Positions 1-64,000 of a stretch of 64,000 bases of DNA are shown one piece after another; positions within the stretch are counted from its first letter, which is position 1, and the number at the start of each line of letters is the position of its first letter. The notes beneath the pieces are model-generated. The model was not told the DNA's origin and searched no databases. It saw only the letters and a program-made list of their open reading frames with translations. The stretch is from NCBI GenBank assembly GCA_019307815.1, contig JAFDIV010000003.1:6353-70352 (forward strand). The letters are read 5' to 3'. The DNA comes from Deltaproteobacteria bacterium. GTDB lineage: Bacteria; Desulfobacterota; DSM-4660; Desulfatiglandales; Desulfatiglandaceae. The translations under genes were made by a program, and so were the position numbers.

Positions 1-21
1 CAAACTATTAAAAAATACGAC

Positions 22-1395
22 ATGATCCGGCCCCACGAGAAAATCATGGTGGCTGTATCAGGTGGACCTGACTCCATATGCCTTTTGGATGTGCTCTATA
101 GATTGACAGAGACATTCCAGGCTCAGTTGATGGTGGCCCATTTTGATCATGGGCTACGACCCGGTGAAGACCAAGAAGAGACCAGGTTTGTGGAGCGCAT
201 TGCCCAAGGCTATGGATTGCCTATTCATACCGGAAAGGCAGAACCCATGCCTTCTAAGGGCTCGGTGGAGGAGCATGCAAGGAAACAACGCTATCGATTC
301 CTGGAAGAAGTCAGAAGGCAGCACCAGGCCCACAAAATTGCCATGGGCCACCAGCTCAATGACCAGGCCGAGACCGTGTTGATGAGGCTTTTGCGGGGAA
401 GCGGCCTCTCCGGCCTGGGAGGCATCCCGCCAAAACGGGACCATATTATCATTAGACCTCTCATCGAGACAACCAGGGAGGAGATTATGGCCTACCTTGG
501 GGCCAAGGGGCTCACCTGGGTACAGGACTCTTCCAACCTCAGCACCGCTTACTTGAGAAACAAGATCCGTCTGGAACTGATTCCCCTGTTGAAGAGCTAT
601 CAACCTAACATCATAGAGACCTTGGGTAGAAGCGCCGAGATATATCGCCAGGAGGATGCCTGGTTCCAGGCTGAGGCCAGAGACTGGCTAATGGAGCACG
701 CCCGGTTCGGCCCCAATGGCCAAATCACTACCTCCATCTTCCATCTGAGCACCCTTCCAGCCCCCTTTCAAAGGAGGGTCCTACGGGAGATGATCAGAAC
801 GGCCGCTGGCGGCCTTCGAAGAGTCTCATTGGACCACATCCGCCTTGCCTCCGAACTTGCCAAGAGCCCCTCAGCCCAGGCAGAGATCATGCTCCCGCGG
901 GGTCTTGTGATCAAAAAGAGGTACGACCACCTGATTGTGGAACCGCGCCGTATTCTTCTGGGAGATTACGCCTATACACTTGAAGGGCCTGGATCGCATT
1001 TTCTAGGAGCCATAAATAGTACAATCAGTGTTCAGGAGGGATCCAGAGGCCAGGACCTGGAACTTGGGCGATCCTGTTGGGAGGCCTACCTGGATGCAGA
1101 TAAAATCACCTATCCGCTGATGGTGAGGAATTTCCGGCCCGGAGATCGCCTTATCCCCCTGGGGATGCGGGGCCATAAGAAGGTCCATGACCTGTTCGTG
1201 GATTTAAAGATTCCGTTGGAGATTCGAGCCGTGCTTCCAATCCTTGTTAGTGATAACAGGCTGGTCTGGGTAGCTGGGCTCAGGCTGGATGACCGGTTCA
1301 AGATCACAGGGCAAACAAAGAGGGTCTTATATGTTAAATTACAGGGAGAAATTGTAAGGAGTTTCAATCCGGAAGGGCAAGAGAGGTCAGATTGA
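22..1395 (+). CDS. tilS: tRNA(Ile)-lysidine synthetase
   Basis: 457-aa ORF. It has the N-terminal PP-loop ATPase motif SGGPDS (VAVSGGPDSICLL) followed by HFDHGLR. Length and architecture are typical of TilS. Confidence 0.9.
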   Translation: MIRPHEKIMVAVSGGPDSICLLDVLYRLTETFQAQLMVAHFDHGLRPGEDQEETRFVERIAQGYGLPIHTGKAEPMPSKGSVEEHARKQRYRFLEEVRRQHQAHKIAMGHQLNDQAETVLMRLLRGSGLSGLGGIPPKRDHIIIRPLIETTREEIMAYLGAKGLTWVQDSSNLSTAYLRNKIRLELIPLLKSYQPNIIETLGRSAEIYRQEDAWFQAEARDWLMEHARFGPNGQITTSIFHLSTLPAPFQRRVLREMIRTAAGGLRRVSLDHIRLASELAKSPSAQAEIMLPRGLVIKKRYDHLIVEPRRILLGDYAYTLEGPGSHFLGAINSTISVQEGSRGQDLELGRSCWEAYLDADKITYPLMVRNFRPGDRLIPLGMRGHKKVHDLFVDLKIPLEIRAVLPILVSDNRLVWVAGLRLDDRFKITGQTKRVLYVKLQGEIVRSFNPEGQERSD

Positions 1396-1509
1396 TAGCA
1401 AAGGGCAAACTTCACCTTCTCCGCCTCTGGCGGCTTCAGAACAATGGGTGCGACTAAAGGCTACAAGAGGTTTACCAACCGGAAAAGCACGGCCAACTGA
1501 GCCAGTCAG

Positions 1510-1977
1510 TCAACCAACTTCTTGTTTATAGGCAAACGTAGTGTTTGCGAAATCCATAAACCCCCTCTTTTGATGACTTACCTTGGGTCGTTTTGCGCGG
1601 AAAAACCTGATCAGGTACGCCCATGCCTTTTCATGATCCATGTGGTTGCCACATGTCTCAAAGGTGATGGCGGCAAAATTATACTCCGGCCATGTGTGAA
1701 CAGCTAGATGGGACTCGGCGATGGTTACCGTCCCGCTTACCCCCCAAGGTTGGAAGGTATGGAAGGACTCACCCACCACCTCTGCTCCCATGAGTTCTGC
1801 CGCCTCAAGCATGCCCTGCCTGATCAGTTCCGCATCCACAAGCCTTTGACGGTCGCACTCATATAGATCGATGAGAACAAGGTCGAGTAAGGCATTCAAT
1901 TTCCCGCTCTCACTTTCTATATGGTGATTTAGGCCTTGAAGTTCCCAGCTCCTTTCAATGGACTTTGGATCTTCCAA
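1510..1977 (-). CDS. speH: S-adenosylmethionine decarboxylase proenzyme (small, SpeH-type)
   Basis: 155 aa. GVSGTVTIAESHLAVHTWPEY matches the self-processing Glu-Ser site and flanking HTWPE motif of pyruvoyl AdoMetDC. Confidence 0.85.
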   Translation of the reverse strand: MEDPKSIERSWELQGLNHHIESESGKLNALLDLVLIDLYECDRQRLVDAELIRQGMLEAAELMGAEVVGESFHTFQPWGVSGTVTIAESHLAVHTWPEYNFAAITFETCGNHMDHEKAWAYLIRFFRAKRPKVSHQKRGFMDFANTTFAYKQEVG

Positions 1978-2061
1978 TCCTGGGACAGATCCGTTTGGAA
2001 ATTTCCAGGCTCACACAAAATGCTCTGTATATGCTAATTTCACCCGCGAGTCAAGAAATAA

Positions 2062-3114
2062 TCATGCAGGGGCTCGGGAATTTTCCCAGAATTTTTTTAA
2101 ATTCTTTCGAAAAGGGGGCCGGATGATTCCTTTTTCCGTAATGATTGCAGTCACATACTTGGAAGGCGTAATATCAAAGGCAGGATTAAGGGCCCTGAGG
2201 CCGGGAGGGGCAAGGCGTTGCTTTCCTACTCGATAGATCTCTTCCGGAGCCCTTTCCTCAACCGGTATCATATCCCCGCTTTTGAGGCGAATATCCACTG
2301 TTGACATAGGGGCAGCCACGTAAAAAGGAATACCGTTGGCCTTGGCAAGGACGGCCACCTGGTAAGTACCGATTTTGTTTGCCACGTCGCCGTTGGCAGC
2401 TATGCGGTCTGCACCTGTGATAACCAGATCGATGCGCCCTTTTCTCATAAGAAACCCTGCCGCATTGTCTGCGATAACAGAGACCGGAATCCCATCCTGC
2501 ATAAGCTCAAAGCTCGTAAGCCTGAGGCCCTGCAGCCACGGCCTAGTCTCATCAGCAATCACCTTAATGTCTTTGCCTTTTTCGTGGGCAGCGCGGATCA
2601 CTCCAAGGGCAGTGCCATACCCCCCGGTCGCAAGGGCCCCTGCATTGCAATGGGTAAGAACAGTGGCCCCCTTTGGAACAAGCTTTTGCCCATACTGCCC
2701 CATTTTCTTGTTACACTCTATGTCTTCTTCCAGAATTTTCTCAGATTCCGTCCTGAGGGCCTCTTTGATTTCATCCACCGAGCACTCGGCCATGGACTCC
2801 ACAAGGTTTTTCATTCGCTCCACTGCCCATTGAAGATTCACGGCAGTAGGACGAGCAGCGGCCATTTTTTCGCCCAATATCAGGAATTGTCGCCGAAAAG
2901 CCTCATAGGACCTAGCACGAATCCTGTTCGCCCCAAGGGCAAGCCCCATCCCGGCTGCAATGCCTATAGCAGGAGCCCCCCTGATCACCATCTTCCTTAT
3001 GGCTGCAATCACCTCCCCGCCCCTCTTACAGACATACCACTGGACCTTGTTGGGCAATTTCCTCTGATCTATCATCCAGACCTCTGAGTCGTGCCATTTT
3101 ATCGTGGGAATCAT
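2062..3114 (-). CDS. mtnA: S-methyl-5-thioribose-1-phosphate isomerase (eIF-2B alpha/beta/delta family)
   Basis: 350 aa. The N-terminus (IKWHDSEVWMIDQRKLP), then VIRGAPAIGIAA, TRPWLQG and GADRIAANGDVANKIGTY are characteristic MtnA strings. It sits next to speH, consistent with methionine salvage and polyamine metabolism. Confidence 0.9.
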   Translation of the reverse strand: MIPTIKWHDSEVWMIDQRKLPNKVQWYVCKRGGEVIAAIRKMVIRGAPAIGIAAGMGLALGANRIRARSYEAFRRQFLILGEKMAAARPTAVNLQWAVERMKNLVESMAECSVDEIKEALRTESEKILEEDIECNKKMGQYGQKLVPKGATVLTHCNAGALATGGYGTALGVIRAAHEKGKDIKVIADETRPWLQGLRLTSFELMQDGIPVSVIADNAAGFLMRKGRIDLVITGADRIAANGDVANKIGTYQVAVLAKANGIPFYVAAPMSTVDIRLKSGDMIPVEERAPEEIYRVGKQRLAPPGLRALNPAFDITPSKYVTAIITEKGIIRPPFRKNLKKFWENSRAPA

Positions 3115-3156
3115 TATTTATTCCTTCAGCTTGCTATCTTGGTTCAGGGTGTGGGA

Positions 3157-3723
3157 TCATTCGACCTTATCTTCTTCAAACAAAAATAATTGCTTGTCAT
3201 CAACCTTATTTTTTCTGCTTGTTTTTATTTTCTCGCGGGTCCTGTCCGAGGCAATTCCCCTCGATGCGCTCTCATGCTGGTCGACTAGCTTTCCCTCGTC
3301 AGCCTCATGGCCCAGCTCTTTTAGCATTGATGCAGGAATAACGAATCCCTCTTCTGTCTCATAGAATTCAAACATTCTAGCGATCTCAGGCCTGCACAAA
3401 TCCCTATGGCCGTGATACAAATCCAGGCTCTGTCTTATGCGACGAGCTTTTGAGCTTACGGTACTCTTCTTTGTTTGAAAAAAGGATATAATTTCATCGC
3501 TTGAAAGATAATCGTCGCCCTCAGGGTCAAACAAGAAATTAAGCTGTGCTATAGCATAAACAATTCCTACTGCCCAAATTTCTTTTTTCCCTTGCGCCAA
3601 TGAAAGTTCTTCAGATTGACTCACCATATCACAAAGCCTAAGGGCATAGCCCTCGTTTAGGCAACATTTTTTGTACCTTTTCCCGCTACCACAAGGGCAC
3701 GGATCATTTCTCCCTACTTTCAT
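3157..3723 (-). CDS. SEC-C motif domain protein, function unknown
   Basis: 188 aa. The N-terminal [18 protein letters not shown] is the SEC-C metal-binding motif. I did not recognise the remainder. Confidence 0.7.
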
Positions 3724-3965
3724 GCCCTATCTCCTTTCACGGATGCATCATATGGCTACCCCCCCAAAAATGGCAAACAAAAGTCCATGATACCGAGGTC
3801 CAGGCGCATTACAAGATCTTGAAGTTACCAATTATTGGGATCTCCACGGAGAATATGCAAGCAAAATAAAGTGGCCTCCTCGTATGCTCAAGCCAAAAAA
3901 GCGATTCTGGAATTTGACTCATTGTGCAATAATTAAAGACGATCCAGCAATGAGGAAGTGAGAAA

Positions 3966-4745
3966 ATGAAGATAGCAGTTTCGTCAGAGGGTCAGGAACT
4001 GAACTCAAAAGTTGCCAACAGGCTAGGACTGGCCCCCTATTTGATTATTGTTGATCTTGAAACCATGGAGCACAAGGCTGCAGAAAATCCTGGCCACGCG
4101 GGGACAGGTGGCATGCAGGCAGTAGTACTAGCAATCAAGGAAAATGTCCAGGTTGTGCTTACAGGTTATTGCAGTCCAGTGGCTGAGGCATATTTGAAGA
4201 AAAACGGCATCAGAATTGTCCGTGGCGCAAAGGGGACGGTCAAAAATGCAGTAAACGAGTATGCAAAAAAACATAAGGCCCTAAATAGTCTATCAGGGCA
4301 CTTTCCTATTACGAGCAAGACACGGGAAAAGGTGGCCGAAGCCATGATAAGGACTGCCAGGCAGTTCGGAAAAATGCTCCCGATCTTGATTGGTGTTATT
4401 TTTCTAATGGGTCTGCTTAAGGCATTTGTTTCAAAAAAAATGCTCCTCTCAGTGTTTTTCGGCAATGTTATATGGGATACTGTTAAAGGAGCGTGCCTTG
4501 GGAGCATCCTGCCTGGCAATCCCATCAACAGCTACATCATAGGAGGAGAGATGCTGGAAAACGATGTAAGCCTTTTTGCCGTCACTGCATTTGTGATGAC
4601 CTGGGTCAGCGTAGGACTGGTTCAATTGCCTGCTGAAATGGCGGCCTTGGGGCGGAGGTTTTCGCTCATAAGAAATGCCGTTTCATTAGTAGTTTCTATT
4701 GGGGCGGCTATAGTGACTGTTTTTATATTTAATCTTATTAGGTGA
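3966..4745 (+). CDS. NifB/NifX-like small domain fused to a membrane (permease-like) domain
   Basis: 259 aa. The first ~100 aa resemble the dinitrogenase FeMo-cofactor-binding-type domain (MKIAVSSEG...YLIIVDLET...VVLTGYCSP). The C-terminal half is hydrophobic with several putative TM helices. Confidence 0.55.
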   Translation: MKIAVSSEGQELNSKVANRLGLAPYLIIVDLETMEHKAAENPGHAGTGGMQAVVLAIKENVQVVLTGYCSPVAEAYLKKNGIRIVRGAKGTVKNAVNEYAKKHKALNSLSGHFPITSKTREKVAEAMIRTARQFGKMLPILIGVIFLMGLLKAFVSKKMLLSVFFGNVIWDTVKGACLGSILPGNPINSYIIGGEMLENDVSLFAVTAFVMTWVSVGLVQLPAEMAALGRRFSLIRNAVSLVVSIGAAIVTVFIFNLIR

Positions 4746-4749
4746 TAAT

Positions 4750-5232
4750 ATGTTACGTTCCCTTACCTTTCCCTTGGCTGTAGCTGTAATTTACGGAGTG
4801 ACATTCATTGTGGCGCCTGCCGGCGCCATGCAAGCCCTTAAGGCCAGTACGTTTATTCTTGTAAGAGTCGGTATTGCACTCAGCTTGGTGTTTTTCCTAA
4901 TATTCGCTCTCAACCTTTTTGTCAAACCGGCCCATTTAGTCAGGCTTCTTGGAAAAGGCTCGGGGCCGAAAGGAATTCTCATTTCCACAGTTGCAGGTAT
5001 CCTATCAGTTGGTCCTATCTATGCTTGGCATCCCCTCTTACAAGAGCTAAAGTCAAAGGGTATGAGGGTATCCCTAATCGCAATATTCCTCAATTGCAGG
5101 GCAGTAAAACCGGCACTTTTGCCTGTGATGATATCTTACTTCGGAAGTATCTATGTGTTAATCTTCACTTTCACAATGATTTTGGCCTCATGGATATGCG
5201 GCTTGGCCGTTGAGATGGCTGTGCGTGAATAG
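4750..5232 (+). CDS. Integral membrane protein, probable second half of a two-part permease
   Basis: 160-aa strongly hydrophobic ORF starting 5 nt after the previous gene. Confidence 0.5.
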   Translation: MLRSLTFPLAVAVIYGVTFIVAPAGAMQALKASTFILVRVGIALSLVFFLIFALNLFVKPAHLVRLLGKGSGPKGILISTVAGILSVGPIYAWHPLLQELKSKGMRVSLIAIFLNCRAVKPALLPVMISYFGSIYVLIFTFTMILASWICGLAVEMAVRE

Positions 5233-5306
5233 AGGGCTGGGATAAGCTGGCCCCCTTTGTAAAAACCTCTCTTGTTTGAGTTTAAGGTTCCAAATCTCTG
5301 GCCAAC

Positions 5307-8300
5307 CTTTGAATCTCCTCTTCATCGGGACATGCTGTGGAACATCCGATATCCAAGAGCTAGACCAGCGCGATATTTACTTTCAGTTCCCTCTTCATTG
5401 GGACATGCTGTGTAACTTTTGATGCCTTGGAGGCCATAAACTGGGCGATAAACTCCTTTCAGTTCCCTCTTCATTGGGACATGCTGTGTAACTTTTTGTG
5501 CGGTATCGAACCAAGGCATGCCCGCAACCTTTCAGTTCCCTCTTCATTGGGACATGCTGTGTAACCATTCCAGATGAAGTGCTTAATAACCTTTATGATC
5601 TTTCAGTTCCCTCTTCATTGGGACATGCTGTGTAACCTTTCTGAGCGGACTATCTATAATCACCAGAAAGACTTTCAGTTCCCTCTTCATTGGGACATGC
5701 TGTGTAACTTCTTTATTCTTCGGATTTCATCATCCACCGTTTGTCTTTCAGTTCCCTCTTCATTGGGACATGCTGTGTAACCGAAAGGAGATCCTCGCTT
5801 TCGGGACATCCTAGAGACTTTCAGTTCCCTCTTCATTGGGACATGCTGTGTAACTAAACAATTGACTGTTTGCCGATCTGTTTTAAGGACTTTCAGTTCC
5901 CTCTTCATTGGGACATGCTGTGTAACTGTTCTAAAAGGGCTTATGAGAAACAGCCTATTTGCTTTCAGTTCCCTCTTCATTGGGACATGCTGTGTAACTT
6001 AAGGTTATTAAAAATCATTCTGAATTAGATCAAGACTTTCAGTTCCCTCTTCATTGGGACATGCTGTGTAACAGTTGGAAGAGGCCGGAGGTGTTACCCT
6101 TTTTGAGGCTTTCAGTTCCCTCTTCATTGGGACATGCTGTGTAACTTATAAATCCTCCATGTTAGGCATTAGGCGCAAATGGCTTTCAGTTCCCTCTTCA
6201 TTGGGACATGCTGTGTAACCGCTGAGCCTGACCATGGCATAATAGGAGACTAAAACTTTCAGTTCCCTCTTCATTGGGACATGCTGTGTAACCAAATATG
6301 ATGGCTCGAATAAGCAAACTGTTCTAGCTTTCAGTTCCCTCTTCATTGGGACATGCTGTGTAACAGCATATTTCATTGCAGTTCCTTTGCCAGTGGCAGA
6401 GCTTTCAGTTCCCTCTTCATTGGGACATGCTGTGTAACTATTCTACAACTTATGGTGAATATCCAGATAACTATCTTTCAGTTCCCTCTTCATTGGGACA
6501 TGCTGTGTAACTTTGGTGTGATCCCGAATAGCAATCGTATGTCTAGGCTTTCAGTTCCCTCTTCATTGGGACATGCTGTGTAACTTTTCAATAGATTCCT
6601 TAGTTATTCCACGTTTATAACTTTCAGTTCCCTCTTCATTGGGACATGCTGTGTAACTTATATTCCTCACTTCCAATTTTCATTTCCATGTCTACTTTCA
6701 GTTCCCTCTTCATTGGGACATGCTGTGTAACCTAGATTTTGACAAGATAACCAAACCAAAGAATGTCTTTCAGTTCCCTCTTCATTGGGACATGCTGTGT
6801 AACTCTATCAGACCAATATATTCAAATATCGGAGAGTGTCTTTCAGTTCCCTCTTCATTGGGACATGCTGTGTAACCCCAGCATATAACGATGAGGGGAG
6901 CTTTAGCTCCTAACTTTCAGTTCCCTCTTCATTGGGACATGCTGTGTAACGGTATAAATAACTACATAGCCCCAGCAATATTATACCTTTCAGTTCCCTC
7001 TTCATTGGGACATGCTGTGTAACTGGGAAATTAAAACCAGCTCAGTTGGGCACTGAGACTTTCAGTTCCCTCTTCATTGGGACATGCTGTGTAACTGCTG
7101 GGGGTCCCCAGCGGTATCCATCTCCGTTGCCCTTTCAGTTCCCTCTTCATTGGGACATGCTGTGTAACATCCTCTTATTCGCAATAAAGCAGCTTATTTA
7201 CTTCTTTCAGTTCCCTCTTCATTGGGACATGCTGTGTAACAACTAAATTATTGCAGTCCATGTCTGACCAAACTCCTTTCAGTTCCCTCTTCATTGGGAC
7301 ATGCTGTGTAACCAAGGAAAAATCGGGGCGATGTCCCCGATTCATTGTCTTTCAGTTCCCTCTTCATTGGGACATGCTGTGTAACAACTGTAGAAGATTA
7401 TTATACATTCGCAAGTCATGACTTTCAGTTCCCTCTTCATTGGGACATGCTGTGTAACATCCTGCTCGCGGGCTCTTCCTGAAAGCTAAGACATCTTTCA
7501 GTTCCCTCTTCATTGGGACATGCTGTGTAACTCTACGTCCCACCATGAGGTGGCGTCGAAGTCTTCCTTTCAGTTCCCTCTTCATTGGGACATGCTGTGT
7601 AACTGACGTTAACCGATGGCCGCCGCGGCCGCGTCATTACTTTCAGTTCCCTCTTCATTGGGACATGCTGTGTAACATTTGTGGCGAGCCCCTGGAGGTC
7701 ATCACGAACGAGCTTTCAGTTCCCTCTTCATTGGGACATGCTGTGTAACACTTACTGATAATCAACTATGATATCCTGTCCAGTTCTTTCAGTTCCCTCT
7801 TCATTGGGACATGCTGTGTAACTGGATCAGGAACATTGGCGACATTATCAGATCCTTTCTTTCAGTTCCCTCTTCATTGGGACATGCTGTGTAACTTCTG
7901 CAGTTCCTGGTGGACCATCACCACATAAAACCTTTCAGTTCCCTCTTCATTGGGACATGCTGTGTAACTGAGCAACAAATAGGAAGGATCCTCAAAACCA
8001 TGCTCTTTCAGTTCCCTCTTCATTGGGACATGCTGTGTAACTGAAAGGATTGCTCGATGAAGTGTATTAAAAAAGACTTTCAGTTCCCTCTTCATTGGGA
8101 CATGCTGTGTAACAACAATAGGGGGTGCGATCGGACAGGTTTTCACAAACTTTCAGTTCCCTCTTCATTGGGACATGCTGTGTAACGGAACGTGATGGTT
8201 TTATTGGTCTAAAGGATTTTCCCTTTCAGTTCCCTCTTCATTGGGACATGCTGTGTAACAATCTGTCTGTTATGTCAATTACCTTGGGCATATTCTTTCA

Positions 8301-8772
8301 GTTCCCTCTTCATTGGGACATGCTGTGTAACTTCAGGAAGTGAACTTCGTCGAACACTATAGCCTTCTTTCAGTTCCCTCTTCATTGGGACATGCTGTGT
8401 AACACTAAGGACAAAATCGTTCTAATCTGTAAATGAAAGGCTTTCAGTTCCCTCTTCATTGGGACATGCTGTGTAACTACAATAGCGAATATTACCTTAA
8501 GTGTTCACACAACAGCTTTCAGTTCCCTCTTCATTGGGACATGCTGTGTAACGTATCTGAGCAGACCCAGAGGGAGGGAAAGAAGTTTGCTTTCAGTTCC
8601 CTCTTCATTGGGACATGCTGTGTAACGTCAGGCGAGTGCTGACTCGACAGATGAGAAGTCCATCTTTCAGTTCCCTCTTCATTGGGACATGCTGTGTAAC
8701 CATTGATGAAAAGTTGGATCTTATGACACAGGCATCTTTCAGTTCCCTCTTCATTGGGACATGCTGTGTAAC
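5307..8772 (-). CRISPR. CRISPR array: 47 intact 37-bp repeats plus 1 degenerate terminal repeat, 47 spacers of 34-39 bp (mode 36)
   Basis: The plus-strand repeat is CTTTCAGTTCCCTCTTCATTGGGACATGCTGTGTAAC. The first intact copy is at 5380-5416 and the last at 8736-8772, with a period of ~71-76 bp. A degenerate copy at 5307-5343 has 6 mismatches. The transcribed-strand form, GTTACACAGCATGTCCCAATGAAGAGGGAACTGAAAG, ends in ...GAAAG and has the same orientation as the cas genes. The degenerate repeat lies at the cas-distal end. Confidence 0.98.
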
Positions 8773-8872
8773 AGATGCACAAGGGCAAAAAAATATTAGC
8801 AGATTTTTGTTGATGAAAACAATGTTTTTCGAAAGCTCACTTTTCGAGCAAAAAGCCAGGAGGCTTGCGAAA
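8773..8872 (-). promoter_or_regulatory. CRISPR leader (AT-rich) with candidate promoter
   Basis: This is a 100-bp AT-rich stretch between the cas4 stop and the first repeat. On the minus strand there is a TAATAT -10-like hexamer (plus-strand coordinates 8793-8798) about 20 nt upstream of the first repeat, with TTGTTT 18 nt further upstream. A small AAGCC-TCCT-GGCTT hairpin followed by Ts sits just after cas4. Confidence 0.55.
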
Positions 8873-9511
8873 TCACCATACATCGCGGCAATAATTCTGG
8901 TACTCACAGTCAGTACACTTTGCCCTCGAGGAGGCCGCTTGGGGAAATCTTTCGTTCACTATCATCTCTCTAATCCGGCTTAGGGTATTTAGGCACTCTA
9001 CCTTCACCTCTTCTGAAAGATCAAAGACAACCGCATCCTTTTGCGGGATGAGGTATATGAAGCCTTTCTCCACAGGCCGACCAAGCTGGTCCTCTAAGAT
9101 AAGGGCATACCCTCCAAGCTGGTAGAGATGGTTCTTGTGCGGCCTCCCTCTGGTGAATTTGAAGTCAACCGGGTATACCGCTTCATCGGTCTCTATTGCC
9201 ATATCCAGTTTTCCTGAGAGTCCAAGGGAAGCCGAGTGCACCCACCAGTTGAATCGCCTCGTGCCTTCTGCTAGGCCGTATACCCTTAGTTTCCTTCTTC
9301 TTTCCAGTAGCTCCAAGTCTTCTTGCGCGGCCTTCCCTTTTTCCATCTTATATGTCACGGCCTTGTCCACCGGCATGACATACTGGTAATAGACCACCCG
9401 CGGACAATAATAATACTGCTTGAGGTCACTGACCTTGAGTTCAGGCCTATTCGTTTCCATCTTCTTCTGCGAATTCAATATACTCCTTGTATTCCCTAAA
9501 ATCCTTTTCAC
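8873..9511 (-). CDS. cas4: CRISPR-associated exonuclease Cas4 (RecB-like, 4-Cys)
   Basis: It has an N-terminal Cys in YYCPRVVYY, a D-x-K nuclease core at PVDFKFTRG, and a C-terminal CTDCEYQNYC cluster. The likely true start is MET... at 9460. Confidence 0.85.
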   Translation of the reverse strand: MKRILGNTRSILNSQKKMETNRPELKVSDLKQYYYCPRVVYYQYVMPVDKAVTYKMEKGKAAQEDLELLERRRKLRVYGLAEGTRRFNWWVHSASLGLSGKLDMAIETDEAVYPVDFKFTRGRPHKNHLYQLGGYALILEDQLGRPVEKGFIYLIPQKDAVVFDLSEEVKVECLNTLSRIREMIVNERFPQAASSRAKCTDCEYQNYCRDVW

Positions 9512-9791
9512 ATACGGGTTGAATCAGGACCTTGCCATTCGCTCCCTCAAGGTTGTCCCTCAATCTTAAGGCCAGCTCTTCCCTCTTGTTCTTGGAAAGA
9601 TACCCAACAAAACCGCTGAACTGCGTCCTCTCAAGACCAAAGTCCTTGCATATACGGGCGGCCCTATTCCTAACCTTGTCTTCTTCTATGTCGTAAAATA
9701 CGTAAACGATCACCTCTCCCGGTCGCCCCACAAGATCGAGGGCGTTTATGCCTGTCTTGATCATTTCGTGTTTCTTTATGATCTTGCCCAT
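9447..9791 (-). CDS. cas2: CRISPR-associated endoribonuclease Cas2
   Basis: 114 aa. VIVYVFYDIEEDKVRNRAARICKDFGLERTQFSGFVG matches the ferredoxin-fold Cas2 pattern. It sits between cas1 and cas4. Confidence 0.85.
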   Translation of the reverse strand: MGKIIKKHEMIKTGINALDLVGRPGEVIVYVFYDIEEDKVRNRAARICKDFGLERTQFSGFVGYLSKNKREELALRLRDNLEGANGKVLIQPVCEKDFREYKEYIEFAEEDGNE

Positions 9792-9840
9792 GCGCTCGTC
9801 CCAAGGAAGGCGGTTATCTTCACCTGACAGCCACCCTCCT

Positions 9841-11058
9841 TCACCATTTAAAGGAAAAAGGCTTGTAATTCCGCTCTCCTCTGAGGAAGGCTGCCAGATT
9901 CCTGGCCTGTATCTGGATGATGGAGCGAATCTGATATTTCTTACCCTGGTATGTCTCCCTCGTCTCCAGCCTGTTAATTACCTTCTGACTCAAATTCTTT
10001 CTCGTTTCTGCATCCAGAAGCCCCCCTTCCATTTTGATGCTCTCTCCCAGGTTGACATGGGATATGACCGTCCTGTCAACCACCGGCTGCCTGAACTCCT
10101 CCACCAGATCAAGCACCAGAGAAGGTTTTCCCGGCCTGTCCACGTGCAGGAAACCTGCGAAAGGTTCAAGCCCGGCGCATACAACAGCCCCCCAGACATG
10201 GCTGTACAAGATGCCATACCCGTAGTTGAGCATGGCGTTCACCTTGTCTGTGGCACCCCTGTGCACACGTCCCATGAACTCCACCTTGTCTGCGATAATC
10301 TCCTGGACCCCTTCCCAGTACACCCTGCTTGAGCTGCCTTCCAACCCCAAGAGTTCCTTCCGGATGTTTTCCACGCTAGAACCCTTGAGCGCTTTGACTC
10401 GCTTCACCCCTTGTCCCAGCAACTTTGCCTTTTCTTCTATGATCTTGTGCCGCTCAGGTGTGGATTTTTTCAGGTACTTTCCAAAGTAAAGAAGCAGCTT
10501 CCTTTGGTTGTTCAGCTTCCCAAGTACAATCAGTCTCGAAAACTCGGCTCCCCTTTCGTCATCAAGAGCCAGAAATTGTTCCCTCCTCGCCTGGATGGTG
10601 GCTGAAAGCATTGGCGAAGTGAGCTTTGCAAAGGGTCTACCATTGCCGTGGAGAAAATTGATATGGATCCCACGAGCGCAAAGCTCCATTATGAGGTCGG
10701 AAGACAGGGTAATCCCTCTCGATGCGACGGTCACCTCGCTCAGCCGGAAAAAGGGAAACTCATAGATCAGATCCTTTCCCTTCTTCACGATGAGGCGGTC
10801 GCTCTTCTTGCTCAGAAACAGGCCAAAACCTGAAAGGATGATTTGCGCGGCATCTCCAGATCGGACGAGGCTGATCTCGTCACTGACAACCAGGTCTTCT
10901 TCCAGATCCCTGTCCACAATTATGGGAAGAGGCTTTGGCTCGCCAGTGAAAAGGTCGTATTGTGCCGGGATGGTTTTCTCTACCTCTTGTGCTCTTCCCC
11001 CCAGTTGAACTACCTTGCCTGCAGGACCTGCCTCCTGTACTTTATCTCCCATGGCCAA
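9841..11058 (-). CDS. cas1: CRISPR-associated endonuclease Cas1, with a ~70-aa N-terminal extension
   Basis: 405 aa. The C-terminal catalytic region LNYGYGILYSHVWGAVVCAGLEPFAGFLHVDRPGKPSLVLDLVEEFR is a textbook Cas1 signature. Confidence 0.92.
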   Translation of the reverse strand: MAMGDKVQEAGPAGKVVQLGGRAQEVEKTIPAQYDLFTGEPKPLPIIVDRDLEEDLVVSDEISLVRSGDAAQIILSGFGLFLSKKSDRLIVKKGKDLIYEFPFFRLSEVTVASRGITLSSDLIMELCARGIHINFLHGNGRPFAKLTSPMLSATIQARREQFLALDDERGAEFSRLIVLGKLNNQRKLLLYFGKYLKKSTPERHKIIEEKAKLLGQGVKRVKALKGSSVENIRKELLGLEGSSSRVYWEGVQEIIADKVEFMGRVHRGATDKVNAMLNYGYGILYSHVWGAVVCAGLEPFAGFLHVDRPGKPSLVLDLVEEFRQPVVDRTVISHVNLGESIKMEGGLLDAETRKNLSQKVINRLETRETYQGKKYQIRSIIQIQARNLAAFLRGERNYKPFSFKW

Positions 11059-11144
11059 TCCCCCAAGGATCTATCTCTTATTTTTGATTGATATTAAATA
11101 AAACGGCATAAAGGATAGCAGGCTTTAATAAACTTTGGACTATT

Positions 11145-12098
11145 TTAGCTATCGCAACCACATTCATACCATCCTTGACCAAAAGCTGCCGCTTTGCCCA
11201 CATGGACATACTGTCCCAGCCATAGGAAGGGCCAGAATTCTTGGAGATCTCCCTCGTATACCACCTCGCCCACCCAGCCTTTCAGTTTTTGCGTGATCCC
11301 TCGGTGCTTGGAATAACGGCTCTCTTCGACCCATTCCATGTCTTGATGGACTGTGCGCACCTCCTCGGCCCTCTTGCCAAAAACGCGGAAATCCATCTCC
11401 AGGGGCGTTCCGCAATAAAAATACGAAAGGGCATTGATCCTGTCCCTCAGTCGCTTCATGAGGGCACCGAATGTGGGTTGCGCCCATTTTCCCCTTTCCT
11501 TGAGAAGCACAGGGGTCAGGAAACGCACCCGGACCCGATCCTGTTTCAGCTCAGGAGCCTGTTCCAGCCGGACCTCCTCCTGCGGTGTGTGGACAAGATT
11601 ACTGCCGGCCCTCATGACCTCCTGGGCGGTCCCCGAACCGGGCAGGCACTCCACCAGGCCGATGTTAAACCTCCCCCTTCCAACTCCTATCCCCCTTCCG
11701 CCCAACTCGTTGAAGGACACGATCACGTAGGGAAACAGGTCCCGGCATTTCCCAACCAGGACCATCTCGAAGCGCAAGGGTTCCCCGGGCTCGTAGACCT
11801 CCTTGCCGTCCAGGGGAGGCTTGATCACAAAGGGCCTCGGGATGTCACGGTTGAGCCGCAGGCGTTCGGCCGCTTCGGGCACCTTCGGGGCGAAGACCAC
11901 TCCGTAGGGGCAGGTCGAGTGAATTTGGCATGCATCACAAGAGGCCTCTTTTGCCGCGCACACAAGGTTCTTGAGAGAGACCCCAAACGCCCCGCGCAAG
12001 GTGATCCCTTTGTTCATCCGGGGAAGCCGGATGGGCTCCTCAGGTTCCAGGGTGAGCCTCAGGTGCCAGAGGGGACAGATGGATTTGTTCCTAAGCAT
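11145..12098 (-). CDS. cas6: Cas6-family pre-crRNA endoribonuclease (RAMP; Cys-rich N-terminal variant)
   Basis: 317 aa. It carries a 4-Cys stretch VCAAKEASCDACQIHSTCPYGVVF, then FLTPVLLK, and a C-terminal glycine-rich loop HVGKAAAFGQGWY typical of Cas6. It lies directly upstream of cas1. Confidence 0.75.
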   Translation of the reverse strand: MLRNKSICPLWHLRLTLEPEEPIRLPRMNKGITLRGAFGVSLKNLVCAAKEASCDACQIHSTCPYGVVFAPKVPEAAERLRLNRDIPRPFVIKPPLDGKEVYEPGEPLRFEMVLVGKCRDLFPYVIVSFNELGGRGIGVGRGRFNIGLVECLPGSGTAQEVMRAGSNLVHTPQEEVRLEQAPELKQDRVRVRFLTPVLLKERGKWAQPTFGALMKRLRDRINALSYFYCGTPLEMDFRVFGKRAEEVRTVHQDMEWVEESRYSKHRGITQKLKGWVGEVVYEGDLQEFWPFLWLGQYVHVGKAAAFGQGWYECGCDS

Positions 12099-12304
12099 AA
12101 AGCCTCCTTCCTGTCACAAGGCCAGGGTCGGGGCAAAGAGCTGGACCAGGGACGACCTCGAGATGGCCGACCTGACCATCAAGAATCCATTCCTGCTGTC
12201 ATTCTGACAGTCCAAGGCCTTTCATCTTTTCACGAATGGTATCGAGAATGGATTCCCCCTCCCGACTATACGGCATATCCGCCCCTGTAGACCCCACATC
12301 ATCC

Positions 12305-12334
12305 TTGACAAACCTTCACTCTACGAGTTAGATT
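12305..12334 (+). promoter_or_regulatory. Candidate sigma70-type promoter for vapBC
   Basis: TTGACA at 12305-12310, an 18-nt spacer, then TAGATT at 12329-12334, about 38 nt upstream of the vapB ATG. Confidence 0.35.
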
Positions 12335-12371
12335 ATGATCTAGTAAAACTGATTTGCCGAGGTAAACCGCA

Positions 12372-12653
12372 ATGCCAATCGTAAAAATGTCCTCCAAAGG
12401 CCAGATCGTCATCCCCATAGAGATAAGGAAGAAGCTGGGCATAAGACCGGGCCAGCGAGTGAACCTTACCGTCGTGGACGACAAGGCCTTCATCACGCCC
12501 CTCCCCGAGGATCCGATCAAGGCCCTGAGAGGTATTCTGAAGGGCAAGCCCTCCATGGCCCAAGCCTTGGTAAAGGAGCGAAAGCAGGAGGTCGAACGTG
12601 AAGAGGAAATCACTGCTCGATTCCTTCGCCGTTCTGGCGTGGATCCAAGATGA
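12372..12653 (+). CDS. vapB: AbrB/MazE/SpoVT-family antitoxin (VapB-like)
   Basis: 93 aa. The N-terminal SSKGQIVIPIEIRKKLGIRPGQRV is the swapped-hairpin AbrB-type DNA-binding motif. It is followed by a PIN-domain gene. Confidence 0.8.
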   Translation: MPIVKMSSKGQIVIPIEIRKKLGIRPGQRVNLTVVDDKAFITPLPEDPIKALRGILKGKPSMAQALVKERKQEVEREEEITARFLRRSGVDPR

Positions 12654-13002
12654 GGAGGGGGCCCAAGTAGTCGAAGACCTCCTGTACGGGGCCCAACGCG
12701 GTGAGGGGCAGATCATCATGAACATCATCAACCTCGGCGAGGTCTTCTACCGCTGCGCCCGGCTCCAGGACCTCCAATTCGCCCGCGACATCCTGGAAAG
12801 ATTCCGGCTGTTGCCCATCAGGATAGTTCCCTGCCCCAATGATCTGGTCCTCCAGGCTGCGGAGATCAAGGCCGAATATCCCATTGCCTATGCTGATGCC
12901 TTCGTCGCCGCGACCGCCCTGAGCGAGGACGCTCAAGTGGTGACCGGAGACCCCGAGTTCAAGAAGCTCGAACACCTCATCCAGGTCCATTGGCTCTCCT
13001 GA
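12598..13002 (+). CDS. vapC: PIN-domain ribonuclease toxin (VapC-like)
   Basis: 134 aa from a GTG start. It has the N-terminal SLLDS acidic motif, then YADAFVAATAL and VVTGDPEF, which are typical of PIN/VapC. The 56-nt overlap with vapB depends on this start choice. Confidence 0.75.
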   Translation: MKRKSLLDSFAVLAWIQDEEGAQVVEDLLYGAQRGEGQIIMNIINLGEVFYRCARLQDLQFARDILERFRLLPIRIVPCPNDLVLQAAEIKAEYPIAYADAFVAATALSEDAQVVTGDPEFKKLEHLIQVHWLS

Positions 13003-13127
13003 CGCAGACAAAGCCAGGCAAAACACTCCCCAACGCCCAAAGCACCAGCCTTTGCAATCCCGCCCATGATCCGGCATGACCCACAGGATACCTAGCTGTC
13101 CGCTCAAACCAACTTCCTGAGCGATGT

Positions 13128-13239
13128 GCCAAACGCCCCGCGGAGGGTAACCCCCCTTGTTCATCCGGGGAAGCCGGATGGGTTCTCTCGGGGAGAAGGC
13201 AAAACGCAGGTGTGTGAGATAAAACCCAGGATCGCTCAT
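13128..13239 (-). pseudogene. Decayed 5' relic of a cas6 gene (about the first 37 codons, frameshifted and truncated)
   Basis: The ATG at 13239 lies 10 nt after the cas5 stop. The translation MSDPGFYLTHLRFAFSPREPIRLPRMNKGG aligns with the intact Cas6 N-terminus ...WHLRLTLEPEEPIRLPRMNKGI. The nucleotide core TTGTTCATCCGGGGAAGCCGGATGGG is identical to 12011-12036. An extra G in a G-run shifts the frame while nucleotide similarity continues (CGCGGGGCGTTTGG). Confidence 0.75.
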
Positions 13240-13249
13240 GGATTGCCGT

Positions 13250-13900
13250 TCATCTTCTTGTTTCCATTTCTTCATATAATGTAAATCCTCGACTTGAACG
13301 TACAGGTCTAAGGGGCAATACAACGTGGTGGAAGACCCGGTCCTTGCCTGGCTTGATCTTTTTTGCGTGATAAATGTTTACGTGATCAAACGTAAGGCCA
13401 GGGCCGCAGTCGTCCACCATTTGCAGCGTGCCCAGTGGGAAAGTACTGCCCACGCTTTCGGTCAATACCGTGAACCCCTCCGGGAATTCTCCCACCTCCA
13501 CAGGTGGCCGCACCAATTGGATGAATCCGCCCCGCTTGCCGATATAATTGAGCTGCAAGAGGAGCGGCGTCAGTTCGGCGTGCGTTATGCCGGATAGGGC
13601 CAATGTAAGCGGACCACCGAACTGCACGTATTCCCGAAACCCGATACTGGATTGATAAGGCCACTTGCGCTCTGTCTTTGCCTCGATGATCAGCCGCTCC
13701 TTTTCAGCCTTGAGGTCGCGAATCGCCGGAAAAAGCTCTTGTCCTCGTTCCATCCCCTGGGTGCGGATGGCCGCATCCAGCAGTCCCATTTTGATGGCAA
13801 AAGGCGTGGGCACGAGGAGGGATTTTCCGCCGGAGGAAGTGGCCGTATAAGGTCGAAGACTGAAGAACGCGGTGGGCTGATACTCAGCTATCGTCCACAT
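13250..13900 (-). CDS. cas5: Type I Cas5-family RAMP
   Basis: 216 aa. FFSLRPYTATSSGGKSLLVPTPFAIKMGLLDAAI fits the Cas5 N-terminal pattern. It lies immediately downstream of cas7. Confidence 0.65.
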   Translation of the reverse strand: MWTIAEYQPTAFFSLRPYTATSSGGKSLLVPTPFAIKMGLLDAAIRTQGMERGQELFPAIRDLKAEKERLIIEAKTERKWPYQSSIGFREYVQFGGPLTLALSGITHAELTPLLLQLNYIGKRGGFIQLVRPPVEVGEFPEGFTVLTESVGSTFPLGTLQMVDDCGPGLTFDHVNIYHAKKIKPGKDRVFHHVVLPLRPVRSSRGFTLYEEMETRR

Positions 13901-13919
13901 AGCCTATTCTCCCTTTTGT

Positions 13920-14897
13920 CTACACTGTCATTGCAAATGGGGAACTCGTCTCAATCAGTTCCTGCATCAGCTCTGCGAAATCGCCCAACGTAGCGAAGCG
14001 CTCGACATGGACCGCCCCCGGATGGAGCTTGTTAAGCGCACTGGCAATGCACTGGATCTCCTCCAGGTAGGCGGCGTTGAGTGGGCTGACTGTGGGTGCG
14101 GGGAGGACCTGGGTGGTGTAAGTCACGGCGCCTTCAAACGCTACGATGTGGGGCAACTGCGCTGCCCGCATGGCACCCTTGGGGTGGATAAAGGTATAGA
14201 CCAGACTCTCGAGCAAGGCCTTGTATCGATTCTTCCGTCCTTCCTCATTGATCGCATACTTGCGGCTGATGTCGTTAAACCCGATCCGGTTGATCTCGTG
14301 GTGACTGACTACGGCATAAATACCTGAAGAGGCAGGTCTATGGAAGGGCGTCTGCCCCAGGTTGGCCTTGCGGGCCTCTTCCTCGCTTACTGCCGTCCGC
14401 GCGGCTTCTCCTCGCTCGGTCATATACTTGACGTGGAAATAGGAGTCGGTCTTGGTTGCCTCGGGCAGTCCCACCACCCAGCCAAACTCGACCACACTCT
14501 TTCGGGGGGTGGAGCGGTCGGCGGTGATCAGATTGCCTTCAATGTCATCCAAAGTGCAGCGCTTTAGCATCAGGTCAATGGCCTCGACGTCGCTTTTGCC
14601 TTTGATCAGAGTGGTATACTCTGAGTCGGCGCTGATGCGGTTGGCATCAAAGACCTGGCAGGCGGCACATAGGGGCAGTCCCTGGCCGTTGCGGGCGATG
14701 TGGTACAGGTGCTCGGCCTGGATGTGCTTGAACATGTCCCCACTGATGGCGTTGACATTGTACAATTGCCCGTCTGCTCCAACAATATCCACCATGCGGG
14801 TCTGTATCTGCGTTCCCTCGCTCCCTTCGTTATTCAAGCTGTGCATGTCCAATGTTGCCCGGGCGCAGATTGAGAGAGAATACACTTGATTGGTCAT
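13920..14897 (-). CDS. cas7: Type I Cas7 backbone subunit (DevR/Cst2/Csa2-like)
   Basis: 325 aa. ATLDMHSLNNEGSEG and NAISGDMFKHIQAEH are hallmark strings of the DevR/Cst2/Csa2 Cas7 group. Confidence 0.85.
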   Translation of the reverse strand: MTNQVYSLSICARATLDMHSLNNEGSEGTQIQTRMVDIVGADGQLYNVNAISGDMFKHIQAEHLYHIARNGQGLPLCAACQVFDANRISADSEYTTLIKGKSDVEAIDLMLKRCTLDDIEGNLITADRSTPRKSVVEFGWVVGLPEATKTDSYFHVKYMTERGEAARTAVSEEEARKANLGQTPFHRPASSGIYAVVSHHEINRIGFNDISRKYAINEEGRKNRYKALLESLVYTFIHPKGAMRAAQLPHIVAFEGAVTYTTQVLPAPTVSPLNAAYLEEIQCIASALNKLHPGAVHVERFATLGDFAELMQELIETSSPFAMTV

Positions 14898-14899
14898 GG

Positions 14900-15346
14900 C
14901 TATTCCTCCTCTGTTGCAATTTCGTTTTCCCTGGGTTCGGTTCCGAGTTCTTCGGCCTCGTGGGGCTCGCGGGCATAGCCGAAGGCCACCAGCAGGTTGG
15001 CCACCGTTTGGGACCCATATTCATCAACCAATGAGACCACCTGCTCAATATCTTCGGTCGTAACTTGTGCGCGATGTACCGGCGGGTTGCCCTTGTACCG
15101 CTCGTAGACCTGCATCGTCTCCCGATTGTAATCATAGAGAAAATCGCTCAAGGTTTGGATAAAGCGGGCCGGGTACGCGGCCTGGCGCAGCAGTTCGGCG
15201 CCCAGTCCGTAGCGGATATCGTATGGCTGCGGCGGATCGCCGCCGCGATCTTCTGGAATCCTGGGCTGTCCAGAATTGCCTTGAGTTTCGCGTTGTGTCC
15301 CATGATCAATACCTCCAGGTTGCTGGTTGAAAGACGAGGCGCCCAT
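14900..15346 (-). CDS. C-terminal (possibly Cas11-like) part of the type I large subunit, in the -1 frame relative to cas8
   Basis: Only the part from ...QPYDIRYGLGAELLRQAAYPARF... (roughly 15235 downward) looks protein-like. The first ~45 codons of the listed ORF are low-complexity out-of-frame sequence overlapping cas8. There is no convincing independent start. Confidence 0.5.
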   Translation of the reverse strand: MGASSFNQQPGGIDHGTQRETQGNSGQPRIPEDRGGDPPQPYDIRYGLGAELLRQAAYPARFIQTLSDFLYDYNRETMQVYERYKGNPPVHRAQVTTEDIEQVVSLVDEYGSQTVANLLVAFGYAREPHEAEELGTEPRENEIATEEE

Positions 15347-16656
15347 CTCCCCTTGTCTATTCTTGACATGGTTAATTGGGCGTAACCGCCTGTAAACTGG
15401 AAAAACGGTTTTATGTCGTGGCCTGAGAGGAAATCCCGGTAGAGTTGCAGGAGCCGGTATTCGTCGGCATTGCCCTCCTGCAGGCTGTCCACGATCCGGC
15501 GGTGCTCTTCCAGCGCTCCCCGATATGCACGGCCCTGGGCTTCGTTCGTGACCTTCATCCAGCGGGGCAGGTTAATTCCGGAGAGGTTGAGCAGAGCCAC
15601 GGCGCTGCCCATGTCCTTGTAAAGCGCCATGTCCATACCCGCGACATAATCACCCGGCTCCTCCCCCCAGCGGACATCGGCCAACTGGCCGGCAAGCCAT
15701 TGGTCAAAGAAGGCCTTCGTGTACCGCAGTGCCACAAGGACATCCAGTTTGACCGCGCTATTACTTCCTATGGCCCGGTTGAAAACTGTGTAGACCTTGT
15801 CGTGGGTGTCGAGCGTGATGTTGACCGGGTGCAAGACGTAGGTCTTGCGATCTTGTGGAGAGCGCCCTGGGCCCGGCCTGGCTGCCCTAATGATACGCGG
15901 CACTCCGGTACGCCGCATGCCCCAAAACTTGAGGAATTCCAAGAGCCAGAAGGAATCCGGGTTGCCGAGCTGAGGGCCGTCAGCCTTGGGTCGATTGATA
16001 CCCTTGCCCATGGCAGGGTTGAGAGCCTGGACAGGAGTGACGTTTTTCAACTTGATGCCGTGCGCTTTGCTCAGCTTTTCCCACTGCTTCTCCGCGGTAT
16101 CCACGTCATTCGGTGTAGAGGCGAAAAGGGACAGGAGCAGGCGCACAAGGTCGGGGAAGCAGGTGCGGCATTCGAACCAGGCCGAGAGCACCTTGCAATA
16201 GGCGTCCATCGCCCTCATCTGATTGATCAGTTCCAGGAACGGCAGGTCGGAGCGTGGAGCAAGGGCATGGACTACAGCCAGCTCGGGGTACTCGTCCACT
16301 GTCGCACCTGGGTGCTTGGCCTCCTTGGCAAGCTGCTGGCGGGCCGCAAAAAACTCGCTGCGGCGCTCCCGCTCGGCGTTATAATCCACCACCTCGCCAG
16401 GCCAGCCATCTGGCGGCTGCTTCTTGCCGGCCTGGATGAAGGGGAGATCACAGAACCAGGCGATCGCCTCAAAGCCTTTTTCAATAGAGTCTTCCAGTGT
16501 GATGGCGTAGACACTGCCTGCGTCCTGCACGCGCACGATGGCCTCTCCAAGGTTCTCCTGCAGCAGCCGCTCCAGGAGGGAGGCGACCCCATAGGCAAGC
16601 AGGACATCAGCAAATGTATCAGTTGCCTTGTCTACGTAGTATGTGGATTGGTACAT
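15148..16656 (-). CDS. cas8: Cas8-like large subunit of the type I module (reading frame interrupted near 15230-15250)
   Basis: 502-aa ORF in the large-subunit position upstream of cas7-cas5. I recognised no diagnostic motif, so the call is positional. The last ~25 codons (SHTISATDWAPNCCARPRTRPALSKP) look out of frame. Confidence 0.55.
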   Translation of the reverse strand: MYQSTYYVDKATDTFADVLLAYGVASLLERLLQENLGEAIVRVQDAGSVYAITLEDSIEKGFEAIAWFCDLPFIQAGKKQPPDGWPGEVVDYNAERERRSEFFAARQQLAKEAKHPGATVDEYPELAVVHALAPRSDLPFLELINQMRAMDAYCKVLSAWFECRTCFPDLVRLLLSLFASTPNDVDTAEKQWEKLSKAHGIKLKNVTPVQALNPAMGKGINRPKADGPQLGNPDSFWLLEFLKFWGMRRTGVPRIIRAARPGPGRSPQDRKTYVLHPVNITLDTHDKVYTVFNRAIGSNSAVKLDVLVALRYTKAFFDQWLAGQLADVRWGEEPGDYVAGMDMALYKDMGSAVALLNLSGINLPRWMKVTNEAQGRAYRGALEEHRRIVDSLQEGNADEYRLLQLYRDFLSGHDIKPFFQFTGGYAQLTMSRIDKGRWAPRLSTSNLEVLIMGHNAKLKAILDSPGFQKIAAAIRRSHTISATDWAPNCCARPRTRPALSKP

Positions 16657-16773
16657 GGGTAGGACCTTTCCATTTCTCAGCGGCTAAACCTCTCTCGCCC
16701 GCAGCATCCGCTCGGAGAAAAGCTCTGGTATTTCGCCCCCCTGAGTATGGTGGTAGGAATCCATACCCTGCTA

Positions 16774-17673
<900 letters not shown>

Positions 17674-18051
17674 CTACCCCAGAGCCTTGGCGTGGTAGCG
17701 GGCATAGATGAGGGCCTGCTCCAGCAGCCGCTTGGCAAGGAGGAGTTGATCGAGGTCGCCGGCCAAGTGCTCGCGTACGGCCGCTAGGGGTTCGTCGACA
17801 TTTTCAAAGCCCTTGACGCCAGCCTGCTTTAACAATTTTTTGGCTTGATCGCGCAACTTGTCGGCGCCTGACTTTTCGCGCTGGCCGCGCGAGGCCTGAT
17901 ACAGGAAGAAGGCGTAGACCCCATCCTCCTGCAGTACGCCGAGGGATTTTGTGATGTGGTTTTCGGCATTCTTGCCGATTGCCTCGTGCACTTGCTCGGC
18001 CATTGCCCAACCAAATTTGGCGCACAGTTGATCCAGATTCTGCCCCGTCAT
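17674..18051 (-). CDS. cmr5: Type III small subunit Cas11 (Cmr5-like)
   Basis: 125-aa protein of helical character. Its ATG overlaps the upstream cas7 stop (ATGA at 18048-18051). Its position between the cmr4-like and cas5-group genes matches III-B/III-C order. Confidence 0.6.
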   Translation of the reverse strand: MTGQNLDQLCAKFGWAMAEQVHEAIGKNAENHITKSLGVLQEDGVYAFFLYQASRGQREKSGADKLRDQAKKLLKQAGVKGFENVDEPLAAVREHLAGDLDQLLLAKRLLEQALIYARYHAKALG

Positions 18052-19037
18052 GGCGCATCTCCCGCGTTGAGATTCCACACGCGCAGCCGCCCCATCCCGC
18101 GGGTGTTCATTCCCCCTACGCCAAGATGTATAAAGAGAGAGAGGCCGTCCTTCACTGTGGTCTTCACTTTGTCGATATCGCCGTTAGGATGGTCGGGATC
18201 GCTGAGCGGAATAACCGACTCGGTCCCCTTTTTGCCATTTTTCTCAACGGTTCTGGCGATGCGATAGTACTTGGGGTCGCTGATCACCACGTCAAAATAC
18301 AGCACGCTAGCACGGGGTAGGGCTTCGTAAGTGAAGAGCGCTTTCTCGGCCGCAGCGCCGGTCTGCGGGTCAATGCTCACCGAGGTGCGCACCTCCAGGT
18401 TGTCGTTTACGATATGGCCAAACATCTTGTTAGAAACCAGCACGGCGCATTTGAGAATCTCCTGGGGAACACCGGGAAACTTTTGGGTATCCAGGGCGAA
18501 GTTGTTTCCCGCCACCTCCAGCATCAGCCAGCCCAGGTTGAGTTTGCCGCTCTGCTGCACGCCAGCGGCAACGCGCACCTTGCCATCGTCATCTATTTTG
18601 GGCGGATTTTCAATGCCCGCGCTGCCCAGAGCGTCCGCGCAGGTGATCCAGACGGGGCCAGCCAGGGAGTGGACGGGGAAGAAGAGCAGTCGCGCGTCGA
18701 AAAACTGCGCCAGGCCCTGGAAACTGCCGCCTTCGCCTTTGGAAAAGCCAAAGGTCACACAGATGGGGCAATCGGGCCGGCCGCAGTGACCTTGGAAACC
18801 CCGGTCTTTGTCAGCCTGCCCCTGGCCAGCGCAGCCGGGGAACTTGCCCTCTTCCTGCATCGCGGCGTAGGTGCGTGCCGCACCGGAAAGGCTGGTGCCG
18901 GGAATTTTGGGGAGATCTGTCCCAGGCTCGCGCACGATGCTCATGTCAACGCGCCCCAGGCGCATCCCGCCCGTCCCCACGTGGATTGGGTCGAGGGCGA
19001 GGGCTAAATACTTGGTTACGTCAGATTGATAAACCAT
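18048..19037 (-). CDS. cmr4: Type III Cas7 backbone RAMP (Cmr4/Csm3-like)
   Basis: 329 aa. DPIHVGTGGMRLGRVDMSIVREPGTDLPKIPGTSLSGAARTY matches the Cmr4/Csm3 N-terminal motif, including the Asp at the RNA-cleavage position. There is a 4-Cys insertion (C...HCGRPDCPICVTFGF) and a C-terminal GVGGMNTRGMG G-rich loop. Confidence 0.8.
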   Translation of the reverse strand: MVYQSDVTKYLALALDPIHVGTGGMRLGRVDMSIVREPGTDLPKIPGTSLSGAARTYAAMQEEGKFPGCAGQGQADKDRGFQGHCGRPDCPICVTFGFSKGEGGSFQGLAQFFDARLLFFPVHSLAGPVWITCADALGSAGIENPPKIDDDGKVRVAAGVQQSGKLNLGWLMLEVAGNNFALDTQKFPGVPQEILKCAVLVSNKMFGHIVNDNLEVRTSVSIDPQTGAAAEKALFTYEALPRASVLYFDVVISDPKYYRIARTVEKNGKKGTESVIPLSDPDHPNGDIDKVKTTVKDGLSLFIHLGVGGMNTRGMGRLRVWNLNAGDAP

Positions 19038-19038
19038 T

Positions 19039-21819
19039 TCACGCCTCCTTGATCTTCAGTTTGAGAATGTGCAGATAAAGTTCCAGGCAGCGGGCAAACC
19101 GGCCACTGATCACGTCTTCCGGTGAAACTACATCGGGCAAAGGGTTGCTTTCCTTGTCTTTACGTTCAAACAGCCCGCCCTCCTTGAGCGTTGTTCGCGT
19201 CAGACGCCTAAACTCCTCGCTGTCCTTGCCCCAGGTCGCGCCTTTGCTTTCCAAGAGCGCCTGCACATTGCGCAGGCCGGTATCGGTGATTCCACTCTTT
19301 TTCAGGGCGCCCCACATCTCCATCAGCCGGGGGAGCTCCTCCAACAACAGCACATCTTGCTGCGGGTCGAAGCGGAAGCGCTTTGCGGTGTGGTCCAGCC
19401 AGAGGTAAGCCAGGCGCGAGGGGGTAACCTCAACCACGTCGTGCTGCTTCAAGTCGTTCACGTGCACAAGCCAACTGCCATTTTGCTGGAAACGATACCG
19501 GCGGCGATCCGCGGTGCCATCGGCGAACTGTTTGACGTAAAAGTAGGGATACCAGTAGTCTGGCGTCGTGCCGTCACCCATCAAGGTTGGGATGTTCCAT
19601 TCAACACCATTTGTAAATGTGATTTGACCGTTGGTCACGTCCTGCGCCAGCGTCCACGATTCCTCTTCCAGGGGAACTGCCAGCATCCGCCGCGCAGTAT
19701 CCATCGCTGCCATCAGCGGCATTTTACGTGGGAAGAAGACGATGCCCAGGAAAAGCGGCAGGCGATTTTGGACTTTGCCCATCTGGTTCTGGTATTCGCT
19801 CTTGATTTTTTCGGCAATTTCCAGCGCCTCGGATGCTGGTACGAGGGCCATGAAGCGGTCGGGGGATTCCGGAAGGGAAAGGTAAGGAACATACGTTTGG
19901 ATCGGTTCGCCGCTCAGGGATTGCACATGTTGAACGGTAAAAGTTCGTGTCCGAGTGGGCCGATCGGGGAGGGAGACCGTGCACATGCGCCCGTGCCATT
20001 CCCTGACCAAACCGGGTTCATCTTTGGCCTGGGAAACGCCCAGTTGCAGGTTGCTGATGGTGATAAAACGCTTCTCCTGGTCCTGCCAGAGGAGGCTCAC
20101 CGCTTTGCCGTTGATGGTCCCGTCGTAAGGGGCACCCTCTTGCCAGCCGCCTGTAGTATCTGGGATAACGGCCACCCTCGCACAGCGAAGGGGGTCTTGC
20201 CCACCGAAAGATTGCCCGGCCAAGATGCTTCCCAACACTGTCTCTGTCCAGAATCGCTGACAGGTCTCCCAGACGCGGCGCAGCCGGGCCGGGGATGGGT
20301 TCTTGGGTGTGCAGGCGGCGGGATTGTTCTCAACCGCCTTGACCAGCATGGTCTGCACCAGGTCGCCGGAAAGCCAGCGGTCCAGGCCGAATTTTCCCAC
20401 GATCAGCGCTACCCGGCCGTTGTGGTCGGCGATCTCGTCGATCCAGATCGTTTGCTGAGGATTGCTTTCCCAGGCTTTGATGCGGGACACACGCCGTTTC
20501 AGGCACTTCTCACATGCCTGGTTGCCCTCGCGCTTGGGCCGCAGGCAGCAGACGGGGCAGACCTCCCATTTACCTGGCCCCACCGTCGTCCACTGCTGCT
20601 GCCAGCAGGCGCTTAGATTTTGGCTATCGAAGGGCTGCGCCAACGCTTCTAGCGCTTCCTTGCGCGCCTTGCCCAGGATACCCTTGAGTTGCTCAGCGGC
20701 GGTATTGCCGTCACCCTCCGTGACAACAATGCGCGGGGCGAGTTCCATCTCCACCTTTTCCACGCGGCGGCGGATTTCCTGCGCCAGGTCAGCGGGCAAG
20801 TCCAGATCGGGGAAGGTGAAGTAGATGCCGCTGGTGTCGCGATAGATTTCGTTGCCGAGGGGGTATACCTCCTCGATCAGTTTCTTGACCGTTTCACAGG
20901 CTTTCTCCACGGCGCGCCGGTAGCCGAGCAGGTCACCGATTTTGATCGCTTTGGCGTAGAGACCGAGTACATCGAAATTGATGCGGAGGAGGCGCCAGCG
21001 GAGATCGTGGTCAATGACCTTATCTGACCAACTTTTCCACTGCCTTATGTCTGGCTGCTGGTTCCCAAGCAACGCTCCAGCAATAGCTGGTTTGAAAAGT
21101 GCGCCGACGATCCAACTCCAGTCTGACAGGACTACTTCATTGATAGGTCGGCGAGTATCTCCTAGACCGGAAACGAATTCGCTCAGAATCACACCGCGCT
21201 TAGGGGGAACAAGTAACCCCTGAAGGCGGTTATCCAAACTTTGTGGAGATGTATTGACAACAACCTTCTGCCCTTCATAGCCGAAAGCGGTGCTGATGAA
21301 TACATCAGGCCAAGTTTGATCGCCTTGACCTTTTGGTGGATCTTGCTTGTCTACATGGGCTTCGTTGTGACATACGCCGAGGACCGCCGCAAGCCACCCC
21401 GATTTTCCATCCAATAACTGAGAGCGATTTCTAGCAGTAGCGAACCCCGGCGTTCCAAGCATGATGAGTTCAGCTAGGGAATAACTTTCACTGAATAAGC
21501 TAATGGTTGCATTCTGCAAAAAGTTCTTGAGGTTGCGAGAAATGAAATCGGCCGCTTTCGGAGTTTGCGCATTCAAAACGTTATTCAATACATCCGGCTT
21601 TCTGAGTGATGCCGCTGCTTTGCTCAGGCGGATGACAGAGCCTGGATTGTCTATAATGGCCTTGTAAGCATGGTTGTTCGACCACCTTTTCTTTCCTTTT
21701 GTCGCATTTGACTCGACATGTAAATTGCAAAATTTCCCCCCATCATGCAGCAGCGCCGCCACCTCCGCCAGGAGCAGGGCGTCGCGGTTATCGGCCAGTA
21801 CTTTCAAATCAATCGTCAT
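19039..21819 (-). CDS. cas10: Cas10-like large subunit with an N-terminal HD motif and a degenerate cyclase (palm) motif
   Basis: 926 aa. It has the HD motif AALLHDGGKF plus downstream VCHNEAH, a Zn-finger-like CPVCC...CEKC, and palm-like segments IWIDEIADHNGRVALIVGKFG, SPARLRRVWETCQRFW and SPDRFMALVPASEALEIAEKI...LFLGIVFF. There is no GGDD string anywhere. Confidence 0.75.
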   Translation of the reverse strand: MTIDLKVLADNRDALLLAEVAALLHDGGKFCNLHVESNATKGKKRWSNNHAYKAIIDNPGSVIRLSKAAASLRKPDVLNNVLNAQTPKAADFISRNLKNFLQNATISLFSESYSLAELIMLGTPGFATARNRSQLLDGKSGWLAAVLGVCHNEAHVDKQDPPKGQGDQTWPDVFISTAFGYEGQKVVVNTSPQSLDNRLQGLLVPPKRGVILSEFVSGLGDTRRPINEVVLSDWSWIVGALFKPAIAGALLGNQQPDIRQWKSWSDKVIDHDLRWRLLRINFDVLGLYAKAIKIGDLLGYRRAVEKACETVKKLIEEVYPLGNEIYRDTSGIYFTFPDLDLPADLAQEIRRRVEKVEMELAPRIVVTEGDGNTAAEQLKGILGKARKEALEALAQPFDSQNLSACWQQQWTTVGPGKWEVCPVCCLRPKREGNQACEKCLKRRVSRIKAWESNPQQTIWIDEIADHNGRVALIVGKFGLDRWLSGDLVQTMLVKAVENNPAACTPKNPSPARLRRVWETCQRFWTETVLGSILAGQSFGGQDPLRCARVAVIPDTTGGWQEGAPYDGTINGKAVSLLWQDQEKRFITISNLQLGVSQAKDEPGLVREWHGRMCTVSLPDRPTRTRTFTVQHVQSLSGEPIQTYVPYLSLPESPDRFMALVPASEALEIAEKIKSEYQNQMGKVQNRLPLFLGIVFFPRKMPLMAAMDTARRMLAVPLEEESWTLAQDVTNGQITFTNGVEWNIPTLMGDGTTPDYWYPYFYVKQFADGTADRRRYRFQQNGSWLVHVNDLKQHDVVEVTPSRLAYLWLDHTAKRFRFDPQQDVLLLEELPRLMEMWGALKKSGITDTGLRNVQALLESKGATWGKDSEEFRRLTRTTLKEGGLFERKDKESNPLPDVVSPEDVISGRFARCLELYLHILKLKIKEA

Positions 21820-22240
21820 CGGTCACCTCTTGGACAAGTTGTTCGATTCGATCGAGGATATTTTCGGCCGTAGTCAGGGCCTCTCTGGCTTCCTCTTCAC
21901 CAAATAACTCCCAGGGTAAACGACCACCGAATTCGTCTCCATAATCCGTCTGCACATGGAGCTGCGGACCTAGGGGCTGCCCCATTTCGGCTACATGTTG
22001 TACCTCATTCCCCCAGCGAGAGGGAATCTGTTGGCGGGCAACAAGTTCCAGCAAGATGCGCGCCGGATCATGTGTTTTTGGAACCGGTAGGAACACTCCA
22101 ATCAGGGCTTTCAAGGCGTTCTCGACTGCTAATTGGGCATGGGATACCGTGGCGCGCCACCGGCGCAAGCTGAGGTCCTGTCGGGCCTCGTCCAAAAAGC
22201 CGCGAGCCAGTTCAAGGCGAAACGTAACGTTCTCTTTCAT
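21809..22240 (-). CDS. HEPN-domain protein (toxin-type partner of the MNT)
   Basis: 143 aa from the first ATG (MKENVTF...); the longer listed ORF begins at a TTG. ARGFLDEARQDL...ATVSHAQLAVENALKALIG has the helical HEPN pattern. An R-x4-H string (RATVSH) is present, but I cannot confirm that it is the catalytic motif. Confidence 0.7.
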   Translation of the reverse strand: MKENVTFRLELARGFLDEARQDLSLRRWRATVSHAQLAVENALKALIGVFLPVPKTHDPARILLELVARQQIPSRWGNEVQHVAEMGQPLGPQLHVQTDYGDEFGGRLPWELFGEEEAREALTTAENILDRIEQLVQEVTDDD

Positions 22241-22731
22241 GTCGTCCACTCCAATGTCCAATGGCGTTGCGGGTTATCCCGCCAGAGCCAGATCCATTCG
22301 TTCTCGCCAATGGCCTGGCGTTCCAACCCCAAATCGGACAACTGCTTGCGCAAAGCGGACAGACGAACGGACAATAAGGCGTCGGTATTGTCATAGAGCA
22401 CAATGCCATCCAGGGCGATGTCCAGTGCAAGCGGTGTGACCCGAGCGAACCATTCTGAGGAGGTATACGCCAGGATGTTGACTTGATGTCGCCAGGACTG
22501 AGGAAGCAGGGCGAGAATCTGTTTTTGGCGATGCCAGGGGGAATCAGGAAGGTTTTCGGCGATGAGCAGCAGATCCCAATCGCTATCGGGGCGGGCTTCG
22601 TTGCGCGCCCGCGATCCGAACAACACAAGCGCCAGCAGGTTGTCGCCCAGGCCATGGTGTAACGATTCAACCACAGGAGCAAGGACGGCGAGATTATCCT
22701 TCGGGAACTTGTGGGAAGTCTGACTACTCAT
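22237..22731 (-). CDS. Minimal nucleotidyltransferase (MNT, antitoxin-type partner of the HEPN protein)
   Basis: 164 aa. LVLFGSRARNEARPDSDWDLLLI is the GS-x(n)-D-x-D pol-beta-type NTase signature. Confidence 0.8.
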   Translation of the reverse strand: MSSQTSHKFPKDNLAVLAPVVESLHHGLGDNLLALVLFGSRARNEARPDSDWDLLLIAENLPDSPWHRQKQILALLPQSWRHQVNILAYTSSEWFARVTPLALDIALDGIVLYDNTDALLSVRLSALRKQLSDLGLERQAIGENEWIWLWRDNPQRHWTLEWTT

Positions 22732-23672
22732 TGCGCGTCTCCTTGCTCTTTCAAAAGCGTTTCCACAAGCTCGCTCAATCCGGCGAATGAATCGAACTCA
22801 CGCTTCAACCAGATCGGCTCCGATGGTTCAACAGGCTTGGCAACTTCTGCAGGGGGTTTCTCCGTTTCTTTGATGCGGATTTGAACAAAGCCATCATTGA
22901 CTGACTCTTCCGCCACCCCATACCCACTGTTGCGTTTGGCAGAGAAGCCGTAGGTGAGGAACATCGCTTTTAGACTTTCAGCGACCAGGTTCAGGTCTTC
23001 CAGCGCCTGCCGTCGGATGTCGGCTTCGTCCCTGCCGATCAGATCAAAGGGGACATAGAGCAAGGAGAAAGTGCCGTGCGCTCCGGCGGGGACACTCTCA
23101 AACAGAATTGGGTTTTTCCCCACACGGCGTTTGCGATCGTGGGGATTGATGATTTCAAGGCTGGTTTCAGTAAAGAAAGTCGGGTAGAAAAACAGGCGCC
23201 CAGCTTTGCCGTCTTCTTCGCCGCGAATTTCACCAAAGAGGCGCTGCATTTGTTCTTCATTTTGTTTATCGTGTCCCAACTGCCAGAGTGCCGAATACAG
23301 GTTGCCTTTCCAACTGGTGGAGCGCACCATCGGCAACTGGAAGACTTTATCGCGCACAATGGGGTTGTCGATGATGTAGAAGGGATTATCGTCTTTGGAA
23401 ATGTAGGGCCTGGTAAGGGTGAAGGTGAACTGCAGAAACCAGGAAAAGGGCGGAAGGGGATTGAGCTCAATAGTCGGACTTGCAATCATCTGCCAGAGCT
23501 CATTGCTGGGTTCAGAAAAAGAAATTTTGTCTGCTTTTTTGCTCCATGCAGCACGCAAGTTGTCTGCATCCTTCTTTTTACCCTCTGCTATCAGCCGATG
23601 GTAATGGACAGTAACCCCATCAGTATTTTGAGGGTTGCGTTTATCCAATTCAACGAAATAGTCTATGCTCAT
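22728..23672 (-). CDS. cmr6: Type III RAMP (Cmr6/Csm5-like Cas7-group subunit)
   Basis: 314 aa from MSIDYF.... An AGGAGG RBS lies upstream, and the ATG overlaps the cmr1-like stop as ATGA. It has PMVRSTSWKGNLYSALW (the S-x-KG-x-xR/S pattern) and RLFGEIRGEEDGKAGRLFFYPTFF (FG...G-x-l-x-f). Confidence 0.7.
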   Translation of the reverse strand: MSIDYFVELDKRNPQNTDGVTVHYHRLIAEGKKKDADNLRAAWSKKADKISFSEPSNELWQMIASPTIELNPLPPFSWFLQFTFTLTRPYISKDDNPFYIIDNPIVRDKVFQLPMVRSTSWKGNLYSALWQLGHDKQNEEQMQRLFGEIRGEEDGKAGRLFFYPTFFTETSLEIINPHDRKRRVGKNPILFESVPAGAHGTFSLLYVPFDLIGRDEADIRRQALEDLNLVAESLKAMFLTYGFSAKRNSGYGVAEESVNDGFVQIRIKETEKPPAEVAKPVEPSEPIWLKREFDSFAGLSELVETLLKEQGDAQ

Positions 23673-24892
23673 TTTGTTCCTCCTGCGCCCTGTTCCAGAA
23701 TATCTTTGCCCAATACCGCTGAGATTTTTTGGGCTTTTGTATCGAAAACGTGTCGCATGTACTCTTCCAGCATGGCTATCAATGCCTGTGGGGTGGGTAA
23801 TCGGTGTTGGAGCTCTGGCGGCAAAAATGCCCAAACGCGCAAGATATAAACCTCTTTGCTTTCTGGCTTCTGGTAAGGCATTCCAAAGAAGACGCGGCTG
23901 GCTGTGCGAAAATCATCATCAATTTGTCCTTGATTGTTACCCCTTCCCCATTGGGAGCGGGGACCTAAAAGGATGTCGAGTTCTTCCAATTTTTGAGGAT
24001 CAGTTGTTTCCTTCCAGCCTTTGCCCTTAAGCCATTGGCGCATCCCAAAGTTGCCTGTGCCTTTGTAACGCAAATCAAAGGCGCAAGGAATGTAACGATT
24101 CTTCTCCCTTTTGTTGGTCTTGCCGATGTGCGTCCTTTCTGTTGTGAAAGCGTTCAATTGGCTTTTGGAAATCTCAAAAGTGAGGCTGACCAGTTTACGC
24201 AGGTCAAACGGCGTTTCAACGACAGGGCCACTGGAACGAAGTACACCCATTCGGAGTTTGGCTTGTAAATCTTGTATCCCTCTCTCCAGGGTGATGTCAT
24301 TCACCTGCATAGGAAAGACAAATTGCCCAAAGCCATGCTGCAACCTCGCCCCAATGCCACCATATTCAGCCGCAACGCGCAGGATCAGGGCAAACTGACT
24401 CCTGGCGTACTCTGCATCGGACCGGCGGGAGACAAATTGAAAGAGGAGTTCTCCATAGGGCACTTGTAACGAGTCAATATTCTGATTCTCGCCGCCGAAG
24501 ACGCGTTTTAGCCACCCTTGATTCATTTTGATGGTTGTGCGAAAGTGCAAGGGGGTCATAGGTACTTCCATTGCTCTCAACTGAAATAGCCGTGCCCAAC
24601 CTGTTGTCCCAAAAAGGTAACAAACCGGGCACACGCTATTCAGTCCAGCGTTGATAGCTTCGGCTTCAGGCTTACCATCCCTTTTAGCTTGTTCGTAAGA
24701 TTTGGCATCGAACTCACATCGCGTTTTTGGGTCTTCACTCGTCGGATCACATGCATATCCTCCTAGGCCTCGCACAATGGCCTCATACCACCACCGCAGT
24801 GAGCCAATGATGCCGGTCTCGTGCAGGCGGTCGCATGTCCGATCCACCCCTCCGGTCCAGAGCGGAGTCAGTGTCCTTATTTTTATGTCCAT
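23669..24892 (-). CDS. cmr1: Type III RAMP (Cmr1-like Cas7-group subunit)
   Basis: 407 aa. RTLTPLWTGGVDRTCDRLHETGIIGSLRWWYEAIVRGLGG resembles the Cmr1 N-terminal signature. There is a 4-Cys insertion ending CPVCYLFGTTGW. Confidence 0.7.
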   Translation of the reverse strand: MDIKIRTLTPLWTGGVDRTCDRLHETGIIGSLRWWYEAIVRGLGGYACDPTSEDPKTRCEFDAKSYEQAKRDGKPEAEAINAGLNSVCPVCYLFGTTGWARLFQLRAMEVPMTPLHFRTTIKMNQGWLKRVFGGENQNIDSLQVPYGELLFQFVSRRSDAEYARSQFALILRVAAEYGGIGARLQHGFGQFVFPMQVNDITLERGIQDLQAKLRMGVLRSSGPVVETPFDLRKLVSLTFEISKSQLNAFTTERTHIGKTNKREKNRYIPCAFDLRYKGTGNFGMRQWLKGKGWKETTDPQKLEELDILLGPRSQWGRGNNQGQIDDDFRTASRVFFGMPYQKPESKEVYILRVWAFLPPELQHRLPTPQALIAMLEEYMRHVFDTKAQKISAVLGKDILEQGAGGTK

Positions 24893-24922
24893 GAGGTCAA
24901 GCCTCCCTTCATAATCCTGGTT

Positions 24923-27316
24923 TTAGGTTTGCGGTCGCACGCCGTTTTGTAATGCCCGCTGATCGGCCATTTTGACCACCCGCGCCAGGAGCAAGTAGGG
25001 CAGTAATTCGGCATCCCGTCGGGGCCGGATCAGCCGCCGGGACAATTCCCCTTCCTGAAATTCCCACCTTATCCCCTCTACGTCTCCCAGCAATCCCTTG
25101 AGCGCTGTCTTGGCCACAGGGTGGGCGCGGAAAGGGCCGTGGCGGCCGTTGGCCCCGGCACTGTGGTGCCTGACGATGGCCGTCAGTGCGGCGCGTGCCA
25201 ACGCCGGGTCAGGGGTGCGGGCCAGCAACCAGTCCATTGCCGCTGCCGCGCCTGACGCGGCGTGGTTGGGCCTCATTCGGCTTAACTTCCTGTTCAGGGC
25301 TTGCTCCGGCCCGCTCTGCTCGTCGTAGTCCGTGTGCGCTACCAGATAACCTTCTGGGACTTGCAGATTTTGGCCCCGCACCCTGCCCACCTCTTCCTGC
25401 CAGCGGTGGGCCCAGTCTTGCCATTTGACGTCCAGCTTGCCCACGTCATGGAAAGCGATGACCCACCGAGCCAGGCGGTGCAGTGTGCCTGCCGGCCATC
25501 CATACTTCTGCTCCATCCGGCGGGCAGCATAGCCCAATTCTTGGGCCAGCGGCAGCCGTTCCACTCCCTTGTCTCGGTCGAAAAAGGGATGCTCGTAAGC
25601 CCCTAGCATCCGGGCCACATGTTCCTGGAAAGTCTCGCGGTGGTAAGGGTTGGGCCACCCCCTGTCCCTCTCCCGGAGAGGCGAGGCCCACTTCCCATCG
25701 CCAAGCACACCTAGCCGGAACCCGGCCTCCGGGCTGTAGGTGGCCAGGCGGGGGTTGACTGCCAGGATCAGCGCGCCGAGCAGCTCATCCTTGTTCAGGA
25801 TGGGCCGCCATTGCCAGGCGGTCCTTTCGCGGGAGGACTCCTCCTCGGGCAGCGGCTCCGCCGTCATCAGCACCCACTGTTCATTCAGCTCCTCCGCCAG
25901 AGCTTGCAGGCCGTCGAAGGCTCCAAAGAGACTTCCGCGAAAGAGCCCGAAGCCTTCGTAAGCCCACGGGTTCTCAATGCGCCCTGGCTCAGGATGAACG
26001 ATGACCGTGCGGCTTTCCACGTCGCGGATTAATTGACGCGCCGCCCCTTGTTCTTGCATCTCAATAGTATTTGCAATGCGATGAGCAACGGTAAAGCGAC
26101 TGGCCCTGAGACCCTCCAGCAGGTGTTGATCCGCCTCCTCATGGGCCGCATTGACAATTGCCAGTTCAGTGTGAAAGTCAAACACCTCACCGGAACGCTC
26201 GGCAAGGGCTGCCCAGGTCTTCTCACAGATTTCCGTCTGGATGCCGAGATAGGGGGCGTAGTTGGGACCACCATCCTTGTTAACAGGGAGGCGGTAGACC
26301 CATACATCCCCCTCCTCCCCCTCGTAGCGGGCGCAACGGCCTGCCCTTTGGACGATTGAGGCGGCCGGGGCCAGCTCGGTATGAAGCCCCTGGCAGGTAA
26401 TGTCCAGCCCCACCTCCACGACCTGGGTCGCCACCAGGATGGCGCTCTGGACGGTGTAGATGCTCCTGTCCTTGCCGAACTCGCGGCGCAGCCACTCTTC
26501 CTGCGCTTCCCGGTCGCTGCGCAGGAAACGACTATGGAGCAGCCGCACCTCAACCCCAGATCCGGCGATCCGACGCAGTTCCTCGAAGAGCGCCTGGGCC
26601 CGCTCCACCGTGTTACAGATGACGATGGACCGTTGCTTGTGCCTGTCCAGCACCGCCCGGGCCGTCAACCCGGCCTCCACGGTATGCACGCGGCGTGTTT
26701 TCTGCTGCGAGGGCATGGCGGCCAGTTCCTCCGGCAGCAACACCAGCGGCTCGGCATCCAGCTCCCGGGACAGAGCTTCGATCATCTGCCCAGAGAGCGT
26801 GGCGCTCATGGCGATGAAAGGGACGATGCCGCGAAGCAGCCGCAACAGATGCAGCGTGGTCGGCAGACTTGTCTGGGGATCAAACAGGTGGAACTCGTCA
26901 AAGACCAGGTAGGAGCAAAGCACGGCCCCGGCGTTGAGGTTTCCTTGCCCCAAGCTGAGAGAATACGGAATGTTGAGGAAATTGCTCAGAGTTTGGTCAA
27001 TAGTGGTAAAGATCAGATTGCCCTCAAGGCGGGGGTCCTCGGGGCGGCCGCCGGTCTGGACCGTCACATCCATGGGGCGAGTGAAGCCGAAATTCACAGG
27101 CCGGTCCTTGTATTCGTCCCAAAACTGGTTGGCTAACACCCGCAGCGGCACGGAATAGATACACTTGCGGGGAAAATCTTCGCCATACTCCCAAGCACGG
27201 AAGAAAGGGAAGAGCGCGGCACGAGTCTTGCCTGAGCCGGTTGGCGCCTGAAGAATCACGGACCTGCCAGATAAAATCAGTTCGCCGACTTTTTCTTGGA
27301 AAGGATATAATTCCAT
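24923..27316 (-). CDS. cas3: Cas3 helicase-nuclease with a C-terminal HD domain
   Basis: 797 aa. It has helicase motif I (QAPTGSGKT), motif II (VFDEFH), SAT (MSATLS) and a QRAGRCAR arginine finger. The C-terminal HD-type motifs are AFHDVGKLDVKWQ, VAHTDYD, NHAASG and IVRHHS. Confidence 0.9.
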   Translation of the reverse strand: MELYPFQEKVGELILSGRSVILQAPTGSGKTRAALFPFFRAWEYGEDFPRKCIYSVPLRVLANQFWDEYKDRPVNFGFTRPMDVTVQTGGRPEDPRLEGNLIFTTIDQTLSNFLNIPYSLSLGQGNLNAGAVLCSYLVFDEFHLFDPQTSLPTTLHLLRLLRGIVPFIAMSATLSGQMIEALSRELDAEPLVLLPEELAAMPSQQKTRRVHTVEAGLTARAVLDRHKQRSIVICNTVERAQALFEELRRIAGSGVEVRLLHSRFLRSDREAQEEWLRREFGKDRSIYTVQSAILVATQVVEVGLDITCQGLHTELAPAASIVQRAGRCARYEGEEGDVWVYRLPVNKDGGPNYAPYLGIQTEICEKTWAALAERSGEVFDFHTELAIVNAAHEEADQHLLEGLRASRFTVAHRIANTIEMQEQGAARQLIRDVESRTVIVHPEPGRIENPWAYEGFGLFRGSLFGAFDGLQALAEELNEQWVLMTAEPLPEEESSRERTAWQWRPILNKDELLGALILAVNPRLATYSPEAGFRLGVLGDGKWASPLRERDRGWPNPYHRETFQEHVARMLGAYEHPFFDRDKGVERLPLAQELGYAARRMEQKYGWPAGTLHRLARWVIAFHDVGKLDVKWQDWAHRWQEEVGRVRGQNLQVPEGYLVAHTDYDEQSGPEQALNRKLSRMRPNHAASGAAAAMDWLLARTPDPALARAALTAIVRHHSAGANGRHGPFRAHPVAKTALKGLLGDVEGIRWEFQEGELSRRLIRPRRDAELLPYLLLARVVKMADQRALQNGVRPQT

Positions 27317-28115
27317 TAACCTGAAGTGAAAAGTATCAAGGGCCTATAGCCCAGACCTCTGAACTACCCCATGTTTCGCAAGGAGAAAGTTACCCACGTC
27401 CGCTCTTTTAGAACGGTGTCATAGACCACAAAAACAAAAAGTGGATCATCCCAGCCTGCCAAGTTTTTCCAATCCTACTATTCGCTTTTGACAGATCCGG
27501 TCACACAGGCTCAAAAATTTTACAAAAATTTCTCATTCAAAAACCCGGCCTCCGCCAGCAAAGTGGAAATACCCTTCCTGGGTTATATTTAAAACTTTTA
27601 GGAGTATTAATAGCCAGTTGCAAAAACATCTCCTATGGTTGGCGCGTTTCTCAGGAAGAAGCACTCATTACTGGGTACCTATTAAAGTTGGGAGCCCCTA
27701 TTTAGCAGGTGCGGTGTTGTTCAGGAAAGAAAGAAGCAATGTCCGACTAATAACTCTGGTTAATTAGACCAAATTTAACGAGATTGGCTCACATTGTCAA
27801 GTAAAGCCCCTTCTGACCTCCTTTCTTGAAGAATTCTTAGAATATTTGATCATAATCGAGTGTTACACCCCAACTGCTCCCGTGGTGATGCGATGAATGT
27901 TTCTTCTGGGCCACGCACTCAGGGGCGCAATTCGTGCGGTTGCCTTGACCAGGTTACTTGAGACACATCGCCTCTGGCCTAGAGAAGGAGAAGGAAGATG
28001 GGCAATTGGAGTCAGATTTCAACACATAGCCAGGAAACGCGGTCAAAAGATCCCGGGGCAAGGTGATCAATCTTTCGTAGATTGTCTTATTTCGATGGTT
28101 TTGGTATAATTTTCT

Positions 28116-28373
28116 ATGTCTAATAGAATTCAGAAGAATTTTTTCAACCCTTATCTAGGGACTAGTGAAATGACCTTGAAAGATATCGTCTGGGACTACC
28201 CACGGCCTTTAGACGACAAACTATGGAGGGCTAGGAGGATGGCCGAATACCTTCCATTTGTCCTTGATAAGCTCACCCGCAAAGACAAGGAAATCCTTCT
28301 GGAACACCTCGACAAGATTGATCTCCCCGAGGAACGAAAAGAATTCATAAGACTGGTGTGCAGTGGAAAATAG
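28116..28373 (+). CDS. Small hypothetical protein, possible partner of the downstream AbiEii-like gene
   Basis: 85-aa ORF overlapping the next gene by 11 nt. I recognised no motif. Confidence 0.4.
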   Translation: MSNRIQKNFFNPYLGTSEMTLKDIVWDYPRPLDDKLWRARRMAEYLPFVLDKLTRKDKEILLEHLDKIDLPEERKEFIRLVCSGK

Positions 28374-29016
28374 GGTACTCACTGAAAAACAAAAACTTTT
28401 GATTGCAAGTCTCCCTGAAGAAATATTGGACGGGTTTTATCTTACGGGAGGGACCGCCCTTTCGGCCTTTTATATCGAGCACCGCCTTTCCATGCATATG
28501 GACTTTTTCACTGATAAAAAAAAGGGCATTCCCCCTGTTGAGTATCTCAGGGCGATGTTGAGGAAGGTTCCATACCTAGAGGCTGTCCATTTTGAACGCC
28601 TCTTTGATCGAAGGATTTTCAGGCTGAGCTTTAGTGGCGGCGATATTTTGAATGTGGAGTTTACACTATATCCGTTCAAAGGCCTTGGACAAAGAAAGAA
28701 GATAGGAAGGCTCTGGGTTGACAGCCCGCTTGATATAGCAACGGGTAAACTGTTTGCCATGACAGACAGGTTCGATCCAAAAGACTTTGTTGATCTCTAC
28801 TTTATTCTTCGGGATTTCGAATGGACATTGAATGAGCTTTTAGAAAAAGCCACTTTCCGTTTCGAGGTAAAGGGCTTACAATATACTGTGCCAGAGAGAT
28901 TATTGCTGGTACGGAAAATCGAGACAGATGACTTGCCGATTATGCTTAAAGACTTAGATATCGAAGAGATGAAAAAATATCTTATGAGTAAGGCCTCTGC
29001 TTTGGCCGGAGCGTGA
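28363..29016 (+). CDS. AbiEii/AbiGii-type nucleotidyltransferase (DUF1814-like toxin family)
   Basis: 217 aa. GFYLTGGTALSAFYIEHRLSMHMDFF and the later DFVDLYFIL resemble the AbiEii NTase fold motifs. Confidence 0.6.
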   Translation: MENRVLTEKQKLLIASLPEEILDGFYLTGGTALSAFYIEHRLSMHMDFFTDKKKGIPPVEYLRAMLRKVPYLEAVHFERLFDRRIFRLSFSGGDILNVEFTLYPFKGLGQRKKIGRLWVDSPLDIATGKLFAMTDRFDPKDFVDLYFILRDFEWTLNELLEKATFRFEVKGLQYTVPERLLLVRKIETDDLPIMLKDLDIEEMKKYLMSKASALAGA

Positions 29017-29086
29017 ACTTTTCTGTGGTGGTACGCCCCGGCTGTGGCCAGGGCAGTACCACTCTGGGCTGATCAGGGCTGTTCAC

Positions 29087-30175
29087 TCAAACTATACGTT
29101 CCACCCATCCATATGAATCAGGCTTTTCCGCATACTGAATGGCCACAATCTCATCGTAGAGCCGTTGAGAAAGCTCTCCCATCCTTCCGCCTGCAATCAC
29201 ATAATCTTTTCCTTTATATGTAATTTGACCAACAGGTGATATCACTGCCGCTGTACCGGTACCAAAGGCCTCTTTCAAGCTGCCGTTTTCAGCAGCCTCA
29301 ACAACTTCGTCAATTCTTAGGGATCTCTCTGAAACATTAATTCCCCAGCCCTTAAGGATGCGCAAAACAGAATCACGGGTGATCCCGGGGAGAATGGTGC
29401 CAGTCAAAGGTGCTGTGATGACCTCGTCGCCTATTACAAAGAACATGTTCATTGTCCCCACTTCTTCCACATATTTCCTTTCCACAGCATCCAGCCATAG
29501 GACCTGGGTAAACCCCTTCTCTTTTGCCTTTTCGGCCGCCAGCAGGCTAGCTGCATAGTTACCCGAGGTCTTGGCCTCGCCGGTTCCCCCAGGAGCCGCC
29601 CTTACGTATTCGGTCTCTACCCAAATCTTCACGGGATTGAGTCCTTCTTTGTAATAGGCTGCCACAGGGCCTATGATGATGTAGAAGACATAGGTATTTG
29701 AGGGCCGCACACCCAAATGGGGCTCCGTAGCAATCATTGTGGGCCTAATGTAAAGGGACGTGCCCCTGCTTCTGGGGACCCATTCCTGGTCAAGCTCAAT
29801 TAATTTTTTAAGCCCTTCCATCACAAGATCCGTATCCACCTCGGGCATGCACAGCCTTTGGGCAGAGCGGTTGAGCCGGGCCACATTATCCCGTGCCCGA
29901 AAGAGATATATGCCACCGTTTTTTCCTCTGTATGCCTTAAGTCCTTCAAAGATCTCCTGACCATAGTGCAATCCCATGGCCGCAGGATCAAAACAGAGAT
30001 CTCCATATGGCTCAATGCGGGGATTGAACCACCCCTTGCCTGCCTCATAATCCATGAGGAACATATGGTCGGTGAAGATATCACCAAATCCCAGTTGAGA
30101 CTCATCCTGAGGTTTGGGCTTCAACTGAGCTGGTTTTGCTTTTGTGATGCTTATTTCCATGGCACTCTCCCTCAC
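29087..30175 (-). CDS. ilvE: Branched-chain amino acid aminotransferase
   Basis: 362 aa. FTDHMF, HYGQEIFEGLKAYR, GGTGEAKTSGNYAASL and EAFGTGTAAVISPV are characteristic of class IV BCAT. The likely start is MEISI... at 30160. Confidence 0.88.
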   Translation of the reverse strand: MRESAMEISITKAKPAQLKPKPQDESQLGFGDIFTDHMFLMDYEAGKGWFNPRIEPYGDLCFDPAAMGLHYGQEIFEGLKAYRGKNGGIYLFRARDNVARLNRSAQRLCMPEVDTDLVMEGLKKLIELDQEWVPRSRGTSLYIRPTMIATEPHLGVRPSNTYVFYIIIGPVAAYYKEGLNPVKIWVETEYVRAAPGGTGEAKTSGNYAASLLAAEKAKEKGFTQVLWLDAVERKYVEEVGTMNMFFVIGDEVITAPLTGTILPGITRDSVLRILKGWGINVSERSLRIDEVVEAAENGSLKEAFGTGTAAVISPVGQITYKGKDYVIAGGRMGELSQRLYDEIVAIQYAEKPDSYGWVERIV

Positions 30176-30288
30176 TTATATGATTCACATTATACGAAGT
30201 ATCTCATAGCACACCTTTTGAGGAAACACAACTGCTTAGCCCCGACCAGGTATCTGTCAAAGCCCCTGACATTCACATCCCCTTGAGC

Positions 30289-31227
30289 TTACTTCTTAAA
30301 TTCGTCCGCATTAAGAGGTACCTCTGACAGGATCCATCTTTTCACGGTAATTACCTGGGGCTTGTGCAACATCTTGGCATAGAGGTCTCCTTCGTCTTCC
30401 TTGTCCGGGGCTCCCAGGAGGATCCCTTGGATCCTGTTTCCGTCCGACACCTGAACCTTCATCCTAGGCCGGTCAAGCCCGTAGGCGCGCAGGTCTTTGG
30501 CAGATTCCTCCACGATACGCGAGGCCTTGGTGGTGGCAAGGCGTGAAAGAATGGCGTAAACCTTGTCTCTGCTGGCCTCAAAGGTATGATTGTTGTGGAA
30601 AAACCACTTGTCTTCCTTCTTGGTAAGAACCCACCTGCCCCTTTCTCCATCTATCACAAGCTTTTTGACATGGTTGGGTGCAATGGTAACCAGCCGCTTA
30701 TCCCGCAGGTCAAAGAGATCCACGTCCAAGTCAAACTTGTCAGCAAAGGCGATGGTATATACGGTCTGATTTTGTTTCCTCTTTACATAGACATCATCAC
30801 CCAAAGGTGTTACATCACCTATCAGCAGCTCCCCTGACTCCTCCTTTCCCTTATAGCCAATGACCACTAAGGGTTTCATTAAGCCAAATATAGAGAGGTC
30901 TTTTGGTTGCTCGGAAATTTTTCGGGTCCATTTCAAGGTGGCCAGCTTATCAATGAACTTGGTTATCGCTATGAGGTCCGCATCTGTGCGGATGGGGCTC
31001 GTAATTATCCAATGATCCTGCTCATCCTTGCCCTCCCTTTGAACCACAATCCGTACGGTTCCTTTCTTAATAGTAAGATATTGCAGCTTTTCTTTGTTGA
31101 TCTTAAAAAAGGTCCTGAAGGATGCCCGTTCTGCCTTTTTTCCTGCTTCTTGGTGTCGTTCAAAGAAATAAAGGCCTGCTAGGGACAGGGCTATTAGCAG
31201 ATAGATCCAGGTGGCCCGGGTGCTCAT
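30289..31227 (-). CDS. DUF4340-like protein with an N-terminal TM anchor (accessory to the GldG-type ABC system)
   Basis: 312 aa with one N-terminal TM helix. It overlaps the upstream GldG-like gene by 4 nt. The assignment rests on the recurrent gene context and not on a motif. Confidence 0.45.
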   Translation of the reverse strand: MSTRATWIYLLIALSLAGLYFFERHQEAGKKAERASFRTFFKINKEKLQYLTIKKGTVRIVVQREGKDEQDHWIITSPIRTDADLIAITKFIDKLATLKWTRKISEQPKDLSIFGLMKPLVVIGYKGKEESGELLIGDVTPLGDDVYVKRKQNQTVYTIAFADKFDLDVDLFDLRDKRLVTIAPNHVKKLVIDGERGRWVLTKKEDKWFFHNNHTFEASRDKVYAILSRLATTKASRIVEESAKDLRAYGLDRPRMKVQVSDGNRIQGILLGAPDKEDEGDLYAKMLHKPQVITVKRWILSEVPLNADEFKK

Positions 31228-33344
31228 CGGGACCTCCTACGGAGCCATGTCCAAATGCCAAGGACAAGCACCACCATGGGAATACACACCACCGGCACCC
31301 AAAACAGGATGATTCCCTGGCGCCGGCTAAGCATAAGGGCCTCAATGGGGCGGTGTTTCTTTGGAATGCTGATCAGCCCCTTCCTTGCAGCCAGATAGTG
31401 GACCGTATTGGTTATCAAGTCCGCGTTTCCGGAAAGCTGAAAATATCGATTGCTGGCGCAATCCACATCCCCAAAGACCACAAGGCGGCCCTCGCCAGTG
31501 ATGTGCAGTATTCCCTTTCCCTTTTTTTTCACTATGGGTGGTCTGAGTTCACATATGGCTGCCAGGCATAGCGGTCCTTTTCTGTCCCCCGTATCAAAGG
31601 TGACACGTCCTGCGGCTATGGAAGCCTTGTCCATTTCACCCCAGGCATGCTCTGAGGTATAGGCCAGGGGAGTTACGGTGATCCCCTTTGTTTTTACAGG
31701 TACAGGCTCTATAGAACGGGCCATATAGAAAAGGGATGTAAGTTTAAACCCATGGGTGATTTTATGGTCACCATAGTCAGCCACCATGGGCAGCAGATAG
31801 TCTCCTCCCATGACCCGGCTTAGCTTATCCACCACCATATCAGGGTAGATCCGGATGCCAAACTTCTCCAGAAATTCCTTGAGCCCAGCATCATGGTAAG
31901 GTTCAAGGAAAAGGAGGAGCCTTCCACCAGAGCATACATAACGCTGCAAGCTTGCTATTTCTTCCGGAAATAGAGATGTTTGGGGGCCTGCCAGGACCAC
32001 CAAGGCCGCGTCACGGGGAATTCCTTGCTCCATCAGATTGAGTGCTGAAAAGGCGTAGTCTTGTTTGGAAAGGGTCTCTGCAAGCAGAGAAAGAGGCTGT
32101 GGGCCTGTTCCTCTGAAGTCACGCTCTCCATGTCCAGTGATCCAATAGACCTTTTGGACCTTTCCGTGCAAAAGCCTTACCAGGGCATTGGTGATATGCT
32201 CTTCGTCCGCAATGTTTGTCCGCTGGGTCCTTCCATACCCTTCCAGGATAAAGGTGTTCACGTCCCTCACCTCATATTTTTTGGCAGAGGCCGGATTTCT
32301 TTCAGGATCAATAAGCTCATATCGGATGGTACGGGCATAGTAGTGGTAGGCGGAAAGCAGTTTTTTAGCGTCTTCTTCCTCTTGAAATCCTTTACGGACA
32401 AAGGCCATAATTTTTACAGGTTTGCTAATTTGTTTCAGGACAGCAATGGTTTTGTCAGATAAGGTGTATTCCCCGTAGGAGGTCAAATCCCACCTTATAT
32501 AGTGCCTTTCGGAAATCAGTACGAGAAATACGCAGATACATAGTACAAAGAGAGAGGTTGCTACGTTGTGATATGAGCCTCGCCAGTATCTCGCCTTCAA
32601 GAATCGTAATGTCAAAAAGAGCCAGAAAAGGACAAAAAACATATAATACAAGATGTGCTTGGTATCCACAACTCCCTTAGAAAAGGGCTCAAGATGGGTT
32701 ACAATGGAGATAAGCTCCACCACCCGACCAGCCACAGGTCCCAAAAAACTCTTGGCCCAAACCAAGGCCCAGAACAACAAAAGGGCACCAAAGCTGAGCA
32801 CGGCAGCAATGATTTGGTTTTCCGTTAGAGAGGAAGTGAAAAGTCCCAGGGCGATAAAGCTGGACCCAAGAAGGAAGATACCTATATATCCTGAAATGAC
32901 CACTCCCCAGTCCAGGGAAGCAAAGGACTCCAAAAGAATCATATAAGACAGGGTCCCAGCAACCATGATGACAAGCACAAGAAGTGTGGCAAAATACTTG
33001 CCCATTAAGGTTGCCACATCAGAGAGGGGATAGGTAAACAGGAGCTCGATGGTCCCGGTTTTCCTCTCCTCTGAGTAAAGCCTCATGGTTATAAGTGGAA
33101 GCATCAAGAGAAGGATTGTTGAAAGATCCCCAAAAAAGGGTGTGACCACCATGTGGGTCAGGTTTAGTCTCTCGGAAAGGAAGGGATCTTTAGTGGCTTG
33201 GAAGCTTAGGATGTTGAAGTACAGGGTGTCGGTGTAAAAGAAATATCCTGCCACTACAAAGAATATGAAAGAGGCAGCGTAAAAGATGGGTGAAGCAAAG
33301 ATCGAGTAGAGTTCTTTCTTAAATACAACTAAGGCGCCTTTCAT
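31224..33344 (-). CDS. ABC-2 type permease fused to a GldG-like domain
   Basis: 706 aa. The N-terminal ~250 aa are multi-TM (ABC-2 permease-like). They are followed by a large soluble GldG-like region and a terminal TM helix. It overlaps the ATPase gene by 4 nt. Confidence 0.6.
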   Translation of the reverse strand: MKGALVVFKKELYSIFASPIFYAASFIFFVVAGYFFYTDTLYFNILSFQATKDPFLSERLNLTHMVVTPFFGDLSTILLLMLPLITMRLYSEERKTGTIELLFTYPLSDVATLMGKYFATLLVLVIMVAGTLSYMILLESFASLDWGVVISGYIGIFLLGSSFIALGLFTSSLTENQIIAAVLSFGALLLFWALVWAKSFLGPVAGRVVELISIVTHLEPFSKGVVDTKHILYYMFFVLFWLFLTLRFLKARYWRGSYHNVATSLFVLCICVFLVLISERHYIRWDLTSYGEYTLSDKTIAVLKQISKPVKIMAFVRKGFQEEEDAKKLLSAYHYYARTIRYELIDPERNPASAKKYEVRDVNTFILEGYGRTQRTNIADEEHITNALVRLLHGKVQKVYWITGHGERDFRGTGPQPLSLLAETLSKQDYAFSALNLMEQGIPRDAALVVLAGPQTSLFPEEIASLQRYVCSGGRLLLFLEPYHDAGLKEFLEKFGIRIYPDMVVDKLSRVMGGDYLLPMVADYGDHKITHGFKLTSLFYMARSIEPVPVKTKGITVTPLAYTSEHAWGEMDKASIAAGRVTFDTGDRKGPLCLAAICELRPPIVKKKGKGILHITGEGRLVVFGDVDCASNRYFQLSGNADLITNTVHYLAARKGLISIPKKHRPIEALMLSRRQGIILFWVPVVCIPMVVLVLGIWTWLRRRSR

Positions 33345-34309
33345 GTCGCCTCTCTACCTCCTTGATCTGCCGCCTCTTCGGTCACTAGATGCACAAAAAC
33401 CTCTTCCAGGCTTAGATCCCTGCTGGTCATCTCCATGAGATCCCAACCAGAATTCACTACAGTCTTAGCGATCAACGGGCGGATTGTTTCGTCTTGGATA
33501 CTTTCAATAAGGAACTGCCCCGGTTTTTCAGTAGGTGCTATCCTTGTTATCCCTTTTATGGAGGCAAGCTTCTTCATCAGTTGCTCCTGAGGGGCCCGTA
33601 CCAAGATAAGTGTCCGTGTTCCTCTTTGAATCTTTGCGGTGAGGGCCTGAGGGTGGTCTTCTGCCACGACCCTGCCCCTGTTCAGGATGATCACGCGCTC
33701 ACAAAGCTGACTTACCTCGGGCAGGATATGGGTGCTTAGCAAGATAGTCCTTTCCCCGCCTAGATTTTTGATGAGTTGTCTGATCTCTACGATTTGTGCT
33801 GGATCAAGGCCAGTTGTAGGTTCGTCCAGGATCAGGATCGGAGGATTTCCCAGAAGGGCCTGGGCCAGACCGACTCTCTGCTTAAGTCCCTTGGACAGAT
33901 GTTTGATCAATCTGGTGTCATGTTCGCCCAGCCCGCAATCTTGGATCACCCTGTCTACTTCTTTGCGAAGACTCTGCCCCCTTAGACCCTTGGCAGCCCC
34001 TGCAAAGGAAAGAAAGAAGCGAACACGTAGATCTTCATATAAGGGTACATTCTCGGGAAGGAATCCTATCTTTTGTCTTACCTTCAGACCCTGGACCCTG
34101 GTATCAAGCCCATGGATTTTGGCACTTCCCTGGGTGGGCGGCATAAAGCAGGTAAGGATCCGAAGGATGGTGGTTTTGCCAGCGCCGTTGGGGCCTAACA
34201 GCCCAACGATCTCGCCTCGGTCGATCCGAAAAGAGACCTCTTGAATCGCCGGCTTAAGGCCATAATATTTTGTGAGACCGTCAGCAACAATCATGGTGGT
34301 GCTCTGCAA
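33341..34309 (-). CDS. ABC transporter ATP-binding protein
   Basis: It has Walker A (GPNGAGKTT), the ABC signature (LSKGLKQR) and Walker B (ILILDEPT). Confidence 0.9.
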   Translation of the reverse strand: MQSTTMIVADGLTKYYGLKPAIQEVSFRIDRGEIVGLLGPNGAGKTTILRILTCFMPPTQGSAKIHGLDTRVQGLKVRQKIGFLPENVPLYEDLRVRFFLSFAGAAKGLRGQSLRKEVDRVIQDCGLGEHDTRLIKHLSKGLKQRVGLAQALLGNPPILILDEPTTGLDPAQIVEIRQLIKNLGGERTILLSTHILPEVSQLCERVIILNRGRVVAEDHPQALTAKIQRGTRTLILVRAPQEQLMKKLASIKGITRIAPTEKPGQFLIESIQDETIRPLIAKTVVNSGWDLMEMTSRDLSLEEVFVHLVTEEAADQGGREAT

Positions 34310-34560
34310 AAGTGGGCTAACTCGTTGACCGTTATCCGTTCACCGTTGACCGCACTAAGCGTTTAGCAGTCAGCGAACTCCCCGCCTATGAAGTGTGGCG
34401 GAGGAGCTTCAAATGCCCTAATCTCCAAAATATCCGAATATGGACATGGCGGAGTTTTGACATTTGAAATTTGGCATTTGACATTGAGTTTATACTGCTC
34501 CTAAGAGCAGGAAAGAGAAGTCATAATGCTTAGGGCAGTTTCCCAATTTCCCGTTTCCTC

Positions 34561-35670
34561 CTATATGGATACCAGCTCGTAATCCCGCGAGCCTAACCCA
34601 AGCTCTGCCGCATAATCGAGCTGTATGGTCCAGTCAATCTTCGGATAGAGGGCTCGAAATTTATCCTCTCCTGGTTGCTGGCCGCTTGCCATACACGAGC
34701 CCTTTGTAGCAGCTTGGCTGTTGACTAGATCCGCGGCTGCTTGATCAATGGCCACGGGGTCAGTTGATGCAAGGATACCTATATCTTGGACAATGGGCGC
34801 ATCGCTATGTCCGTAACAATCACAGGCGGGGGAGATGGAGGTAAGGAAATTCAGGAAAAAGGCCCTGTCCTTTTTGCCCTGAAGCACGGCCGCTGTGTAT
34901 TCCACCATCTTCTTTTGGAACAGGGGAACATCTTGGCTCCACTGGATATCAATGGCCTTGTTGGGGCAGATTAGTATACATTCCCCGCATCCAATACACT
35001 TTTCCGGGTCAATCTTGGCCTTTTTCTCTATAAGGGAAATGGCCTGTTGAGAGCAATGGGCCACACAGTCCCCACAGCCCACACATTTCTTCCGCTTTAC
35101 CTTTGGGGCCATATCAGAGTGTTGCTCCAGCTTGCCGCGCCGAGAGGCGCAGCCCATCCCAAGGTTCTTTATAGTCCCACCAAAGCCAGTTAGCTCATGG
35201 CCCTTGAAATGGGCCACGCTGATGAGGGTATCGGCCTCTGCAATGTCCTTTCCCACATAGGCCGTTTTTATGATCGCCTTATTGATCTCCACTTCCGTAT
35301 AGGAGCCCCCCCTGAGGCCGTCAGCAATGATAATGGGGGCGCGCACCACTGAGTAACTGAACCCATTTTCGATAGCCGTGATGATATGAGAGACACTATC
35401 GCTCCGAGTCCCTGCATACAACGTATTAGTGTCAGTAAGAAAGGGGTTCCCACCCAATTCTCGAACCCTTTCCACCACCTGCCGAATGAAAATGGGGCGA
35501 ATATAGGCGGTATTGCCCTTTTCACCAAAATGAAGTTTTATGGCCACCAGGGCACGCGAGGGGATGACCTGCTCTAGGCCTGCAGTGTCCATCAAACGAG
35601 CTAATTTGGCCAAGAGGTTTTCCTTATTAGAGGCCCTTAAATCGCTGAAGTAGACCTTGCTGGCTGGCAT
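34561..35670 (-). CDS. DUF362-domain protein with a 2x[4Fe-4S] ferredoxin insert
   Basis: 369 aa. The N-terminus KVYFSDLRA...IKLHFGEKGN is typical of DUF362. Two CxxCxxCxxxC(P) motifs are present: CVGCGDCVAHC and CIGCGECILICP. Confidence 0.7.
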   Translation of the reverse strand: MPASKVYFSDLRASNKENLLAKLARLMDTAGLEQVIPSRALVAIKLHFGEKGNTAYIRPIFIRQVVERVRELGGNPFLTDTNTLYAGTRSDSVSHIITAIENGFSYSVVRAPIIIADGLRGGSYTEVEINKAIIKTAYVGKDIAEADTLISVAHFKGHELTGFGGTIKNLGMGCASRRGKLEQHSDMAPKVKRKKCVGCGDCVAHCSQQAISLIEKKAKIDPEKCIGCGECILICPNKAIDIQWSQDVPLFQKKMVEYTAAVLQGKKDRAFFLNFLTSISPACDCYGHSDAPIVQDIGILASTDPVAIDQAAADLVNSQAATKGSCMASGQQPGEDKFRALYPKIDWTIQLDYAAELGLGSRDYELVSI

Positions 35671-35844
35671 GGCTTTGCTCCTTTCTTAATCGGAAGATGA
35701 ACTATGTTCACATATTTGCGTAGCGCACAAAGGTGAGAATTTGATCAAAAAACACATCTATATACCTTATCACTTTCACGATAGCCTATAAATATCATTG
35801 GCTGAGGTGTCAATGCTGAAACCACAGCCAATCCATTTTTTCCA

Positions 35845-35873
35845 TTGACAAGAAAAAGGCCCTTGCATTAATA
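35845..35873 (+). promoter_or_regulatory. Candidate sigma70-type promoter
   Basis: TTGACA at 35845-35850, a 17-nt spacer, then TTAATA at 35868-35873, in the 400-bp gap upstream of the rhodanese-like gene. Confidence 0.3.
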
Positions 35874-36077
35874 AGAAACGATATATTTCTGGGAATTTTG
35901 TTTGTCACCAATTAGTACCTATCCAAAAATTGTCATTTTCGGAGAGGAGTAGTCGGCCTTCAGCTCTCAGCAAATAAGACACTAAGCTGACCGCTGAGGA
36001 CTTTATTCAGCCTGCGTGCTGTAAGCCCGCCTCATCGTGGGCAGGCAGGAGATGCTCGATTTATGGATGGAAACTAA

Positions 36078-36809
36078 TTGGACATTCCATTAGAAGTGGA
36101 AGAGGACATGGGGATCAGCCCTGAGGAAAAGGTAATGAAAGCACAAAGCCATTCATCTGAGCCAGCTGCAGTTGCCCACCTAGGGACTGGGGTAAACGTT
36201 ATTTTAACCCTTATCTTTGCCCTGTGCTTATCTATTTCGGTTTTTGCGGGGAGTGGGGTTTATGCCCAGGGACCTAAGAAGATCCTAAGTATAGAGGCAT
36301 ATGATATGCTTAATACGGTCCCAGATACCTATTTGATTGATATCCGCACTAGGGCAGAATATCAATTTGTCGGGCATCCGGTTGGTGCTTATCTGTTTCC
36401 ATATGTCTTCTATACCAACACCCTTGGAAGAGACGGTGAGCGCGTCTGTTATCTTTTTAATGCGAAAAATAAGGCCTTTGTTCAAGAAATAGGAAAGGTA
36501 TTTAAGAAGACCGACAACCTGTTGATTATCGGCAGAGACGGCACACGCAGTGCCTTGGCCGCAAAAGAACTTGTGGAGGCGGGGTTCAAACATGTCTTTG
36601 ATGTGGAAGACGGGTTTGAGGGCCCCCTATTTCCATCCTTTAAGGATGCGAACAAGGACAAATTTTACCGACAATTGGCCAAGCGAAACAAGATCTTTGG
36701 GTATAATCATAGAAGACATTATGGATGGCAATGGTGGGGATTACCGTGGACCTATGTCATGGATCCAAAATATCTTTATCCCCCTGACCTAGCCCCTAGA
36801 AAAAAGTAA
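36078..36809 (+). CDS. Rhodanese-like domain protein (active-site Cys apparently replaced), membrane-anchored or secreted
   Basis: 243 aa. It has the rhodanese-fold strings YLIDIRTRAEYQFVGHP and LLIIGRDGTRSALAAKEL. The position of the catalytic C in C-R-x-G-x-R is G. There is an N-terminal hydrophobic segment. Confidence 0.6.
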   Translation: MDIPLEVEEDMGISPEEKVMKAQSHSSEPAAVAHLGTGVNVILTLIFALCLSISVFAGSGVYAQGPKKILSIEAYDMLNTVPDTYLIDIRTRAEYQFVGHPVGAYLFPYVFYTNTLGRDGERVCYLFNAKNKAFVQEIGKVFKKTDNLLIIGRDGTRSALAAKELVEAGFKHVFDVEDGFEGPLFPSFKDANKDKFYRQLAKRNKIFGYNHRRHYGWQWWGLPWTYVMDPKYLYPPDLAPRKK

Positions 36810-36822
36810 GGAGGTTATCCTG

Positions 36823-36999
36823 ATGGATAGTGAACAGTTAGTGGAGCTTCTTAATCAGGTGGAAGAGAAGGGGATAAGCTGGGAGAAACTGGAGGAAGAT
36901 CTCAAGATTTCGCGAGAATTGCTGAATCTTTATGCCCAGTCTGGGCCTGTGCCTCCTCGCATAATTAATAACTTAAAAAAATTTATTGACGAAAATTAA
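36823..36999 (+). CDS. Small hypothetical protein (58 aa), below the ORF-track cutoff
   Basis: The ATG is preceded by AAGGAGG (36808-36814). The translation MDSEQLVELLNQVEEKGISWEKLEEDLKISRELLNLYAQSGPVPPRIINNLKKFIDEN has a helical, HTH-like character. Confidence 0.45.
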   Translation: MDSEQLVELLNQVEEKGISWEKLEEDLKISRELLNLYAQSGPVPPRIINNLKKFIDEN

Positions 37000-37111
37000 C
37001 TGACTGCCTTTCCAAAATTCTGCCAATGGATCTTTGACATATTGACAAGGAAGGTATCAGCTATTAATTTTTGTGCTAAAAAGACTTAGGAAGCAGAAAG
37101 GAGTTTTTGGT

Positions 37112-37435
37112 ATGGGCGATTTGCTCGAGGTCACAGATGAGAACTTTGAGGAGGAGATCCTTAAATCAGACATTCCTGCCCTGGTGGACTTTTGGGCTGA
37201 ATGGTGCCCGCCCTGTAAGATGGTGGGGCCTGTGGTGGAAGAGTTGGCAAAGGAGTACTACGGAAAGATAAAAATAGGGAAGATGAATGTAGATGAAAAC
37301 CGTCAGACCCCTGCAAAATATGGTATCAGGGCCATTCCCACCTTAATTTTGTTTAAGGACGGCAATGTGGCACAGACCATAGTGGGGGCTTTGGGCAAGG
37401 GCGCCATTGAGGAGGAACTCAAAAAGGTCTTGTGA
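37112..37435 (+). CDS. trxA: Thioredoxin
   Basis: 107 aa from the ATG after an AAAGGAG RBS. It has the WCPPCK active site and the IRAIPTLILFKDG motif. Confidence 0.93.
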   Translation: MGDLLEVTDENFEEEILKSDIPALVDFWAEWCPPCKMVGPVVEELAKEYYGKIKIGKMNVDENRQTPAKYGIRAIPTLILFKDGNVAQTIVGALGKGAIEEELKKVL

Positions 37436-37535
37436 TTTTTCCCCGACGCATGTTTCATGATAAAATAATTAATTTCAGCCCCGGCTTGGCCAAAGGCAAA
37501 GACGGGGATTTTATTTTTGAAAGGGCGGTATTTCC

Positions 37536-38453
37536 ATGAGGGATCTGATTATTGTGGGCGGTGGACCTGCCGGTCTCACAGCGGGCTTGTATGCCGCAAG
37601 GGCGAGGGTGGATGTGGTACTATTTGAAAGGATGGCTCCAGGCGGACAGGTTCTGTTGACAGACATTGTGGAAAATTATCCTGGTTTTCCTGATGGCATA
37701 TCCGGCTTTGAACTTATGGACAAAATGAAGCGCCAAGCCGAGTCCTTCGGACTCCCCATCGAAAACCGGGAGGTTCGGGGCTTTACCCTGAGCCCTGATA
37801 ATAAGGTAGTATCCACGGATAAAGGGGACGAGCAAACTAAGGCCCTGATCCTTGCCTGTGGCGCCAATCCAAAGAAATTGGGCATCGAGGGAGAACAGTT
37901 GCTCATAGGGAAAGGGGTTTCTTATTGTGCCACCTGTGACGGCCCCTTTTACCGGGACCAGGAGGTGGCCGTAATCGGCGGTGGTGATACTGCGGTGGAA
38001 GAGGCCCTATTCCTTACCCGGTTTGCCTCGAAGGTCTATTTGATCCATCGCCGAGATCAACTCAGGGCTACCAAGATTCTCCAGGAACGGGTAATAGGGC
38101 ACGAAAAGGTCCATATATTGTGGGATACCATCCCTGTCAAGATCCTAGGGCAGACGGGGGTGGAAGGCATTGAGATACAGAACGTAAAAACTGGGAAGAC
38201 CTCAGTATTGAGGGTTCAGGGTGTGTTCGTATTTATTGGCTTTGAACCCAACAGCGAGCTCATTAAGGGCTTGCTGGAACTAGATAATAGAGGATTCATA
38301 ATAACAAACGCCGAGATGGAGACCTCTGTGCCGGGTGTATTTGCTGCTGGGGATATCCGATCCAAGAATCTGCGCCAAATATCTAATGCGGTGGGTGAAG
38401 GGGCTACGGCGGCCTTTGCTGCAGAAAGGTATCTGGAAAATATTCACGGATGA
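37536..38453 (+). CDS. trxB: Thioredoxin-disulfide reductase
   Basis: 305 aa. It has FAD-binding GGGPAG, the redox-active CATCDG, NADPH-binding GGGDTAVEEA, and a C-terminal GVFAAGD. Confidence 0.93.
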   Translation: MRDLIIVGGGPAGLTAGLYAARARVDVVLFERMAPGGQVLLTDIVENYPGFPDGISGFELMDKMKRQAESFGLPIENREVRGFTLSPDNKVVSTDKGDEQTKALILACGANPKKLGIEGEQLLIGKGVSYCATCDGPFYRDQEVAVIGGGDTAVEEALFLTRFASKVYLIHRRDQLRATKILQERVIGHEKVHILWDTIPVKILGQTGVEGIEIQNVKTGKTSVLRVQGVFVFIGFEPNSELIKGLLELDNRGFIITNAEMETSVPGVFAAGDIRSKNLRQISNAVGEGATAAFAAERYLENIHG

Positions 38454-38460
38454 ATAAGAT

Positions 38461-39162
38461 ATGTCTCGAAAATATGGATTGCCCGCAACTTTTATCGCTC
38501 TTAGCATGATTGCTATGCTGATGAGCGGGTGTGGCCTTTACAATAGCCTGTTTGGTGGTGAAGAGCCTGAAACTCCGCGCGCCCTTATGGAAAAGGGCAT
38601 GGAAAGCCTGCAAAGTGGCCACTATGACAGTGCTATAGACGCCTTTGAAAAGATCAAGGATCGCTACCCTTACAGCCGTTATGCCCTGACGGCCGCATTG
38701 AAATTGGCTGATGCCCTTTATAGAAAGGGTTCATATGATGAGGCCTATGATGTCTATGACGAATTTGAAAAGCTTCATCCAAAGAACCCAGAGATTCCGT
38801 ATGTGATATATCAAAAGGGGATGTGTCACTTTAGACAGGTGGGATCTATTGACAGGGACCAATCACACACTGTAAAGGCCAAGGAGGAATTTGAAAGGCT
38901 CATTAAACGATTCCCCCGCAGTCACTATGCGGCGCTTGCGGAAAAACGCCTGCGCTGCTGTTATATTGATCTGGCTGAACATGAGCTGTATGTGGGGCGA
39001 TTCTATTTCAAGATGAAGAAATATCAGGCTGCAAGGGGGCGATTTCTCTATGTTCTAAAACACTATCCTGATGTGGGGCAATACCATGAGGCTCTGAAAT
39101 ACCTTAGGATGTGCGAAGAAAAATTGGCCGAGGAAGAAGACAAACAAGCCAAAAAGGATTAA
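38461..39162 (+). CDS. bamD: Outer membrane protein assembly factor BamD (TPR lipoprotein)
   Basis: 233 aa. It has a lipobox (LMSGC) and TPR-like repeats of BamD/YfiO character (AIDAFEKIKDRYPYSRYA, EFERLIKRFPRSHYA). Confidence 0.75.
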   Translation: MSRKYGLPATFIALSMIAMLMSGCGLYNSLFGGEEPETPRALMEKGMESLQSGHYDSAIDAFEKIKDRYPYSRYALTAALKLADALYRKGSYDEAYDVYDEFEKLHPKNPEIPYVIYQKGMCHFRQVGSIDRDQSHTVKAKEEFERLIKRFPRSHYAALAEKRLRCCYIDLAEHELYVGRFYFKMKKYQAARGRFLYVLKHYPDVGQYHEALKYLRMCEEKLAEEEDKQAKKD

Positions 39163-41804
39163 CTTGCTGCCTCTTTTACGATTTTATACGCCTGGTCAAG
39201 GGCCTCACCCAGCTTATCAGGATTTGGCCCTCCTCCCTGAGCCATATCCGGGCGGCCGCCCCCTTCTCCCCCCACAACTTCAGATAGTTCTTTTATAAGA
39301 TCCCCTGCCTTGAAGCGGTCCACCAAATCAGGGGTGACCACACAGGTCAGCATGGCCTTTTGTCCCTTTTTCGCGCCAAGGACAATAATGCCCGAATGGA
39401 GCTTGTCTTTCAATCGATCAGCGGATTCACGTAACTCCTTTGGGGAATCGGCTTCGATTTCTTTGGCAAGCACCTTGACCCCTGAGATCTCCTGCACCTC
39501 AGAGAGGATATCTTCAGATTTTTTGGTCAACAGCTTGGCCTTCAGGGATTCAATCTCCTTTTCCTTTTGTCTAAGGTCCTGGAGCATCCCCTTTACCCGG
39601 TCTTGCACTCGGTCAGGCCCAACTTTTAGCAACTCTGCCATGACCTTCAATTGCTGGTCCTGGGCCTGATCATGCCTGAGGGCCCCCTCGCCCGTAAGGG
39701 CCTCGATCCTTCTCAGGTTGGCTCCAACCGAACCTTCATTAATGATACGGAACAGGCCAATATCGCCTGTCCTGGCCGTATGGGTGCCACCGCAAAGCTC
39801 TTTGCTCACCCCATCACCCATGCACACCAGTCTTACCCGCTCACCATACCGCTCTTCGAAGATAGCCATGGCCCCAGTCTTCATGGCCTCTTCCCTCTCC
39901 ATCTCGGTAACAGTAATGGGCAGGTTTTCCCTGATTCGCTTGTTAACCCATCTTTCCACCTCTTGAAGCGTGTCCAAGCCCACTTGGGTAAAGTGAGTAA
40001 AGTCAAACCGAAGCCTGTCTGGAGAAACAAGAGAACCTGCCTGTTTTACATGCTCACCTAGGATTTCGCGCAGAGCAGCATGAAGGAGATGAGTAGCCGA
40101 GTGATTAAGGGCTGTGGCCTGACGTCGTTCCTCATCCACCTTAGCCACAACTTTGTCGCCAACATTCAACTTCCCTTTCTCAAGGAGGCCTCGGTGTACA
40201 ATCAAGTTTTGTCCTACCTTTACGGTGTCTTGTACCTGAAGCACCACTCCATCAGAACTAATAATTCCCTTATCACCCACTTGGCCTCCGGACTCGCCAT
40301 AAAAAGGAGTTTGGTCCAAGACCACCTCGATCTCTTCTCCTTGTTGGGCTGCCTTTAATTCCTTGTCTCCAGAGACAATAGAGACCACCTTGGAAGTCGC
40401 CTCCAGCCTCTCGTAGCCCAGGAAGCCGGACTTAAGGCCATGGCTGAGGAGTTTCTTGTAAACCTGGGGAATATCCTCTTCACCACTGCCCCTCCATGAG
40501 GCCTGGGACATCTGTCGCCTTTGTGCCATGGCTTCTTCGTAACCCTTGATGTCTACGGTTAGGTCCTCATCTCTGGCAACATCCTGTACAATGTCTATGG
40601 ATAGGCCATAGGTATCATAGAGCTTAAAGGCAACGGCGCCGGGTATAAGGGCTTCCCTTCTTTCCTTGACCTTTTCTATTTCCTCGTTGAGCACTCTCAT
40701 GCCATAACGTAGTGTATCTGCGAATCGGTTTTCCTCGTTTTTTACTAGTCCCTCTATGAACTCCTTGGATTGGACCAATTCATCATAGTCCTGACCCATT
40801 ACTTGGATGACTCTGGAACAAACTTGGTGCAGGAATGGGGGCTCTAATCCTAGGTTTTGGCCGAACCTAAGGGCCCGCCGTATGATCCGGCGCAATACGT
40901 ACCCGCGGCCCTCATTTGAGGGGAGAACACCGTCTCCAATCAAAAAGGCGGCTGCCCTTGAGTGATCAGCAATCACACGGAATGCCACATCCTGCCTGTT
41001 ATCATTGCCGTATTTTTTGTTGGAGAGCCTTTCCACCTCTCCAATAATATCCTGGAACAAGTCCGTATCATAATTGGAGTGGACCCCTTGTACCACGGCT
41101 GCTATGCGTTCTAATCCCATGCCTGTGTCAATATTGGGGCTGGGTAGGGGGACAAGGCTGCCGTCAGGCTGGCGATCAAACTGGGTAAAGACCAGGTTCC
41201 ATATCTCCAAGTAACGATCACAGTCACAGCCTGGAGCACAATCAGGCCTCCCGCAACTAAGCTCTTCGCCTTGGTCAATTAAGATTTCTGAACAAGGTCC
41301 ACAGGGTCCCGTATCCCCCATGGCCCAGAAGTTATCCTTCTCACCCAAACGCACTATTCTCTCATGCGGGATGCCGATTTCCTTGTTCCATATGTCGTAG
41401 GCCTCATCATCATCTTTATATACAGAGACGTATAGCTTGTCTTTTGGGAGTCCGAAACCCTCTGTCAGGAGCTCCCAGGCCCACGCTATGGTTTCCCTCT
41501 TGAAATAGTCGCCGAAGGAAAAATTCCCCAGCATCTCGAAAAAGGTATGGTGCCGTGCTGTGTACCCCACGTTTTCAAGATCATTGTGTTTTCCCCCGGC
41601 CCGCATACATTTCTGGGAAGTAACGGCCCGGGTATAGGCCCGTTTCTCTTCGCCCAGATAAAGCCTTTTGAACTGGACCATTCCCGCATTGGTGAAAAGT
41701 AGCGAGGGATCATCGTGCGGAATCAATGAGGAACTGGGCACAAGCTCATGGCCCCGTTCTACGAAAAAATCAATAAATGCCTGTCGTATTTCTCTAAAAT
41801 TCAT
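39159..41804 (-). CDS. alaS: Alanine--tRNA ligase
   Basis: 881 aa. It has FTNAGM, KHNDLENVG, HHTFFEMLGNFSFGDYFK, the editing-domain HSATHLLH and CGGTH, and a C-terminal DHHA1-like region. Confidence 0.97.
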   Translation of the reverse strand: MNFREIRQAFIDFFVERGHELVPSSSLIPHDDPSLLFTNAGMVQFKRLYLGEEKRAYTRAVTSQKCMRAGGKHNDLENVGYTARHHTFFEMLGNFSFGDYFKRETIAWAWELLTEGFGLPKDKLYVSVYKDDDEAYDIWNKEIGIPHERIVRLGEKDNFWAMGDTGPCGPCSEILIDQGEELSCGRPDCAPGCDCDRYLEIWNLVFTQFDRQPDGSLVPLPSPNIDTGMGLERIAAVVQGVHSNYDTDLFQDIIGEVERLSNKKYGNDNRQDVAFRVIADHSRAAAFLIGDGVLPSNEGRGYVLRRIIRRALRFGQNLGLEPPFLHQVCSRVIQVMGQDYDELVQSKEFIEGLVKNEENRFADTLRYGMRVLNEEIEKVKERREALIPGAVAFKLYDTYGLSIDIVQDVARDEDLTVDIKGYEEAMAQRRQMSQASWRGSGEEDIPQVYKKLLSHGLKSGFLGYERLEATSKVVSIVSGDKELKAAQQGEEIEVVLDQTPFYGESGGQVGDKGIISSDGVVLQVQDTVKVGQNLIVHRGLLEKGKLNVGDKVVAKVDEERRQATALNHSATHLLHAALREILGEHVKQAGSLVSPDRLRFDFTHFTQVGLDTLQEVERWVNKRIRENLPITVTEMEREEAMKTGAMAIFEERYGERVRLVCMGDGVSKELCGGTHTARTGDIGLFRIINEGSVGANLRRIEALTGEGALRHDQAQDQQLKVMAELLKVGPDRVQDRVKGMLQDLRQKEKEIESLKAKLLTKKSEDILSEVQEISGVKVLAKEIEADSPKELRESADRLKDKLHSGIIVLGAKKGQKAMLTCVVTPDLVDRFKAGDLIKELSEVVGGEGGGRPDMAQGGGPNPDKLGEALDQAYKIVKEAAS

Positions 41805-42823
41805 TATGATGACTCTTCCACTCCCTTTTTCTCTCGTAATGATTTTAATCCGCTTTTTTCAAGAATCAGATTACCAATTTTGTCCCTGATGTCTGTATGT
41901 TCGGCCAAGAAGCGTTTCACATTTTCTCGACCTTGCCCGATCCGTTCATCCCCAAAGGAATACCAGGAACCGCTTTTTTCCACAATCCCCATTGAAACAC
42001 CCAAGTCCAGGATGTCACCTTCCTGGGAGATCCCTTTACCGTAAATGATGTCGAATTCCGCTTCTTTAAACGGGGGGGCAATCTTGTTCTTGACCACCTT
42101 CACCCGAGTTCTGTTTCCCACAACCTCATCGCCTTCCTTGATGGCACCGATACGTCGGATATCCAGGCGCTGGCTGGCATAGAATTTGAGAGCATTTCCT
42201 CCTGTGGTGGTCTCGGGATTTCCGAACATGACCCCGATTTTCATTCTAATCTGATTAATGAAGATGACACAGGTCATGGATTTGCTGATGGTGGCCGTAA
42301 GTTTGCGCAGGGCCTGGGACATGAGGCGGGCCTGCAGCCCCACATGCTGGTCACCCATATCCCCTTCAATTTCCGCCCTTGGTACCAGGGCCGCCACCGA
42401 ATCGATCACCAGCGCGTCAATGGCCCCGCTTCGAACTAGGATCTCTGCAATATCCAGGGCTTGTTCCCCGGTGTCAGGCTGGGAGACCAACAGGCTTTCC
42501 ACGTCAACGCCCAATTTTCTTGCATAGGATATGTCCAGGGCATGTTCAGCATCTATAAAGGCCACCATACCCCCTTGTTTCTGTGCTTCGGCTGCAATGT
42601 GAAGCGCCAATGTGGTCTTTCCCGAGGACTCCGGACCAAAGATTTCCACGACCCTTCCTCTAGGGACACCACCAATGCCCAGGGCCAAGTCCAGGGACAA
42701 TGACCCGGTGGAAATGGCCGGAACATCCAATACTGGCCGATCTCCCATCTTCATGATGGAGCCACGGCCAAACTGCCTCTCAATTTGAGAGATGGCCTGC
42801 TCTACTGCTCTTTCTTTGTCCAT
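41804..42823 (-). CDS. recA: Recombinase RecA
   Basis: 339 aa from [24 protein letters not shown]. It has Walker A (GPESSGKTT) and the strings FIDAEHALD and [29 protein letters not shown]. Confidence 0.97.
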
Positions 42824-42915
42824 GGGATCCCCCTTTCTGTCCATGACAAGGGTTACTTACAAAAAGCCCGCCTGTTTGTAAATAAAAGATCATGAGTAAC
42901 ATGGACCGTTGCCCA

Positions 42916-43515
42916 TTATTTCTTTCCCACAAGAGGCCAGGTCTGGAGCTTAGTATAGCGGGCTCCCTCTGGCCTTAAATCACTCCTGAAAAGGGTCAAT
43001 TCCTCCAGTCTGCACAGGGGGCTGTTCACCTCCTTGTGCCTGGAAAGAATCCCTTGTAATAAATCCCCACCACGGGCTCCTTTCCGGAATCTCCCCAAGG
43101 TAAGGTGGGGGCGGAAGGTTCGTTTTTCCTCTTTGGCACCAAAGGAGATCATGTGTTTTTGGAGGGCGTTGCGGAAAAAACCCATCCTTTCCACATCCCC
43201 TTCCACACCTGCCCACAAGACCCTTGGAGTGCGAAGGGTTCCAAAAATGCCAAGGCCCTTCAGGCGAATCTCAAAGGGTCCATACTTCATGCATACGGCG
43301 TGGACCTTTTCGCCAAGGGGGGTTACCTGATCCTGATTTACATTTCCCAAAAATATGACTGTCAGGTGAATGTTCCCTGGCCTCACCCATCGTACATCAA
43401 GTGGGCTGTTAACGAGTTCGTCGTATACGGTGTCGATAACCCCTCTTATCTCACGTGGCAACTCAAATGCCAGGAAGGAACGGATTGTTTGTGACATATC
43501 TTCTGACCCAATCAA
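42916..43515 (-). CDS. thpR: RNA 2',3'-cyclic phosphodiesterase (2H phosphoesterase, LigT/ThpR)
   Basis: It has two H-x-T-x motifs, HLTVIF and HLTLGR, with appropriate spacing. Confidence 0.85.
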   Translation of the reverse strand: MIGSEDMSQTIRSFLAFELPREIRGVIDTVYDELVNSPLDVRWVRPGNIHLTVIFLGNVNQDQVTPLGEKVHAVCMKYGPFEIRLKGLGIFGTLRTPRVLWAGVEGDVERMGFFRNALQKHMISFGAKEEKRTFRPHLTLGRFRKGARGGDLLQGILSRHKEVNSPLCRLEELTLFRSDLRPEGARYTKLQTWPLVGKK

Positions 43516-44719
43516 GTGCCATGGTAGCGCTTTGCTGTTTTACCTCTTCCCTGGTTCCCCAAAACCTATATCCTTTGGCAAATATCTTATCCCCTGTGGC
43601 AAGACCGATGAAGACCATGCCAACTGGCTTTTGGGGTGTGCCCCCTGTGGGTCCAGCGATCCCTGTGACGGCCAGGCCCAAGTCAGCACCCAAGGCATCC
43701 CTTATGCCCAAGGCCATCTCCCTGGCCGTGGCCTCGCTGACCGCCCCATGTTCCTCCAATGTTTTTTCTTTTACCCCCAATAACTGTATTTTTGCCCTGT
43801 TACTATAACATACAATGCCTCCTTGAAAGTACTCGCTGCTGCCGCTTACGTTGGTGATCCGGTGACCGATGAGGCCCCCTGTACAGGACTCTGCAAGGGA
43901 AAGGGTGAGTTTGCGGTCCACCAGAAGCCTTCCCATCACTTCTTCCATGCTTTCATTTCCTTGGGCAAAGATATAGGTGCCCATCACCTGCCGTATCTCT
44001 GCTTCCACCCGATCCAGCTCACCGGAGACCGTGGCTTCGTCTTCGCCCCTGAGACTCAGGGTGATGTGGATTTCGGGAAATTGGGGATAGAAACCCAATA
44101 CCACGTCTCCTGTCCTATCCTCAAGCTCCCGAAACATCTCCGCGATATGGGGCTCGGTCAAGCCATAAAGTTTCAATATCCTGGAGCGTGTCACTGGTAT
44201 TTCGTCATAGAAGCTCAGGAGTTCCGGAATAACCACCTTATCCATAAGGTATCGCATCTGCTCTGGCACGCCAGGTAGGAAATATAACCTCACCCCCTTT
44301 TCCACCAGGCAGAAACCACAGGCACGTCCCTCCGGGCTGAGCAGCCGAGAGCCATTGGGCATCCAGGCCATCTTTTCAAGAGAAGAGGTGATGGTCAGCC
44401 CTCTGGCCTTCGCATACTCTTCCAGGAGTCGAAACATTTTTTGGTCTAGGCTCAAGGGGCGGTTCAAGGCCTTTGCCACAATTTCGCTCGTTTTGTCATC
44501 CTGAGTAGATCCAAGTCCGCCTGTGACAATGATGAAACGGGAATTTTCCAGGGCCCTTTCCAGGGCCTCTGCCACCATGGGATAGTTATCCCCCACGGAG
44601 GTGATTCTAGTCACCTTCAGGCCAGCGGCCGTGAGCCGACCTGCCGCATACCAGCCATTCAGGTTCAAGGTTCTTCCCGAGGTGAGCTCATCGCCTATGG
44701 TAATGATTTCGCCGTACAT
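43463..44719 (-). CDS. cinA: CinA-family protein (MoCF-binding domain plus PncC nicotinamide-nucleotide amidase domain)
   Basis: 418 aa. The N-terminus is EIITIGDELTSGRTLNLN, followed by VTGGLGSTQDD. The C-terminal part has ESCTGGL...SGSS and GIAGPTGG. Confidence 0.88.
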   Translation of the reverse strand: MYGEIITIGDELTSGRTLNLNGWYAAGRLTAAGLKVTRITSVGDNYPMVAEALERALENSRFIIVTGGLGSTQDDKTSEIVAKALNRPLSLDQKMFRLLEEYAKARGLTITSSLEKMAWMPNGSRLLSPEGRACGFCLVEKGVRLYFLPGVPEQMRYLMDKVVIPELLSFYDEIPVTRSRILKLYGLTEPHIAEMFRELEDRTGDVVLGFYPQFPEIHITLSLRGEDEATVSGELDRVEAEIRQVMGTYIFAQGNESMEEVMGRLLVDRKLTLSLAESCTGGLIGHRITNVSGSSEYFQGGIVCYSNRAKIQLLGVKEKTLEEHGAVSEATAREMALGIRDALGADLGLAVTGIAGPTGGTPQKPVGMVFIGLATGDKIFAKGYRFWGTREEVKQQSATMALDWVRRYVTNNPFLPGI

Positions 44720-44838
44720 GAATGGCCTTTTTTGGCTATTGCGTTGATCTCATTTATTTCATGGCCCGGCCGCCGCAAAACCAGTGGACTTTATTATACC
44801 CCTATTGAGGGCATCTTGAAAGCCAGTGAACAGATTAA

Positions 44839-45351
44839 TTAGAGAAAAAAGACGATCCCTCCCACTATTGCAAGCGTATAAAGGCCTGCCAGGAGGTCAT
44901 CCAATACAATACCCAAACCGCCCCTTACACGCCTTTCCACCTGCCTGATGGGAAAGGGTTTCAGGATATCGAACACCCGGAAAACCACAAAACTCAGGGC
45001 CAATATCCCTGTGGACAGGGGCAGGGCGAAGGTAGCCAGGAGATATCCTGCCACTTCATCAATTACTACCTCTGGTGGATCGTTCTTGTTCAGGAGCTCG
45101 GATGTTTTTGATGAGGTTGCTACTGCTATACCGATAATGGCCGCCACAACAACCCCACGGGGGGAGAGGGGCAGGATGTGAATCAGGATGGCCGGAAGTA
45201 TGGCGCCCAAGGTGCCAAATGTGCCGGGCACGCCGGGCAGCAGGCCGCAGAAGAACCAGGAAGAAAGGGTCAGCGCCACCTTTTCACCAAGCTGTGCCCT
45301 TTGCATTGCGGCCCAAAAGGTCAACGGCTCCAGTGAATCTTGTCTCATCAA
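44839..45351 (-). CDS. pgpA: Phosphatidylglycerophosphatase A
   Basis: 170-aa hydrophobic protein with PGTFGTL, VIDEVAGY and DILKPFPI motifs of the PgpA family. Confidence 0.8.
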   Translation of the reverse strand: MMRQDSLEPLTFWAAMQRAQLGEKVALTLSSWFFCGLLPGVPGTFGTLGAILPAILIHILPLSPRGVVVAAIIGIAVATSSKTSELLNKNDPPEVVIDEVAGYLLATFALPLSTGILALSFVVFRVFDILKPFPIRQVERRVRGGLGIVLDDLLAGLYTLAIVGGIVFFL

Positions 45352-45391
45352 TCACCTGTTATAGGTAGCTTGCCATTTGAACTGGTTGGTT

Positions 45392-46564
45392 TCATGAGCG
45401 ATTTAGAGCCTCTATCCAGGCGTAAACTTCTTTTAGGGGTATCTGATGCCTTTTAGCAATTTGTCGGCATACCTCGTATTCAGGGACAATCCGATCAGCT
45501 CCCACGGCCTCGCGGATCCTTTTGACCCTCATGGGGCCCCAAGGGCTGTCCACTTTCTCTTCTGACCTTGCCAGGGTTGTCCTTTGCACATGCTGGAGAC
45601 GAACCCCCAGCGTGGTGGTTTCTCTAAAGATGATGTCCGTGAGCCTCTCGTGATCATTGGGTTGGGCCATGACCTGGATATGTACGCCAGGGCGATTCTT
45701 TTTCATGTGCACAGGGAAAAATGCCACATCCAAGGCCCCTGCCTCAAAGAGCTGCTCCATCAGGTATCCCAATAGCTCTGGCGTGGAATCATCAATGGTG
45801 GTCTCCAAAAGGGAAACTATCTCTGTGGCCTTTGGGGCCTCCTCTGAGACTTCACCTATGATCATCCTCAACACATTGGGACGATCAGTCAGATCCCGGG
45901 TTCCTGCACCATAGCCCGTTTCAAGGATCTGCATGGGGGGAAAGGTCCCAAACTTCTCTACTATTTCTCCTAGTAGGGCCGCCCCCGTTGGTGTGACCAG
46001 TTCCTGGCCAAGCCCTGAGTCATACACGGGGATGCCTTTCAGAAGCTCTACAGTAGCTGGCGCGGGTAAGGGGATTTTTCCATGGTCGCAGTGGGTAAAT
46101 CCTGATCCCAGGGGCAAGGCAGAGGCAAAGACCTTTGCAATGCCCATGGCTTCCAACCCTGTTAAAACCCCTACAATATCCACAATAGAGTCCACTGCGC
46201 CGATTTCATGGAAATGGATCTCTTCTGGAGGGCACCCGTGAATTTTCGCCTCTGCCTTTGCCAGATGCTCAAAGACCTGGGTGCTCCTCCTTTTTACGGT
46301 GTCGCTTAGAGAAGATCCTTGGATAAGGGCTCGAATAATGGAAAGGGTTCGGGGGGCCTGATCTTTTTCACTTCCTTCGAGCCATATTTTGGTAGCGGAG
46401 ATCTGCTTTTTCAGCACTTTATTGGCCTTCAGTTGATAGCCTTCGATGCCAAGGCCTGCAAGCACTCCTCTTATCACATCTACATCCAGCCCGGCATCAA
46501 TTAGGGCGCCTAGGAGCATATCGCCACTTGCCCCTGAGAAGCAATCAAGATACGCGATTTTCAT
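45392..46564 (-). CDS. larC: Nickel-pincer cofactor biosynthesis protein LarC
   Basis: 390 aa from MKIAYLDCFSGASGDMLLGAL. HFHEIGAVDSIVDIVG is typical of LarC/DUF111. Confidence 0.88.
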   Translation of the reverse strand: MKIAYLDCFSGASGDMLLGALIDAGLDVDVIRGVLAGLGIEGYQLKANKVLKKQISATKIWLEGSEKDQAPRTLSIIRALIQGSSLSDTVKRRSTQVFEHLAKAEAKIHGCPPEEIHFHEIGAVDSIVDIVGVLTGLEAMGIAKVFASALPLGSGFTHCDHGKIPLPAPATVELLKGIPVYDSGLGQELVTPTGAALLGEIVEKFGTFPPMQILETGYGAGTRDLTDRPNVLRMIIGEVSEEAPKATEIVSLLETTIDDSTPELLGYLMEQLFEAGALDVAFFPVHMKKNRPGVHIQVMAQPNDHERLTDIIFRETTTLGVRLQHVQRTTLARSEEKVDSPWGPMRVKRIREAVGADRIVPEYEVCRQIAKRHQIPLKEVYAWIEALNRS

Positions 46565-46734
46565 GTGAACCTCCTGAGAGGAGAGTCCCTTTAAGCCGCC
46601 CAAGAACCCATTGTCAGCCCAAAAACATCAAAGCAGCCCTGCCATGGGGGCAAGGCTGCTTTGTGAAGGACGGTAAGGGCAGGGACTTTAATGTTTGCCT
46701 AGGCGGAATATGAGCCGCCGATTCCCCAGAGAAT

Positions 46735-47907
46735 CTAAAGGGCCTCTGCAATAAGCTCGGAAATATCCTTGATTACTATCTCATCCTCTTTGTTAGTGGT
46801 TTTTCGGCTGTCTTCCAACATGGATATACAGTAGGGACAGGCAGTGGCAAGAATCTGGGCACCGGTTTCGCATGCCTCATGAATGCGCAAGTCAGAGAAG
46901 CGCCACTCGGGCTTAGTCTCCATCCAGAGCCGCCCCCCGCCTCCACCGCAGCAGAGGCTTTCTTTTCGAATGCGTTTCATTTCCACAAGGTTGCCTCCGG
47001 TTACAGCAGAGATCAGATCCCTAGGCTCGTCATAGATGTCGCTGTGCCGTCCCAAATAACATGGATCGTGATAGGTTACCTTTTTATCCAGGGTTTTGGA
47101 AAGCTTTAGTTTGCCCTGTTCCAGGAGATCCGCAAGCAGCTTGGTATAGTGGATAACTTCGAATTCACCTCCCATCTCTGGGTATTCCTGAGTGAAGGTA
47201 TAAAGGCAGTGGGGCGAGGTGGTGATAATCTTTTTCACGCCCTTGTCTTTAAAGAGTTGGATGTTCTTTTGAGCGGTGTTCATAAAAAGCTCTTCGTCAC
47301 CTATTTTCCGAACCGATTCCGCACAACAGCTCTCTTCCTGCCCGATAACGCCAAAGCTGATACTGACCTGTGAGAGGATCTTCACCAAGGAGCGGGCAAT
47401 ATTACGGCTCCTTTGATCGTAAGCAGAGGTACAACAGACAAAAAGGAGATATTCAGTCCCTTCTTCAAATTGTGGAACCTCCAGACCCTCCATCCATTCG
47501 GTCCGTTTTTCTCTGGGTTCTGACCACGGATTTCCCTGGCTGTGGACGCTGCCTGTTACAGTCCTTAGCACGCCAGGAATGGCACCTGTCTCAGCGATCA
47601 TGGCCCGCATGGCCTTGACCACGTCAATGATGGTGACCCCTCTGGGGCATTTGAGGACACACTTGTTGCATGTGGTGCATCCATACAGGATGTCATCCGA
47701 TTCATAGCCTTCTACTCCGAGTTGGGCCATTCGAATCAGACGCCTGATATTGAAAGGACCATCCACGATACGCCACGGGCAGGATCCAGCGCACATACCG
47801 CACTGCATACAAAGGTTGAGTTTTTCCGCACCCATGGCCACCAGGGCCTCATTGACTTCGTACAAGGGGGTAAGGGCTTCCATGATTTTCTTATCTCCTT
47901 TCCACAA
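46735..47907 (-). CDS. (Fe-S)-binding oxidoreductase, HdrD/GlcF-like (CCG domains)
   Basis: It has two ferredoxin-type motifs (CMQCGMCAGSCP and CTTCNKCVLKCP) and Cys-rich CCG-type segments (FVCCTSAY, CCGGGGG, CPYC). Confidence 0.75.
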   Translation of the reverse strand: MWKGDKKIMEALTPLYEVNEALVAMGAEKLNLCMQCGMCAGSCPWRIVDGPFNIRRLIRMAQLGVEGYESDDILYGCTTCNKCVLKCPRGVTIIDVVKAMRAMIAETGAIPGVLRTVTGSVHSQGNPWSEPREKRTEWMEGLEVPQFEEGTEYLLFVCCTSAYDQRSRNIARSLVKILSQVSISFGVIGQEESCCAESVRKIGDEELFMNTAQKNIQLFKDKGVKKIITTSPHCLYTFTQEYPEMGGEFEVIHYTKLLADLLEQGKLKLSKTLDKKVTYHDPCYLGRHSDIYDEPRDLISAVTGGNLVEMKRIRKESLCCGGGGGRLWMETKPEWRFSDLRIHEACETGAQILATACPYCISMLEDSRKTTNKEDEIVIKDISELIAEAL

Positions 47908-48168
47908 AGAATTTTGAGGGCTATGTGCTGCCTCCTGTTGGTCTGTGAAAAATGTGATTTTTGTAACAAAGTGGGTGGTCTCATGTCAACTCCCAAAGTC
48001 AAATTTGCCTGTATACATGTATCTCCCGTCTTGGGCCTGCCAGGTCGCTAATCTATCCTTTTGCATGCTTTGACTTTGAAAAAGTGCTGAACATAAAGAA
48101 CTTAGTGTTGCTGAATGAGCGTAGGTAAAAGGCATCATTCCTCATTGCCTTAGAAGGAAAGATTTATC

Positions 48169-48196
48169 TTGACATTTGGCTTTATTGGTGTATAGT
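48169..48196 (+). promoter_or_regulatory. Candidate sigma70-type promoter of the small-peptide cluster
   Basis: TTGACA at 48169-48174, a 16-nt spacer, then TATAGT at 48191-48196. Confidence 0.45.
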
Positions 48197-48286
48197 GCTT
48201 AGATCAAGTTAAATTTTGATAACCTTGCGCTTGACAGATAAGAGGGGGTTTGTCATGCGAAGGATTTTTAAAATGTGCCTGCCTAT

Positions 48287-48318
48287 CTCCCAATAAGGCG
48301 AGTTTGCCTTGTTGGGAG
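48287..48318 (+). other. Strong RNA hairpin in the 5' leader of the small-peptide cluster
   Basis: CTCCCAATAAGGC (48287-48299), loop GAGTTT, then GCCTTGTTGGGAG (48306-48318). This gives a 13-bp stem with one U-G pair. No T-run follows, so it is not a canonical terminator. Confidence 0.5.
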
Positions 48319-48376
48319 CACGCTTCATTCACACCATCAAGTAAACTGACAATGATCTGCTACCCAGGAGACTCCT

Positions 48377-48511
48377 ATGGGATTCAGCATACCGGATTTA
48401 ATAGAGGCTCTAGCAACCTTGATAGTTGCAGTATTCGTTTCCGTGGTTTTGGTCAAGCTCGGGAGACTAATAGATAAATACAGTGAAAAAAAGGATGATC
48501 AAGTGAAGTAG
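48377..48511 (+). CDS. Small membrane peptide (44 aa), unannotated
   Basis: An AGGAG RBS lies 6 nt upstream. The translation MGFSIPDLIEALATLIVAVFVSVVLVKLGRLIDKYSEKKDDQVK has one TM helix plus a charged tail. Confidence 0.5.
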   Translation: MGFSIPDLIEALATLIVAVFVSVVLVKLGRLIDKYSEKKDDQVK

Positions 48512-48597
48512 ATCATTGCATAGAGAAAGGAGGTGATGATGAACAGCTTATCAAGGGCCTGGAAAAATAACTAACATAATAAAGGGAGGTGAGGAAG

Positions 48598-48717
48598 GTG
48601 CAAGAAGTAGTTGCTAATGTGCTTAATAGTGTTGGATATCTCTTGGTATATGTGGGGGTTTTTGTACTACTTGTCAACATTGGGGCTGCAATCAAGTCAA
48701 TGGGAGAAAAGATGTAG
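48598..48717 (+). CDS. Small hydrophobic peptide, copy A (39 aa, GTG start)
   Basis: It is preceded by a GGGAGG RBS. The translation is (M)QEVVANVLNSVGYLLVYVGVFVLLVNIGAAIKSMGEKM, which is 36/39 identical to copy B, with mostly synonymous nucleotide differences. Confidence 0.7.
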   Translation: MQEVVANVLNSVGYLLVYVGVFVLLVNIGAAIKSMGEKM

Positions 48718-48766
48718 CGAAATATAGCAGGTAATAAACAAAGTGATCAGAAGGGAGGGGTGAAGG

Positions 48767-48886
48767 ATGCAACAGGTAGTTGCCAATGTGCTTAGCAGTG
48801 TTGGATATCTTTTGGTGTATGTAGGAGTTTTTGTGCTGCTTGTCAACATTGGGGCTGCAATTAAGTCGATGGGCCAGAAGATGTGA
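48767..48886 (+). CDS. Small hydrophobic peptide, copy B (39 aa)
   Basis: It is preceded by a GGGAGGGG RBS. The translation is MQQVVANVLSSVGYLLVYVGVFVLLVNIGAAIKSMGQKM, a tandem paralog of copy A. Confidence 0.7.
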   Translation: MQQVVANVLSSVGYLLVYVGVFVLLVNIGAAIKSMGQKM

Positions 48887-49102
48887 AATGGCCTTGGGGA
48901 TGCTGGCCTTTTGTCCGTGTAACTCTAGGGCAGGGACCCTAAATGAAACCGTAATAAGGGCAGCGATCCCCATTCTGTTTGGTTTATTGCTGCCTTGTAA
49001 TGAAGGGAAGAGCGATTGTGCGGCGGGATGCCCCGCTATCGTTATCTATTTGGCTAAGCCCTAGCAGAAGGATTATTTCCAACAAACAAGGGGGGATGAG
49101 GA

Positions 49103-49330
49103 GTGGATAACCTAGACCGTTTTAACGAGGCTGTAAGCAATATCGCCGTAAGCTGGAGAAACGTATTTGTCTTTGTAGCTTTTGTTTATGTGGTAGGAAC
49201 GATCTTTGCTATTAGCGGCGGTAGTGCAGTGAGCTGGATTATTATTTCATGGATAATTATTGCTATCATTGCGGCCTTAATTTATTTCAGAAAGGGGGAG
49301 AGCAAAGCAGAGCCTGAGGAAATGGTATAG
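49103..49330 (+). CDS. Small two-TM membrane protein (75 aa, GTG start)
   Basis: It is the last ORF of the cluster, with two hydrophobic helices and a charged C-terminus. The terminator follows. Confidence 0.5.
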   Translation: MDNLDRFNEAVSNIAVSWRNVFVFVAFVYVVGTIFAISGGSAVSWIIISWIIIAIIAALIYFRKGESKAEPEEMV

Positions 49331-49400
49331 GATGGTGATTTCTGTCAGCTGATATTGACGCCCCCCGTAAGAGCTATATGTGGCAAACGAGTAAACTTAT

Positions 49401-49436
49401 GACATCCACTGCATTTTTCGGTGGATGTCTTGTTTT
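49401..49436 (+). terminator. Rho-independent terminator
   Basis: GACATCCAC (49401-49409), an 11-nt loop, then GTGGATGTC (49421-49429) followed by TTGTTTT. It lies between convergent genes. Confidence 0.7.
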
Positions 49437-49464
49437 GGCAGCATTGTGAAGGGGTATATTTCAG

Positions 49465-50451
49465 TTACTCAAAGGGCCTCGCAGAGGAGAAATCCGGGAC
49501 GAATGAGGGCTTTGTCTCTAAATCCTGCCTCAAGTTTTCAGGGAATTGCACATAGAGTTTTTCAAATCCAAGATCCCTCGCGTGGTTCAATATCCTATCA
49601 AATTCCTCCCTGGTTACAGTACGATTTAAGGAAGAATCCTTTTGAGGACGAACAGGGTAATACTGGCTCATTATGCTGAGGGGAAGTCTCTTCCCAAATT
49701 CCACAAAAAGCATTGTAAGGGCCTCGCAGGAGTTTTCCACGTACCCCGGCAGAATCAAGTGGCGCACCAACACCCCGGTTGTTCCGATGCCCTCTTTCCT
49801 TTCTGTTGTTAGATAACCCTTTTGCCTCAGCATTTCCTCTATGGCAGCCAGCGCAGTGCTGGGGTAGTCGGGACAAGCAGAAAGCCGTTTGGCAAGGGAT
49901 GAGTGAGCGTATTTAAAGTCTGGTAAATATATATCTGTGAACTCCCCTGCCAGCTTAAGCATCTCGATGGATTGATATCCTGACAGATTCATGACAACAG
50001 GCAGGGTAAGTCCCTTCTGCCTTACCAGGGAAATGGTCTGAAAAACATGAGGGAAAAAGTGGTCGGGCGTAACAAAGTTTACGTTGTGCACCCTGAACCT
50101 ATGGATCATATGAGAGATCCTGTTGGCAAGCTCTTTGGGATCCATGGGCTCGCCTATGCCTTCATGTGAAATCTGGTAGTTTTGGCAAAAGCTACATCGC
50201 AGGCTGCACCCCGTAAGAAACACGGTGCCCGAGCCCCTTTTTCCTGTAATAGGAGGCTCCTCACCCATGTGAGGACCCACATAGGCCACCTTGAGTTGAT
50301 CTGTTTGCCGGCAATAACCCGCCCTTGGGGTGCCAGCTTTTGGGATCCTGGCAACACCACAGTTTCTTGGACAAAGCTTGCACTCTTTGAGTATTTCGTA
50401 AGCCCTATTGGGCTGTTCCATTCTTAGTTGCTCCGGATGGCCCATGTGCAT
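49465..50451 (-). CDS. Radical SAM enzyme, PflX/COG1313-like
   Basis: 328 aa. It has the CxxxCxxC cluster CSLRCSFCQNY and an N-terminal CPRNCG, and the overall sequence resembles putative pyruvate formate-lyase activase-related proteins. Confidence 0.75.
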   Translation of the reverse strand: MHMGHPEQLRMEQPNRAYEILKECKLCPRNCGVARIPKAGTPRAGYCRQTDQLKVAYVGPHMGEEPPITGKRGSGTVFLTGCSLRCSFCQNYQISHEGIGEPMDPKELANRISHMIHRFRVHNVNFVTPDHFFPHVFQTISLVRQKGLTLPVVMNLSGYQSIEMLKLAGEFTDIYLPDFKYAHSSLAKRLSACPDYPSTALAAIEEMLRQKGYLTTERKEGIGTTGVLVRHLILPGYVENSCEALTMLFVEFGKRLPLSIMSQYYPVRPQKDSSLNRTVTREEFDRILNHARDLGFEKLYVQFPENLRQDLETKPSFVPDFSSARPFE

Positions 50452-50765
50452 TCAGTGCCTGCCAAGCCTATCTTTTACTCCTGAATACAGGAGATCTACT
50501 CTTCTCATATCATGCATTGCCTCCACATGAAAACCCTAAACGCAGGAGCAAATCCCATGCAAGAGAGTCAAGGGATCCGTGGATTGATTTGTCCCTTGCC
50601 TGAGGGTGATTTTTATTGACAAAGGGAAAAATTGAAGCTAAAAAAATTAATTTTGGCTGAATCGGAAAGGATGAATTTGCTTCCCTTCTCCGAGGCCCTG
50701 TTTCCCCATGTAGTGGGGAGATTATCCGCCGTACAAATTCGTGCGGACGAGGAAGGGGGGGTAAC

Positions 50766-51149
50766 ATGAGAGAACAACTGGCACCCAAAACAGAGGTAGC
50801 ACCATGGGGGCTCCTTACCAGTTTGGATATCTATGAGTGCAACCCACGTATTATCCGGGATGCGGATGAAATACGCCGTTATGTTCTGGAATTGTGCGAA
50901 CTGATAAAAATGCGACGCTTTGGTCCTTGCCAGGTGGTGCATTTCGGTGAAGACGAGCGCGTGTCTGGATATTCCATGATACAATTGATAGAGACTTCTC
51001 TTATAAGTGGGCACTTTGCAAATCTCACCAATGCTGCATATATCGATATCTTTAGCTGCAAACCATATGACCCGGAAGAGGTGGCCCAGTTTACCAAGGC
51101 CTTTTTTCAGGGAAAATCCATGACCATCCACGTGACCCGTAGGATGTAA
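50766..51149 (+). CDS. Divergent AdoMetDC-family (pyruvoyl decarboxylase-like) paralog
   Basis: 127 aa. GYSMIQLIETSLISGHF aligns with the processing region AESHLAVHTW of the speH product, but reads E-T-S rather than E-S. IDIFSCK parallels ITFETCG. Confidence 0.6.
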   Translation: MREQLAPKTEVAPWGLLTSLDIYECNPRIIRDADEIRRYVLELCELIKMRRFGPCQVVHFGEDERVSGYSMIQLIETSLISGHFANLTNAAYIDIFSCKPYDPEEVAQFTKAFFQGKSMTIHVTRRM

Positions 51150-51185
51150 TGGACGACTCTTACTTGCGGAAAGACCCTTCTACCC

Positions 51186-51836
51186 ATGACCCATGAGCTA
51201 ATTGAATTATCCAGCAGAGGCCTGCGTGGGTCTGTGGTAGCTGGTATCATTCTTGCTGCTGGTACAAGCTCTCGTATGGGCGTTTCGAAGCAACTCCTGC
51301 CCATAGGTGGGGTGCCCTTAATTTGCCACATGGTAAGCCAGGTCCTTTCCTCTCACCTCGATCGTGTGGTCATGGTATTGGGGCATGATGCCGAAAAAAT
51401 GAAGAGGGCCCTTTTGGATTATTGTCCACATCCGAGGATAGAAGTCGTGGTAAACCCAGAATATCCCAAAGGTATGGCCTCCTCCATTAAGAGAGGTTTG
51501 AAGGTGGTGCAGGATGATTGTGATCACGTAATGATCATCCTCGCAGATATGCTGCATATTGACGCACGCCTCATTAACATCCTTCTCAAGGGCTATTTGA
51601 AGTCGGGCCGGGATCTGGGTGCAATTAGGATCCAGGCGCGTCGATCCCATCCAGTTATCTTCAGCCGCCGATTTTATCCTGAGCTCCAAAGGTTGGAAGG
51701 GGACGTGGGAGGAAGATCCATCTTTGAACAATATGCACATGAGGCCTGCTTCATAGACGCTCCCCCCACATACAGGGAAATGGATCTCGACACACCCGAA
51801 GATTACAGGAGATATCAGAGCTTGAACTGGAAATAG
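51186..51836 (+). CDS. MobA/MocA-like nucleotidyltransferase (molybdenum cofactor cytidylyl/guanylyl-transferase family)
   Basis: 216 aa. GIILAAGTSSRMGVSKQLLPIGG is the NTP-transferase signature of the MocA/MobA family. Confidence 0.7.
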   Translation: MTHELIELSSRGLRGSVVAGIILAAGTSSRMGVSKQLLPIGGVPLICHMVSQVLSSHLDRVVMVLGHDAEKMKRALLDYCPHPRIEVVVNPEYPKGMASSIKRGLKVVQDDCDHVMIILADMLHIDARLINILLKGYLKSGRDLGAIRIQARRSHPVIFSRRFYPELQRLEGDVGGRSIFEQYAHEACFIDAPPTYREMDLDTPEDYRRYQSLNWK

Positions 51837-51913
51837 GACCTCACAAGAAAACGCCTCACCACAGACGGATCAGCAAGACAACGGTCTTGGAAACAATGTT
51901 AGGGAGCAAGAAA

Positions 51914-51945
51914 CAAAAAAAGCGGGAAATGTCCCCGCTTTTTTT
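51914..51945. terminator. Bidirectional rho-independent terminator
   Basis: An A-run, then AGCGGG (51921-51926), loop AAATGTC, CCCGCT (51934-51939) and a T-run. It lies between the convergent mocA-like and hsp20 genes. Confidence 0.75.
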
Positions 51946-51979
51946 GTTCACGAAGTCCCAAAACCACTAGCAGAGATGA

Positions 51980-52438
51980 TCAGGCAGGGCCGATTTCGAT
52001 CTTTTTCATGGTTTCGGCTTTGGTTTTGGGCATCTTAAGGGTCAACACCCCTTTTTTATAAGTGGCCTTTACCTTGTCAGGATCAACTTCGGCAGGTAAT
52101 TGAATGGTTCGTAAAAAGGCACCATAACTTCGTTCTATTTTATGGAAGTTTTCGCCTTCCTCCTCGGTTTCCTGTTTGCGTTCGCCCTGGATCTTCAGGG
52201 TATTCCCGCTGAGGGACACATCAATATCCTTGGGATCCATACCTGACAGCTCTGCCTTTACAATGATTTCCTTGGAGGTTTCCGACAGATCAATGGCTGG
52301 CAGCCATTGGCCTTCTTCGCCTCGGAAAAAGGAAGGTTTCCATTCAGCCAACCGGTCAAAAAGCCTGTCCATTTCTCGTCTCAACCTGTCCAATTCCTTG
52401 CCCTCACGCCGTGGTAGCAAACTGACCATTTTTTTCAC
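51980..52438 (-). CDS. Hsp20/alpha-crystallin family small heat-shock protein
   Basis: 152 aa. The alpha-crystallin domain strings are PAIDLSETSKEIIVKAELSGMDPKDIDV, ERSYGAF.R...LP and GVLTLKMPK. Confidence 0.9.
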   Translation of the reverse strand: MKKMVSLLPRREGKELDRLRREMDRLFDRLAEWKPSFFRGEEGQWLPAIDLSETSKEIIVKAELSGMDPKDIDVSLSGNTLKIQGERKQETEEEGENFHKIERSYGAFLRTIQLPAEVDPDKVKATYKKGVLTLKMPKTKAETMKKIEIGPA

Positions 52439-52654
52439 CTCCTTTCATGCCCATCAGGGTCTTGAAGACAGAAGGGAAAAGCAATACAAAAGATAATCTC
52501 CCCTTTCATGATGTCAAGGGTGGCCCCTAGAGGGGTAGGAGTTGACAAAAGGCAGGGGGCGTCAATAATTTTACCAGCATGGGTCCTAAGGGGCGTTGGA
52601 CAACTTGACTAGAATGAATTTGTTTTACCAGGATGGTGCGTCCGGGGTTGTGCC

Positions 52655-53272
52655 ATGGCAGAAAAGGACTACTATAAGATCCTGGGGGTATCCCGGCAGG
52701 CCAGTGCCGAAGGCATCCGGAACGCCTTTCGTAAACTGGCCAAAAAGTATCATCCCGATAAGGCTGGCCCTGGAGGAAAGGATCAGTTTCAGGATGTGAT
52801 GGAGGCCTATGAGGTCCTCTCTGACCCTGAAAAACGAAGCTCCTATGACAAGAGACTCAAGGAGCAGGAACAGGGATTCACGTTTCGAGGCCGTAGTCCT
52901 GTCTTTGATTCAAGCCCATTCTTTTCCCGCCGGTGGCCCTTTGACCCGTGGCCAACCCGTTCCCCATTGGGTCAAAGGTTCACACACCCTCAGCCTGACT
53001 TAATTCTTGTGCTTTCTCAGGAAGAAGCCGAGAAAGGGGGTACTATTGACGTAGAGGTTCCCTATTACACTTCCTGCCCAGAATGCGGCGGAAGCGGTGA
53101 GTCCTGGTTTTTCCCTTGTGTCACTTGCCTTGGCGAAGGGCTTATCAAGGAAAAAAGGAAAGTTCGTATACGCATACCGGCAATGGTGGAGGATGGCTCT
53201 GTAATTGAGGTGCCCCTTCAGAGGATCGGGGTCATGAAGCGGTTCTTGCGGGTTCTCGTTGAAATCCATTGA
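52655..53272 (+). CDS. J-domain protein with a single DnaJ-type zinc finger (short DnaJ paralog)
   Basis: 205 aa. It has DYYKILGV...KKYHPDK (HPD present), CPECGGSG and CVTCLGEG. It lacks the full DnaJ C-terminal domains. Confidence 0.8.
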
Positions 53273-53323
53273 GTATCCAGGCTTGTAATTGGCCTTGAAG
53301 CCACCTGCCTTGGACAAGGGGTG

Positions 53324-54445
53324 TTAGTCCAGCCGCTTTTTGAAGCGATTTACCGCACCTGAAAAGACCACAATTCCCAGGATGGTCATCGCCAGGAACT
53401 GAGGCCACAGAATTTCCATGCCTATGCCTTTGAGGAATATGCCTCGAATTATTACAAGGAGATAGCGTAAAGGGTTCAGGTACGTAAACCACTGGACCAC
53501 AGTGGGCATGTTGGCGATGGGAAATACAAAGCCGCTCAGCATAAAGAAGGGCATGGCGAAGAAAAAGGTCGTCATCACTGCCTGCTGCTTTGTGGATGAG
53601 ACAGTGGAAATGAAAAGGCCGATTCCTAAGGTGCTGAGCAAGAACAGACATGTGGCCAGAAAGAGCAACGGCACACTCCCCTTCATGGGCACATCAAACC
53701 ACAGTATGGCGAAGACGGTCACAAGAACCATTTGGGATTCCACCAGGATGATATAAGGGATGGTCTTGCCCATGATCAGCTCAGAAGGTTTGAGAGGTGT
53801 TACGATGAGCTGCTCCATGGTGCCGCTTTCCTTTTCACGTATTATGGCCATGGAGGTGAACAAAAGGGTCAGGAGCATTATGAGGAAGGCAACTATGCCC
53901 GGGACATAGAAATTGCGGCTGTCCAGGTTTGGGTTGTACCATGTCCTTATGCGGGCGTTCACACTACCGTATTCCATTGTCCGGGCATAGAGTTCGTGGA
54001 TGAAGCGTTTGTTAAACTGCTGCAGTACGTTCATGGTATAGGCGATACGAACAGCGGCCATATTGCTTGCGCTGCCGTCAACCAGTATTTGGATGGATGC
54101 AGTCTTACCTTTTCTCAGAGTGGCACTGAAATCAGGGGGGATTTTTACGGCCATGTCCACCTTGCGCCGCAGCAGCAGTTCTTCCATTTCTCCCGGATAC
54201 TCGCAAAAGCGGGTTATTCGAAATGTCCTGTTGCCGTTAAAGGCATCTATAATCTGCCTGCTTTCAGGTGTTCTGCATTGATCCAGCAACGCTACACGGA
54301 TGTCCCTTACATCAGTTGTTACCACATACCCGAATATGATTAACTGGATCAAAGGGGAGATCACTATAAGGGGCCTGGTCCTCTTATCTCTAAATAGCTG
54401 TATGAATTCCTTCCTGACCAGTTCCTTTACTCGAATCCAGTTCAC
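53324..54445 (-). CDS. ABC-2 type transporter permease (YbhR/YbhS-like)
   Basis: 373 aa, with one N-terminal TM helix, a large loop and a C-terminal 5-TM bundle. It is part of the hlyD-ATPase-ATPase-permease-permease operon. Confidence 0.8.
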   Translation of the reverse strand: MNWIRVKELVRKEFIQLFRDKRTRPLIVISPLIQLIIFGYVVTTDVRDIRVALLDQCRTPESRQIIDAFNGNRTFRITRFCEYPGEMEELLLRRKVDMAVKIPPDFSATLRKGKTASIQILVDGSASNMAAVRIAYTMNVLQQFNKRFIHELYARTMEYGSVNARIRTWYNPNLDSRNFYVPGIVAFLIMLLTLLFTSMAIIREKESGTMEQLIVTPLKPSELIMGKTIPYIILVESQMVLVTVFAILWFDVPMKGSVPLLFLATCLFLLSTLGIGLFISTVSSTKQQAVMTTFFFAMPFFMLSGFVFPIANMPTVVQWFTYLNPLRYLLVIIRGIFLKGIGMEILWPQFLAMTILGIVVFSGAVNRFKKRLD

Positions 54446-55579
54446 CTACAGCCCCTCCTTTTTAAGGAAAAATACGTTGAGCACGGAAAGGAAAGCGAAC
54501 ATAACCACAAGAACTGCGTAGTCACGCCACAGGTAATGAATTCCCAAATTGCGGAGATAAAGGCCGTTGAGGATATTGATGAAATAGGTAGCAGGAACCA
54601 CCTTGGTAATGAGTTGGAGAATCCTGGGCATATTGACTACAGGAAACACGAAGTCTGAGAGCAGTATGGAAGGAAGATAGGTGATGAGGATCGCCAGTTG
54701 ATTGGCCACCTGCTGGGATTTGGTCAGGCTGGAAATTAGGAGCCCTAGAGTCAGGGCCACGGCCAGATATATGGCAGAGGCCACAACAAATAGCCAGAAG
54801 CTGGATTTCATAACCACTCCGAAAAGGATCTGTCCCATGAAGACTGCTATGAATACATCCATCATGGCAATCAGGAAATAGGGGATGGCCTTTCCTACTA
54901 GGAATTCCTGGGCGCGGATGGGAAGGGACCGTATGGTTTCCATGGTGCCATTTTCGTACTCTCTGGCAATTACGAGGGATGTGAGTAAGGCTCCCACGAT
55001 CATGATAATAATGGCAATGATTCCAGGGACTATAAACAGGCGGCTTTCCAGATCCTCGTTGAACCAGACGCGGACTCTCGCGTCAATGGGGGTGTTAATT
55101 TCCTCCAGTCCTTGCCGATCCAGGAATTCAACAAGGCGGTGTGCATTGTAGTCTTCCACGAACGCTGTAACGTACCCCCTGGAAATACCCGCATAGTTGG
55201 GGTCGCTTCCGTCAAGTATGAGTTGAACCGGCGTCTCTCTGTCAGAGCCCATACTCCGAGTCCAGCCCGCTGGAATTACAATCCCAAGCTTGGCTTTTCC
55301 TCTGTCTATGTAATCACCCAGCGCTCTTGTATCCGGAAGCCATTGGACTACCTGGAAATAGGGAGAGGCGTCTAGCTTTTGAATAAAATCCCGGCTCAAG
55401 GGGGTGTTGTCATGATCAACAACCACGGTCTCCACGTTGTCCACATCAAGGCTCAGGGCATACCCGAACATGAGGATCAGGAGCAAGGGGATAAAAAAGG
55501 CCAGGTAGAGGCTTCGGAAGTCCCTGATCAGGTGGTAATATTCCTTTCTTGCGACGGCCTTGATGTTAGTCGTGTTCAT
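54446..55579 (-). CDS. ABC-2 type transporter permease (YbhS/YbhR-like)
   Basis: 377 aa, a paralog of the downstream permease with the same topology. Confidence 0.8.
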   Translation of the reverse strand: MNTTNIKAVARKEYYHLIRDFRSLYLAFFIPLLLILMFGYALSLDVDNVETVVVDHDNTPLSRDFIQKLDASPYFQVVQWLPDTRALGDYIDRGKAKLGIVIPAGWTRSMGSDRETPVQLILDGSDPNYAGISRGYVTAFVEDYNAHRLVEFLDRQGLEEINTPIDARVRVWFNEDLESRLFIVPGIIAIIIMIVGALLTSLVIAREYENGTMETIRSLPIRAQEFLVGKAIPYFLIAMMDVFIAVFMGQILFGVVMKSSFWLFVVASAIYLAVALTLGLLISSLTKSQQVANQLAILITYLPSILLSDFVFPVVNMPRILQLITKVVPATYFINILNGLYLRNLGIHYLWRDYAVLVVMFAFLSVLNVFFLKKEGL

Positions 55580-56337
55580 GTGCCTTCACGTTTTGTCAGC
55601 GCAATGAATGCGTCATTAAGGGTAGCCGAAGGCTTATCCGGAAAGAGCTCTGTGATGATCTTCCTTGGAGCTCCACTGGCTACGATGCGGCCTTCATTAA
55701 TCAGGACGAGCCTATCACAGTTCTCTGCCTCGTCCATGTAATGCGTAGTCACGAAGATGGTAACACCTTGATTTGCAATTTTCCGGATAAAGCTCCAAAA
55801 GCGCCTTCGGGTCAAGGGATCCACCCCAGAGGTGGGTTCATCCAGAAAAACGATCTTAGGTCTATGGAGCAGCGAGCAGCCCAAAGCCAGGCGCTGCCGC
55901 CACCCAGGAGGAAGGTCTCGGGTCAGGCGGTTTTTGACATGGCCTAGGCGAGTCATATCAAGGGCCCATTGGATCCTCTCATCCCATTGTTCCCTGGGAA
56001 CGGCATAAATGCCCAGGTAGAAACGGATGTTTTCAAAAGGCGTCATGTCTTCATAGAGGGAGAATTTTTGAGACATATAACCGATGTTCTGCTTGATTTC
56101 TTCTGGTTGGGTGAAGATATCCAGGCCGGCTACGGTTCCGTATCCGGAGGTGGGGGTAATGATGCCGCAAAGCATCCGAATGGTGGTGGATTTTCCCGCA
56201 CCGTTTGGTCCAAGGAACCCGAAAATTTCGCCGGTCTTGACGGAAAAAGATATCCTGTCCACCGCGGTGAACTTCCCGAATCTCTTCACCAAATGCCTCA
56301 CCACTACAGAATCACCATTTGAATCCGTCATGGCCAA
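55576..56337 (-). CDS. ABC transporter ATP-binding protein
   Basis: It has Walker A (GPNGAGKST), the signature region (LPPGWRQRLAL) and Walker B (IVFLDEPT). Confidence 0.9.
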   Translation of the reverse strand: MAMTDSNGDSVVVRHLVKRFGKFTAVDRISFSVKTGEIFGFLGPNGAGKSTTIRMLCGIITPTSGYGTVAGLDIFTQPEEIKQNIGYMSQKFSLYEDMTPFENIRFYLGIYAVPREQWDERIQWALDMTRLGHVKNRLTRDLPPGWRQRLALGCSLLHRPKIVFLDEPTSGVDPLTRRRFWSFIRKIANQGVTIFVTTHYMDEAENCDRLVLINEGRIVASGAPRKIITELFPDKPSATLNDAFIALTKREGT

Positions 56338-57115
56338 GGGCCTCGTCCGCTTCCTCTATTCTTTTGAGCATTGCCTCTTCCAGGGTGGAGTACCTGGAGC
56401 GAATCTCTTTTGGGGTTGCCTCTGCCAGGATTTTTGATCGATGCATGAGCAAGATACTGTCACATTTTTCTCCTTCATCCAGGTATGCCGTGGCAATGAG
56501 GATAGTCATGCCCCGGCGCTTCATTTCCAAAAGCATGTCCCAAAACTCTTGTCTTGAGACGGGATCCACACCGTTTGTGGGCTCATCCAGGATAAGCACG
56601 CTTGGCTCATGGACAAGGACGCAGGCAAGCCCCAGCTTCTGCTTCATCCCTCCGGATAGATCCGCCGCCCTGCGATCCAGGAAAGGAAGGAGATTGGTAA
56701 ACCCCAGGTAGGTCTCTACCCTCTCTTGTCTCTGGCTACGGGAAATGCCGTAGATGTCCATAAAAAAACGTAGATTTTCCATAACCGTTAGGTCGGGGTA
56801 GAGCCCAAATCGCTGGGGCATGTACCCGATCAGGTGTTTCACCTTGGCCCTGTGTTTGGCCACATCCAGGCCTTGGATCTTGATACTTCCCTTTGACGGC
56901 GTGATCATGGTTGCTATCATTCTCAGCAACGTGGTTTTGCCTGCTCCATCAGAGCCCACTAATCCCTTGATGGTTCCTGTGGGCACCTGGAACGAGGTTT
57001 CCGAGACTGCGAAGATCTGGCCATAGTGCTTGGATACTCCCTCCACTTGAACAGCTATGTCTCGTGAATGTGGGGAAGTACCCTCTTTATTCGATGTATC
57101 AATCAAACCATGCAT
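56312..57115 (-). CDS. ABC transporter ATP-binding protein
   Basis: It has Walker A (GSDGAGKTT), the signature (LSGGMKQKL) and Walker B (VLILDEPT). Confidence 0.9.
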   Translation of the reverse strand: MHGLIDTSNKEGTSPHSRDIAVQVEGVSKHYGQIFAVSETSFQVPTGTIKGLVGSDGAGKTTLLRMIATMITPSKGSIKIQGLDVAKHRAKVKHLIGYMPQRFGLYPDLTVMENLRFFMDIYGISRSQRQERVETYLGFTNLLPFLDRRAADLSGGMKQKLGLACVLVHEPSVLILDEPTNGVDPVSRQEFWDMLLEMKRRGMTILIATAYLDEGEKCDSILLMHRSKILAEATPKEIRSRYSTLEEAMLKRIEEADEALGHDGFKW

Positions 57116-58265
57116 CAGCAGGCATCCCTGGCTTGAGCTCGAGATGAGGATTGGGGATGGTGACTTTCACCAGGTATACAAGCTTTACCCGTTCTTTATG
57201 GGTTTGGATAATTTTGGGTGTGAATTCGGCCTCGGGAGAGATATATGATACATATCCTTCATAGGTCTTGTTGGGGAAGGTATCCGTTTTAACGCGCACC
57301 TTTTGCCCAGGTTTAATATGACCAAGCTCTGGCTCTCCCACAAAGACCTTTAAATCCACTGTGGACAAATCGGCTATAGACATGACCTCGCGGGCAGGGG
57401 AGACGACCTCACCAGGTTCCACATTCCGGCTGGTGATGATACCTTTGAAGGGGGCCTTTAATTGGGTGTATTCAAGGTAAAGTTCTGCCAGCCTTTCAGC
57501 GGCCCTTACCTCCTTTAGCATGGCCTTGGCTGCCTTCAATTCATTTTTGGTGATCTCTATCCTTTTGAGGTTGCCCCTGGCCTGTTTAAGTGCTGCCTTG
57601 GCTGCTGCCAACTTGGCCCGGGCCGCCACAATGGATTCGCGCCGGAAACCCTCTTCCAAAAGAGAAAGGGCCTCCTTGGCCTTTTGGTACTCCTTTAAGG
57701 CTGTTTTGTATCTGAGCACAGCGGCATCCCGCTGTTTTTCTGAGATGGTTTTTTGCCTATAAAGCCGCTCGGATCGGATTTTGTCCTTTCTTGCGTCCTC
57801 CATCCTGAGTTTGGCTGCTTCCACAACTCGCTTGGCCTCTTCCACTTGTTGGATTCGATACCCTGTTTCAAGCTCCTGTAGCTTTGCCCTTAAGACGGCC
57901 ACATTTGCCTTGGCTCGGGCTACCTCGTGGGGCAAGGTGGCCTTATAGAGCTCCAGGAGGGATTCGAGGCGCCGAACATTTTCTTCGGCCTGGGTGGTGG
58001 CAGCGCGGGCCTGCTCAAGCCGCGTCACAAATTCGTCCCTTTGAAGTTCTGCCAAGAGCTGCCCTTTTTCCACCTGCATTCCGTCGTCAACCAGTATCCG
58101 CTGCACCCGGCCGCTGACCTGAAATGCCAAGTTTGACTCAGTGGCTTCTATGGTTCCGGAATAGTAAAGACGAACGGTTTTTTGCCTCCACTGTCCGTAA
58201 TATACGAATGTGGCGATACCCAAAAATAGGACAATAAAAACGACCGCGATGAGGGATTTTTTCAA
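57099..58265 (-). CDS. HlyD-family membrane fusion / periplasmic adaptor protein (YbhG-like)
   Basis: 388 aa, with an N-terminal TM helix, a long coiled-coil middle (Ala/Lys/Glu-rich) and flanking beta-barrel segments. It is the first gene of the ABC-2 operon. Confidence 0.85.
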   Translation of the reverse strand: MKKSLIAVVFIVLFLGIATFVYYGQWRQKTVRLYYSGTIEATESNLAFQVSGRVQRILVDDGMQVEKGQLLAELQRDEFVTRLEQARAATTQAEENVRRLESLLELYKATLPHEVARAKANVAVLRAKLQELETGYRIQQVEEAKRVVEAAKLRMEDARKDKIRSERLYRQKTISEKQRDAAVLRYKTALKEYQKAKEALSLLEEGFRRESIVAARAKLAAAKAALKQARGNLKRIEITKNELKAAKAMLKEVRAAERLAELYLEYTQLKAPFKGIITSRNVEPGEVVSPAREVMSIADLSTVDLKVFVGEPELGHIKPGQKVRVKTDTFPNKTYEGYVSYISPEAEFTPKIIQTHKERVKLVYLVKVTIPNPHLELKPGMPADAWFD

Positions 58266-58533
58266 AGGTCGCCTCCCAAAGGCTATTGGTGCGATGCCTA
58301 TATAACACTCCAGGAGGCCTTTATCAAGTTAAGTCGCTCAGCATGACTCGGGTGTCTCCAAGATAATTTGAATCTAAGAATCTTAGCAGTATTCTCCCCT
58401 AACCATATTTTGCATTACGTTTTTGGTTATGATATTGAATACTAATTAAGAGTTTTTCAAAAGAGCTGCATTTTTTCCCTCAAGTATGCGGCCCGCCCTG
58501 GTAACCGGAGTCTGACTCCGTGTCAAAAGGCCT

Positions 58534-60894
58534 TTGGGAGGTGGACCAATGTCGGACAAACCCACCCATGAAGATCTCAAAAAGAGGATCAGCCAACTGG
58601 AACAAGAGGTGGAGGAGCTCACGAAGATTAGTGAGCGTTATAGGCGTCTGTTTGAAGATGCCTCGGTTCCCCTCTATCAGACCTCGTCGGACGGAGAGAT
58701 TCTTTATGTGAATTCTGCAGTGGTGCGATTGCTAGGGTTCCCGGACAAGGAGAGTTTGATGCATGTTAATGCTGGAGACCTAGAGGACCCAGAGGTCCGG
58801 AGAAAAATGCATGAGATGCTCAGAAGGGGAGAAATTGTTCAAGGATATGAGACCAGGGTTCGTAGATACGACGGGAGTTTCATCTGGGTCAGGGATACAA
58901 GCCGGGCTGTCTTTGATTCGGAAGGGAATATCTTGTACTTCAATGGGTCCCTGGAGGACATAAGCGAGCGCAAGAGGGCCGAGGAAGAGATTCAGAAACG
59001 CCAGAAGTACTTGGAGTCTGTGCTAGAGAGTGCCCCTGATGCCATTATAACCGTAGATTCGTCTCATCGGGTCATCGAATGGAATCCAGGGGCAGAGCGG
59101 ATTTTTGGGTACACAAAGGAAGAGGCGAGGGATAGGGATCTGGATGAACTCGTAGCCCGGTCGGATGTAATGGAGGAGGCAAAGGATTTTACTAAGCTGG
59201 TCCTGTGCGGCAAGGCCCTAAATCCAGTAGAGACAGTGCGGTACCGAAAAGACGGCACCCGGGTGGATGTAATCGCCTCAGGGGCCCCTATCATGATAGG
59301 TGGGCAATTGGAAGGGGTCGTTGCAGTCTACAAGGATATCACGGAGCGAAAAAGGGCGGAAAGGGCCTTGCAGGAAAGCGAAAAGCGGTATCGTTCCTTG
59401 TTTGAGAGGCTTCCGGTGGGCCTTTTTGTCACCACCCCTGACGGCCGCTTTTTGGATGCTAATCCGGCATTTGTCAAGATGGTGGGTTGTCCGGATCTGG
59501 AGACCCTATTAAACACGCCTGTGCTGTCATTCTATCACATTCCTGAGGAGAGGACCACGTGGAAGCGTATGATGGAGACCCAGGATGAAAAGGTCGCTAT
59601 TGAATTTCGGATGAGAAGACTGGACGGAAGCCCCATTTGGGTCCGAGAAAGCGCACGGGCAGTGAGAGACGAGACAGGCCAGGTGGTCTGTTATGAAGGT
59701 GTGATGGAGGATATCACTGAAATCAAACAAGCGGAACAAGAAAAAGAACAACTCCAACAGCGGCTTATACATGCCCAGAGAATGGAGGCAATCGGGACCT
59801 TGGCAGGCGGTATTGCCCATAACTTCAACAATTTGTTGATGGGGATCCAGGGCCACATCTCTTTGATGCGGCTGGATATGGAACCGGATCACCCATGCCA
59901 GGAAAACCTGAAAAGTATGGAGCAGTTAATCCGAAGCGGATCCAGGTTGACGAGCCAACTTCTGGGCTATGCAAGGAAAGGGCAGTTCGAAATCAGGCCA
60001 TTACACCTGAACGAGATCATAAAAGAGACGGCTGAGACCTTTGGCTCGACGCGGAGGGAAATTCGGATCCATCTGGATTTAGATAAGGATCTTAGTGGGG
60101 TCCAGGCGGACCAGGGCCAGATGGAGCAGATGCTGCTGAACCTTTTTGTGAACGCCGCAGAGGCCATGCCGGGTGGTGGAGAGCTTTTCCTGAAGACCCG
60201 GAACGTCACTGAGGCGGCGATGAAGGGAAGACCTTATAAACCGGCCCCCGGTAACTATGTCATGATAACGGTCACGGACACAGGTATTGGTATGGAGAAA
60301 GAGGTTATGGACCGCATATTTGAGCCCTTTTTTACTACAAAGGGATTCGCCAAAGGCACAGGCCTGGGGCTGGCCTCAGTGTACGGGATTGTAAAGGGCC
60401 ATAAAGGATATATTGATGTGTTTTCGGAAAAGGGGAAGGGCACCCGATTTGAGATCTTTATTCCCGCCTCAAAACAAGAGGGGGCTCTGCGTAGGGCAGA
60501 TGTAAAAATCGGCGACATCTCGAAAGGCCACGGGACCATCCTTTTGGTTGATGACGAGGAGTTCATTATTCAGGTGGGAGCAAAGATGCTAGAATCCCTC
60601 GGGTATCACGTGATGGTGGCCACAAGCGGGAAAGGGGCTCTGGCTATATATGAAAAAGAGAAAGATCAGGTGGATCTGGTTATCCTAGACTTGATTCTAC
60701 CAGAAATGGGAGGCGGACAGATCTATGACCGCCTCAAGGAGATCAATCCAAAGGTCAAAGTACTTCTGTCCAGCGGATACACTATCAATGGCGAGGCAAG
60801 CGATATCATGGCCCGAGGGTGCAATGGCTTCATCCAGAAGCCCTTTGATCTGAATGAGCTTTCCCAGAAGTTAAGTGCCATCTTGGAGTCATAA
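58534..60894 (+). CDS. Hybrid sensor histidine kinase / response regulator with multiple PAS domains
   Basis: 786 aa. It has three PAS-like repeats each followed by DITERKRAE-type linkers, an H-box (IAHNFNNLL), an HATPase region (DTGIGM, GTGLGLASVYGIV) and a C-terminal receiver (LLVDDEE, DLVILDLILPEMGG, SGY). Confidence 0.88.
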   Translation: MGGGPMSDKPTHEDLKKRISQLEQEVEELTKISERYRRLFEDASVPLYQTSSDGEILYVNSAVVRLLGFPDKESLMHVNAGDLEDPEVRRKMHEMLRRGEIVQGYETRVRRYDGSFIWVRDTSRAVFDSEGNILYFNGSLEDISERKRAEEEIQKRQKYLESVLESAPDAIITVDSSHRVIEWNPGAERIFGYTKEEARDRDLDELVARSDVMEEAKDFTKLVLCGKALNPVETVRYRKDGTRVDVIASGAPIMIGGQLEGVVAVYKDITERKRAERALQESEKRYRSLFERLPVGLFVTTPDGRFLDANPAFVKMVGCPDLETLLNTPVLSFYHIPEERTTWKRMMETQDEKVAIEFRMRRLDGSPIWVRESARAVRDETGQVVCYEGVMEDITEIKQAEQEKEQLQQRLIHAQRMEAIGTLAGGIAHNFNNLLMGIQGHISLMRLDMEPDHPCQENLKSMEQLIRSGSRLTSQLLGYARKGQFEIRPLHLNEIIKETAETFGSTRREIRIHLDLDKDLSGVQADQGQMEQMLLNLFVNAAEAMPGGGELFLKTRNVTEAAMKGRPYKPAPGNYVMITVTDTGIGMEKEVMDRIFEPFFTTKGFAKGTGLGLASVYGIVKGHKGYIDVFSEKGKGTRFEIFIPASKQEGALRRADVKIGDISKGHGTILLVDDEEFIIQVGAKMLESLGYHVMVATSGKGALAIYEKEKDQVDLVILDLILPEMGGGQIYDRLKEINPKVKVLLSSGYTINGEASDIMARGCNGFIQKPFDLNELSQKLSAILES

Positions 60895-60916
60895 AATGGC
60901 AGAGCATCAATAATGC

Positions 60917-61777
60917 CTACTCAAATCCTTCCTTTTCGGCCAGGATATCAAGGTGAAGAGTGGCGAGATATTCCAGGTCCATAGGGGTTTCCAGTTCAAA
61001 CTCCCTACGGTCCACAGTCTTTATATACCGTTTACATACCCTGCAAAAATATACCCGCAGGCCTTGCTCACCTTCACTGTGAAAATACCCGAGTGCTTGC
61101 TGATCCTCATTCTTGCAAAAGGGGCAATTTAGCCTTGGATATGTCCATTCTTCACCGCAGAGCTCACAATGCAGATGTCTTTTACCTTTTTTGTCCAGAT
61201 AGCCCATATTAGGCTCAGACCCACAGATCGGGCAGTACCCATAGTCCCAGGCCTGCTTGTCCAGATTCGAAGAGCAGGCAGATCGAATAGCATCCAAGGA
61301 TGGTTTGAGGGAGAGCTTGGCAAGGAAGTAGAGTCTTTCGGTCTGTAGCCCCACCTCTTTTGCTTTTTTATTGATTGCCGGATGGTCTTTGTTGAGGATA
61401 GCCGAAAACACAGATTTGGCCCAATCCTTGTCCTCATTTATCTTCTTTAGGCATGCCTGGAGGGCCTCGGTTTCTTGTGTCTTTTTGTCCTGGCAAAGGT
61501 GCTCCATAATTCGTGACAAGGCCCTTGTGGCCCCGCCAAAATCAACTGGCAGATTCTCCCGGGAGAAAAGGGGAAAACCTTCATCCTTTTTGAGTCGGCG
61601 AAGGCTTTCTTTTTCCCAAACCTCAGGGACTGTTACAGGAATATCTTCCATTAATTGGAGGAAGGTCTTGTAGGAGTGGAGGATATCTTTGGAGAAGGGC
61701 CTTTGGCGGACAATGTAGTTTATGGCATCTTGCAGATGTGGACTCATAAGGAAGGTTTCCTTTCTTATGCTGTTCAT
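60917..61777 (-). CDS. fdhE: Formate dehydrogenase accessory protein FdhE
   Basis: 286 aa with four CxxC pairs (CPICGS, CELCGE, CPFCKN, CRVCKRY) in the FdhE arrangement. It lies next to the fdh subunit genes. Confidence 0.8.
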   Translation of the reverse strand: MNSIRKETFLMSPHLQDAINYIVRQRPFSKDILHSYKTFLQLMEDIPVTVPEVWEKESLRRLKKDEGFPLFSRENLPVDFGGATRALSRIMEHLCQDKKTQETEALQACLKKINEDKDWAKSVFSAILNKDHPAINKKAKEVGLQTERLYFLAKLSLKPSLDAIRSACSSNLDKQAWDYGYCPICGSEPNMGYLDKKGKRHLHCELCGEEWTYPRLNCPFCKNEDQQALGYFHSEGEQGLRVYFCRVCKRYIKTVDRREFELETPMDLEYLATLHLDILAEKEGFE

Positions 61778-61806
61778 GTGGCAATCTTTTTGAGCAATTT
61801 CTTTAA

Positions 61807-62406
61807 CTAATTGTGCAGTTTTTGAAGCTGATTGATCAAAGCCTCAAGATGGGGCCTTGTATTGATATTATGTACATCAATATAGCGAATAACACCTTTC
61901 TTGTCGATCACGAAGATGGCCCTTTCGGCCATTCCATCTGAGCGTAATACCCCAAATAGGGAAGCGACTTTCCCATGGGGCCAGAAATCAGACAGCACTG
62001 GAAACCAGAGCCTTCCCATTTCCCTGGTCCAGGCATAGAGCGTTGGGATATTGTCCACGGTGATACCCAGAAGAACAGCATCGTACATATCAAAGAGATC
62101 CTTTGCAATGTTATACCCCGGCCACTGATCAGAGCATACGGGCGTCCATGCGGCTGGAACAAAGGAGATAACCACATTCTTCTTGTTCAAGTATTGATGA
62201 AGCGAGATCTTTTTGCCAGTTAGGGAAGGGAGGGTAAAATCAGGAGCCCTATGGCCCACCTTAACTTTGAGTTCGCTGTCCCGTGGTTTTAATAGGCCCG
62301 GGTTATACACTTTGTCCTTAAAGGCAAGAGAGTGGGTTTGAGCTGATGTGGGGGCACACATGGCTGCTATAAGAAACATAGTCAATATCACAACAGGCTT
62401 GCTCAT
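61807..62406 (-). CDS. Secreted peroxiredoxin (AhpC/TSA/redoxin family)
   Basis: 199 aa with an N-terminal signal-like segment. FVPAAWTPVCSDQ contains the peroxidatic Cys motif. Confidence 0.8.
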   Translation of the reverse strand: MSKPVVILTMFLIAAMCAPTSAQTHSLAFKDKVYNPGLLKPRDSELKVKVGHRAPDFTLPSLTGKKISLHQYLNKKNVVISFVPAAWTPVCSDQWPGYNIAKDLFDMYDAVLLGITVDNIPTLYAWTREMGRLWFPVLSDFWPHGKVASLFGVLRSDGMAERAIFVIDKKGVIRYIDVHNINTRPHLEALINQLQKLHN

Positions 62407-62418
62407 TATATGCCTCTA

Positions 62419-62991
62419 TCATTTCGTTGATTTGTTGGTTATGGTTTCAAGGAACTTATCAAGATCTTTGATCTTGCCCAGTTTGGAAAAGATAACCTTG
62501 GGCACTCCTGAAGAGGAGTTGGATACTACAATAAAGTAAGGGGTTCTGACCTCTCCTAGGCATTTGTGTACTGCGAAATTTTTATCAGGCAACAAAGGAA
62601 AGGGCACCTTAAATTTCTTCTTGAAGAAATTTACCTCAAAAGGTGTGTTCCCTGCGCCAATGCCCAAGATCTTAATCTTGTTTTTATATTGAGGAGAGCT
62701 TTCTATTTTCTTGTACAGATCATTCAAGCGGGGAGCTTCGCGTTGGCAATAGGGGCAATACATGCTAAATATCTCTATTATTACTACGGGGGCCTGGACC
62801 TGGGATATTGTAAAAGGCCCAGTGCTGCTCAGCCCAAGGTACTGCCTTTCGGCAGGTATAGTTGGGGCAGGAAGCTTGAAGGCAGCAAGGGGCCTGCCCA
62901 CCTCAGGAGCTGGCCTTGTTGCCCCGTAATTCATCGGAGCAAAGAGAAATATGGATATAACGGCAACTATGGTAATAATGCGGGGTTTCAT
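62419..62991 (-). CDS. Secreted thioredoxin-fold protein (TlpA/ResA-like)
   Basis: 190 aa with a signal-like N-terminus and a CxxC motif in FSMYCPYCQREAP. Confidence 0.7.
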   Translation of the reverse strand: MKPRIITIVAVISIFLFAPMNYGATRPAPEVGRPLAAFKLPAPTIPAERQYLGLSSTGPFTISQVQAPVVIIEIFSMYCPYCQREAPRLNDLYKKIESSPQYKNKIKILGIGAGNTPFEVNFFKKKFKVPFPLLPDKNFAVHKCLGEVRTPYFIVVSNSSSGVPKVIFSKLGKIKDLDKFLETITNKSTK

Positions 62992-63074
62992 GTTCAGCTC
63001 TCCTGATTCTTACAGGGGAAAAGTAAAGGGACACCCGATGGGTATCCCTTTACAGTCAAGAGATTAAGAAACCA

Positions 63075-63830
63075 TCAACTAACCAACTTATTGATGGCTT
63101 GCCACTCCCTGGCCAGTTCCTTTAAGGATCGGCCAATCTTCCTCATGGCCATCTTACGGTCCATGGCCTTGGGCATAGGTTCGGCCTTGGCAAAGGTATA
63201 GTATTTTTCTGGCTTGTCGGCCAGGAGATAAAATACTCTCAGGTCTTCAATACCAGTGAGAGTGGCGTTGGGGTACTTGGCCTTGGCCTCTTGAAACCTA
63301 GCCTTTGCCAACTCCACCATTTTGTCCCTGTCGCCGAAATTCATGGCCCCAGTAGGGCATGTCTTTACGCAGGCAGGCAGAAGCCCATTGTAGACCCTTT
63401 CAAAGCACATAGTACATTTGGCCAGATAGCCGGTCCCCTTTTGCGCCCTAGGGATATTGAACGGGCAGGCCTCTATAATATCCTTGGCGTTTGCCTTTTT
63501 GAGCTTGTCGGTATAAAGGACAGCCCCTGTTTGGCTGTCAATAATAATGCCTCCAGGGACCATTTCATCGGCAGTCTCTTTGCACGGTGGCTCAACGCAG
63601 TGTCTGCATTGATCAGGAAAGAAGTACCATACCGGTTTACCATCAGGACCCAGATGCTCCTGAAACCTAATCAGCTTATAGGTATAGAAGGAGAGATCCT
63701 GCGGATTCTGATAACTGCCAACATTTTTGGTCTTTGTTGCAGGTAACTGGTTCCACTGTTTACAAGCAATCTGGCAACCCCGGCATCCAATGCATAGTGT
63801 GGTATCGATGAAAAATGCTTTTCCGCTCAT
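63075..63830 (-). CDS. 4Fe-4S dicluster subunit (formate dehydrogenase beta / HybA-like)
   Basis: 251 aa with several ferredoxin-type cysteine motifs (CIGCRGCQIACKQWN, CRHCVEPPC, CTMC...CVKTCP). It lies directly downstream of a molybdopterin-subunit C-terminus. Confidence 0.8.
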   Translation of the reverse strand: MSGKAFFIDTTLCIGCRGCQIACKQWNQLPATKTKNVGSYQNPQDLSFYTYKLIRFQEHLGPDGKPVWYFFPDQCRHCVEPPCKETADEMVPGGIIIDSQTGAVLYTDKLKKANAKDIIEACPFNIPRAQKGTGYLAKCTMCFERVYNGLLPACVKTCPTGAMNFGDRDKMVELAKARFQEAKAKYPNATLTGIEDLRVFYLLADKPEKYYTFAKAEPMPKAMDRKMAMRKIGRSLKELAREWQAINKLVS

Positions 63831-63845
63831 TCGATCACCTCCTTT

Positions 63846-64000
63846 CTATATCTTTCTGATATTGACCATAAAGGCCTTGGTTTCAGGGATCCGGGTATTG
63901 GGATCACCGGTTGATGGGGTGAGCAGGTTGGCCGAGTCTCCCCCGTCCTTTGGATATACCCACCCATAATGCCAGGGCAGACCCACCTGGTGGATGACAT
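63846..64000 (-). CDS. C-terminal end of a molybdopterin oxidoreductase catalytic subunit (probable formate dehydrogenase alpha); partial, continuing beyond the window
   Basis: The minus-strand translation ...VIHQVGLPWHYGWVYPKDGGDSANLLTPSTGDPNTRIPETKAFMVNIRKI* ends at the stop at 63846-63848. The GDPNT.IPE.KAF pattern is typical of FdnG/FdhA C-termini. Confidence 0.6.
   Translation of the reverse strand, partial: VIHQVGLPWHYGWVYPKDGGDSANLLTPSTGDPNTRIPETKAFMVNIRKI

Follow-up and report, generated by a model that had tools for sequence, protein, structure and literature searches.

A predicted signalling-dead type III-C cassette nested in a type I CRISPR-Cas operon with a single intact cas6, adaptation module and array

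The window, i.e. the entire 64-kb stretch of DNA analysed, harbors a genuine CRISPR-Cas locus in which a III-C effector cassette, signalling-dead as judged from its cyclase motif, lies within a type I operon and has the Cas6, the spacer-acquisition genes and the array of this operon in common with it. Profile searches gave strong family matches for the named genes, which are all encoded on the minus strand (with the exception of an inverted toxin-antitoxin pair):

5307-8772, minus strand: CRISPR array, 47 perfect 37-nt repeats and one degenerate trailer repeat
8773-8872, minus strand: AT-rich leader, adjoining cas4
8873-11058, minus strand: adaptation module (cas1 9841-11058, cas2 9447-9791, cas4 8873-9511)
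11145-12098, minus strand: cas6, only intact copy in the window (profile match 1.8e-91)
12372-13002, plus strand: inverted toxin-antitoxin pair (MazE/AbrB-type antitoxin 12372-12653; PIN toxin 12598-13002)
13068-13218, minus strand: cas6 5' relic, a pseudogene fragment of about 50 codons with stop codons and a frameshift
13250-13900, minus strand: cas5 (Cas5a; profile match)
13920-14897, minus strand: cas7, DevR family (TIGR01875, 80 bits, cut-off 67.3)
14900-16656, minus strand: cas8, disrupted gene for the large subunit in the type I variant (match to Cas8a profile PDLC01417)
16774-17670, minus strand: cmr3, Cas5 group (PADLOC Cmr3, 4.9e-77)
17674-18078, minus strand: cmr5, small subunit, Cas11 group (profile match 5.5e-40)
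18048-19037, minus strand: cmr4, backbone RNase subunit, catalytic Asp kept (GRVDMSIVRE)
19039-21819, minus strand: cas10, Csx11/III-C family (PADLOC Cas10c, 3e-169; TIGR02682 Csx11, 444.8 bits, cut-off 248.95)
21809-22261, minus strand: HEPN (PF05168; R-x4-H motif seen in the translation)
22237-22731, minus strand: MNT (Polbeta/NTP_transf_2; GSx10DxD motif seen in the translation)
22728-23834, minus strand: cmr6 (PADLOC Cmr6, 5e-82)
23669-24892, minus strand: cmr1, type III-C Cas7-group RAMP (TIGR01894, 69 bits, cut-off 28.65)
24923-27316, minus strand: cas3, helicase and HD nuclease domain, intact (TIGR01587, 160 bits, cut-off 102.45)

The block 16774-24892 is a textbook III-C module with unambiguous HMM assignments. 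This agrees with the first-pass annotation, whose gene list, coordinates and array were borne out by the profile matches and the repeat count, and whose III-C reading, drawn from gene order and an inactivated Cas10 cyclase, was clear in the profile searches, the genes of the block being placed inside type III families; the gene recorded there as a cas5-group RAMP is Cmr3. The GGDD motif of Cmr2 was aligned to SPDR or SPDQ (SPDR in the Cas10 of the window), and by this sequence evidence the cyclase motif is dead, while the HD motif is kept (H25/D26 invariant in 22 homologues) and the Zn-finger cysteines are present. In population contigs, cmr6 starts at approximately position 23672 and encodes a product of 314 aa. 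The MNT-HEPN pair (21809-22731, minus strand) overlaps with its neighbour genes at both ends and is therefore translationally coupled inside the III-C operon; a pair occupies the equivalent position in locus L017 and recurs in L001, L005, L008 and L026.

Upstream of this block, cas3 encodes N-terminal helicase motifs and a C-terminal HD domain (PF18019 Cas3_HD over residues 599-724), in which alignment A2 shows no variation at H623/D624, H661, H685 and H717/H718; a site resembling a promoter is located at 27800-27772. As annotated before, only 30 nt separate the cas3 stop from the cmr1 start and include a GGGAGG ribosome-binding site, which precedes the ATG by 9 nt, and 117 nt lie between cmr3 and cas8. 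Downstream, the presence of a cas8-cas7-cas5 set had been correctly noted, but two of the three genes are not intact. A deletion of 43 nt at approximately position 15226 split the cas8 reading frame into one ORF of 502 aa (15148-16656) and a second of 148 aa in a different frame (14900-15346), which match positions 64-436 and 449-553 of the 555 positions of PDLC01417; the shorter ORF holds a Cas11-like C-terminal domain. In cas5, an in-frame deletion of 90 nt at 13712/13713 removed 30 residues conserved in all five aligned homologues. With every near-identical metagenomic contig covering each site as reference, both deletions were unique to the present assembly (43 nt and 90 nt present in six of six contigs each). 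The overlooked lesions bear directly on the notion of two working effectors in the present strain. The label I-B/I-A-like was only roughly appropriate; the type I module misses the features by which I-A, I-B and I-G are defined and represents a separate, widespread type I variant.

The adaptation genes and the array follow a single intact cas6; as the window covers 64 kb of a metagenome-assembled genome, further arrays or cas6 genes may lie outside it. The true start of cas1 is probably situated about 70 codons into the ORF. The relic upstream of the inverted pair, both real features of the earlier annotation (the pair, then called vapBC, is of MazE/PIN type), shares 79% DNA identity with the live cas6 and 85% with the cas6 of L142. 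The array, the only one in the window, comprises 47 perfect repeats (0 expected by chance) and the degenerate copy at 5307-5343, thus 48 in total, and 47 spacers of 34-39 nt, all of them unique. In crRNA sense the repeat reads GTTACACAGCATGTCCCAATGAAGAGGGAACTGAAAG; its final 8 nt, ACUGAAAG, follow a weak 4-bp hairpin that was no better than that of shuffled sequence (z = -0.55). A protospacer search with the array spacers found none. The GC content of the cas island (54-58%) differs from that of its flanks (47-50%).

Among 52 Csx11 loci from reference genomes, about 39 had at least 4 kb of flank. In 18-19 of these, a type I module was encoded on the same strand; fusion to type I thus characterizes about half of the III-C loci that are informative, and the present locus is ordinary in kind. 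The partners belonged to I-B (L007, L008, L013, L014, L019, L022, L025, L028, L030), I-C (L003, L018, L048), I-D (L029, L033, L036) or the type I variant of the window (L004, L015, L032), with at most one cas1-cas2-cas4 set detected in each composite locus. The design noted beforehand, two effector modules served by a single Cas6, adaptation module and array, accordingly has counterparts in at least 18 further loci combining type I and III-C with a single cas6 and cas1-cas2-cas4; in L033, III-C is likewise nested, within an I-D operon. A search for the same synteny in relatives had been suggested. Independent assemblies from this population (L147-L152, L053, L143) again showed the nested order, as did the sister lineage L062, which carries a different III-C cassette (another Csx11 clade) behind the same cas3-cmr1 junction: 87% DNA identity to the window extends through the ilvE end, cas3 and the first approximately 135 nt of cmr1, followed by divergence. 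In contrast, 48 of the 58 relatives of the present cas3 from metagenomes are directly followed by cas8, and the same holds for L056 and L057; the III-C block is therefore an insertion, and the type I variant usually stands alone without III-C.

Based on these data, the locus is best explained, with moderate confidence, as a complex ("hybrid") class 1 locus that supplies shared crRNAs to two effectors and the type I arm of which is probably crippled. A cassette of the order cmr1-cmr6-[MNT-HEPN]-cas10-cmr4-cmr5-cmr3 entered between cas3 and cas8 of a type I system usually ordered cas3-cas8-cas7-cas5-cas6-cas1-cas2-cas4-array, giving rise to one long co-directional gene string. Cas1-Cas2-Cas4 would load spacers into the sole array, the single Cas6 would cut the transcript to leave an 8-nt ACUGAAAG 5' tag, and the same crRNAs would be offered to both complexes, a common crRNA pool being the best reading of the locus. 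Cascade (Cas8-Cas7-Cas5) would recognize DNA with a flanking PAM and then recruit Cas3, and the complex of III-C would capture complementary transcripts, cleave them through Cmr4 and switch on the Cas10 HD nuclease; because the cyclase motif is dead, it would not signal by cyclic oligoadenylate. As cas8 is frameshifted and cas5 is short of 30 conserved residues, we infer that Cascade function has probably been lost and that III-C is the effector most likely working here.

The hybrid locus is of an already known kind, although its gene order is unusual. Complex loci that combine several interference modules with a single adaptation module have reportedly been described by Bernheim et al. In published examples, mostly type I plus type III, the modules share cas1-cas2(-cas4) and one repeat family or array as in the window, and a role of type III as a second defence line that uses type I crRNAs has been proposed (PMC7145637). 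The present locus differs in its III-C partner, a subtype without mention in that paper, in the interleaving of the cassette between cas3 and cas8 instead of a position beside the operon, and, compared with the separate loci of Marinomonas (PMC7145637), in its single gene string. III-C systems are without cyclase sites and known effectors, HD being kept in about half of them (PMC11229360); with its cyclase dead, the window's locus would therefore mount no cOA-based abortive response. Subtype III-C as described (Csx11-type Cas10, MTH326-like; Vestergaard et al. 2014, PMC3973734; Makarova classification) shares with the module the order cmr1-cmr6-cas10-cmr4-cmr5-cmr3, the Csx11 Cas10, the inactivated cyclase motif and the lack of an own array or adaptation genes, but not the MNT-HEPN pair and the embedding in a type I operon. 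According to bioRxiv 10.1101/2020.04.14.041012 (citing Nickel et al.), type I and III-C also coexist in Methanosarcina mazei Go1, where the I-B Cas6 matures crRNAs of both I-B and III-C in vivo; there, I-B and III-C possess separate arrays and separate cas6 genes, in contrast to the single array, the single live cas6 and the one gene string of the window.

It appears rather doubtful that both arms work, the 43-nt deletion having split Cas8 into a large and a Cas11-like small subunit, and the Cas5 loss being tolerated or the deletions being assembly artefacts. The cas8 deletion is positioned exactly in the linker ahead of the C-terminal domain, and the 148-aa ORF (ATG 15346) corresponds to the C-terminal end of the Cas8a profile and has a weak match to Cas11a; several type I subtypes are known to produce their small subunit separately or by internal translation, and a shortened Cas8 together with the separately translated ORF might still be functional. 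Five of seven population indels are in-frame, which suggests selection still acting on the genes concerned. Furthermore, the twin contig L147 differs from the window by indels only (zero SNPs), yet carries the 43 nt of cas8; some indels could thus be population variants or assembly choices and not fixed lesions. However, a GGGGAG box abuts ATG 15346 directly (poor spacing), a start at this codon would add 39 out-of-frame residues, all 575 Cas8 homologues among the database matches listed are single-frame (mostly 590-610 aa), and the residues lost from Cas5 are those conserved in five of five homologues.

That Cas3 is recruited by, or acts downstream of, the cyclase-dead III-C complex, in analogy to I-D (Cas10d plus Cas3'), would explain the conserved cas3-cmr1 junction, namely its short gap with a strong ribosome-binding site, its retention in L062 despite the swapped cassette and the direct adjacency of cas3b and cmr1 in L007 and L008; a III-C complex without signalling output and an intact cas3 beside damaged cas8 and cas5 would be in line with it. 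This chimeric effector, raised in the first-pass annotation, is nevertheless highly improbable and gained no support from any locus compared: every composite locus with sufficient flank contains a full type I set (cas8 or cas10d, cas7, cas5) adjacent to its cas3, the III-C neighbour varies (cas5, cas6, cas1 or cas3) and there is therefore no consistent cas3 pairing, and cas3 is absent within 7-10 kb of many III-C loci (L017, L038, L040-L047, L049), frameshifted in the population variant L151 and directly followed by cas8 in most metagenomic relatives, while Cas10 retains its own HD motif. The mix of features from types I and III resembles I-D only conceptually: the Cas10d profile had no match among the window proteins, the Cas10 is a genuine member of III-C and has a full Cmr partner set, the Cascade genes form a complete set of their own, and true I-D modules stand beside III-C modules as distinct entities in L029, L033 and L036. 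Mere juxtaposition, with III-C as a horizontally acquired defence-island passenger that has no functional type I link and uses crRNAs of another array or is inactive, is unlikely as well. It would accord with the abundance of mobile add-ons (AbiE, VapBC and MNT-HEPN pairs; IS200-like genes in relatives), the free swapping of cassettes and a GC content atypical for the host. The common strand and tight spacing, terminator-like sites in the gene string that do not exceed chance expectation and the lack of disruptive III-C variants across population contigs argue against it. So does the finding that III-C is fused with four different subtypes of type I and that a single adaptation module and a cas6 are present every time, a pattern that would hardly be expected if these components were not used in common.

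Based on ORF listing and HMM scans, all genes named in the first-pass annotation were recovered on the minus strand with the identities and positions it had given them, and the genes at 16774-24892, which it had regarded as a type III effector module, were placed in type III families (PADLOC, TIGR02682). The locus is composed as follows:

Upstream of the III-C block, minus strand: Cas3, 797 aa, helicase motifs N-terminal, HD domain C-terminal
16774-24892, minus strand: III-C block with Cmr1, Cmr6, minimal nucleotidyltransferase (MNT), HEPN, Cas10, Cmr4, Cmr5 and Cmr3, in this order
Downstream of the III-C block, minus strand: 'Cas8a'-profile protein, DevR-family Cas7, Cas5a-profile protein
15148-16656, minus strand: cas8 piece 1, 502-aa ORF, 'Cas8a' profile positions 64-436
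14900-15346, minus strand: cas8 piece 2, 148-aa ORF in another frame, 'Cas8a' profile positions 449-553
After cas5: cas6 fragment, inverted MazE/PIN pair (plus strand), cas6, cas1, cas2, cas4, leader, array

Both junctions were confirmed in the sequence as they had been described, i.e. a 30-nt gap between cas3 and cmr1 with GGGAGG 9 nt ahead of the ATG, and a 117-nt gap ahead of cas8. Terminator-like sites in the cas region were fewer than in shuffled sequence, the sole promoter-like site upstream of cas3 was located at 27800-27772, and an Rfam scan of the window gave 0 matches. An AT-rich leader of ~100 nt lies between cas4 and the array, which comprises 47 perfect 37-nt repeats (0 expected by chance), a degenerate trailer repeat at 5307-5343 and 47 spacers, all unique and 34-39 nt long; protospacers were matched neither by 24-mers of three spacers in IMG/VR nor by the 47 concatenated spacers among the INPHARED phages.

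The assignment of the nested block to subtype III-C with an inactive Cas10 cyclase was upheld by family matches, motif and gene order: Cas10 matched the Csx11 model TIGR02682 (the Cas10 family of subtype III-C) at 444.8 bits (cut-off 248.95) and the PADLOC Cas10c profile over its full length (3e-169). In the profile of 22 homologues, 'ASPDQ' is positioned in Palm2 opposite the 'AGGDD' of the Cmr2 structures, and the corresponding site of the window Cas10 reads SPDR, so that the GGDD cyclase motif is inactivated. The order cmr1-cmr6-cas10-cmr4-cmr5-cmr3, here with an MNT-HEPN pair inserted between cmr6 and cas10, is also present in at least 40 related loci. The HD motif (H25/D26) and four Zn-finger cysteines of Cas10 are invariant among the 22 homologues, and the catalytic Asp of Cmr4 is kept (GRVDMSIVRE aligned to GNVDLPIQRE of the solved Cmr4); among solved structures, the Csx11 profile matched only 75 residues of Cmr2 Palm2. 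Judged by these motifs, the III-C module looks functional yet unable to signal. III-C loci without cyclase sites and without known cOA effectors have been documented, the HD domain being kept in about half of them (PMC11229360); the window likewise has no cyclase site, and its Cas10 keeps the HD motif. The MNT-HEPN pair (21809-22731, minus strand) overlaps cmr6 and cas10 within the III-C operon and has both catalytic motifs visible; Chloroflexus sp. MS-G has the pair at the same place (L017 9121-9995), it recurs elsewhere in the III-C loci L001, L005, L008 and L026, and it may be a recurrent III-C accessory, not a random toxin-antitoxin insertion.

The type I module carries Cas3 together with genes for Cas8, Cas7 and Cas5, as generally expected of type I, though cas8 is frameshifted and cas5 internally deleted here. 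Its earlier label 'I-B/I-A-like' is no more than approximate, as the module lacks the defining features of both subtypes. Subtype I-A is characterized by a separate cas11/csa5, two cas3 genes (cas3' and cas3'') in place of one, and a Cas7 of the Csa2 type; in contrast, the Cas3 of the window variant is a single fused protein with a C-terminal HD domain, no separate small-subunit gene is present in intact relatives (where Cas8 is ~600 aa long in one frame), and the window Cas7 reached 88.4 bits against the I-A Csa2 model TIGR02583 (cut-off 212.6). The I-A matches were limited to the Cas8a and Cas5a profiles of PADLOC 'CAS-I-A'. With respect to I-B (Cas8b; order cas8b-cas7-cas5-cas3), no window protein matched the PADLOC Cas8b profiles and the Cas7b match was just 6.5e-07, whereas the true I-B modules of the related loci L008, L013 and L019 gave Cas8b scores of 1e-150 to 1e-205; furthermore, cas3 is last in I-B but first in stand-alone relatives of the window variant. 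The C-terminal HD domain of Cas3 is shared with I-G (I-U), but TIGR02621 scored only 180 bits (cut-off 400); the cas5-cas6 and cas4-cas1 fusions of I-G correspond to separate genes in the window, and Cas8u (Csx17) was not matched by any window protein.

When metagenomes were scanned with an alignment of Cas3, 80 loci were recovered, 58 of them with at least 600 nt after cas3. The cas8 of the window variant directly followed cas3 in 48 of these 58, usually then succeeded by cas7-cas5-cas6-cas1-cas2-cas4; a diverged large-subunit gene and cas7 followed in five, and cmr1 in a single locus, L062. Stand-alone examples were also found in L056 and L057; the type I variant is a widespread system. Its Cas8 has no Pfam or NCBIfam model, and the homologues among the matches listed were all named 'hypothetical protein' in their sources; such loci would therefore be under-called by standard annotation, and this widespread variant with its unrecognized large subunit constitutes a second by-product of the analysis. 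In locus L054 (7561-21815), the cas3-cas8-cas7-cas5 set of the variant precedes a WYL gene, a complete I-B module (cas8b-cas7b-cas5b-cas3b) and, after these, a single cas6, so that two type I effector modules stand in tandem.

In the window itself, cas8 did not prove to be the single ORF that had been assumed: the 'Cas8a' profile was matched by the two pieces in different frames, while Cas8 homologues are single-frame proteins of 590-610 aa. The closest of them, P0121 (599 aa, 97% identical), is encoded on the same-population contig L053, which is 97.7-99.7% identical to window 20764-12754 with the same gene order. Compared with L053, the window lacks 43 nt at ~15226 in cas8, by which the frame is shifted in the linker ahead of the Cas11-like C-terminal domain. 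From cas5, 90 nt are missing at 13712/13713, which costs Cas5 30 residues (RIAVRLPHRIVVNNTFTKIWRLNDSVSKKG) that all five aligned homologues conserve. In near-identical contigs of other samples, the 43 nt are present in six of six and the 90 nt likewise in six of six; one of these contigs, L147, differs from the window by no substitution over 18.9 kb, four indels being the sole differences. In the sequence as given, the Cascade large subunit is broken and Cas5 shortened. A programmed frameshift or natural split of cas8 was rejected in favor of the 43-nt deletion, because the six near-identical contigs and all distant homologues are single-frame. The two deletions may be fixed lesions, population variants or assembly choices. 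Assembly k-mer collapse was rejected as their cause, no direct repeats being seen at the cas8 and cas5 deletion borders, though they may still be an artefact. Csx13, considered in view of TIGRFAM notes on a split gene in Lyngbya, was rejected as the identity of Cas8: NCBIfam and Pfam gave no match to either piece.

Among the near-identical population contigs, length variants (6, 6, 37, 42, 43, 51 and 90 nt, five of the seven in-frame) were all situated in type I genes, at 25540-25650 (cas3), 16500 and 15226 (cas8) and 13712 (cas5), and cas3 of L151 is frameshifted. The III-C genes showed one compensated 4/3/1-nt cluster only, in cas10; between the population contigs, substitutions were few and arranged in mosaic blocks (pN/pS per gene, module comparison). 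For the type I indels, relaxed or diversifying selection on that arm is a possible cause, as is mixed-strain assembly. Together with the cassette swaps described below, their concentration in type I genes provides a small natural experiment in module turnover.

The association of III-C with type I modules was surveyed in 52 Csx11 loci from reference genomes, ~39 of which had 4 kb or more of flanking sequence on one side; the loci were mapped with the window proteins and with type I proteins from the loci themselves, and subtypes were checked by PADLOC. A same-strand type I interference module adjoined III-C in 18-19 of the ~39 loci with sufficient flank.

Type I partners of III-C modules in the Csx11 loci
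I-B: L007, L008, L013, L014, L019, L022, L025, L028, L030; possibly L005
I-C: L003, L018, L048
I-D: L029, L033, L036
Type I variant of the window: L004, L015, L032

Where detected, only one cas1-cas2-cas4 set and typically a single cas6 copy were present in these composite loci. The position of III-C varied (after cas3b, cas6, cas1-cas2 or cas5; before cas6-cas3), and in L033 III-C is nested within an I-D operon (1318-19246: cas6d, cas10d, a 333-aa gene, III-C, a 248-aa gene, cas3d, cas4-cas1-cas2), an independent parallel to the nesting in the window. The frequency of 18-19 in ~39 loci therefore indicates that type I loci are the habitual setting of III-C cassettes. Complex loci, in which one adaptation module serves several interference modules, mostly of type I plus type III, have already been described (PMC7145637), and the window displays the features by which Bernheim et al. 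2020 (PMC7145637) define them: interference modules of at least two types in one locus, with just one set of adaptation genes and a common repeat or array. An association of III-C with type I was not found stated in the literature searched; that about half of the informative III-C loci in the sample are fused to type I is a by-product perhaps more useful than the locus itself. The components all belong to known families and the locus is of a published kind; its interleaved order is an unusual permutation, paralleled in L033 and conserved in a small lineage. The comparative loci do not bear out the earlier view of the arrangement as exceptional and possibly chimeric, and its main use lies in the III-C/type I association, the unannotated type I variant and the visible module turnover.

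Since cas8 directly follows cas3 in 48 of the 58 metagenomic loci, the III-C block of the window is an insertion into the cas3-cas8 junction. The search for the same cas3-cmr1 adjacency in relatives, suggested in the first-pass annotation, was thus positive within a narrow circle, i.e. the population assemblies and L062, and negative in those 48 loci. The nested order was reproduced in independent same-population assemblies from several samples (L147-L152, L053, L143), in the same chromosomal context ilvE-(AbiE)-cas3. L062, from a sister lineage, shares 87% DNA identity with the window from the end of ilvE, across the intergenic stretch and cas3, to ~135 nt into cmr1; beyond this point (L062 3463-7580 versus window 24892-20500) its III-C cassette belongs to another Csx11 clade, the Cas10 being 31% identical to that of the window and 51-59% to Microcoleus/Lewinellaceae-type proteins, with HM replacing HD. 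The cassette has been exchanged in situ here, while the cas3-cmr1 junction ahead of it was conserved. Different type III cassettes are also located directly upstream of cas8 in the Cas8-lineage members L058, L059 and L060/L061; together with L062, they indicate that type III cassettes have for some time been interchangeable occupants of the cas3-cas8 slot.

The best-supported reading of the locus is a hybrid whose two effector complexes draw their crRNA from a single array, served by a single Cas6 and a single adaptation module, as the first-pass annotation had considered in one of its two interpretations. The sharing of crRNAs is inferred because cas6 and array are single, the predicted 8-nt 5' tag is ACUGAAAG and the design recurs elsewhere. 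Cascade and Cas3 would conduct PAM-dependent DNA interference, and the III-C complex would act in a transcription-dependent manner via RNA cleavage by Cmr4 and the HD nuclease of Cas10, with no cOA signalling. The locus would offer a natural example of one crRNA supply for a DNA-targeting and a transcript-targeting effector whose type III partner is signalling-dead, and might serve to find out what a III-C complex with a dead cyclase contributes. In the window strain, function of the type I arm is probably impaired, and III-C would then be the effector still at work; alternatively, the 148-aa Cas11-like ORF may act together with the truncated Cas8.

The second interpretation, a chimera in which Cas3 serves the III-C complex in an I-D-like manner, was not supported. 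In I-D, Cas10d replaces Cas8 as the large subunit, whereas the window contains a separate cas8 and none of its proteins matched Cas10d in the HMM scan. In each composite locus with sufficient flank, cas3 is accompanied by a full type I effector set; III-C is not consistently adjacent to cas3, which is missing from the vicinity of many III-C loci; and Cas10 keeps a nuclease motif of its own. A small probability is nevertheless left to the chimera, because the cas3-cmr1 junction survived the cassette swap. We consider it very unlikely that the cyclase-dead III-C depends functionally on the resident type I system beyond borrowing crRNAs. If it did, III-C might pass targets marked by transcription on to Cas3, or the two systems might be co-regulated as one machine, and both the fusion of III-C with four type I subtypes and the retention of the cas3-cmr1 junction through cassette exchange would be explained.

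The GC content of the cas island (54-58%, window 10000-28000) deviates from that of its flanks (47-50%) in the surrounding Desulfobacterales-like MAG chromosome, and the nearest III-C proteins outside the population belong to Chloroflexota, Anaerolineae and Methanothrix; this combination points to horizontal acquisition of the island. For the host, a cyanobacterial origin, suggested at first by the repeat, was rejected: its AlaS is 100% identical to P0241 of a Deltaproteobacteria MAG, and the matches ranking next belong to Desulfobacterales/Thermodesulfobacteriota. The cas5/cas6 junction is a hot spot: at 12372-13323 the window holds a 5' relic of cas6 (79% identical to the live cas6, 85% to the cas6 of L142) and the inverted VapBC-like pair. 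In the sister strain L142 (1565-3361), cas5 is directly followed by a different cas6-cas1-cas2-cas4 allele (68% DNA identity, the repeat co-varying), with neither VapBC pair nor cas6 relic in between, and the unrelated stand-alone locus L056 (13585-14523) carries other toxin-antitoxin genes at this junction. At the opposite edge, between ilvE and cas3 (28116-29016, plus strand), a small ORF is followed by a toxin gene of the AbiEii family (217 aa); found in the same-population contig L147 and missing from L062, this is a recent toxin-antitoxin insertion bordering the cas island.

Follow-up and report, generated by a model that had tools for sequence, protein, structure and literature searches.

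Several described systems resemble parts of the CRISPR locus analysed here. Among the closest are the HepT/MntA type VII toxin-antitoxin modules, such as SO_3165/SO_3166 of Shewanella oneidensis and the Aphanizomenon flos-aquae pair (PDB 7bxo, 6m6u, 7ae9, 7aer), together with the HEPN-T (PF05168) proteins of unknown function TT1696 (1ufb), AF0298 (2hsb), ST0689 (1wol), TM0613 (1o3u) and the HEPN domain of sacsin (3o10). An MntA-type nucleotidyltransferase also accompanies a Cmr effector in the 'Cmr1-MntA' chains of a solved type III-B complex (PDB 9z7q, 9z7v, 9z7x). Type III-C systems are described as having no known effectors and no cyclase sites (PMC11229360), and accessory cluster 174 of Shah et al. 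2019 (Adeg_0809, 'nucleotidyl trans.', subtypes III-B and III-C) comprises three members with no described partner or position (PMC6546367). In the window, the whole 64,000-nucleotide stretch of DNA that was analysed, a minimal nucleotidyltransferase (MNT) gene and a HEPN gene lie inside a type III-C operon, and we conclude that they form an optional CRISPR-linked cassette of probable toxin-antitoxin origin with a non-canonical HEPN.

Organization of the Type III-C Operon

The type III-C effector genes and the embedded pair are as follows:
23669–24892, minus strand: cmr1 (TIGR01894, 5.4e-19)
22728–23672, minus strand: cmr6-like RAMP, group 7 (Pfam RAMPs 8.4e-10; weak NCBIfam Cmr4, Csm3 and Cmr6 matches)
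22237–22731, minus strand: MNT, a 164-aa MntA-like minimal nucleotidyltransferase (Pfam Polbeta 9.9e-8, NTP_transf_2 5.5e-6)
21809–22240, minus strand: HEPN, 143 aa, PF05168 (HEPN-T class), 'YGDE' subfamily (Pfam HEPN, E 2.6e-14)
19039–21819, minus strand: csx11, the Cas10 of type III-C (TIGR02682, 7.6e-133, 445 bits against a cutoff of 249)
18048–19037, minus strand: cmr4 (TIGR02580, 6.3e-29, above cutoff)
17674–18051, minus strand: cmr5-like small subunit, 125 aa, assigned by position and by conservation in all III-C loci (40–85% identity), with no Pfam match
16774–17670, minus strand: cmr3, group 5 RAMP (PADLOC Cmr3 4.9e-77; III-B/III-C model 1.2e-70)

The rest of the CRISPR locus comprises:
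28363–29016, plus strand: AbiEii-family nucleotidyltransferase toxin gene (Pfam AbiEii 1.7e-13; PADLOC AbiEii)
24923–27316, minus strand: cas3, a helicase with a C-terminal HD domain (Pfam DEAD, Cas3-like_C_2, Cas3_HD)
13250–16656, minus strand: type I-A-like Cascade genes (PADLOC and Pfam), namely cas8a at 15148–16656 (PADLOC Cas8a 1.3e-41), a cas11/cas8a C-terminal ORF at 14900–15346 (PADLOC Cas8a C-terminus 2.1e-21), cas7 at 13920–14897 (Pfam DevR/Csa2 2.8e-60) and cas5a at 13250–13900 (PADLOC Cas5a 4.6e-52)
12372–13002, plus strand: vapBC-like cassette, inverted between cas5a and cas6, with VapB (AbrB/SpoVT-like) at 12372–12653 and a PIN-like VapC at 12598–13002, assigned from motifs in the ORF translations alone
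8873–12098, minus strand: cas6 (11145–12098), cas1 (9841–11058), cas2 (9447–9791) and cas4 (8873–9511), by Pfam
5529–8773, no strand assigned: CRISPR array of about 45 repeats of 37 nt (CTTTCAGTTCCCTCTTCATTGGGACATGCTGTGTAAC; Tandem Repeats Finder)

The whole III-C module is placed between cas3 and cas8a of the type I-A-like system, with cas3 upstream and the best promoter-like site of the promoter scan at 27800–27772. The AbiEii gene upstream of cas3 is the third toxin-antitoxin-like element of the locus, and the inverted vapBC that the initial annotation had described is recovered on the plus strand by the motifs read in its translations.

The genes cmr1, cmr6, MNT, HEPN, csx11 (cas10), cmr4, cmr5 and cmr3 form one minus-strand chain, in which neighbours overlap or stand 1–3 nt apart. 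Read on the minus strand, ATGA at 22731–22728 is common to the cmr6 stop and the MNT start, ATGA at 22240–22237 is common to the MNT stop and the HEPN start, and the HEPN stop (TGA, 21811–21809) lies 11 nt within csx11, whose ATG is at 21819. Further ATGA overlaps join cmr1/cmr6 (23672–23669) and cmr4/cmr5 (18051–18048); the csx11 stop (19041–19039) is followed after 1 nt by the cmr4 ATG at 19037, and the cmr5 stop (17676–17674) after 3 nt by the cmr3 GTG at 17670. All of the junction coordinates in the initial annotation agree with this reading. A purine-rich, Shine-Dalgarno-like stretch precedes each start inside the upstream gene, and the promoter scan (7 sites found against 5.7 expected) gave no promoter-like site just upstream of MNT. 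The pair is integrated in the operon at 21809–22731 as a genuine link of the coupled effector chain, as had been claimed. Since many operons contain four-base ATGA overlaps, the coupling by itself is nothing unusual; the recurrence of the cmr6-MNT-HEPN-csx11 arrangement in unrelated metagenomes does go beyond chance.

The missing promoter and the starts inside or overlapping neighbouring cas genes speak against one alternative, namely a selfish module of the type VII toxin-antitoxin kind that entered a defence island, is kept by addiction and has no mechanistic link to III-C interference. CreTA is known to stabilise a cas operon, and a selfish module of this kind would at most do the same. The MNT-then-HEPN gene order and the MntA-like fold, both of which match type VII modules, and the presence of two other toxin-antitoxin-like modules in the locus (vapBC and AbiEii) are in its favour; on the whole evidence we consider it rather unlikely.

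The HD motif of Csx11 (H25 D26) is intact, with H25, D26 and K29 invariant in the alignment (A2). The GG[DE][DE] motif is absent from the Csx11 sequence, and the profile alignment to Palm2 of P. furiosus Cmr2 places SPDR of Csx11 opposite GGDD; the PDB contains no closer solved homologue. The earlier description of a Cas10 lacking GGDD is borne out. The reported absence of a CARF protein likewise holds for the 47 window ORFs scanned with Pfam, none of which has a CARF domain (the ORFs at 56312–63830 lie outside the scan). Cmr4 has its best PDB match in 9arw_C (Cmr4, 1.1e-15), and 9z7q, 9z7v and 9z7x contain the same Cmr4 sequence.

Features of the MNT and HEPN Proteins

As read from its sequence, MNT has an intact GSX10DXD nucleotidyltransferase motif (G39 S40 ... 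D51 W52 D53), which falls within the string GSRARNEARPDSDWDLLL (residues 39–56) already picked out in the initial annotation. The residues G39, S40, R43, S50, D51, W52, D53, E93 and D108 are invariant in the alignment (A4), and the C-terminus is a conserved Trp-rich extension of about 50 aa. The NCBIfam MntA_antitoxin model scores 38 bits, under its cutoff of 60. The AF2 model (pLDDT 91) has the MntA antitoxins 7bxo, 6m6u and 7ae9 as best Foldseek matches, and the fold is also like aminoglycoside nucleotidyltransferases and the signal-making Hailong HalB.

The HEPN protein has a HEPN fold, with an all-helical AF2 model (pLDDT 96.4) whose top Foldseek matches are 1ufb, 2hsb, 1wol, 3o10 and 1o3u. 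Residues W28, E40, K44, H57, P59, D99, Y100, G101, D102, E103, P109, W110 and F113 are invariant in the subfamily. In the PDB profile alignment, the canonical motif site, T-R-Y-P-D-A-H in TT1696 (PDB 1ufb), reads T-D-Y-G-D-E-x throughout the YGDE subfamily, so that Arg and His are both absent there and an invariant D-Y-G-D-E stands in their place; by this alignment the canonical Arg/His RNase dyad is lost across the whole subfamily. The RATVSH string reported earlier is present at residues 29–34. As a catalytic dyad it was ruled out, since H34 varies (H/N/S/G) across homologues and is placed in helix 2, and 12 Arg and 4 His in 143 residues give about one Rx4-6H string by chance. Both genes are under purifying selection (dN/dS of 0.14–0.24 for MNT and 0.12–0.23 for HEPN), which, with the canonical toxin motif gone from the whole subfamily, does not sit well with a selfish toxin.

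Given the T-D-Y-G-D-E-x site in the whole subfamily, a canonical collateral HEPN RNase is not indicated, and this bears directly on the model of the initial annotation, in which HEPN is a collateral RNase or abortive-infection arm that is checked by MNT and freed by the Csx11 complex on target RNA binding, replacing cOA/CARF signalling. The Csx11 without cyclase motif, the lack of a CARF protein among the scanned ORFs, the conserved position inside the operon and the description of type III-C as without known effector (PMC11229360) would all suit that model, as would the 'Cmr1-MntA' chains, where MNT is physically joined to a type III complex, and one clade of loci with MNT directly after cmr1 (L049, L051, L052). 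With no Rx4-6H dyad and a RATVSH that is not conserved, we hold it to be improbable, and the distribution described below adds to the case against it.

A domesticated two-subunit nucleotidyltransferase (KNTase or HI0073/HI0074-like) was also weighed, in which HEPN would be the substrate-binding subunit only. Such an enzyme would serve CRISPR by producing a nucleotide signal or by modifying a protein, a small molecule or the 3' end of an RNA. The loss of the RNase residues with retention of the Ex3K motif (E40, K44) and the acidic cluster, the invariant nucleotidyltransferase motif, and the resemblance of the MNT fold to aminoglycoside nucleotidyltransferases and HalB are compatible with such an enzyme. 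Fused MNT-HEPN proteins occur within the same subfamily, and Anantharaman et al. 2013 read such fusions as domesticated enzymes (PMC3710099). The nucleotidyltransferase motifs are degenerate in two fused representatives (P0383, P0424), and no gene that might encode a receptor or substrate co-varies with the pair; we consider this reading very unlikely.

Distribution, Synteny and Phylogeny of the Pair

The subfamily is rare, with 658 clusters (50% identity level) of 1.84 billion matching at E <= 1e-3, and no matches were found in 72,556 plasmids or in viral contigs, a point against a selfish module. The genomic context was taken from the best 80 of at least 314 metagenomic matches, a census biased to relatives of a III-C-embedded element, and could be judged for 43 of 64 distinct close HEPN relatives. 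Within these best 80 matches, 29 of the judged copies lie in III-C operons, 9 by other cas genes and 5 without detectable cas genes, the last with the pair among housekeeping genes on five long contigs, as a selfish module might be; the flanks fit the cmr6/csx11 junction in 21 of the 29 III-C cases (both neighbours seen in 14, cmr6 only in 7), and csx11 is the sole flank seen in 4 more. Linkage of the subfamily to cas operons is strong, not exclusive, and mostly at the cmr6/csx11 junction; cas genes adjoining 38 of the 43 judged copies (best 80 of at least 314) and the predominance of that junction weigh against selfishness, as does the existence of fused forms.

The cmr6-MNT-HEPN-csx11 order recurs in many loci whose Csx11 is 29–73% identical to that of the window, such as L007–L009 (Csx11 53%, MNT 84% and HEPN 81% identical), L025 (Chloroflexus sp. 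MS-G) and about 25 metagenomic loci. The synteny proposed earlier is to that extent upheld; among about 20 sampled Csx11 loci of distinct species, only about 2 carry the pair at the cmr6/csx11 site, namely the full pair in L025 and MNT alone in L028. Accordingly type III-C systems do not generally use the pair as an output arm and any benefit from it is dispensable, and the roughly 90% of sampled III-C loci without it count against the collateral RNase arm. Other contexts of the subfamily include type I-A genes, type I-D genes, a Csm6 gene, and sometimes housekeeping genes, which argues against control specifically by Csx11; the Csm6-encoding locus already has a CARF effector.

The distribution on the Csx11 tree is patchy, with loci that have the pair and loci that do not interspersed, and close Csx11 genes accompany HEPN lineages merely 50% identical to each other. 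The pair and Csx11 phylogenies disagree, a sign of cassette swapping, duplicates and remnants. Loci L001–6, L035–37, L040, L045, L073 and L090 contain duplicated or degraded copies, some of them with cmr6 or csx11 fragments. In L040 the position beside csx11 is taken by a canonical 'TRYPDA' HEPN, and in L010 an 'FYGDE' HEPN follows cmr3. The duplicates and remnants also fit a selfish toxin-antitoxin module, as do the patchiness, the discordant phylogeny and the survival of tandem duplications and remnant copies beside decayed or foreign cas contexts.

Proposed Role of the Cassette

We favour, at a probability of roughly 55%, the reading that the pair is an optional, horizontally exchanged accessory cassette of a rare CRISPR-linked MNT-HEPN subfamily, coupled with the III-C (Csx11) effector genes. 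The subfamily would combine an MntA-like nucleotidyltransferase with the 'YGDE' variant of HEPN-T/PF05168, probably derived from a HepT/MntA-type (type VII) toxin-antitoxin module, and in the window the two genes would be transcribed and translationally coupled with the effector genes. The MNT-HEPN hetero-complex presumably still works, and the fused forms argue for an obligate complex. MNT may act on HEPN or together with it, most plausibly targeting the invariant Tyr100 of the YGDE motif, and HEPN may use a non-canonical acidic/His site or act by binding alone, with no RNA cleavage via Rx4-6H. Given its co-expression with interference genes from several CRISPR subtypes, the pair most likely guards or backs up the CRISPR locus (by abortive infection or by stabilising the locus) or serves it as a regulatory accessory. 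It would probably not respond to cyclic oligoadenylate and would be unneeded for core III-C function. The pair is best regarded as an optional accessory and not as a proven RNase arm of type III-C.

Comparison with Known Systems

Like the HepT/MntA modules, the pair has two genes with MNT first and overlapping stop and start codons, an MNT with GSX10DXD whose predicted fold is closest to MntA antitoxins, and a small all-helical HEPN partner in which an invariant Tyr adjoins the motif region. Unlike them, the HEPN belongs to PF05168 (HEPN-T) and not to DUF86/HepT, x-Y-G-D-E stands in place of the Rx4HxY RNase/AMPylation motif, the MNT falls below the NCBIfam MntA cutoff and carries about 50 additional Trp-rich residues at its C-terminus, and the module lacks its own promoter, sits inside a cas operon and comes from a subfamily not found on the plasmids and phages searched. 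The HEPN-T proteins named above share the Pfam family, the fold, the Ex3K motif and the 'THD' motif with the HEPN described here, whereas their T-R-Y-P-D-A-H/L is T-D-Y-G-D-E-x in the present subfamily, which is strongly linked to cas genes.

CARF/SAVED ancillary effectors (Csm6/Csx1 etc.) are likewise accessory, patchy, often swapped and adjoining type III effector genes, and some have HEPN domains; the pair differs from them in having no sensor domain, no cyclase to signal from and a HEPN without the RNase dyad. Cluster 174 resembles MNT, by annotation only, as a nucleotidyltransferase family listed as type III accessory including III-C (PMC6546367). The window shares with type III-C Csx11 loci the cmr1-cmr6-csx11-cmr4-cmr5-cmr3 order, the dead cyclase motif and the intact HD motif, and unlike most sampled III-C loci it has two extra genes between cmr6 and csx11. 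Among solved structures, the Cmr4 of the 'Cmr1-MntA' complex, shared with 9arw, is closest to the Cmr4 of the window; the MNT of that complex is fused to Cmr1, whereas here MNT has its own gene and forms a pair with HEPN, and the similarity of the two MNTs is marginal (E 0.0097, generic motif region only). These chains, as named in the PDB, provide a precedent for an MNT domain within a type III complex.

Architecture of the III-C Operon and the Surrounding CRISPR Locus

The MNT and HEPN genes are located within a minus-strand chain of genes running from cas3 to cmr3, composed as follows:

Genes of the cas3-cmr3 chain
24923-27316, minus strand: cas3, upstream of the III-C module
23669-24892, minus strand: cmr1, recognised as Cmr1 by NCBIfam
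22728-23672, minus strand: cmr6-like gene, between cmr1 and MNT
22237-22731, minus strand: MNT, Polbeta/NTP_transf_2
21809-22240, minus strand: HEPN, Pfam HEPN (PF05168)
19039-21819, minus strand: csx11, TIGR02682
18048-19037, minus strand: cmr4, recognised as Cmr4 by NCBIfam
17674-18051, minus strand: cmr5, between cmr4 and cmr3
16774-17670, minus strand: cmr3, recognised as Cmr3 by PADLOC

The junctions, read on the minus strand, agree with the coupling described in the initial annotation: ATGA overlaps join cmr1/cmr6, cmr6/MNT, MNT/HEPN and cmr4/cmr5, the HEPN gene ends inside csx11 with an 11-nt overlap, and csx11 and cmr4 are separated by 1 nt and cmr5 and cmr3 by 3 nt. A Shine-Dalgarno-like stretch was observed before every start of the chain, within the preceding gene. 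The consensus scan of the window revealed no promoter-like site directly 5' of MNT, the best minus-strand site being upstream of cas3, and the total number of sites (7 vs. 5.7 expected) is at chance level; a promoter belonging to the MNT-HEPN pair itself was therefore rejected. The depositors' annotation of this MAG (Deltaproteobacteria bacterium) names the three proteins, generically only.

Csx11 is the hallmark of type III-C, and the Cas10 of the window belongs to this family (TIGR02682, 444.8 bits, cutoff 248.95), with an N-terminal HD motif (H25 D26) that is invariant among 22 homologues. The Cmr-like set (cmr1, cmr6, cmr4, cmr5 and cmr3) is complete, as in type III-C, and the same Cmr gene order was found in 25 other Csx11 loci. 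The absence of an intact GGDD, noted previously, was confirmed, as no GG[DE][DE] occurs in the sequence and the GGDD of P. furiosus Cmr2 aligns to SPDR of Csx11 in a profile alignment, which corresponds to the inactivated cyclase of type III-C. The absence of a CARF protein likewise held for the 47 window ORFs scanned with Pfam, with the ORFs at 56312-63830 outside the scan, and no sensor domain (CARF/SAVED) was detected in MNT or HEPN by Pfam, NCBIfam or PADLOC; the pair, having no sensor domain and no cyclase motif beside it, does not qualify as an ancillary effector dependent on cyclic oligoadenylate (cOA). No solved homologue of Csx11, Cmr1 or Cmr3 was found in the PDB beyond a Palm2 segment, and the Rfam scan of the window gave no match.

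The III-C module cmr1-cmr3 (16774-24892) is flanked by cas3 and by the type I-A-like genes cas8a-cas11-cas7-cas5a (13250-16656), and cas5a is followed by cas6, cas1, cas2, cas4 and then an array with a 37-nt repeat; cas6, cas1, cas2, cas4 and the array of the type I-A-like system are common to the III-C module. The two modules co-occur in other orders in the related loci L007, L013, L021 and L032. The PADLOC Cas8a profile is split over two minus-strand ORFs, 15148-16656 (502 aa, profile positions 64-436) and 14900-15346 (148 aa, positions 449-553, also weakly matching Cas11a), and as the split recurs in five other loci (L007, L013, L021, L032 and L103), the shorter ORF seems to encode a small subunit of its own rather than to result from a sequencing frameshift. 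Two further toxin-antitoxin-like elements occur in the same CRISPR locus, namely a vapBC-like pair (12372-13002, plus strand), identified from translations only and inverted between cas5a and cas6, and an AbiEii-family toxin gene (28363-29016, plus strand) upstream of cas3, with a good promoter-like site before it (28082-28110). Because the plus-strand vapBC takes up their interval, two minus-strand ORFs (12333-12731 and 12610-13323) are probably not real genes. A LigT/2'-5' RNA ligase-family phosphoesterase gene (42916-43515, minus strand) between cinA and recA probably represents the ordinary cinA-thpR-recA arrangement, unrelated to the CRISPR locus.

Conservation of the MNT and HEPN Proteins

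The catalytic GSX10DXD motif of MNT is intact (G39 S40 X10 D51 W52 D53) and invariant in 31 homologues, as are E93 and D108, and the Trp-rich C-terminal extension is conserved. The AF2 model (pLDDT 91) is predicted to be closest to the MntA antitoxins of HepT/MntA systems (7bxo, 6m6u, 7ae9, 7aer), followed by aminoglycoside nucleotidyltransferases and Hailong HalB, while the protein falls outside the curated MntA family (NCBIfam MntA_antitoxin, 38.3 bits, cutoff 60). The HEPN protein belongs to HEPN-T (PF05168, 53.8 bits vs. a gathering threshold of 22, E 2.6e-14); PF05168 was its sole match, with none to DUF86 (HepT) or NCBIfam. Its AF2 model (pLDDT 96.4) predicts a four-helix HEPN fold, with 1ufb, 2hsb, 1wol, the sacsin HEPN 3o10 and 1o3u as top Foldseek matches.

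The Arg/His dyad is the defining feature of HEPN RNases, and the R-x4-H string RATVSH of the HEPN protein had been noted as a possible case. This candidate was rejected, since H34 varies (H/N/S/G) among the homologues, the string lies in the wrong helix (helix 2 of the AF2 model), and chance alone would give a protein with 12 Arg and 4 His about one Rx4-6H string. A structural alignment to locate the Rx4-6H dyad was suggested at the same time; in the profile alignment, the canonical HEPN site reads D99-Y-G-D-E, with no Arg/His. Across 31 homologues sharing 39-85% identity with the window protein, the invariant residues are W28, E40, K44, H57, P59, D99, Y100, G101, D102, E103, P109, W110 and F113. 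A PDB profile search aligned the family to TM0613 and TT1696, with their canonical I-P-T-R-Y-P-D-A-H/L opposite V-Q-T-D-Y-G-D-E-x of the family. The family is rare, as the HMMER search of 1.84 billion representatives recovered only 658 clusters (E <= 1e-3), and in the best 146 of the 658 clusters the motif-keeping members are all x-Y-G-D-E, with Arg before Tyr only once, so the whole family is without the Arg/His dyad of HEPN RNases; an Ex3K motif, two His residues and an acidic cluster are kept. We refer to this family as the YGDE subfamily.

HEPN domains that have no such motif may rely on different residues or act non-catalytically, and MNT-fused HEPN domains are typically inactive partners (Anantharaman et al., PMC3710099). 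At least 8 representatives of the family are MNT-HEPN fusions. The fused members P0383 and P0424 have lost the GS...DxD nucleotidyltransferase motif, and their HEPN motifs also deviate from YGDE (EHGDE and AEGDA); these sequences hint that the HEPN part may be able to function without transferase activity.

Purifying selection was observed for both genes (dN/dS 0.12-0.24, ten pairwise comparisons each, including one copy outside any III-C locus). That selection persists despite the lost toxin motif, together with the rarity of the YGDE subfamily and the existence of fused forms, fits poorly with the pair being a plain toxin-antitoxin module that hitchhikes in the operon.

Genomic Contexts of the YGDE Subfamily

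The contexts were drawn from looked-up close HEPN homologues and from metagenome contigs scanned with the HEPN profile (best 80 of at least 314 matches), and loci were mapped by tblastn with the Cas proteins of the window; the best-80 sample was picked by similarity to the query, and the context counts are subject to this caveat.

Contexts of the distinct HEPN sequences
Inside III-C operons: 29/64
Beside other cas genes (I-D cas3', I-A cas8a/cas7/cas5a, cas6, cas4, WYL): 9/64
Housekeeping genes, long contigs: 5/64
Contig too short to judge: 21/64

By neighbourhood, the HEPN gene is a CRISPR-associated accessory, being cas-adjacent in 38 of the 43 judged contexts of this best-80 sample. The copies in III-C operons are flanked by both cmr6 and csx11 (14 of 29), by cmr6 only (7) or by csx11 only (4), and the remaining 4 lie between cmr1 and cmr6 or beside cmr1. 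An MNT gene was found directly 5' of HEPN in almost every locus whose contig reaches there, and HEPN abuts csx11 in the pair-bearing loci with an 11-nt overlap or a 3-21 nt gap, where Csx11 is only 29-73% identical to that of the window. The survey of cmr6-MNT-HEPN-cas10 synteny proposed in the initial annotation gave a divided answer: the arrangement recurs in divergent III-C operons, whereas most sampled Csx11 loci are without the pair. No tblastn match to the subfamily was obtained among 72,556 plasmids and none was found in IMG/VR viral contigs, and on this basis the idea that the pair derives from a toxin-antitoxin module of mobile plasmids or phages was rejected. This absence, the fixed position of the pair within the operon and the lack of a promoter of its own further disfavour a hitchhiking module.

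For copies without III-C genes, neighbours were assessed by an aggregated Pfam scan, with family counts pooled over all such copies. In L001-L006 and L035-L037 (e.g., L002 8900-10640), a type I-D operon (WYL regulator, cas10d-like, csc2, csc1, cas3') carries at its 3' end a window-type cassette (85-89% identical), after which comes the trp operon, and III-C genes are absent; the cassette is accompanied by short cmr6 C-terminal fragments and an extra MNT, with tandem duplication in some contigs. The reading of the 71-aa ORF after HEPN in L001-L006 as a csx11 remnant was rejected, only its first four codons (MTID) matching. In L060 (7495-10598), one of the nine copies beside other cas genes, the pair stands immediately before a Csm6 gene (6H and HEPN domains by Pfam), with cas6 next, so the subfamily occurs also in loci with a cOA-type effector.

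Distribution among Csx11 Loci and Probable Cassette Exchange

A Csx11 profile scan with one genome per species yielded 25 loci, found via two peptide patterns, with a readable cmr6-csx11 junction in about 20. Among these roughly 20 species-level loci, the pair occupies the junction only in L025 (Chloroflexus sp. MS-G); L028 has MNT alone there. Presence in most Csx11 loci, as for a core component, was thus not observed, about 90% of the sampled III-C loci being without the pair. This absence, and the occurrence of the pair beside type I operons and in a Csm6 locus, fit poorly with the earlier proposal of a collateral RNase, or abortive-infection arm, controlled by Csx11 without cOA, and the missing Arg/His dyad also speaks against it.

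In the tree of Csx11 N-terminal regions, pair-bearing loci are scattered among loci that have no pair, and the Csx11 of the window falls together with loci in which HEPN identity is only about 50%; conversely, L007 and L042 have HEPN (81%) and MNT (84%) close to those of the window, yet a Csx11 only 53% identical to that of the window. Several loci, such as L040, exhibit two tandem pairs; the HEPN of the second pair is of the canonical TRYPDA type and likewise overlaps csx11 with its last codons. In this locus (7525-12078) both pairs precede csx11, the second HEPN is of the LPTRYPDALPG type, ends in ...EVSHDD and overlaps csx11 by 11 nt, and a 73-aa ORF between the pairs (8422-8643) is a csx11 5' fragment, its first 21 residues being the start of csx11 at 9319, which resembles a scar left by recombination. 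In L045, L073 and L090, cmr3 is followed by a degraded second copy. The tandem pairs, the L040 fragment, the degraded copies and the I-D-adjacent cassettes suggest that recombination at one fixed site has exchanged the cassette between loci and that it has often been lost. In the III-C locus of a Methanosaeta MAG (L010, 7727-10721), a distant pair, about 30% identical and with SFYGDEQ as its HEPN motif, lies after cmr3 instead of before csx11, followed by an overlapping 682-aa ORF with several CxxC motifs and no Pfam match. As a cassette linked to CRISPR loci, the pair is optional and does not belong to the core genes of III-C.

Proposed Role and Significance

As both the plain toxin-antitoxin module and the collateral RNase fit the data poorly, we favour a toxin-antitoxin-derived MNT-HEPN complex that would be co-expressed with the interference genes. 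MNT may act on or with HEPN, for which Tyr100, invariant in the subfamily and by sequence a candidate AMPylation Tyr, is the obvious candidate site; the output of HEPN would be non-canonical, and the pair may serve as a guard, back-up or regulator.

Type III-C is, to our knowledge, the least understood type III subtype, and a rare MNT-HEPN subfamily at one fixed position of its operon represents a concrete candidate accessory whose function can be tested. The function of a HEPN protein with many invariant polar residues and no Arg/His dyad is a further question. CreTA modules are RNA guards of cas operons, and the pair, if only an addiction module, would be their protein-level counterpart; if docked on the complex, it would link target sensing by type III systems to an effector without cOA. 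HEPN-MNT modules in defence islands have long been known (PMC3632139), a three-member "nucleotidyl trans." cluster was listed in 2018 as a type III-B/C accessory (PMC6546367), and a 2024 survey found neither cyclase sites nor known effectors in type III-C (PMC11229360). Our full-text literature search found no description of MNT-HEPN inside III-C operons and none of the YGDE subfamily, its fixed III-C position or its missing dyad.

Comparison with Known Systems

The pair resembles the type VII HepT/MntA systems in the GSX10DXD motif and predicted MntA-like fold of MNT. It differs from them in that the Rx4-6H (Rx4HxY) RNase motif is absent from the HEPN protein and the entire subfamily, MNT scores under the MntA cutoff, and HEPN belongs to PF05168 and not DUF86.

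A second comparison is offered by the "Cmr1-MntA" chains in 9z7q, 9z7v and 9z7x, matched marginally (E 0.0097) in the PDB profile search with the MNT alignment; a full-text search found no literature description of these structures. The 9z7q_I chain has 438 aa and belongs to a type III-B complex, and the Cmr4 common to the three entries (9arw_C) is, among solved structures, the best match to the Cmr4 of the window (1.1e-15), while the cmr1 of the window had no match in the PDB. Such chains show that type III complexes can physically include an MntA-type domain, and they keep a complex-associated reading alive. By comparison with them, the YGDE pair would be a true ancillary module docking on the Csx11/Cmr complex, a messenger-free output for a cyclase-dead III-C system, in which MNT activity would be switched, or HEPN released, upon target-RNA binding by the complex, and HEPN would then act via an undescribed acidic D-Y-G-D-E site; we regard this as rather unlikely. 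The window differs from Cmr1-MntA in that its MNT is a separate gene, with cmr6 between MNT and cmr1, and not a fusion. In three loci of one clade (L049, L051 and L052), MNT directly follows cmr1, an arrangement that, by analogy, would be the unfused equivalent of Cmr1-MntA.
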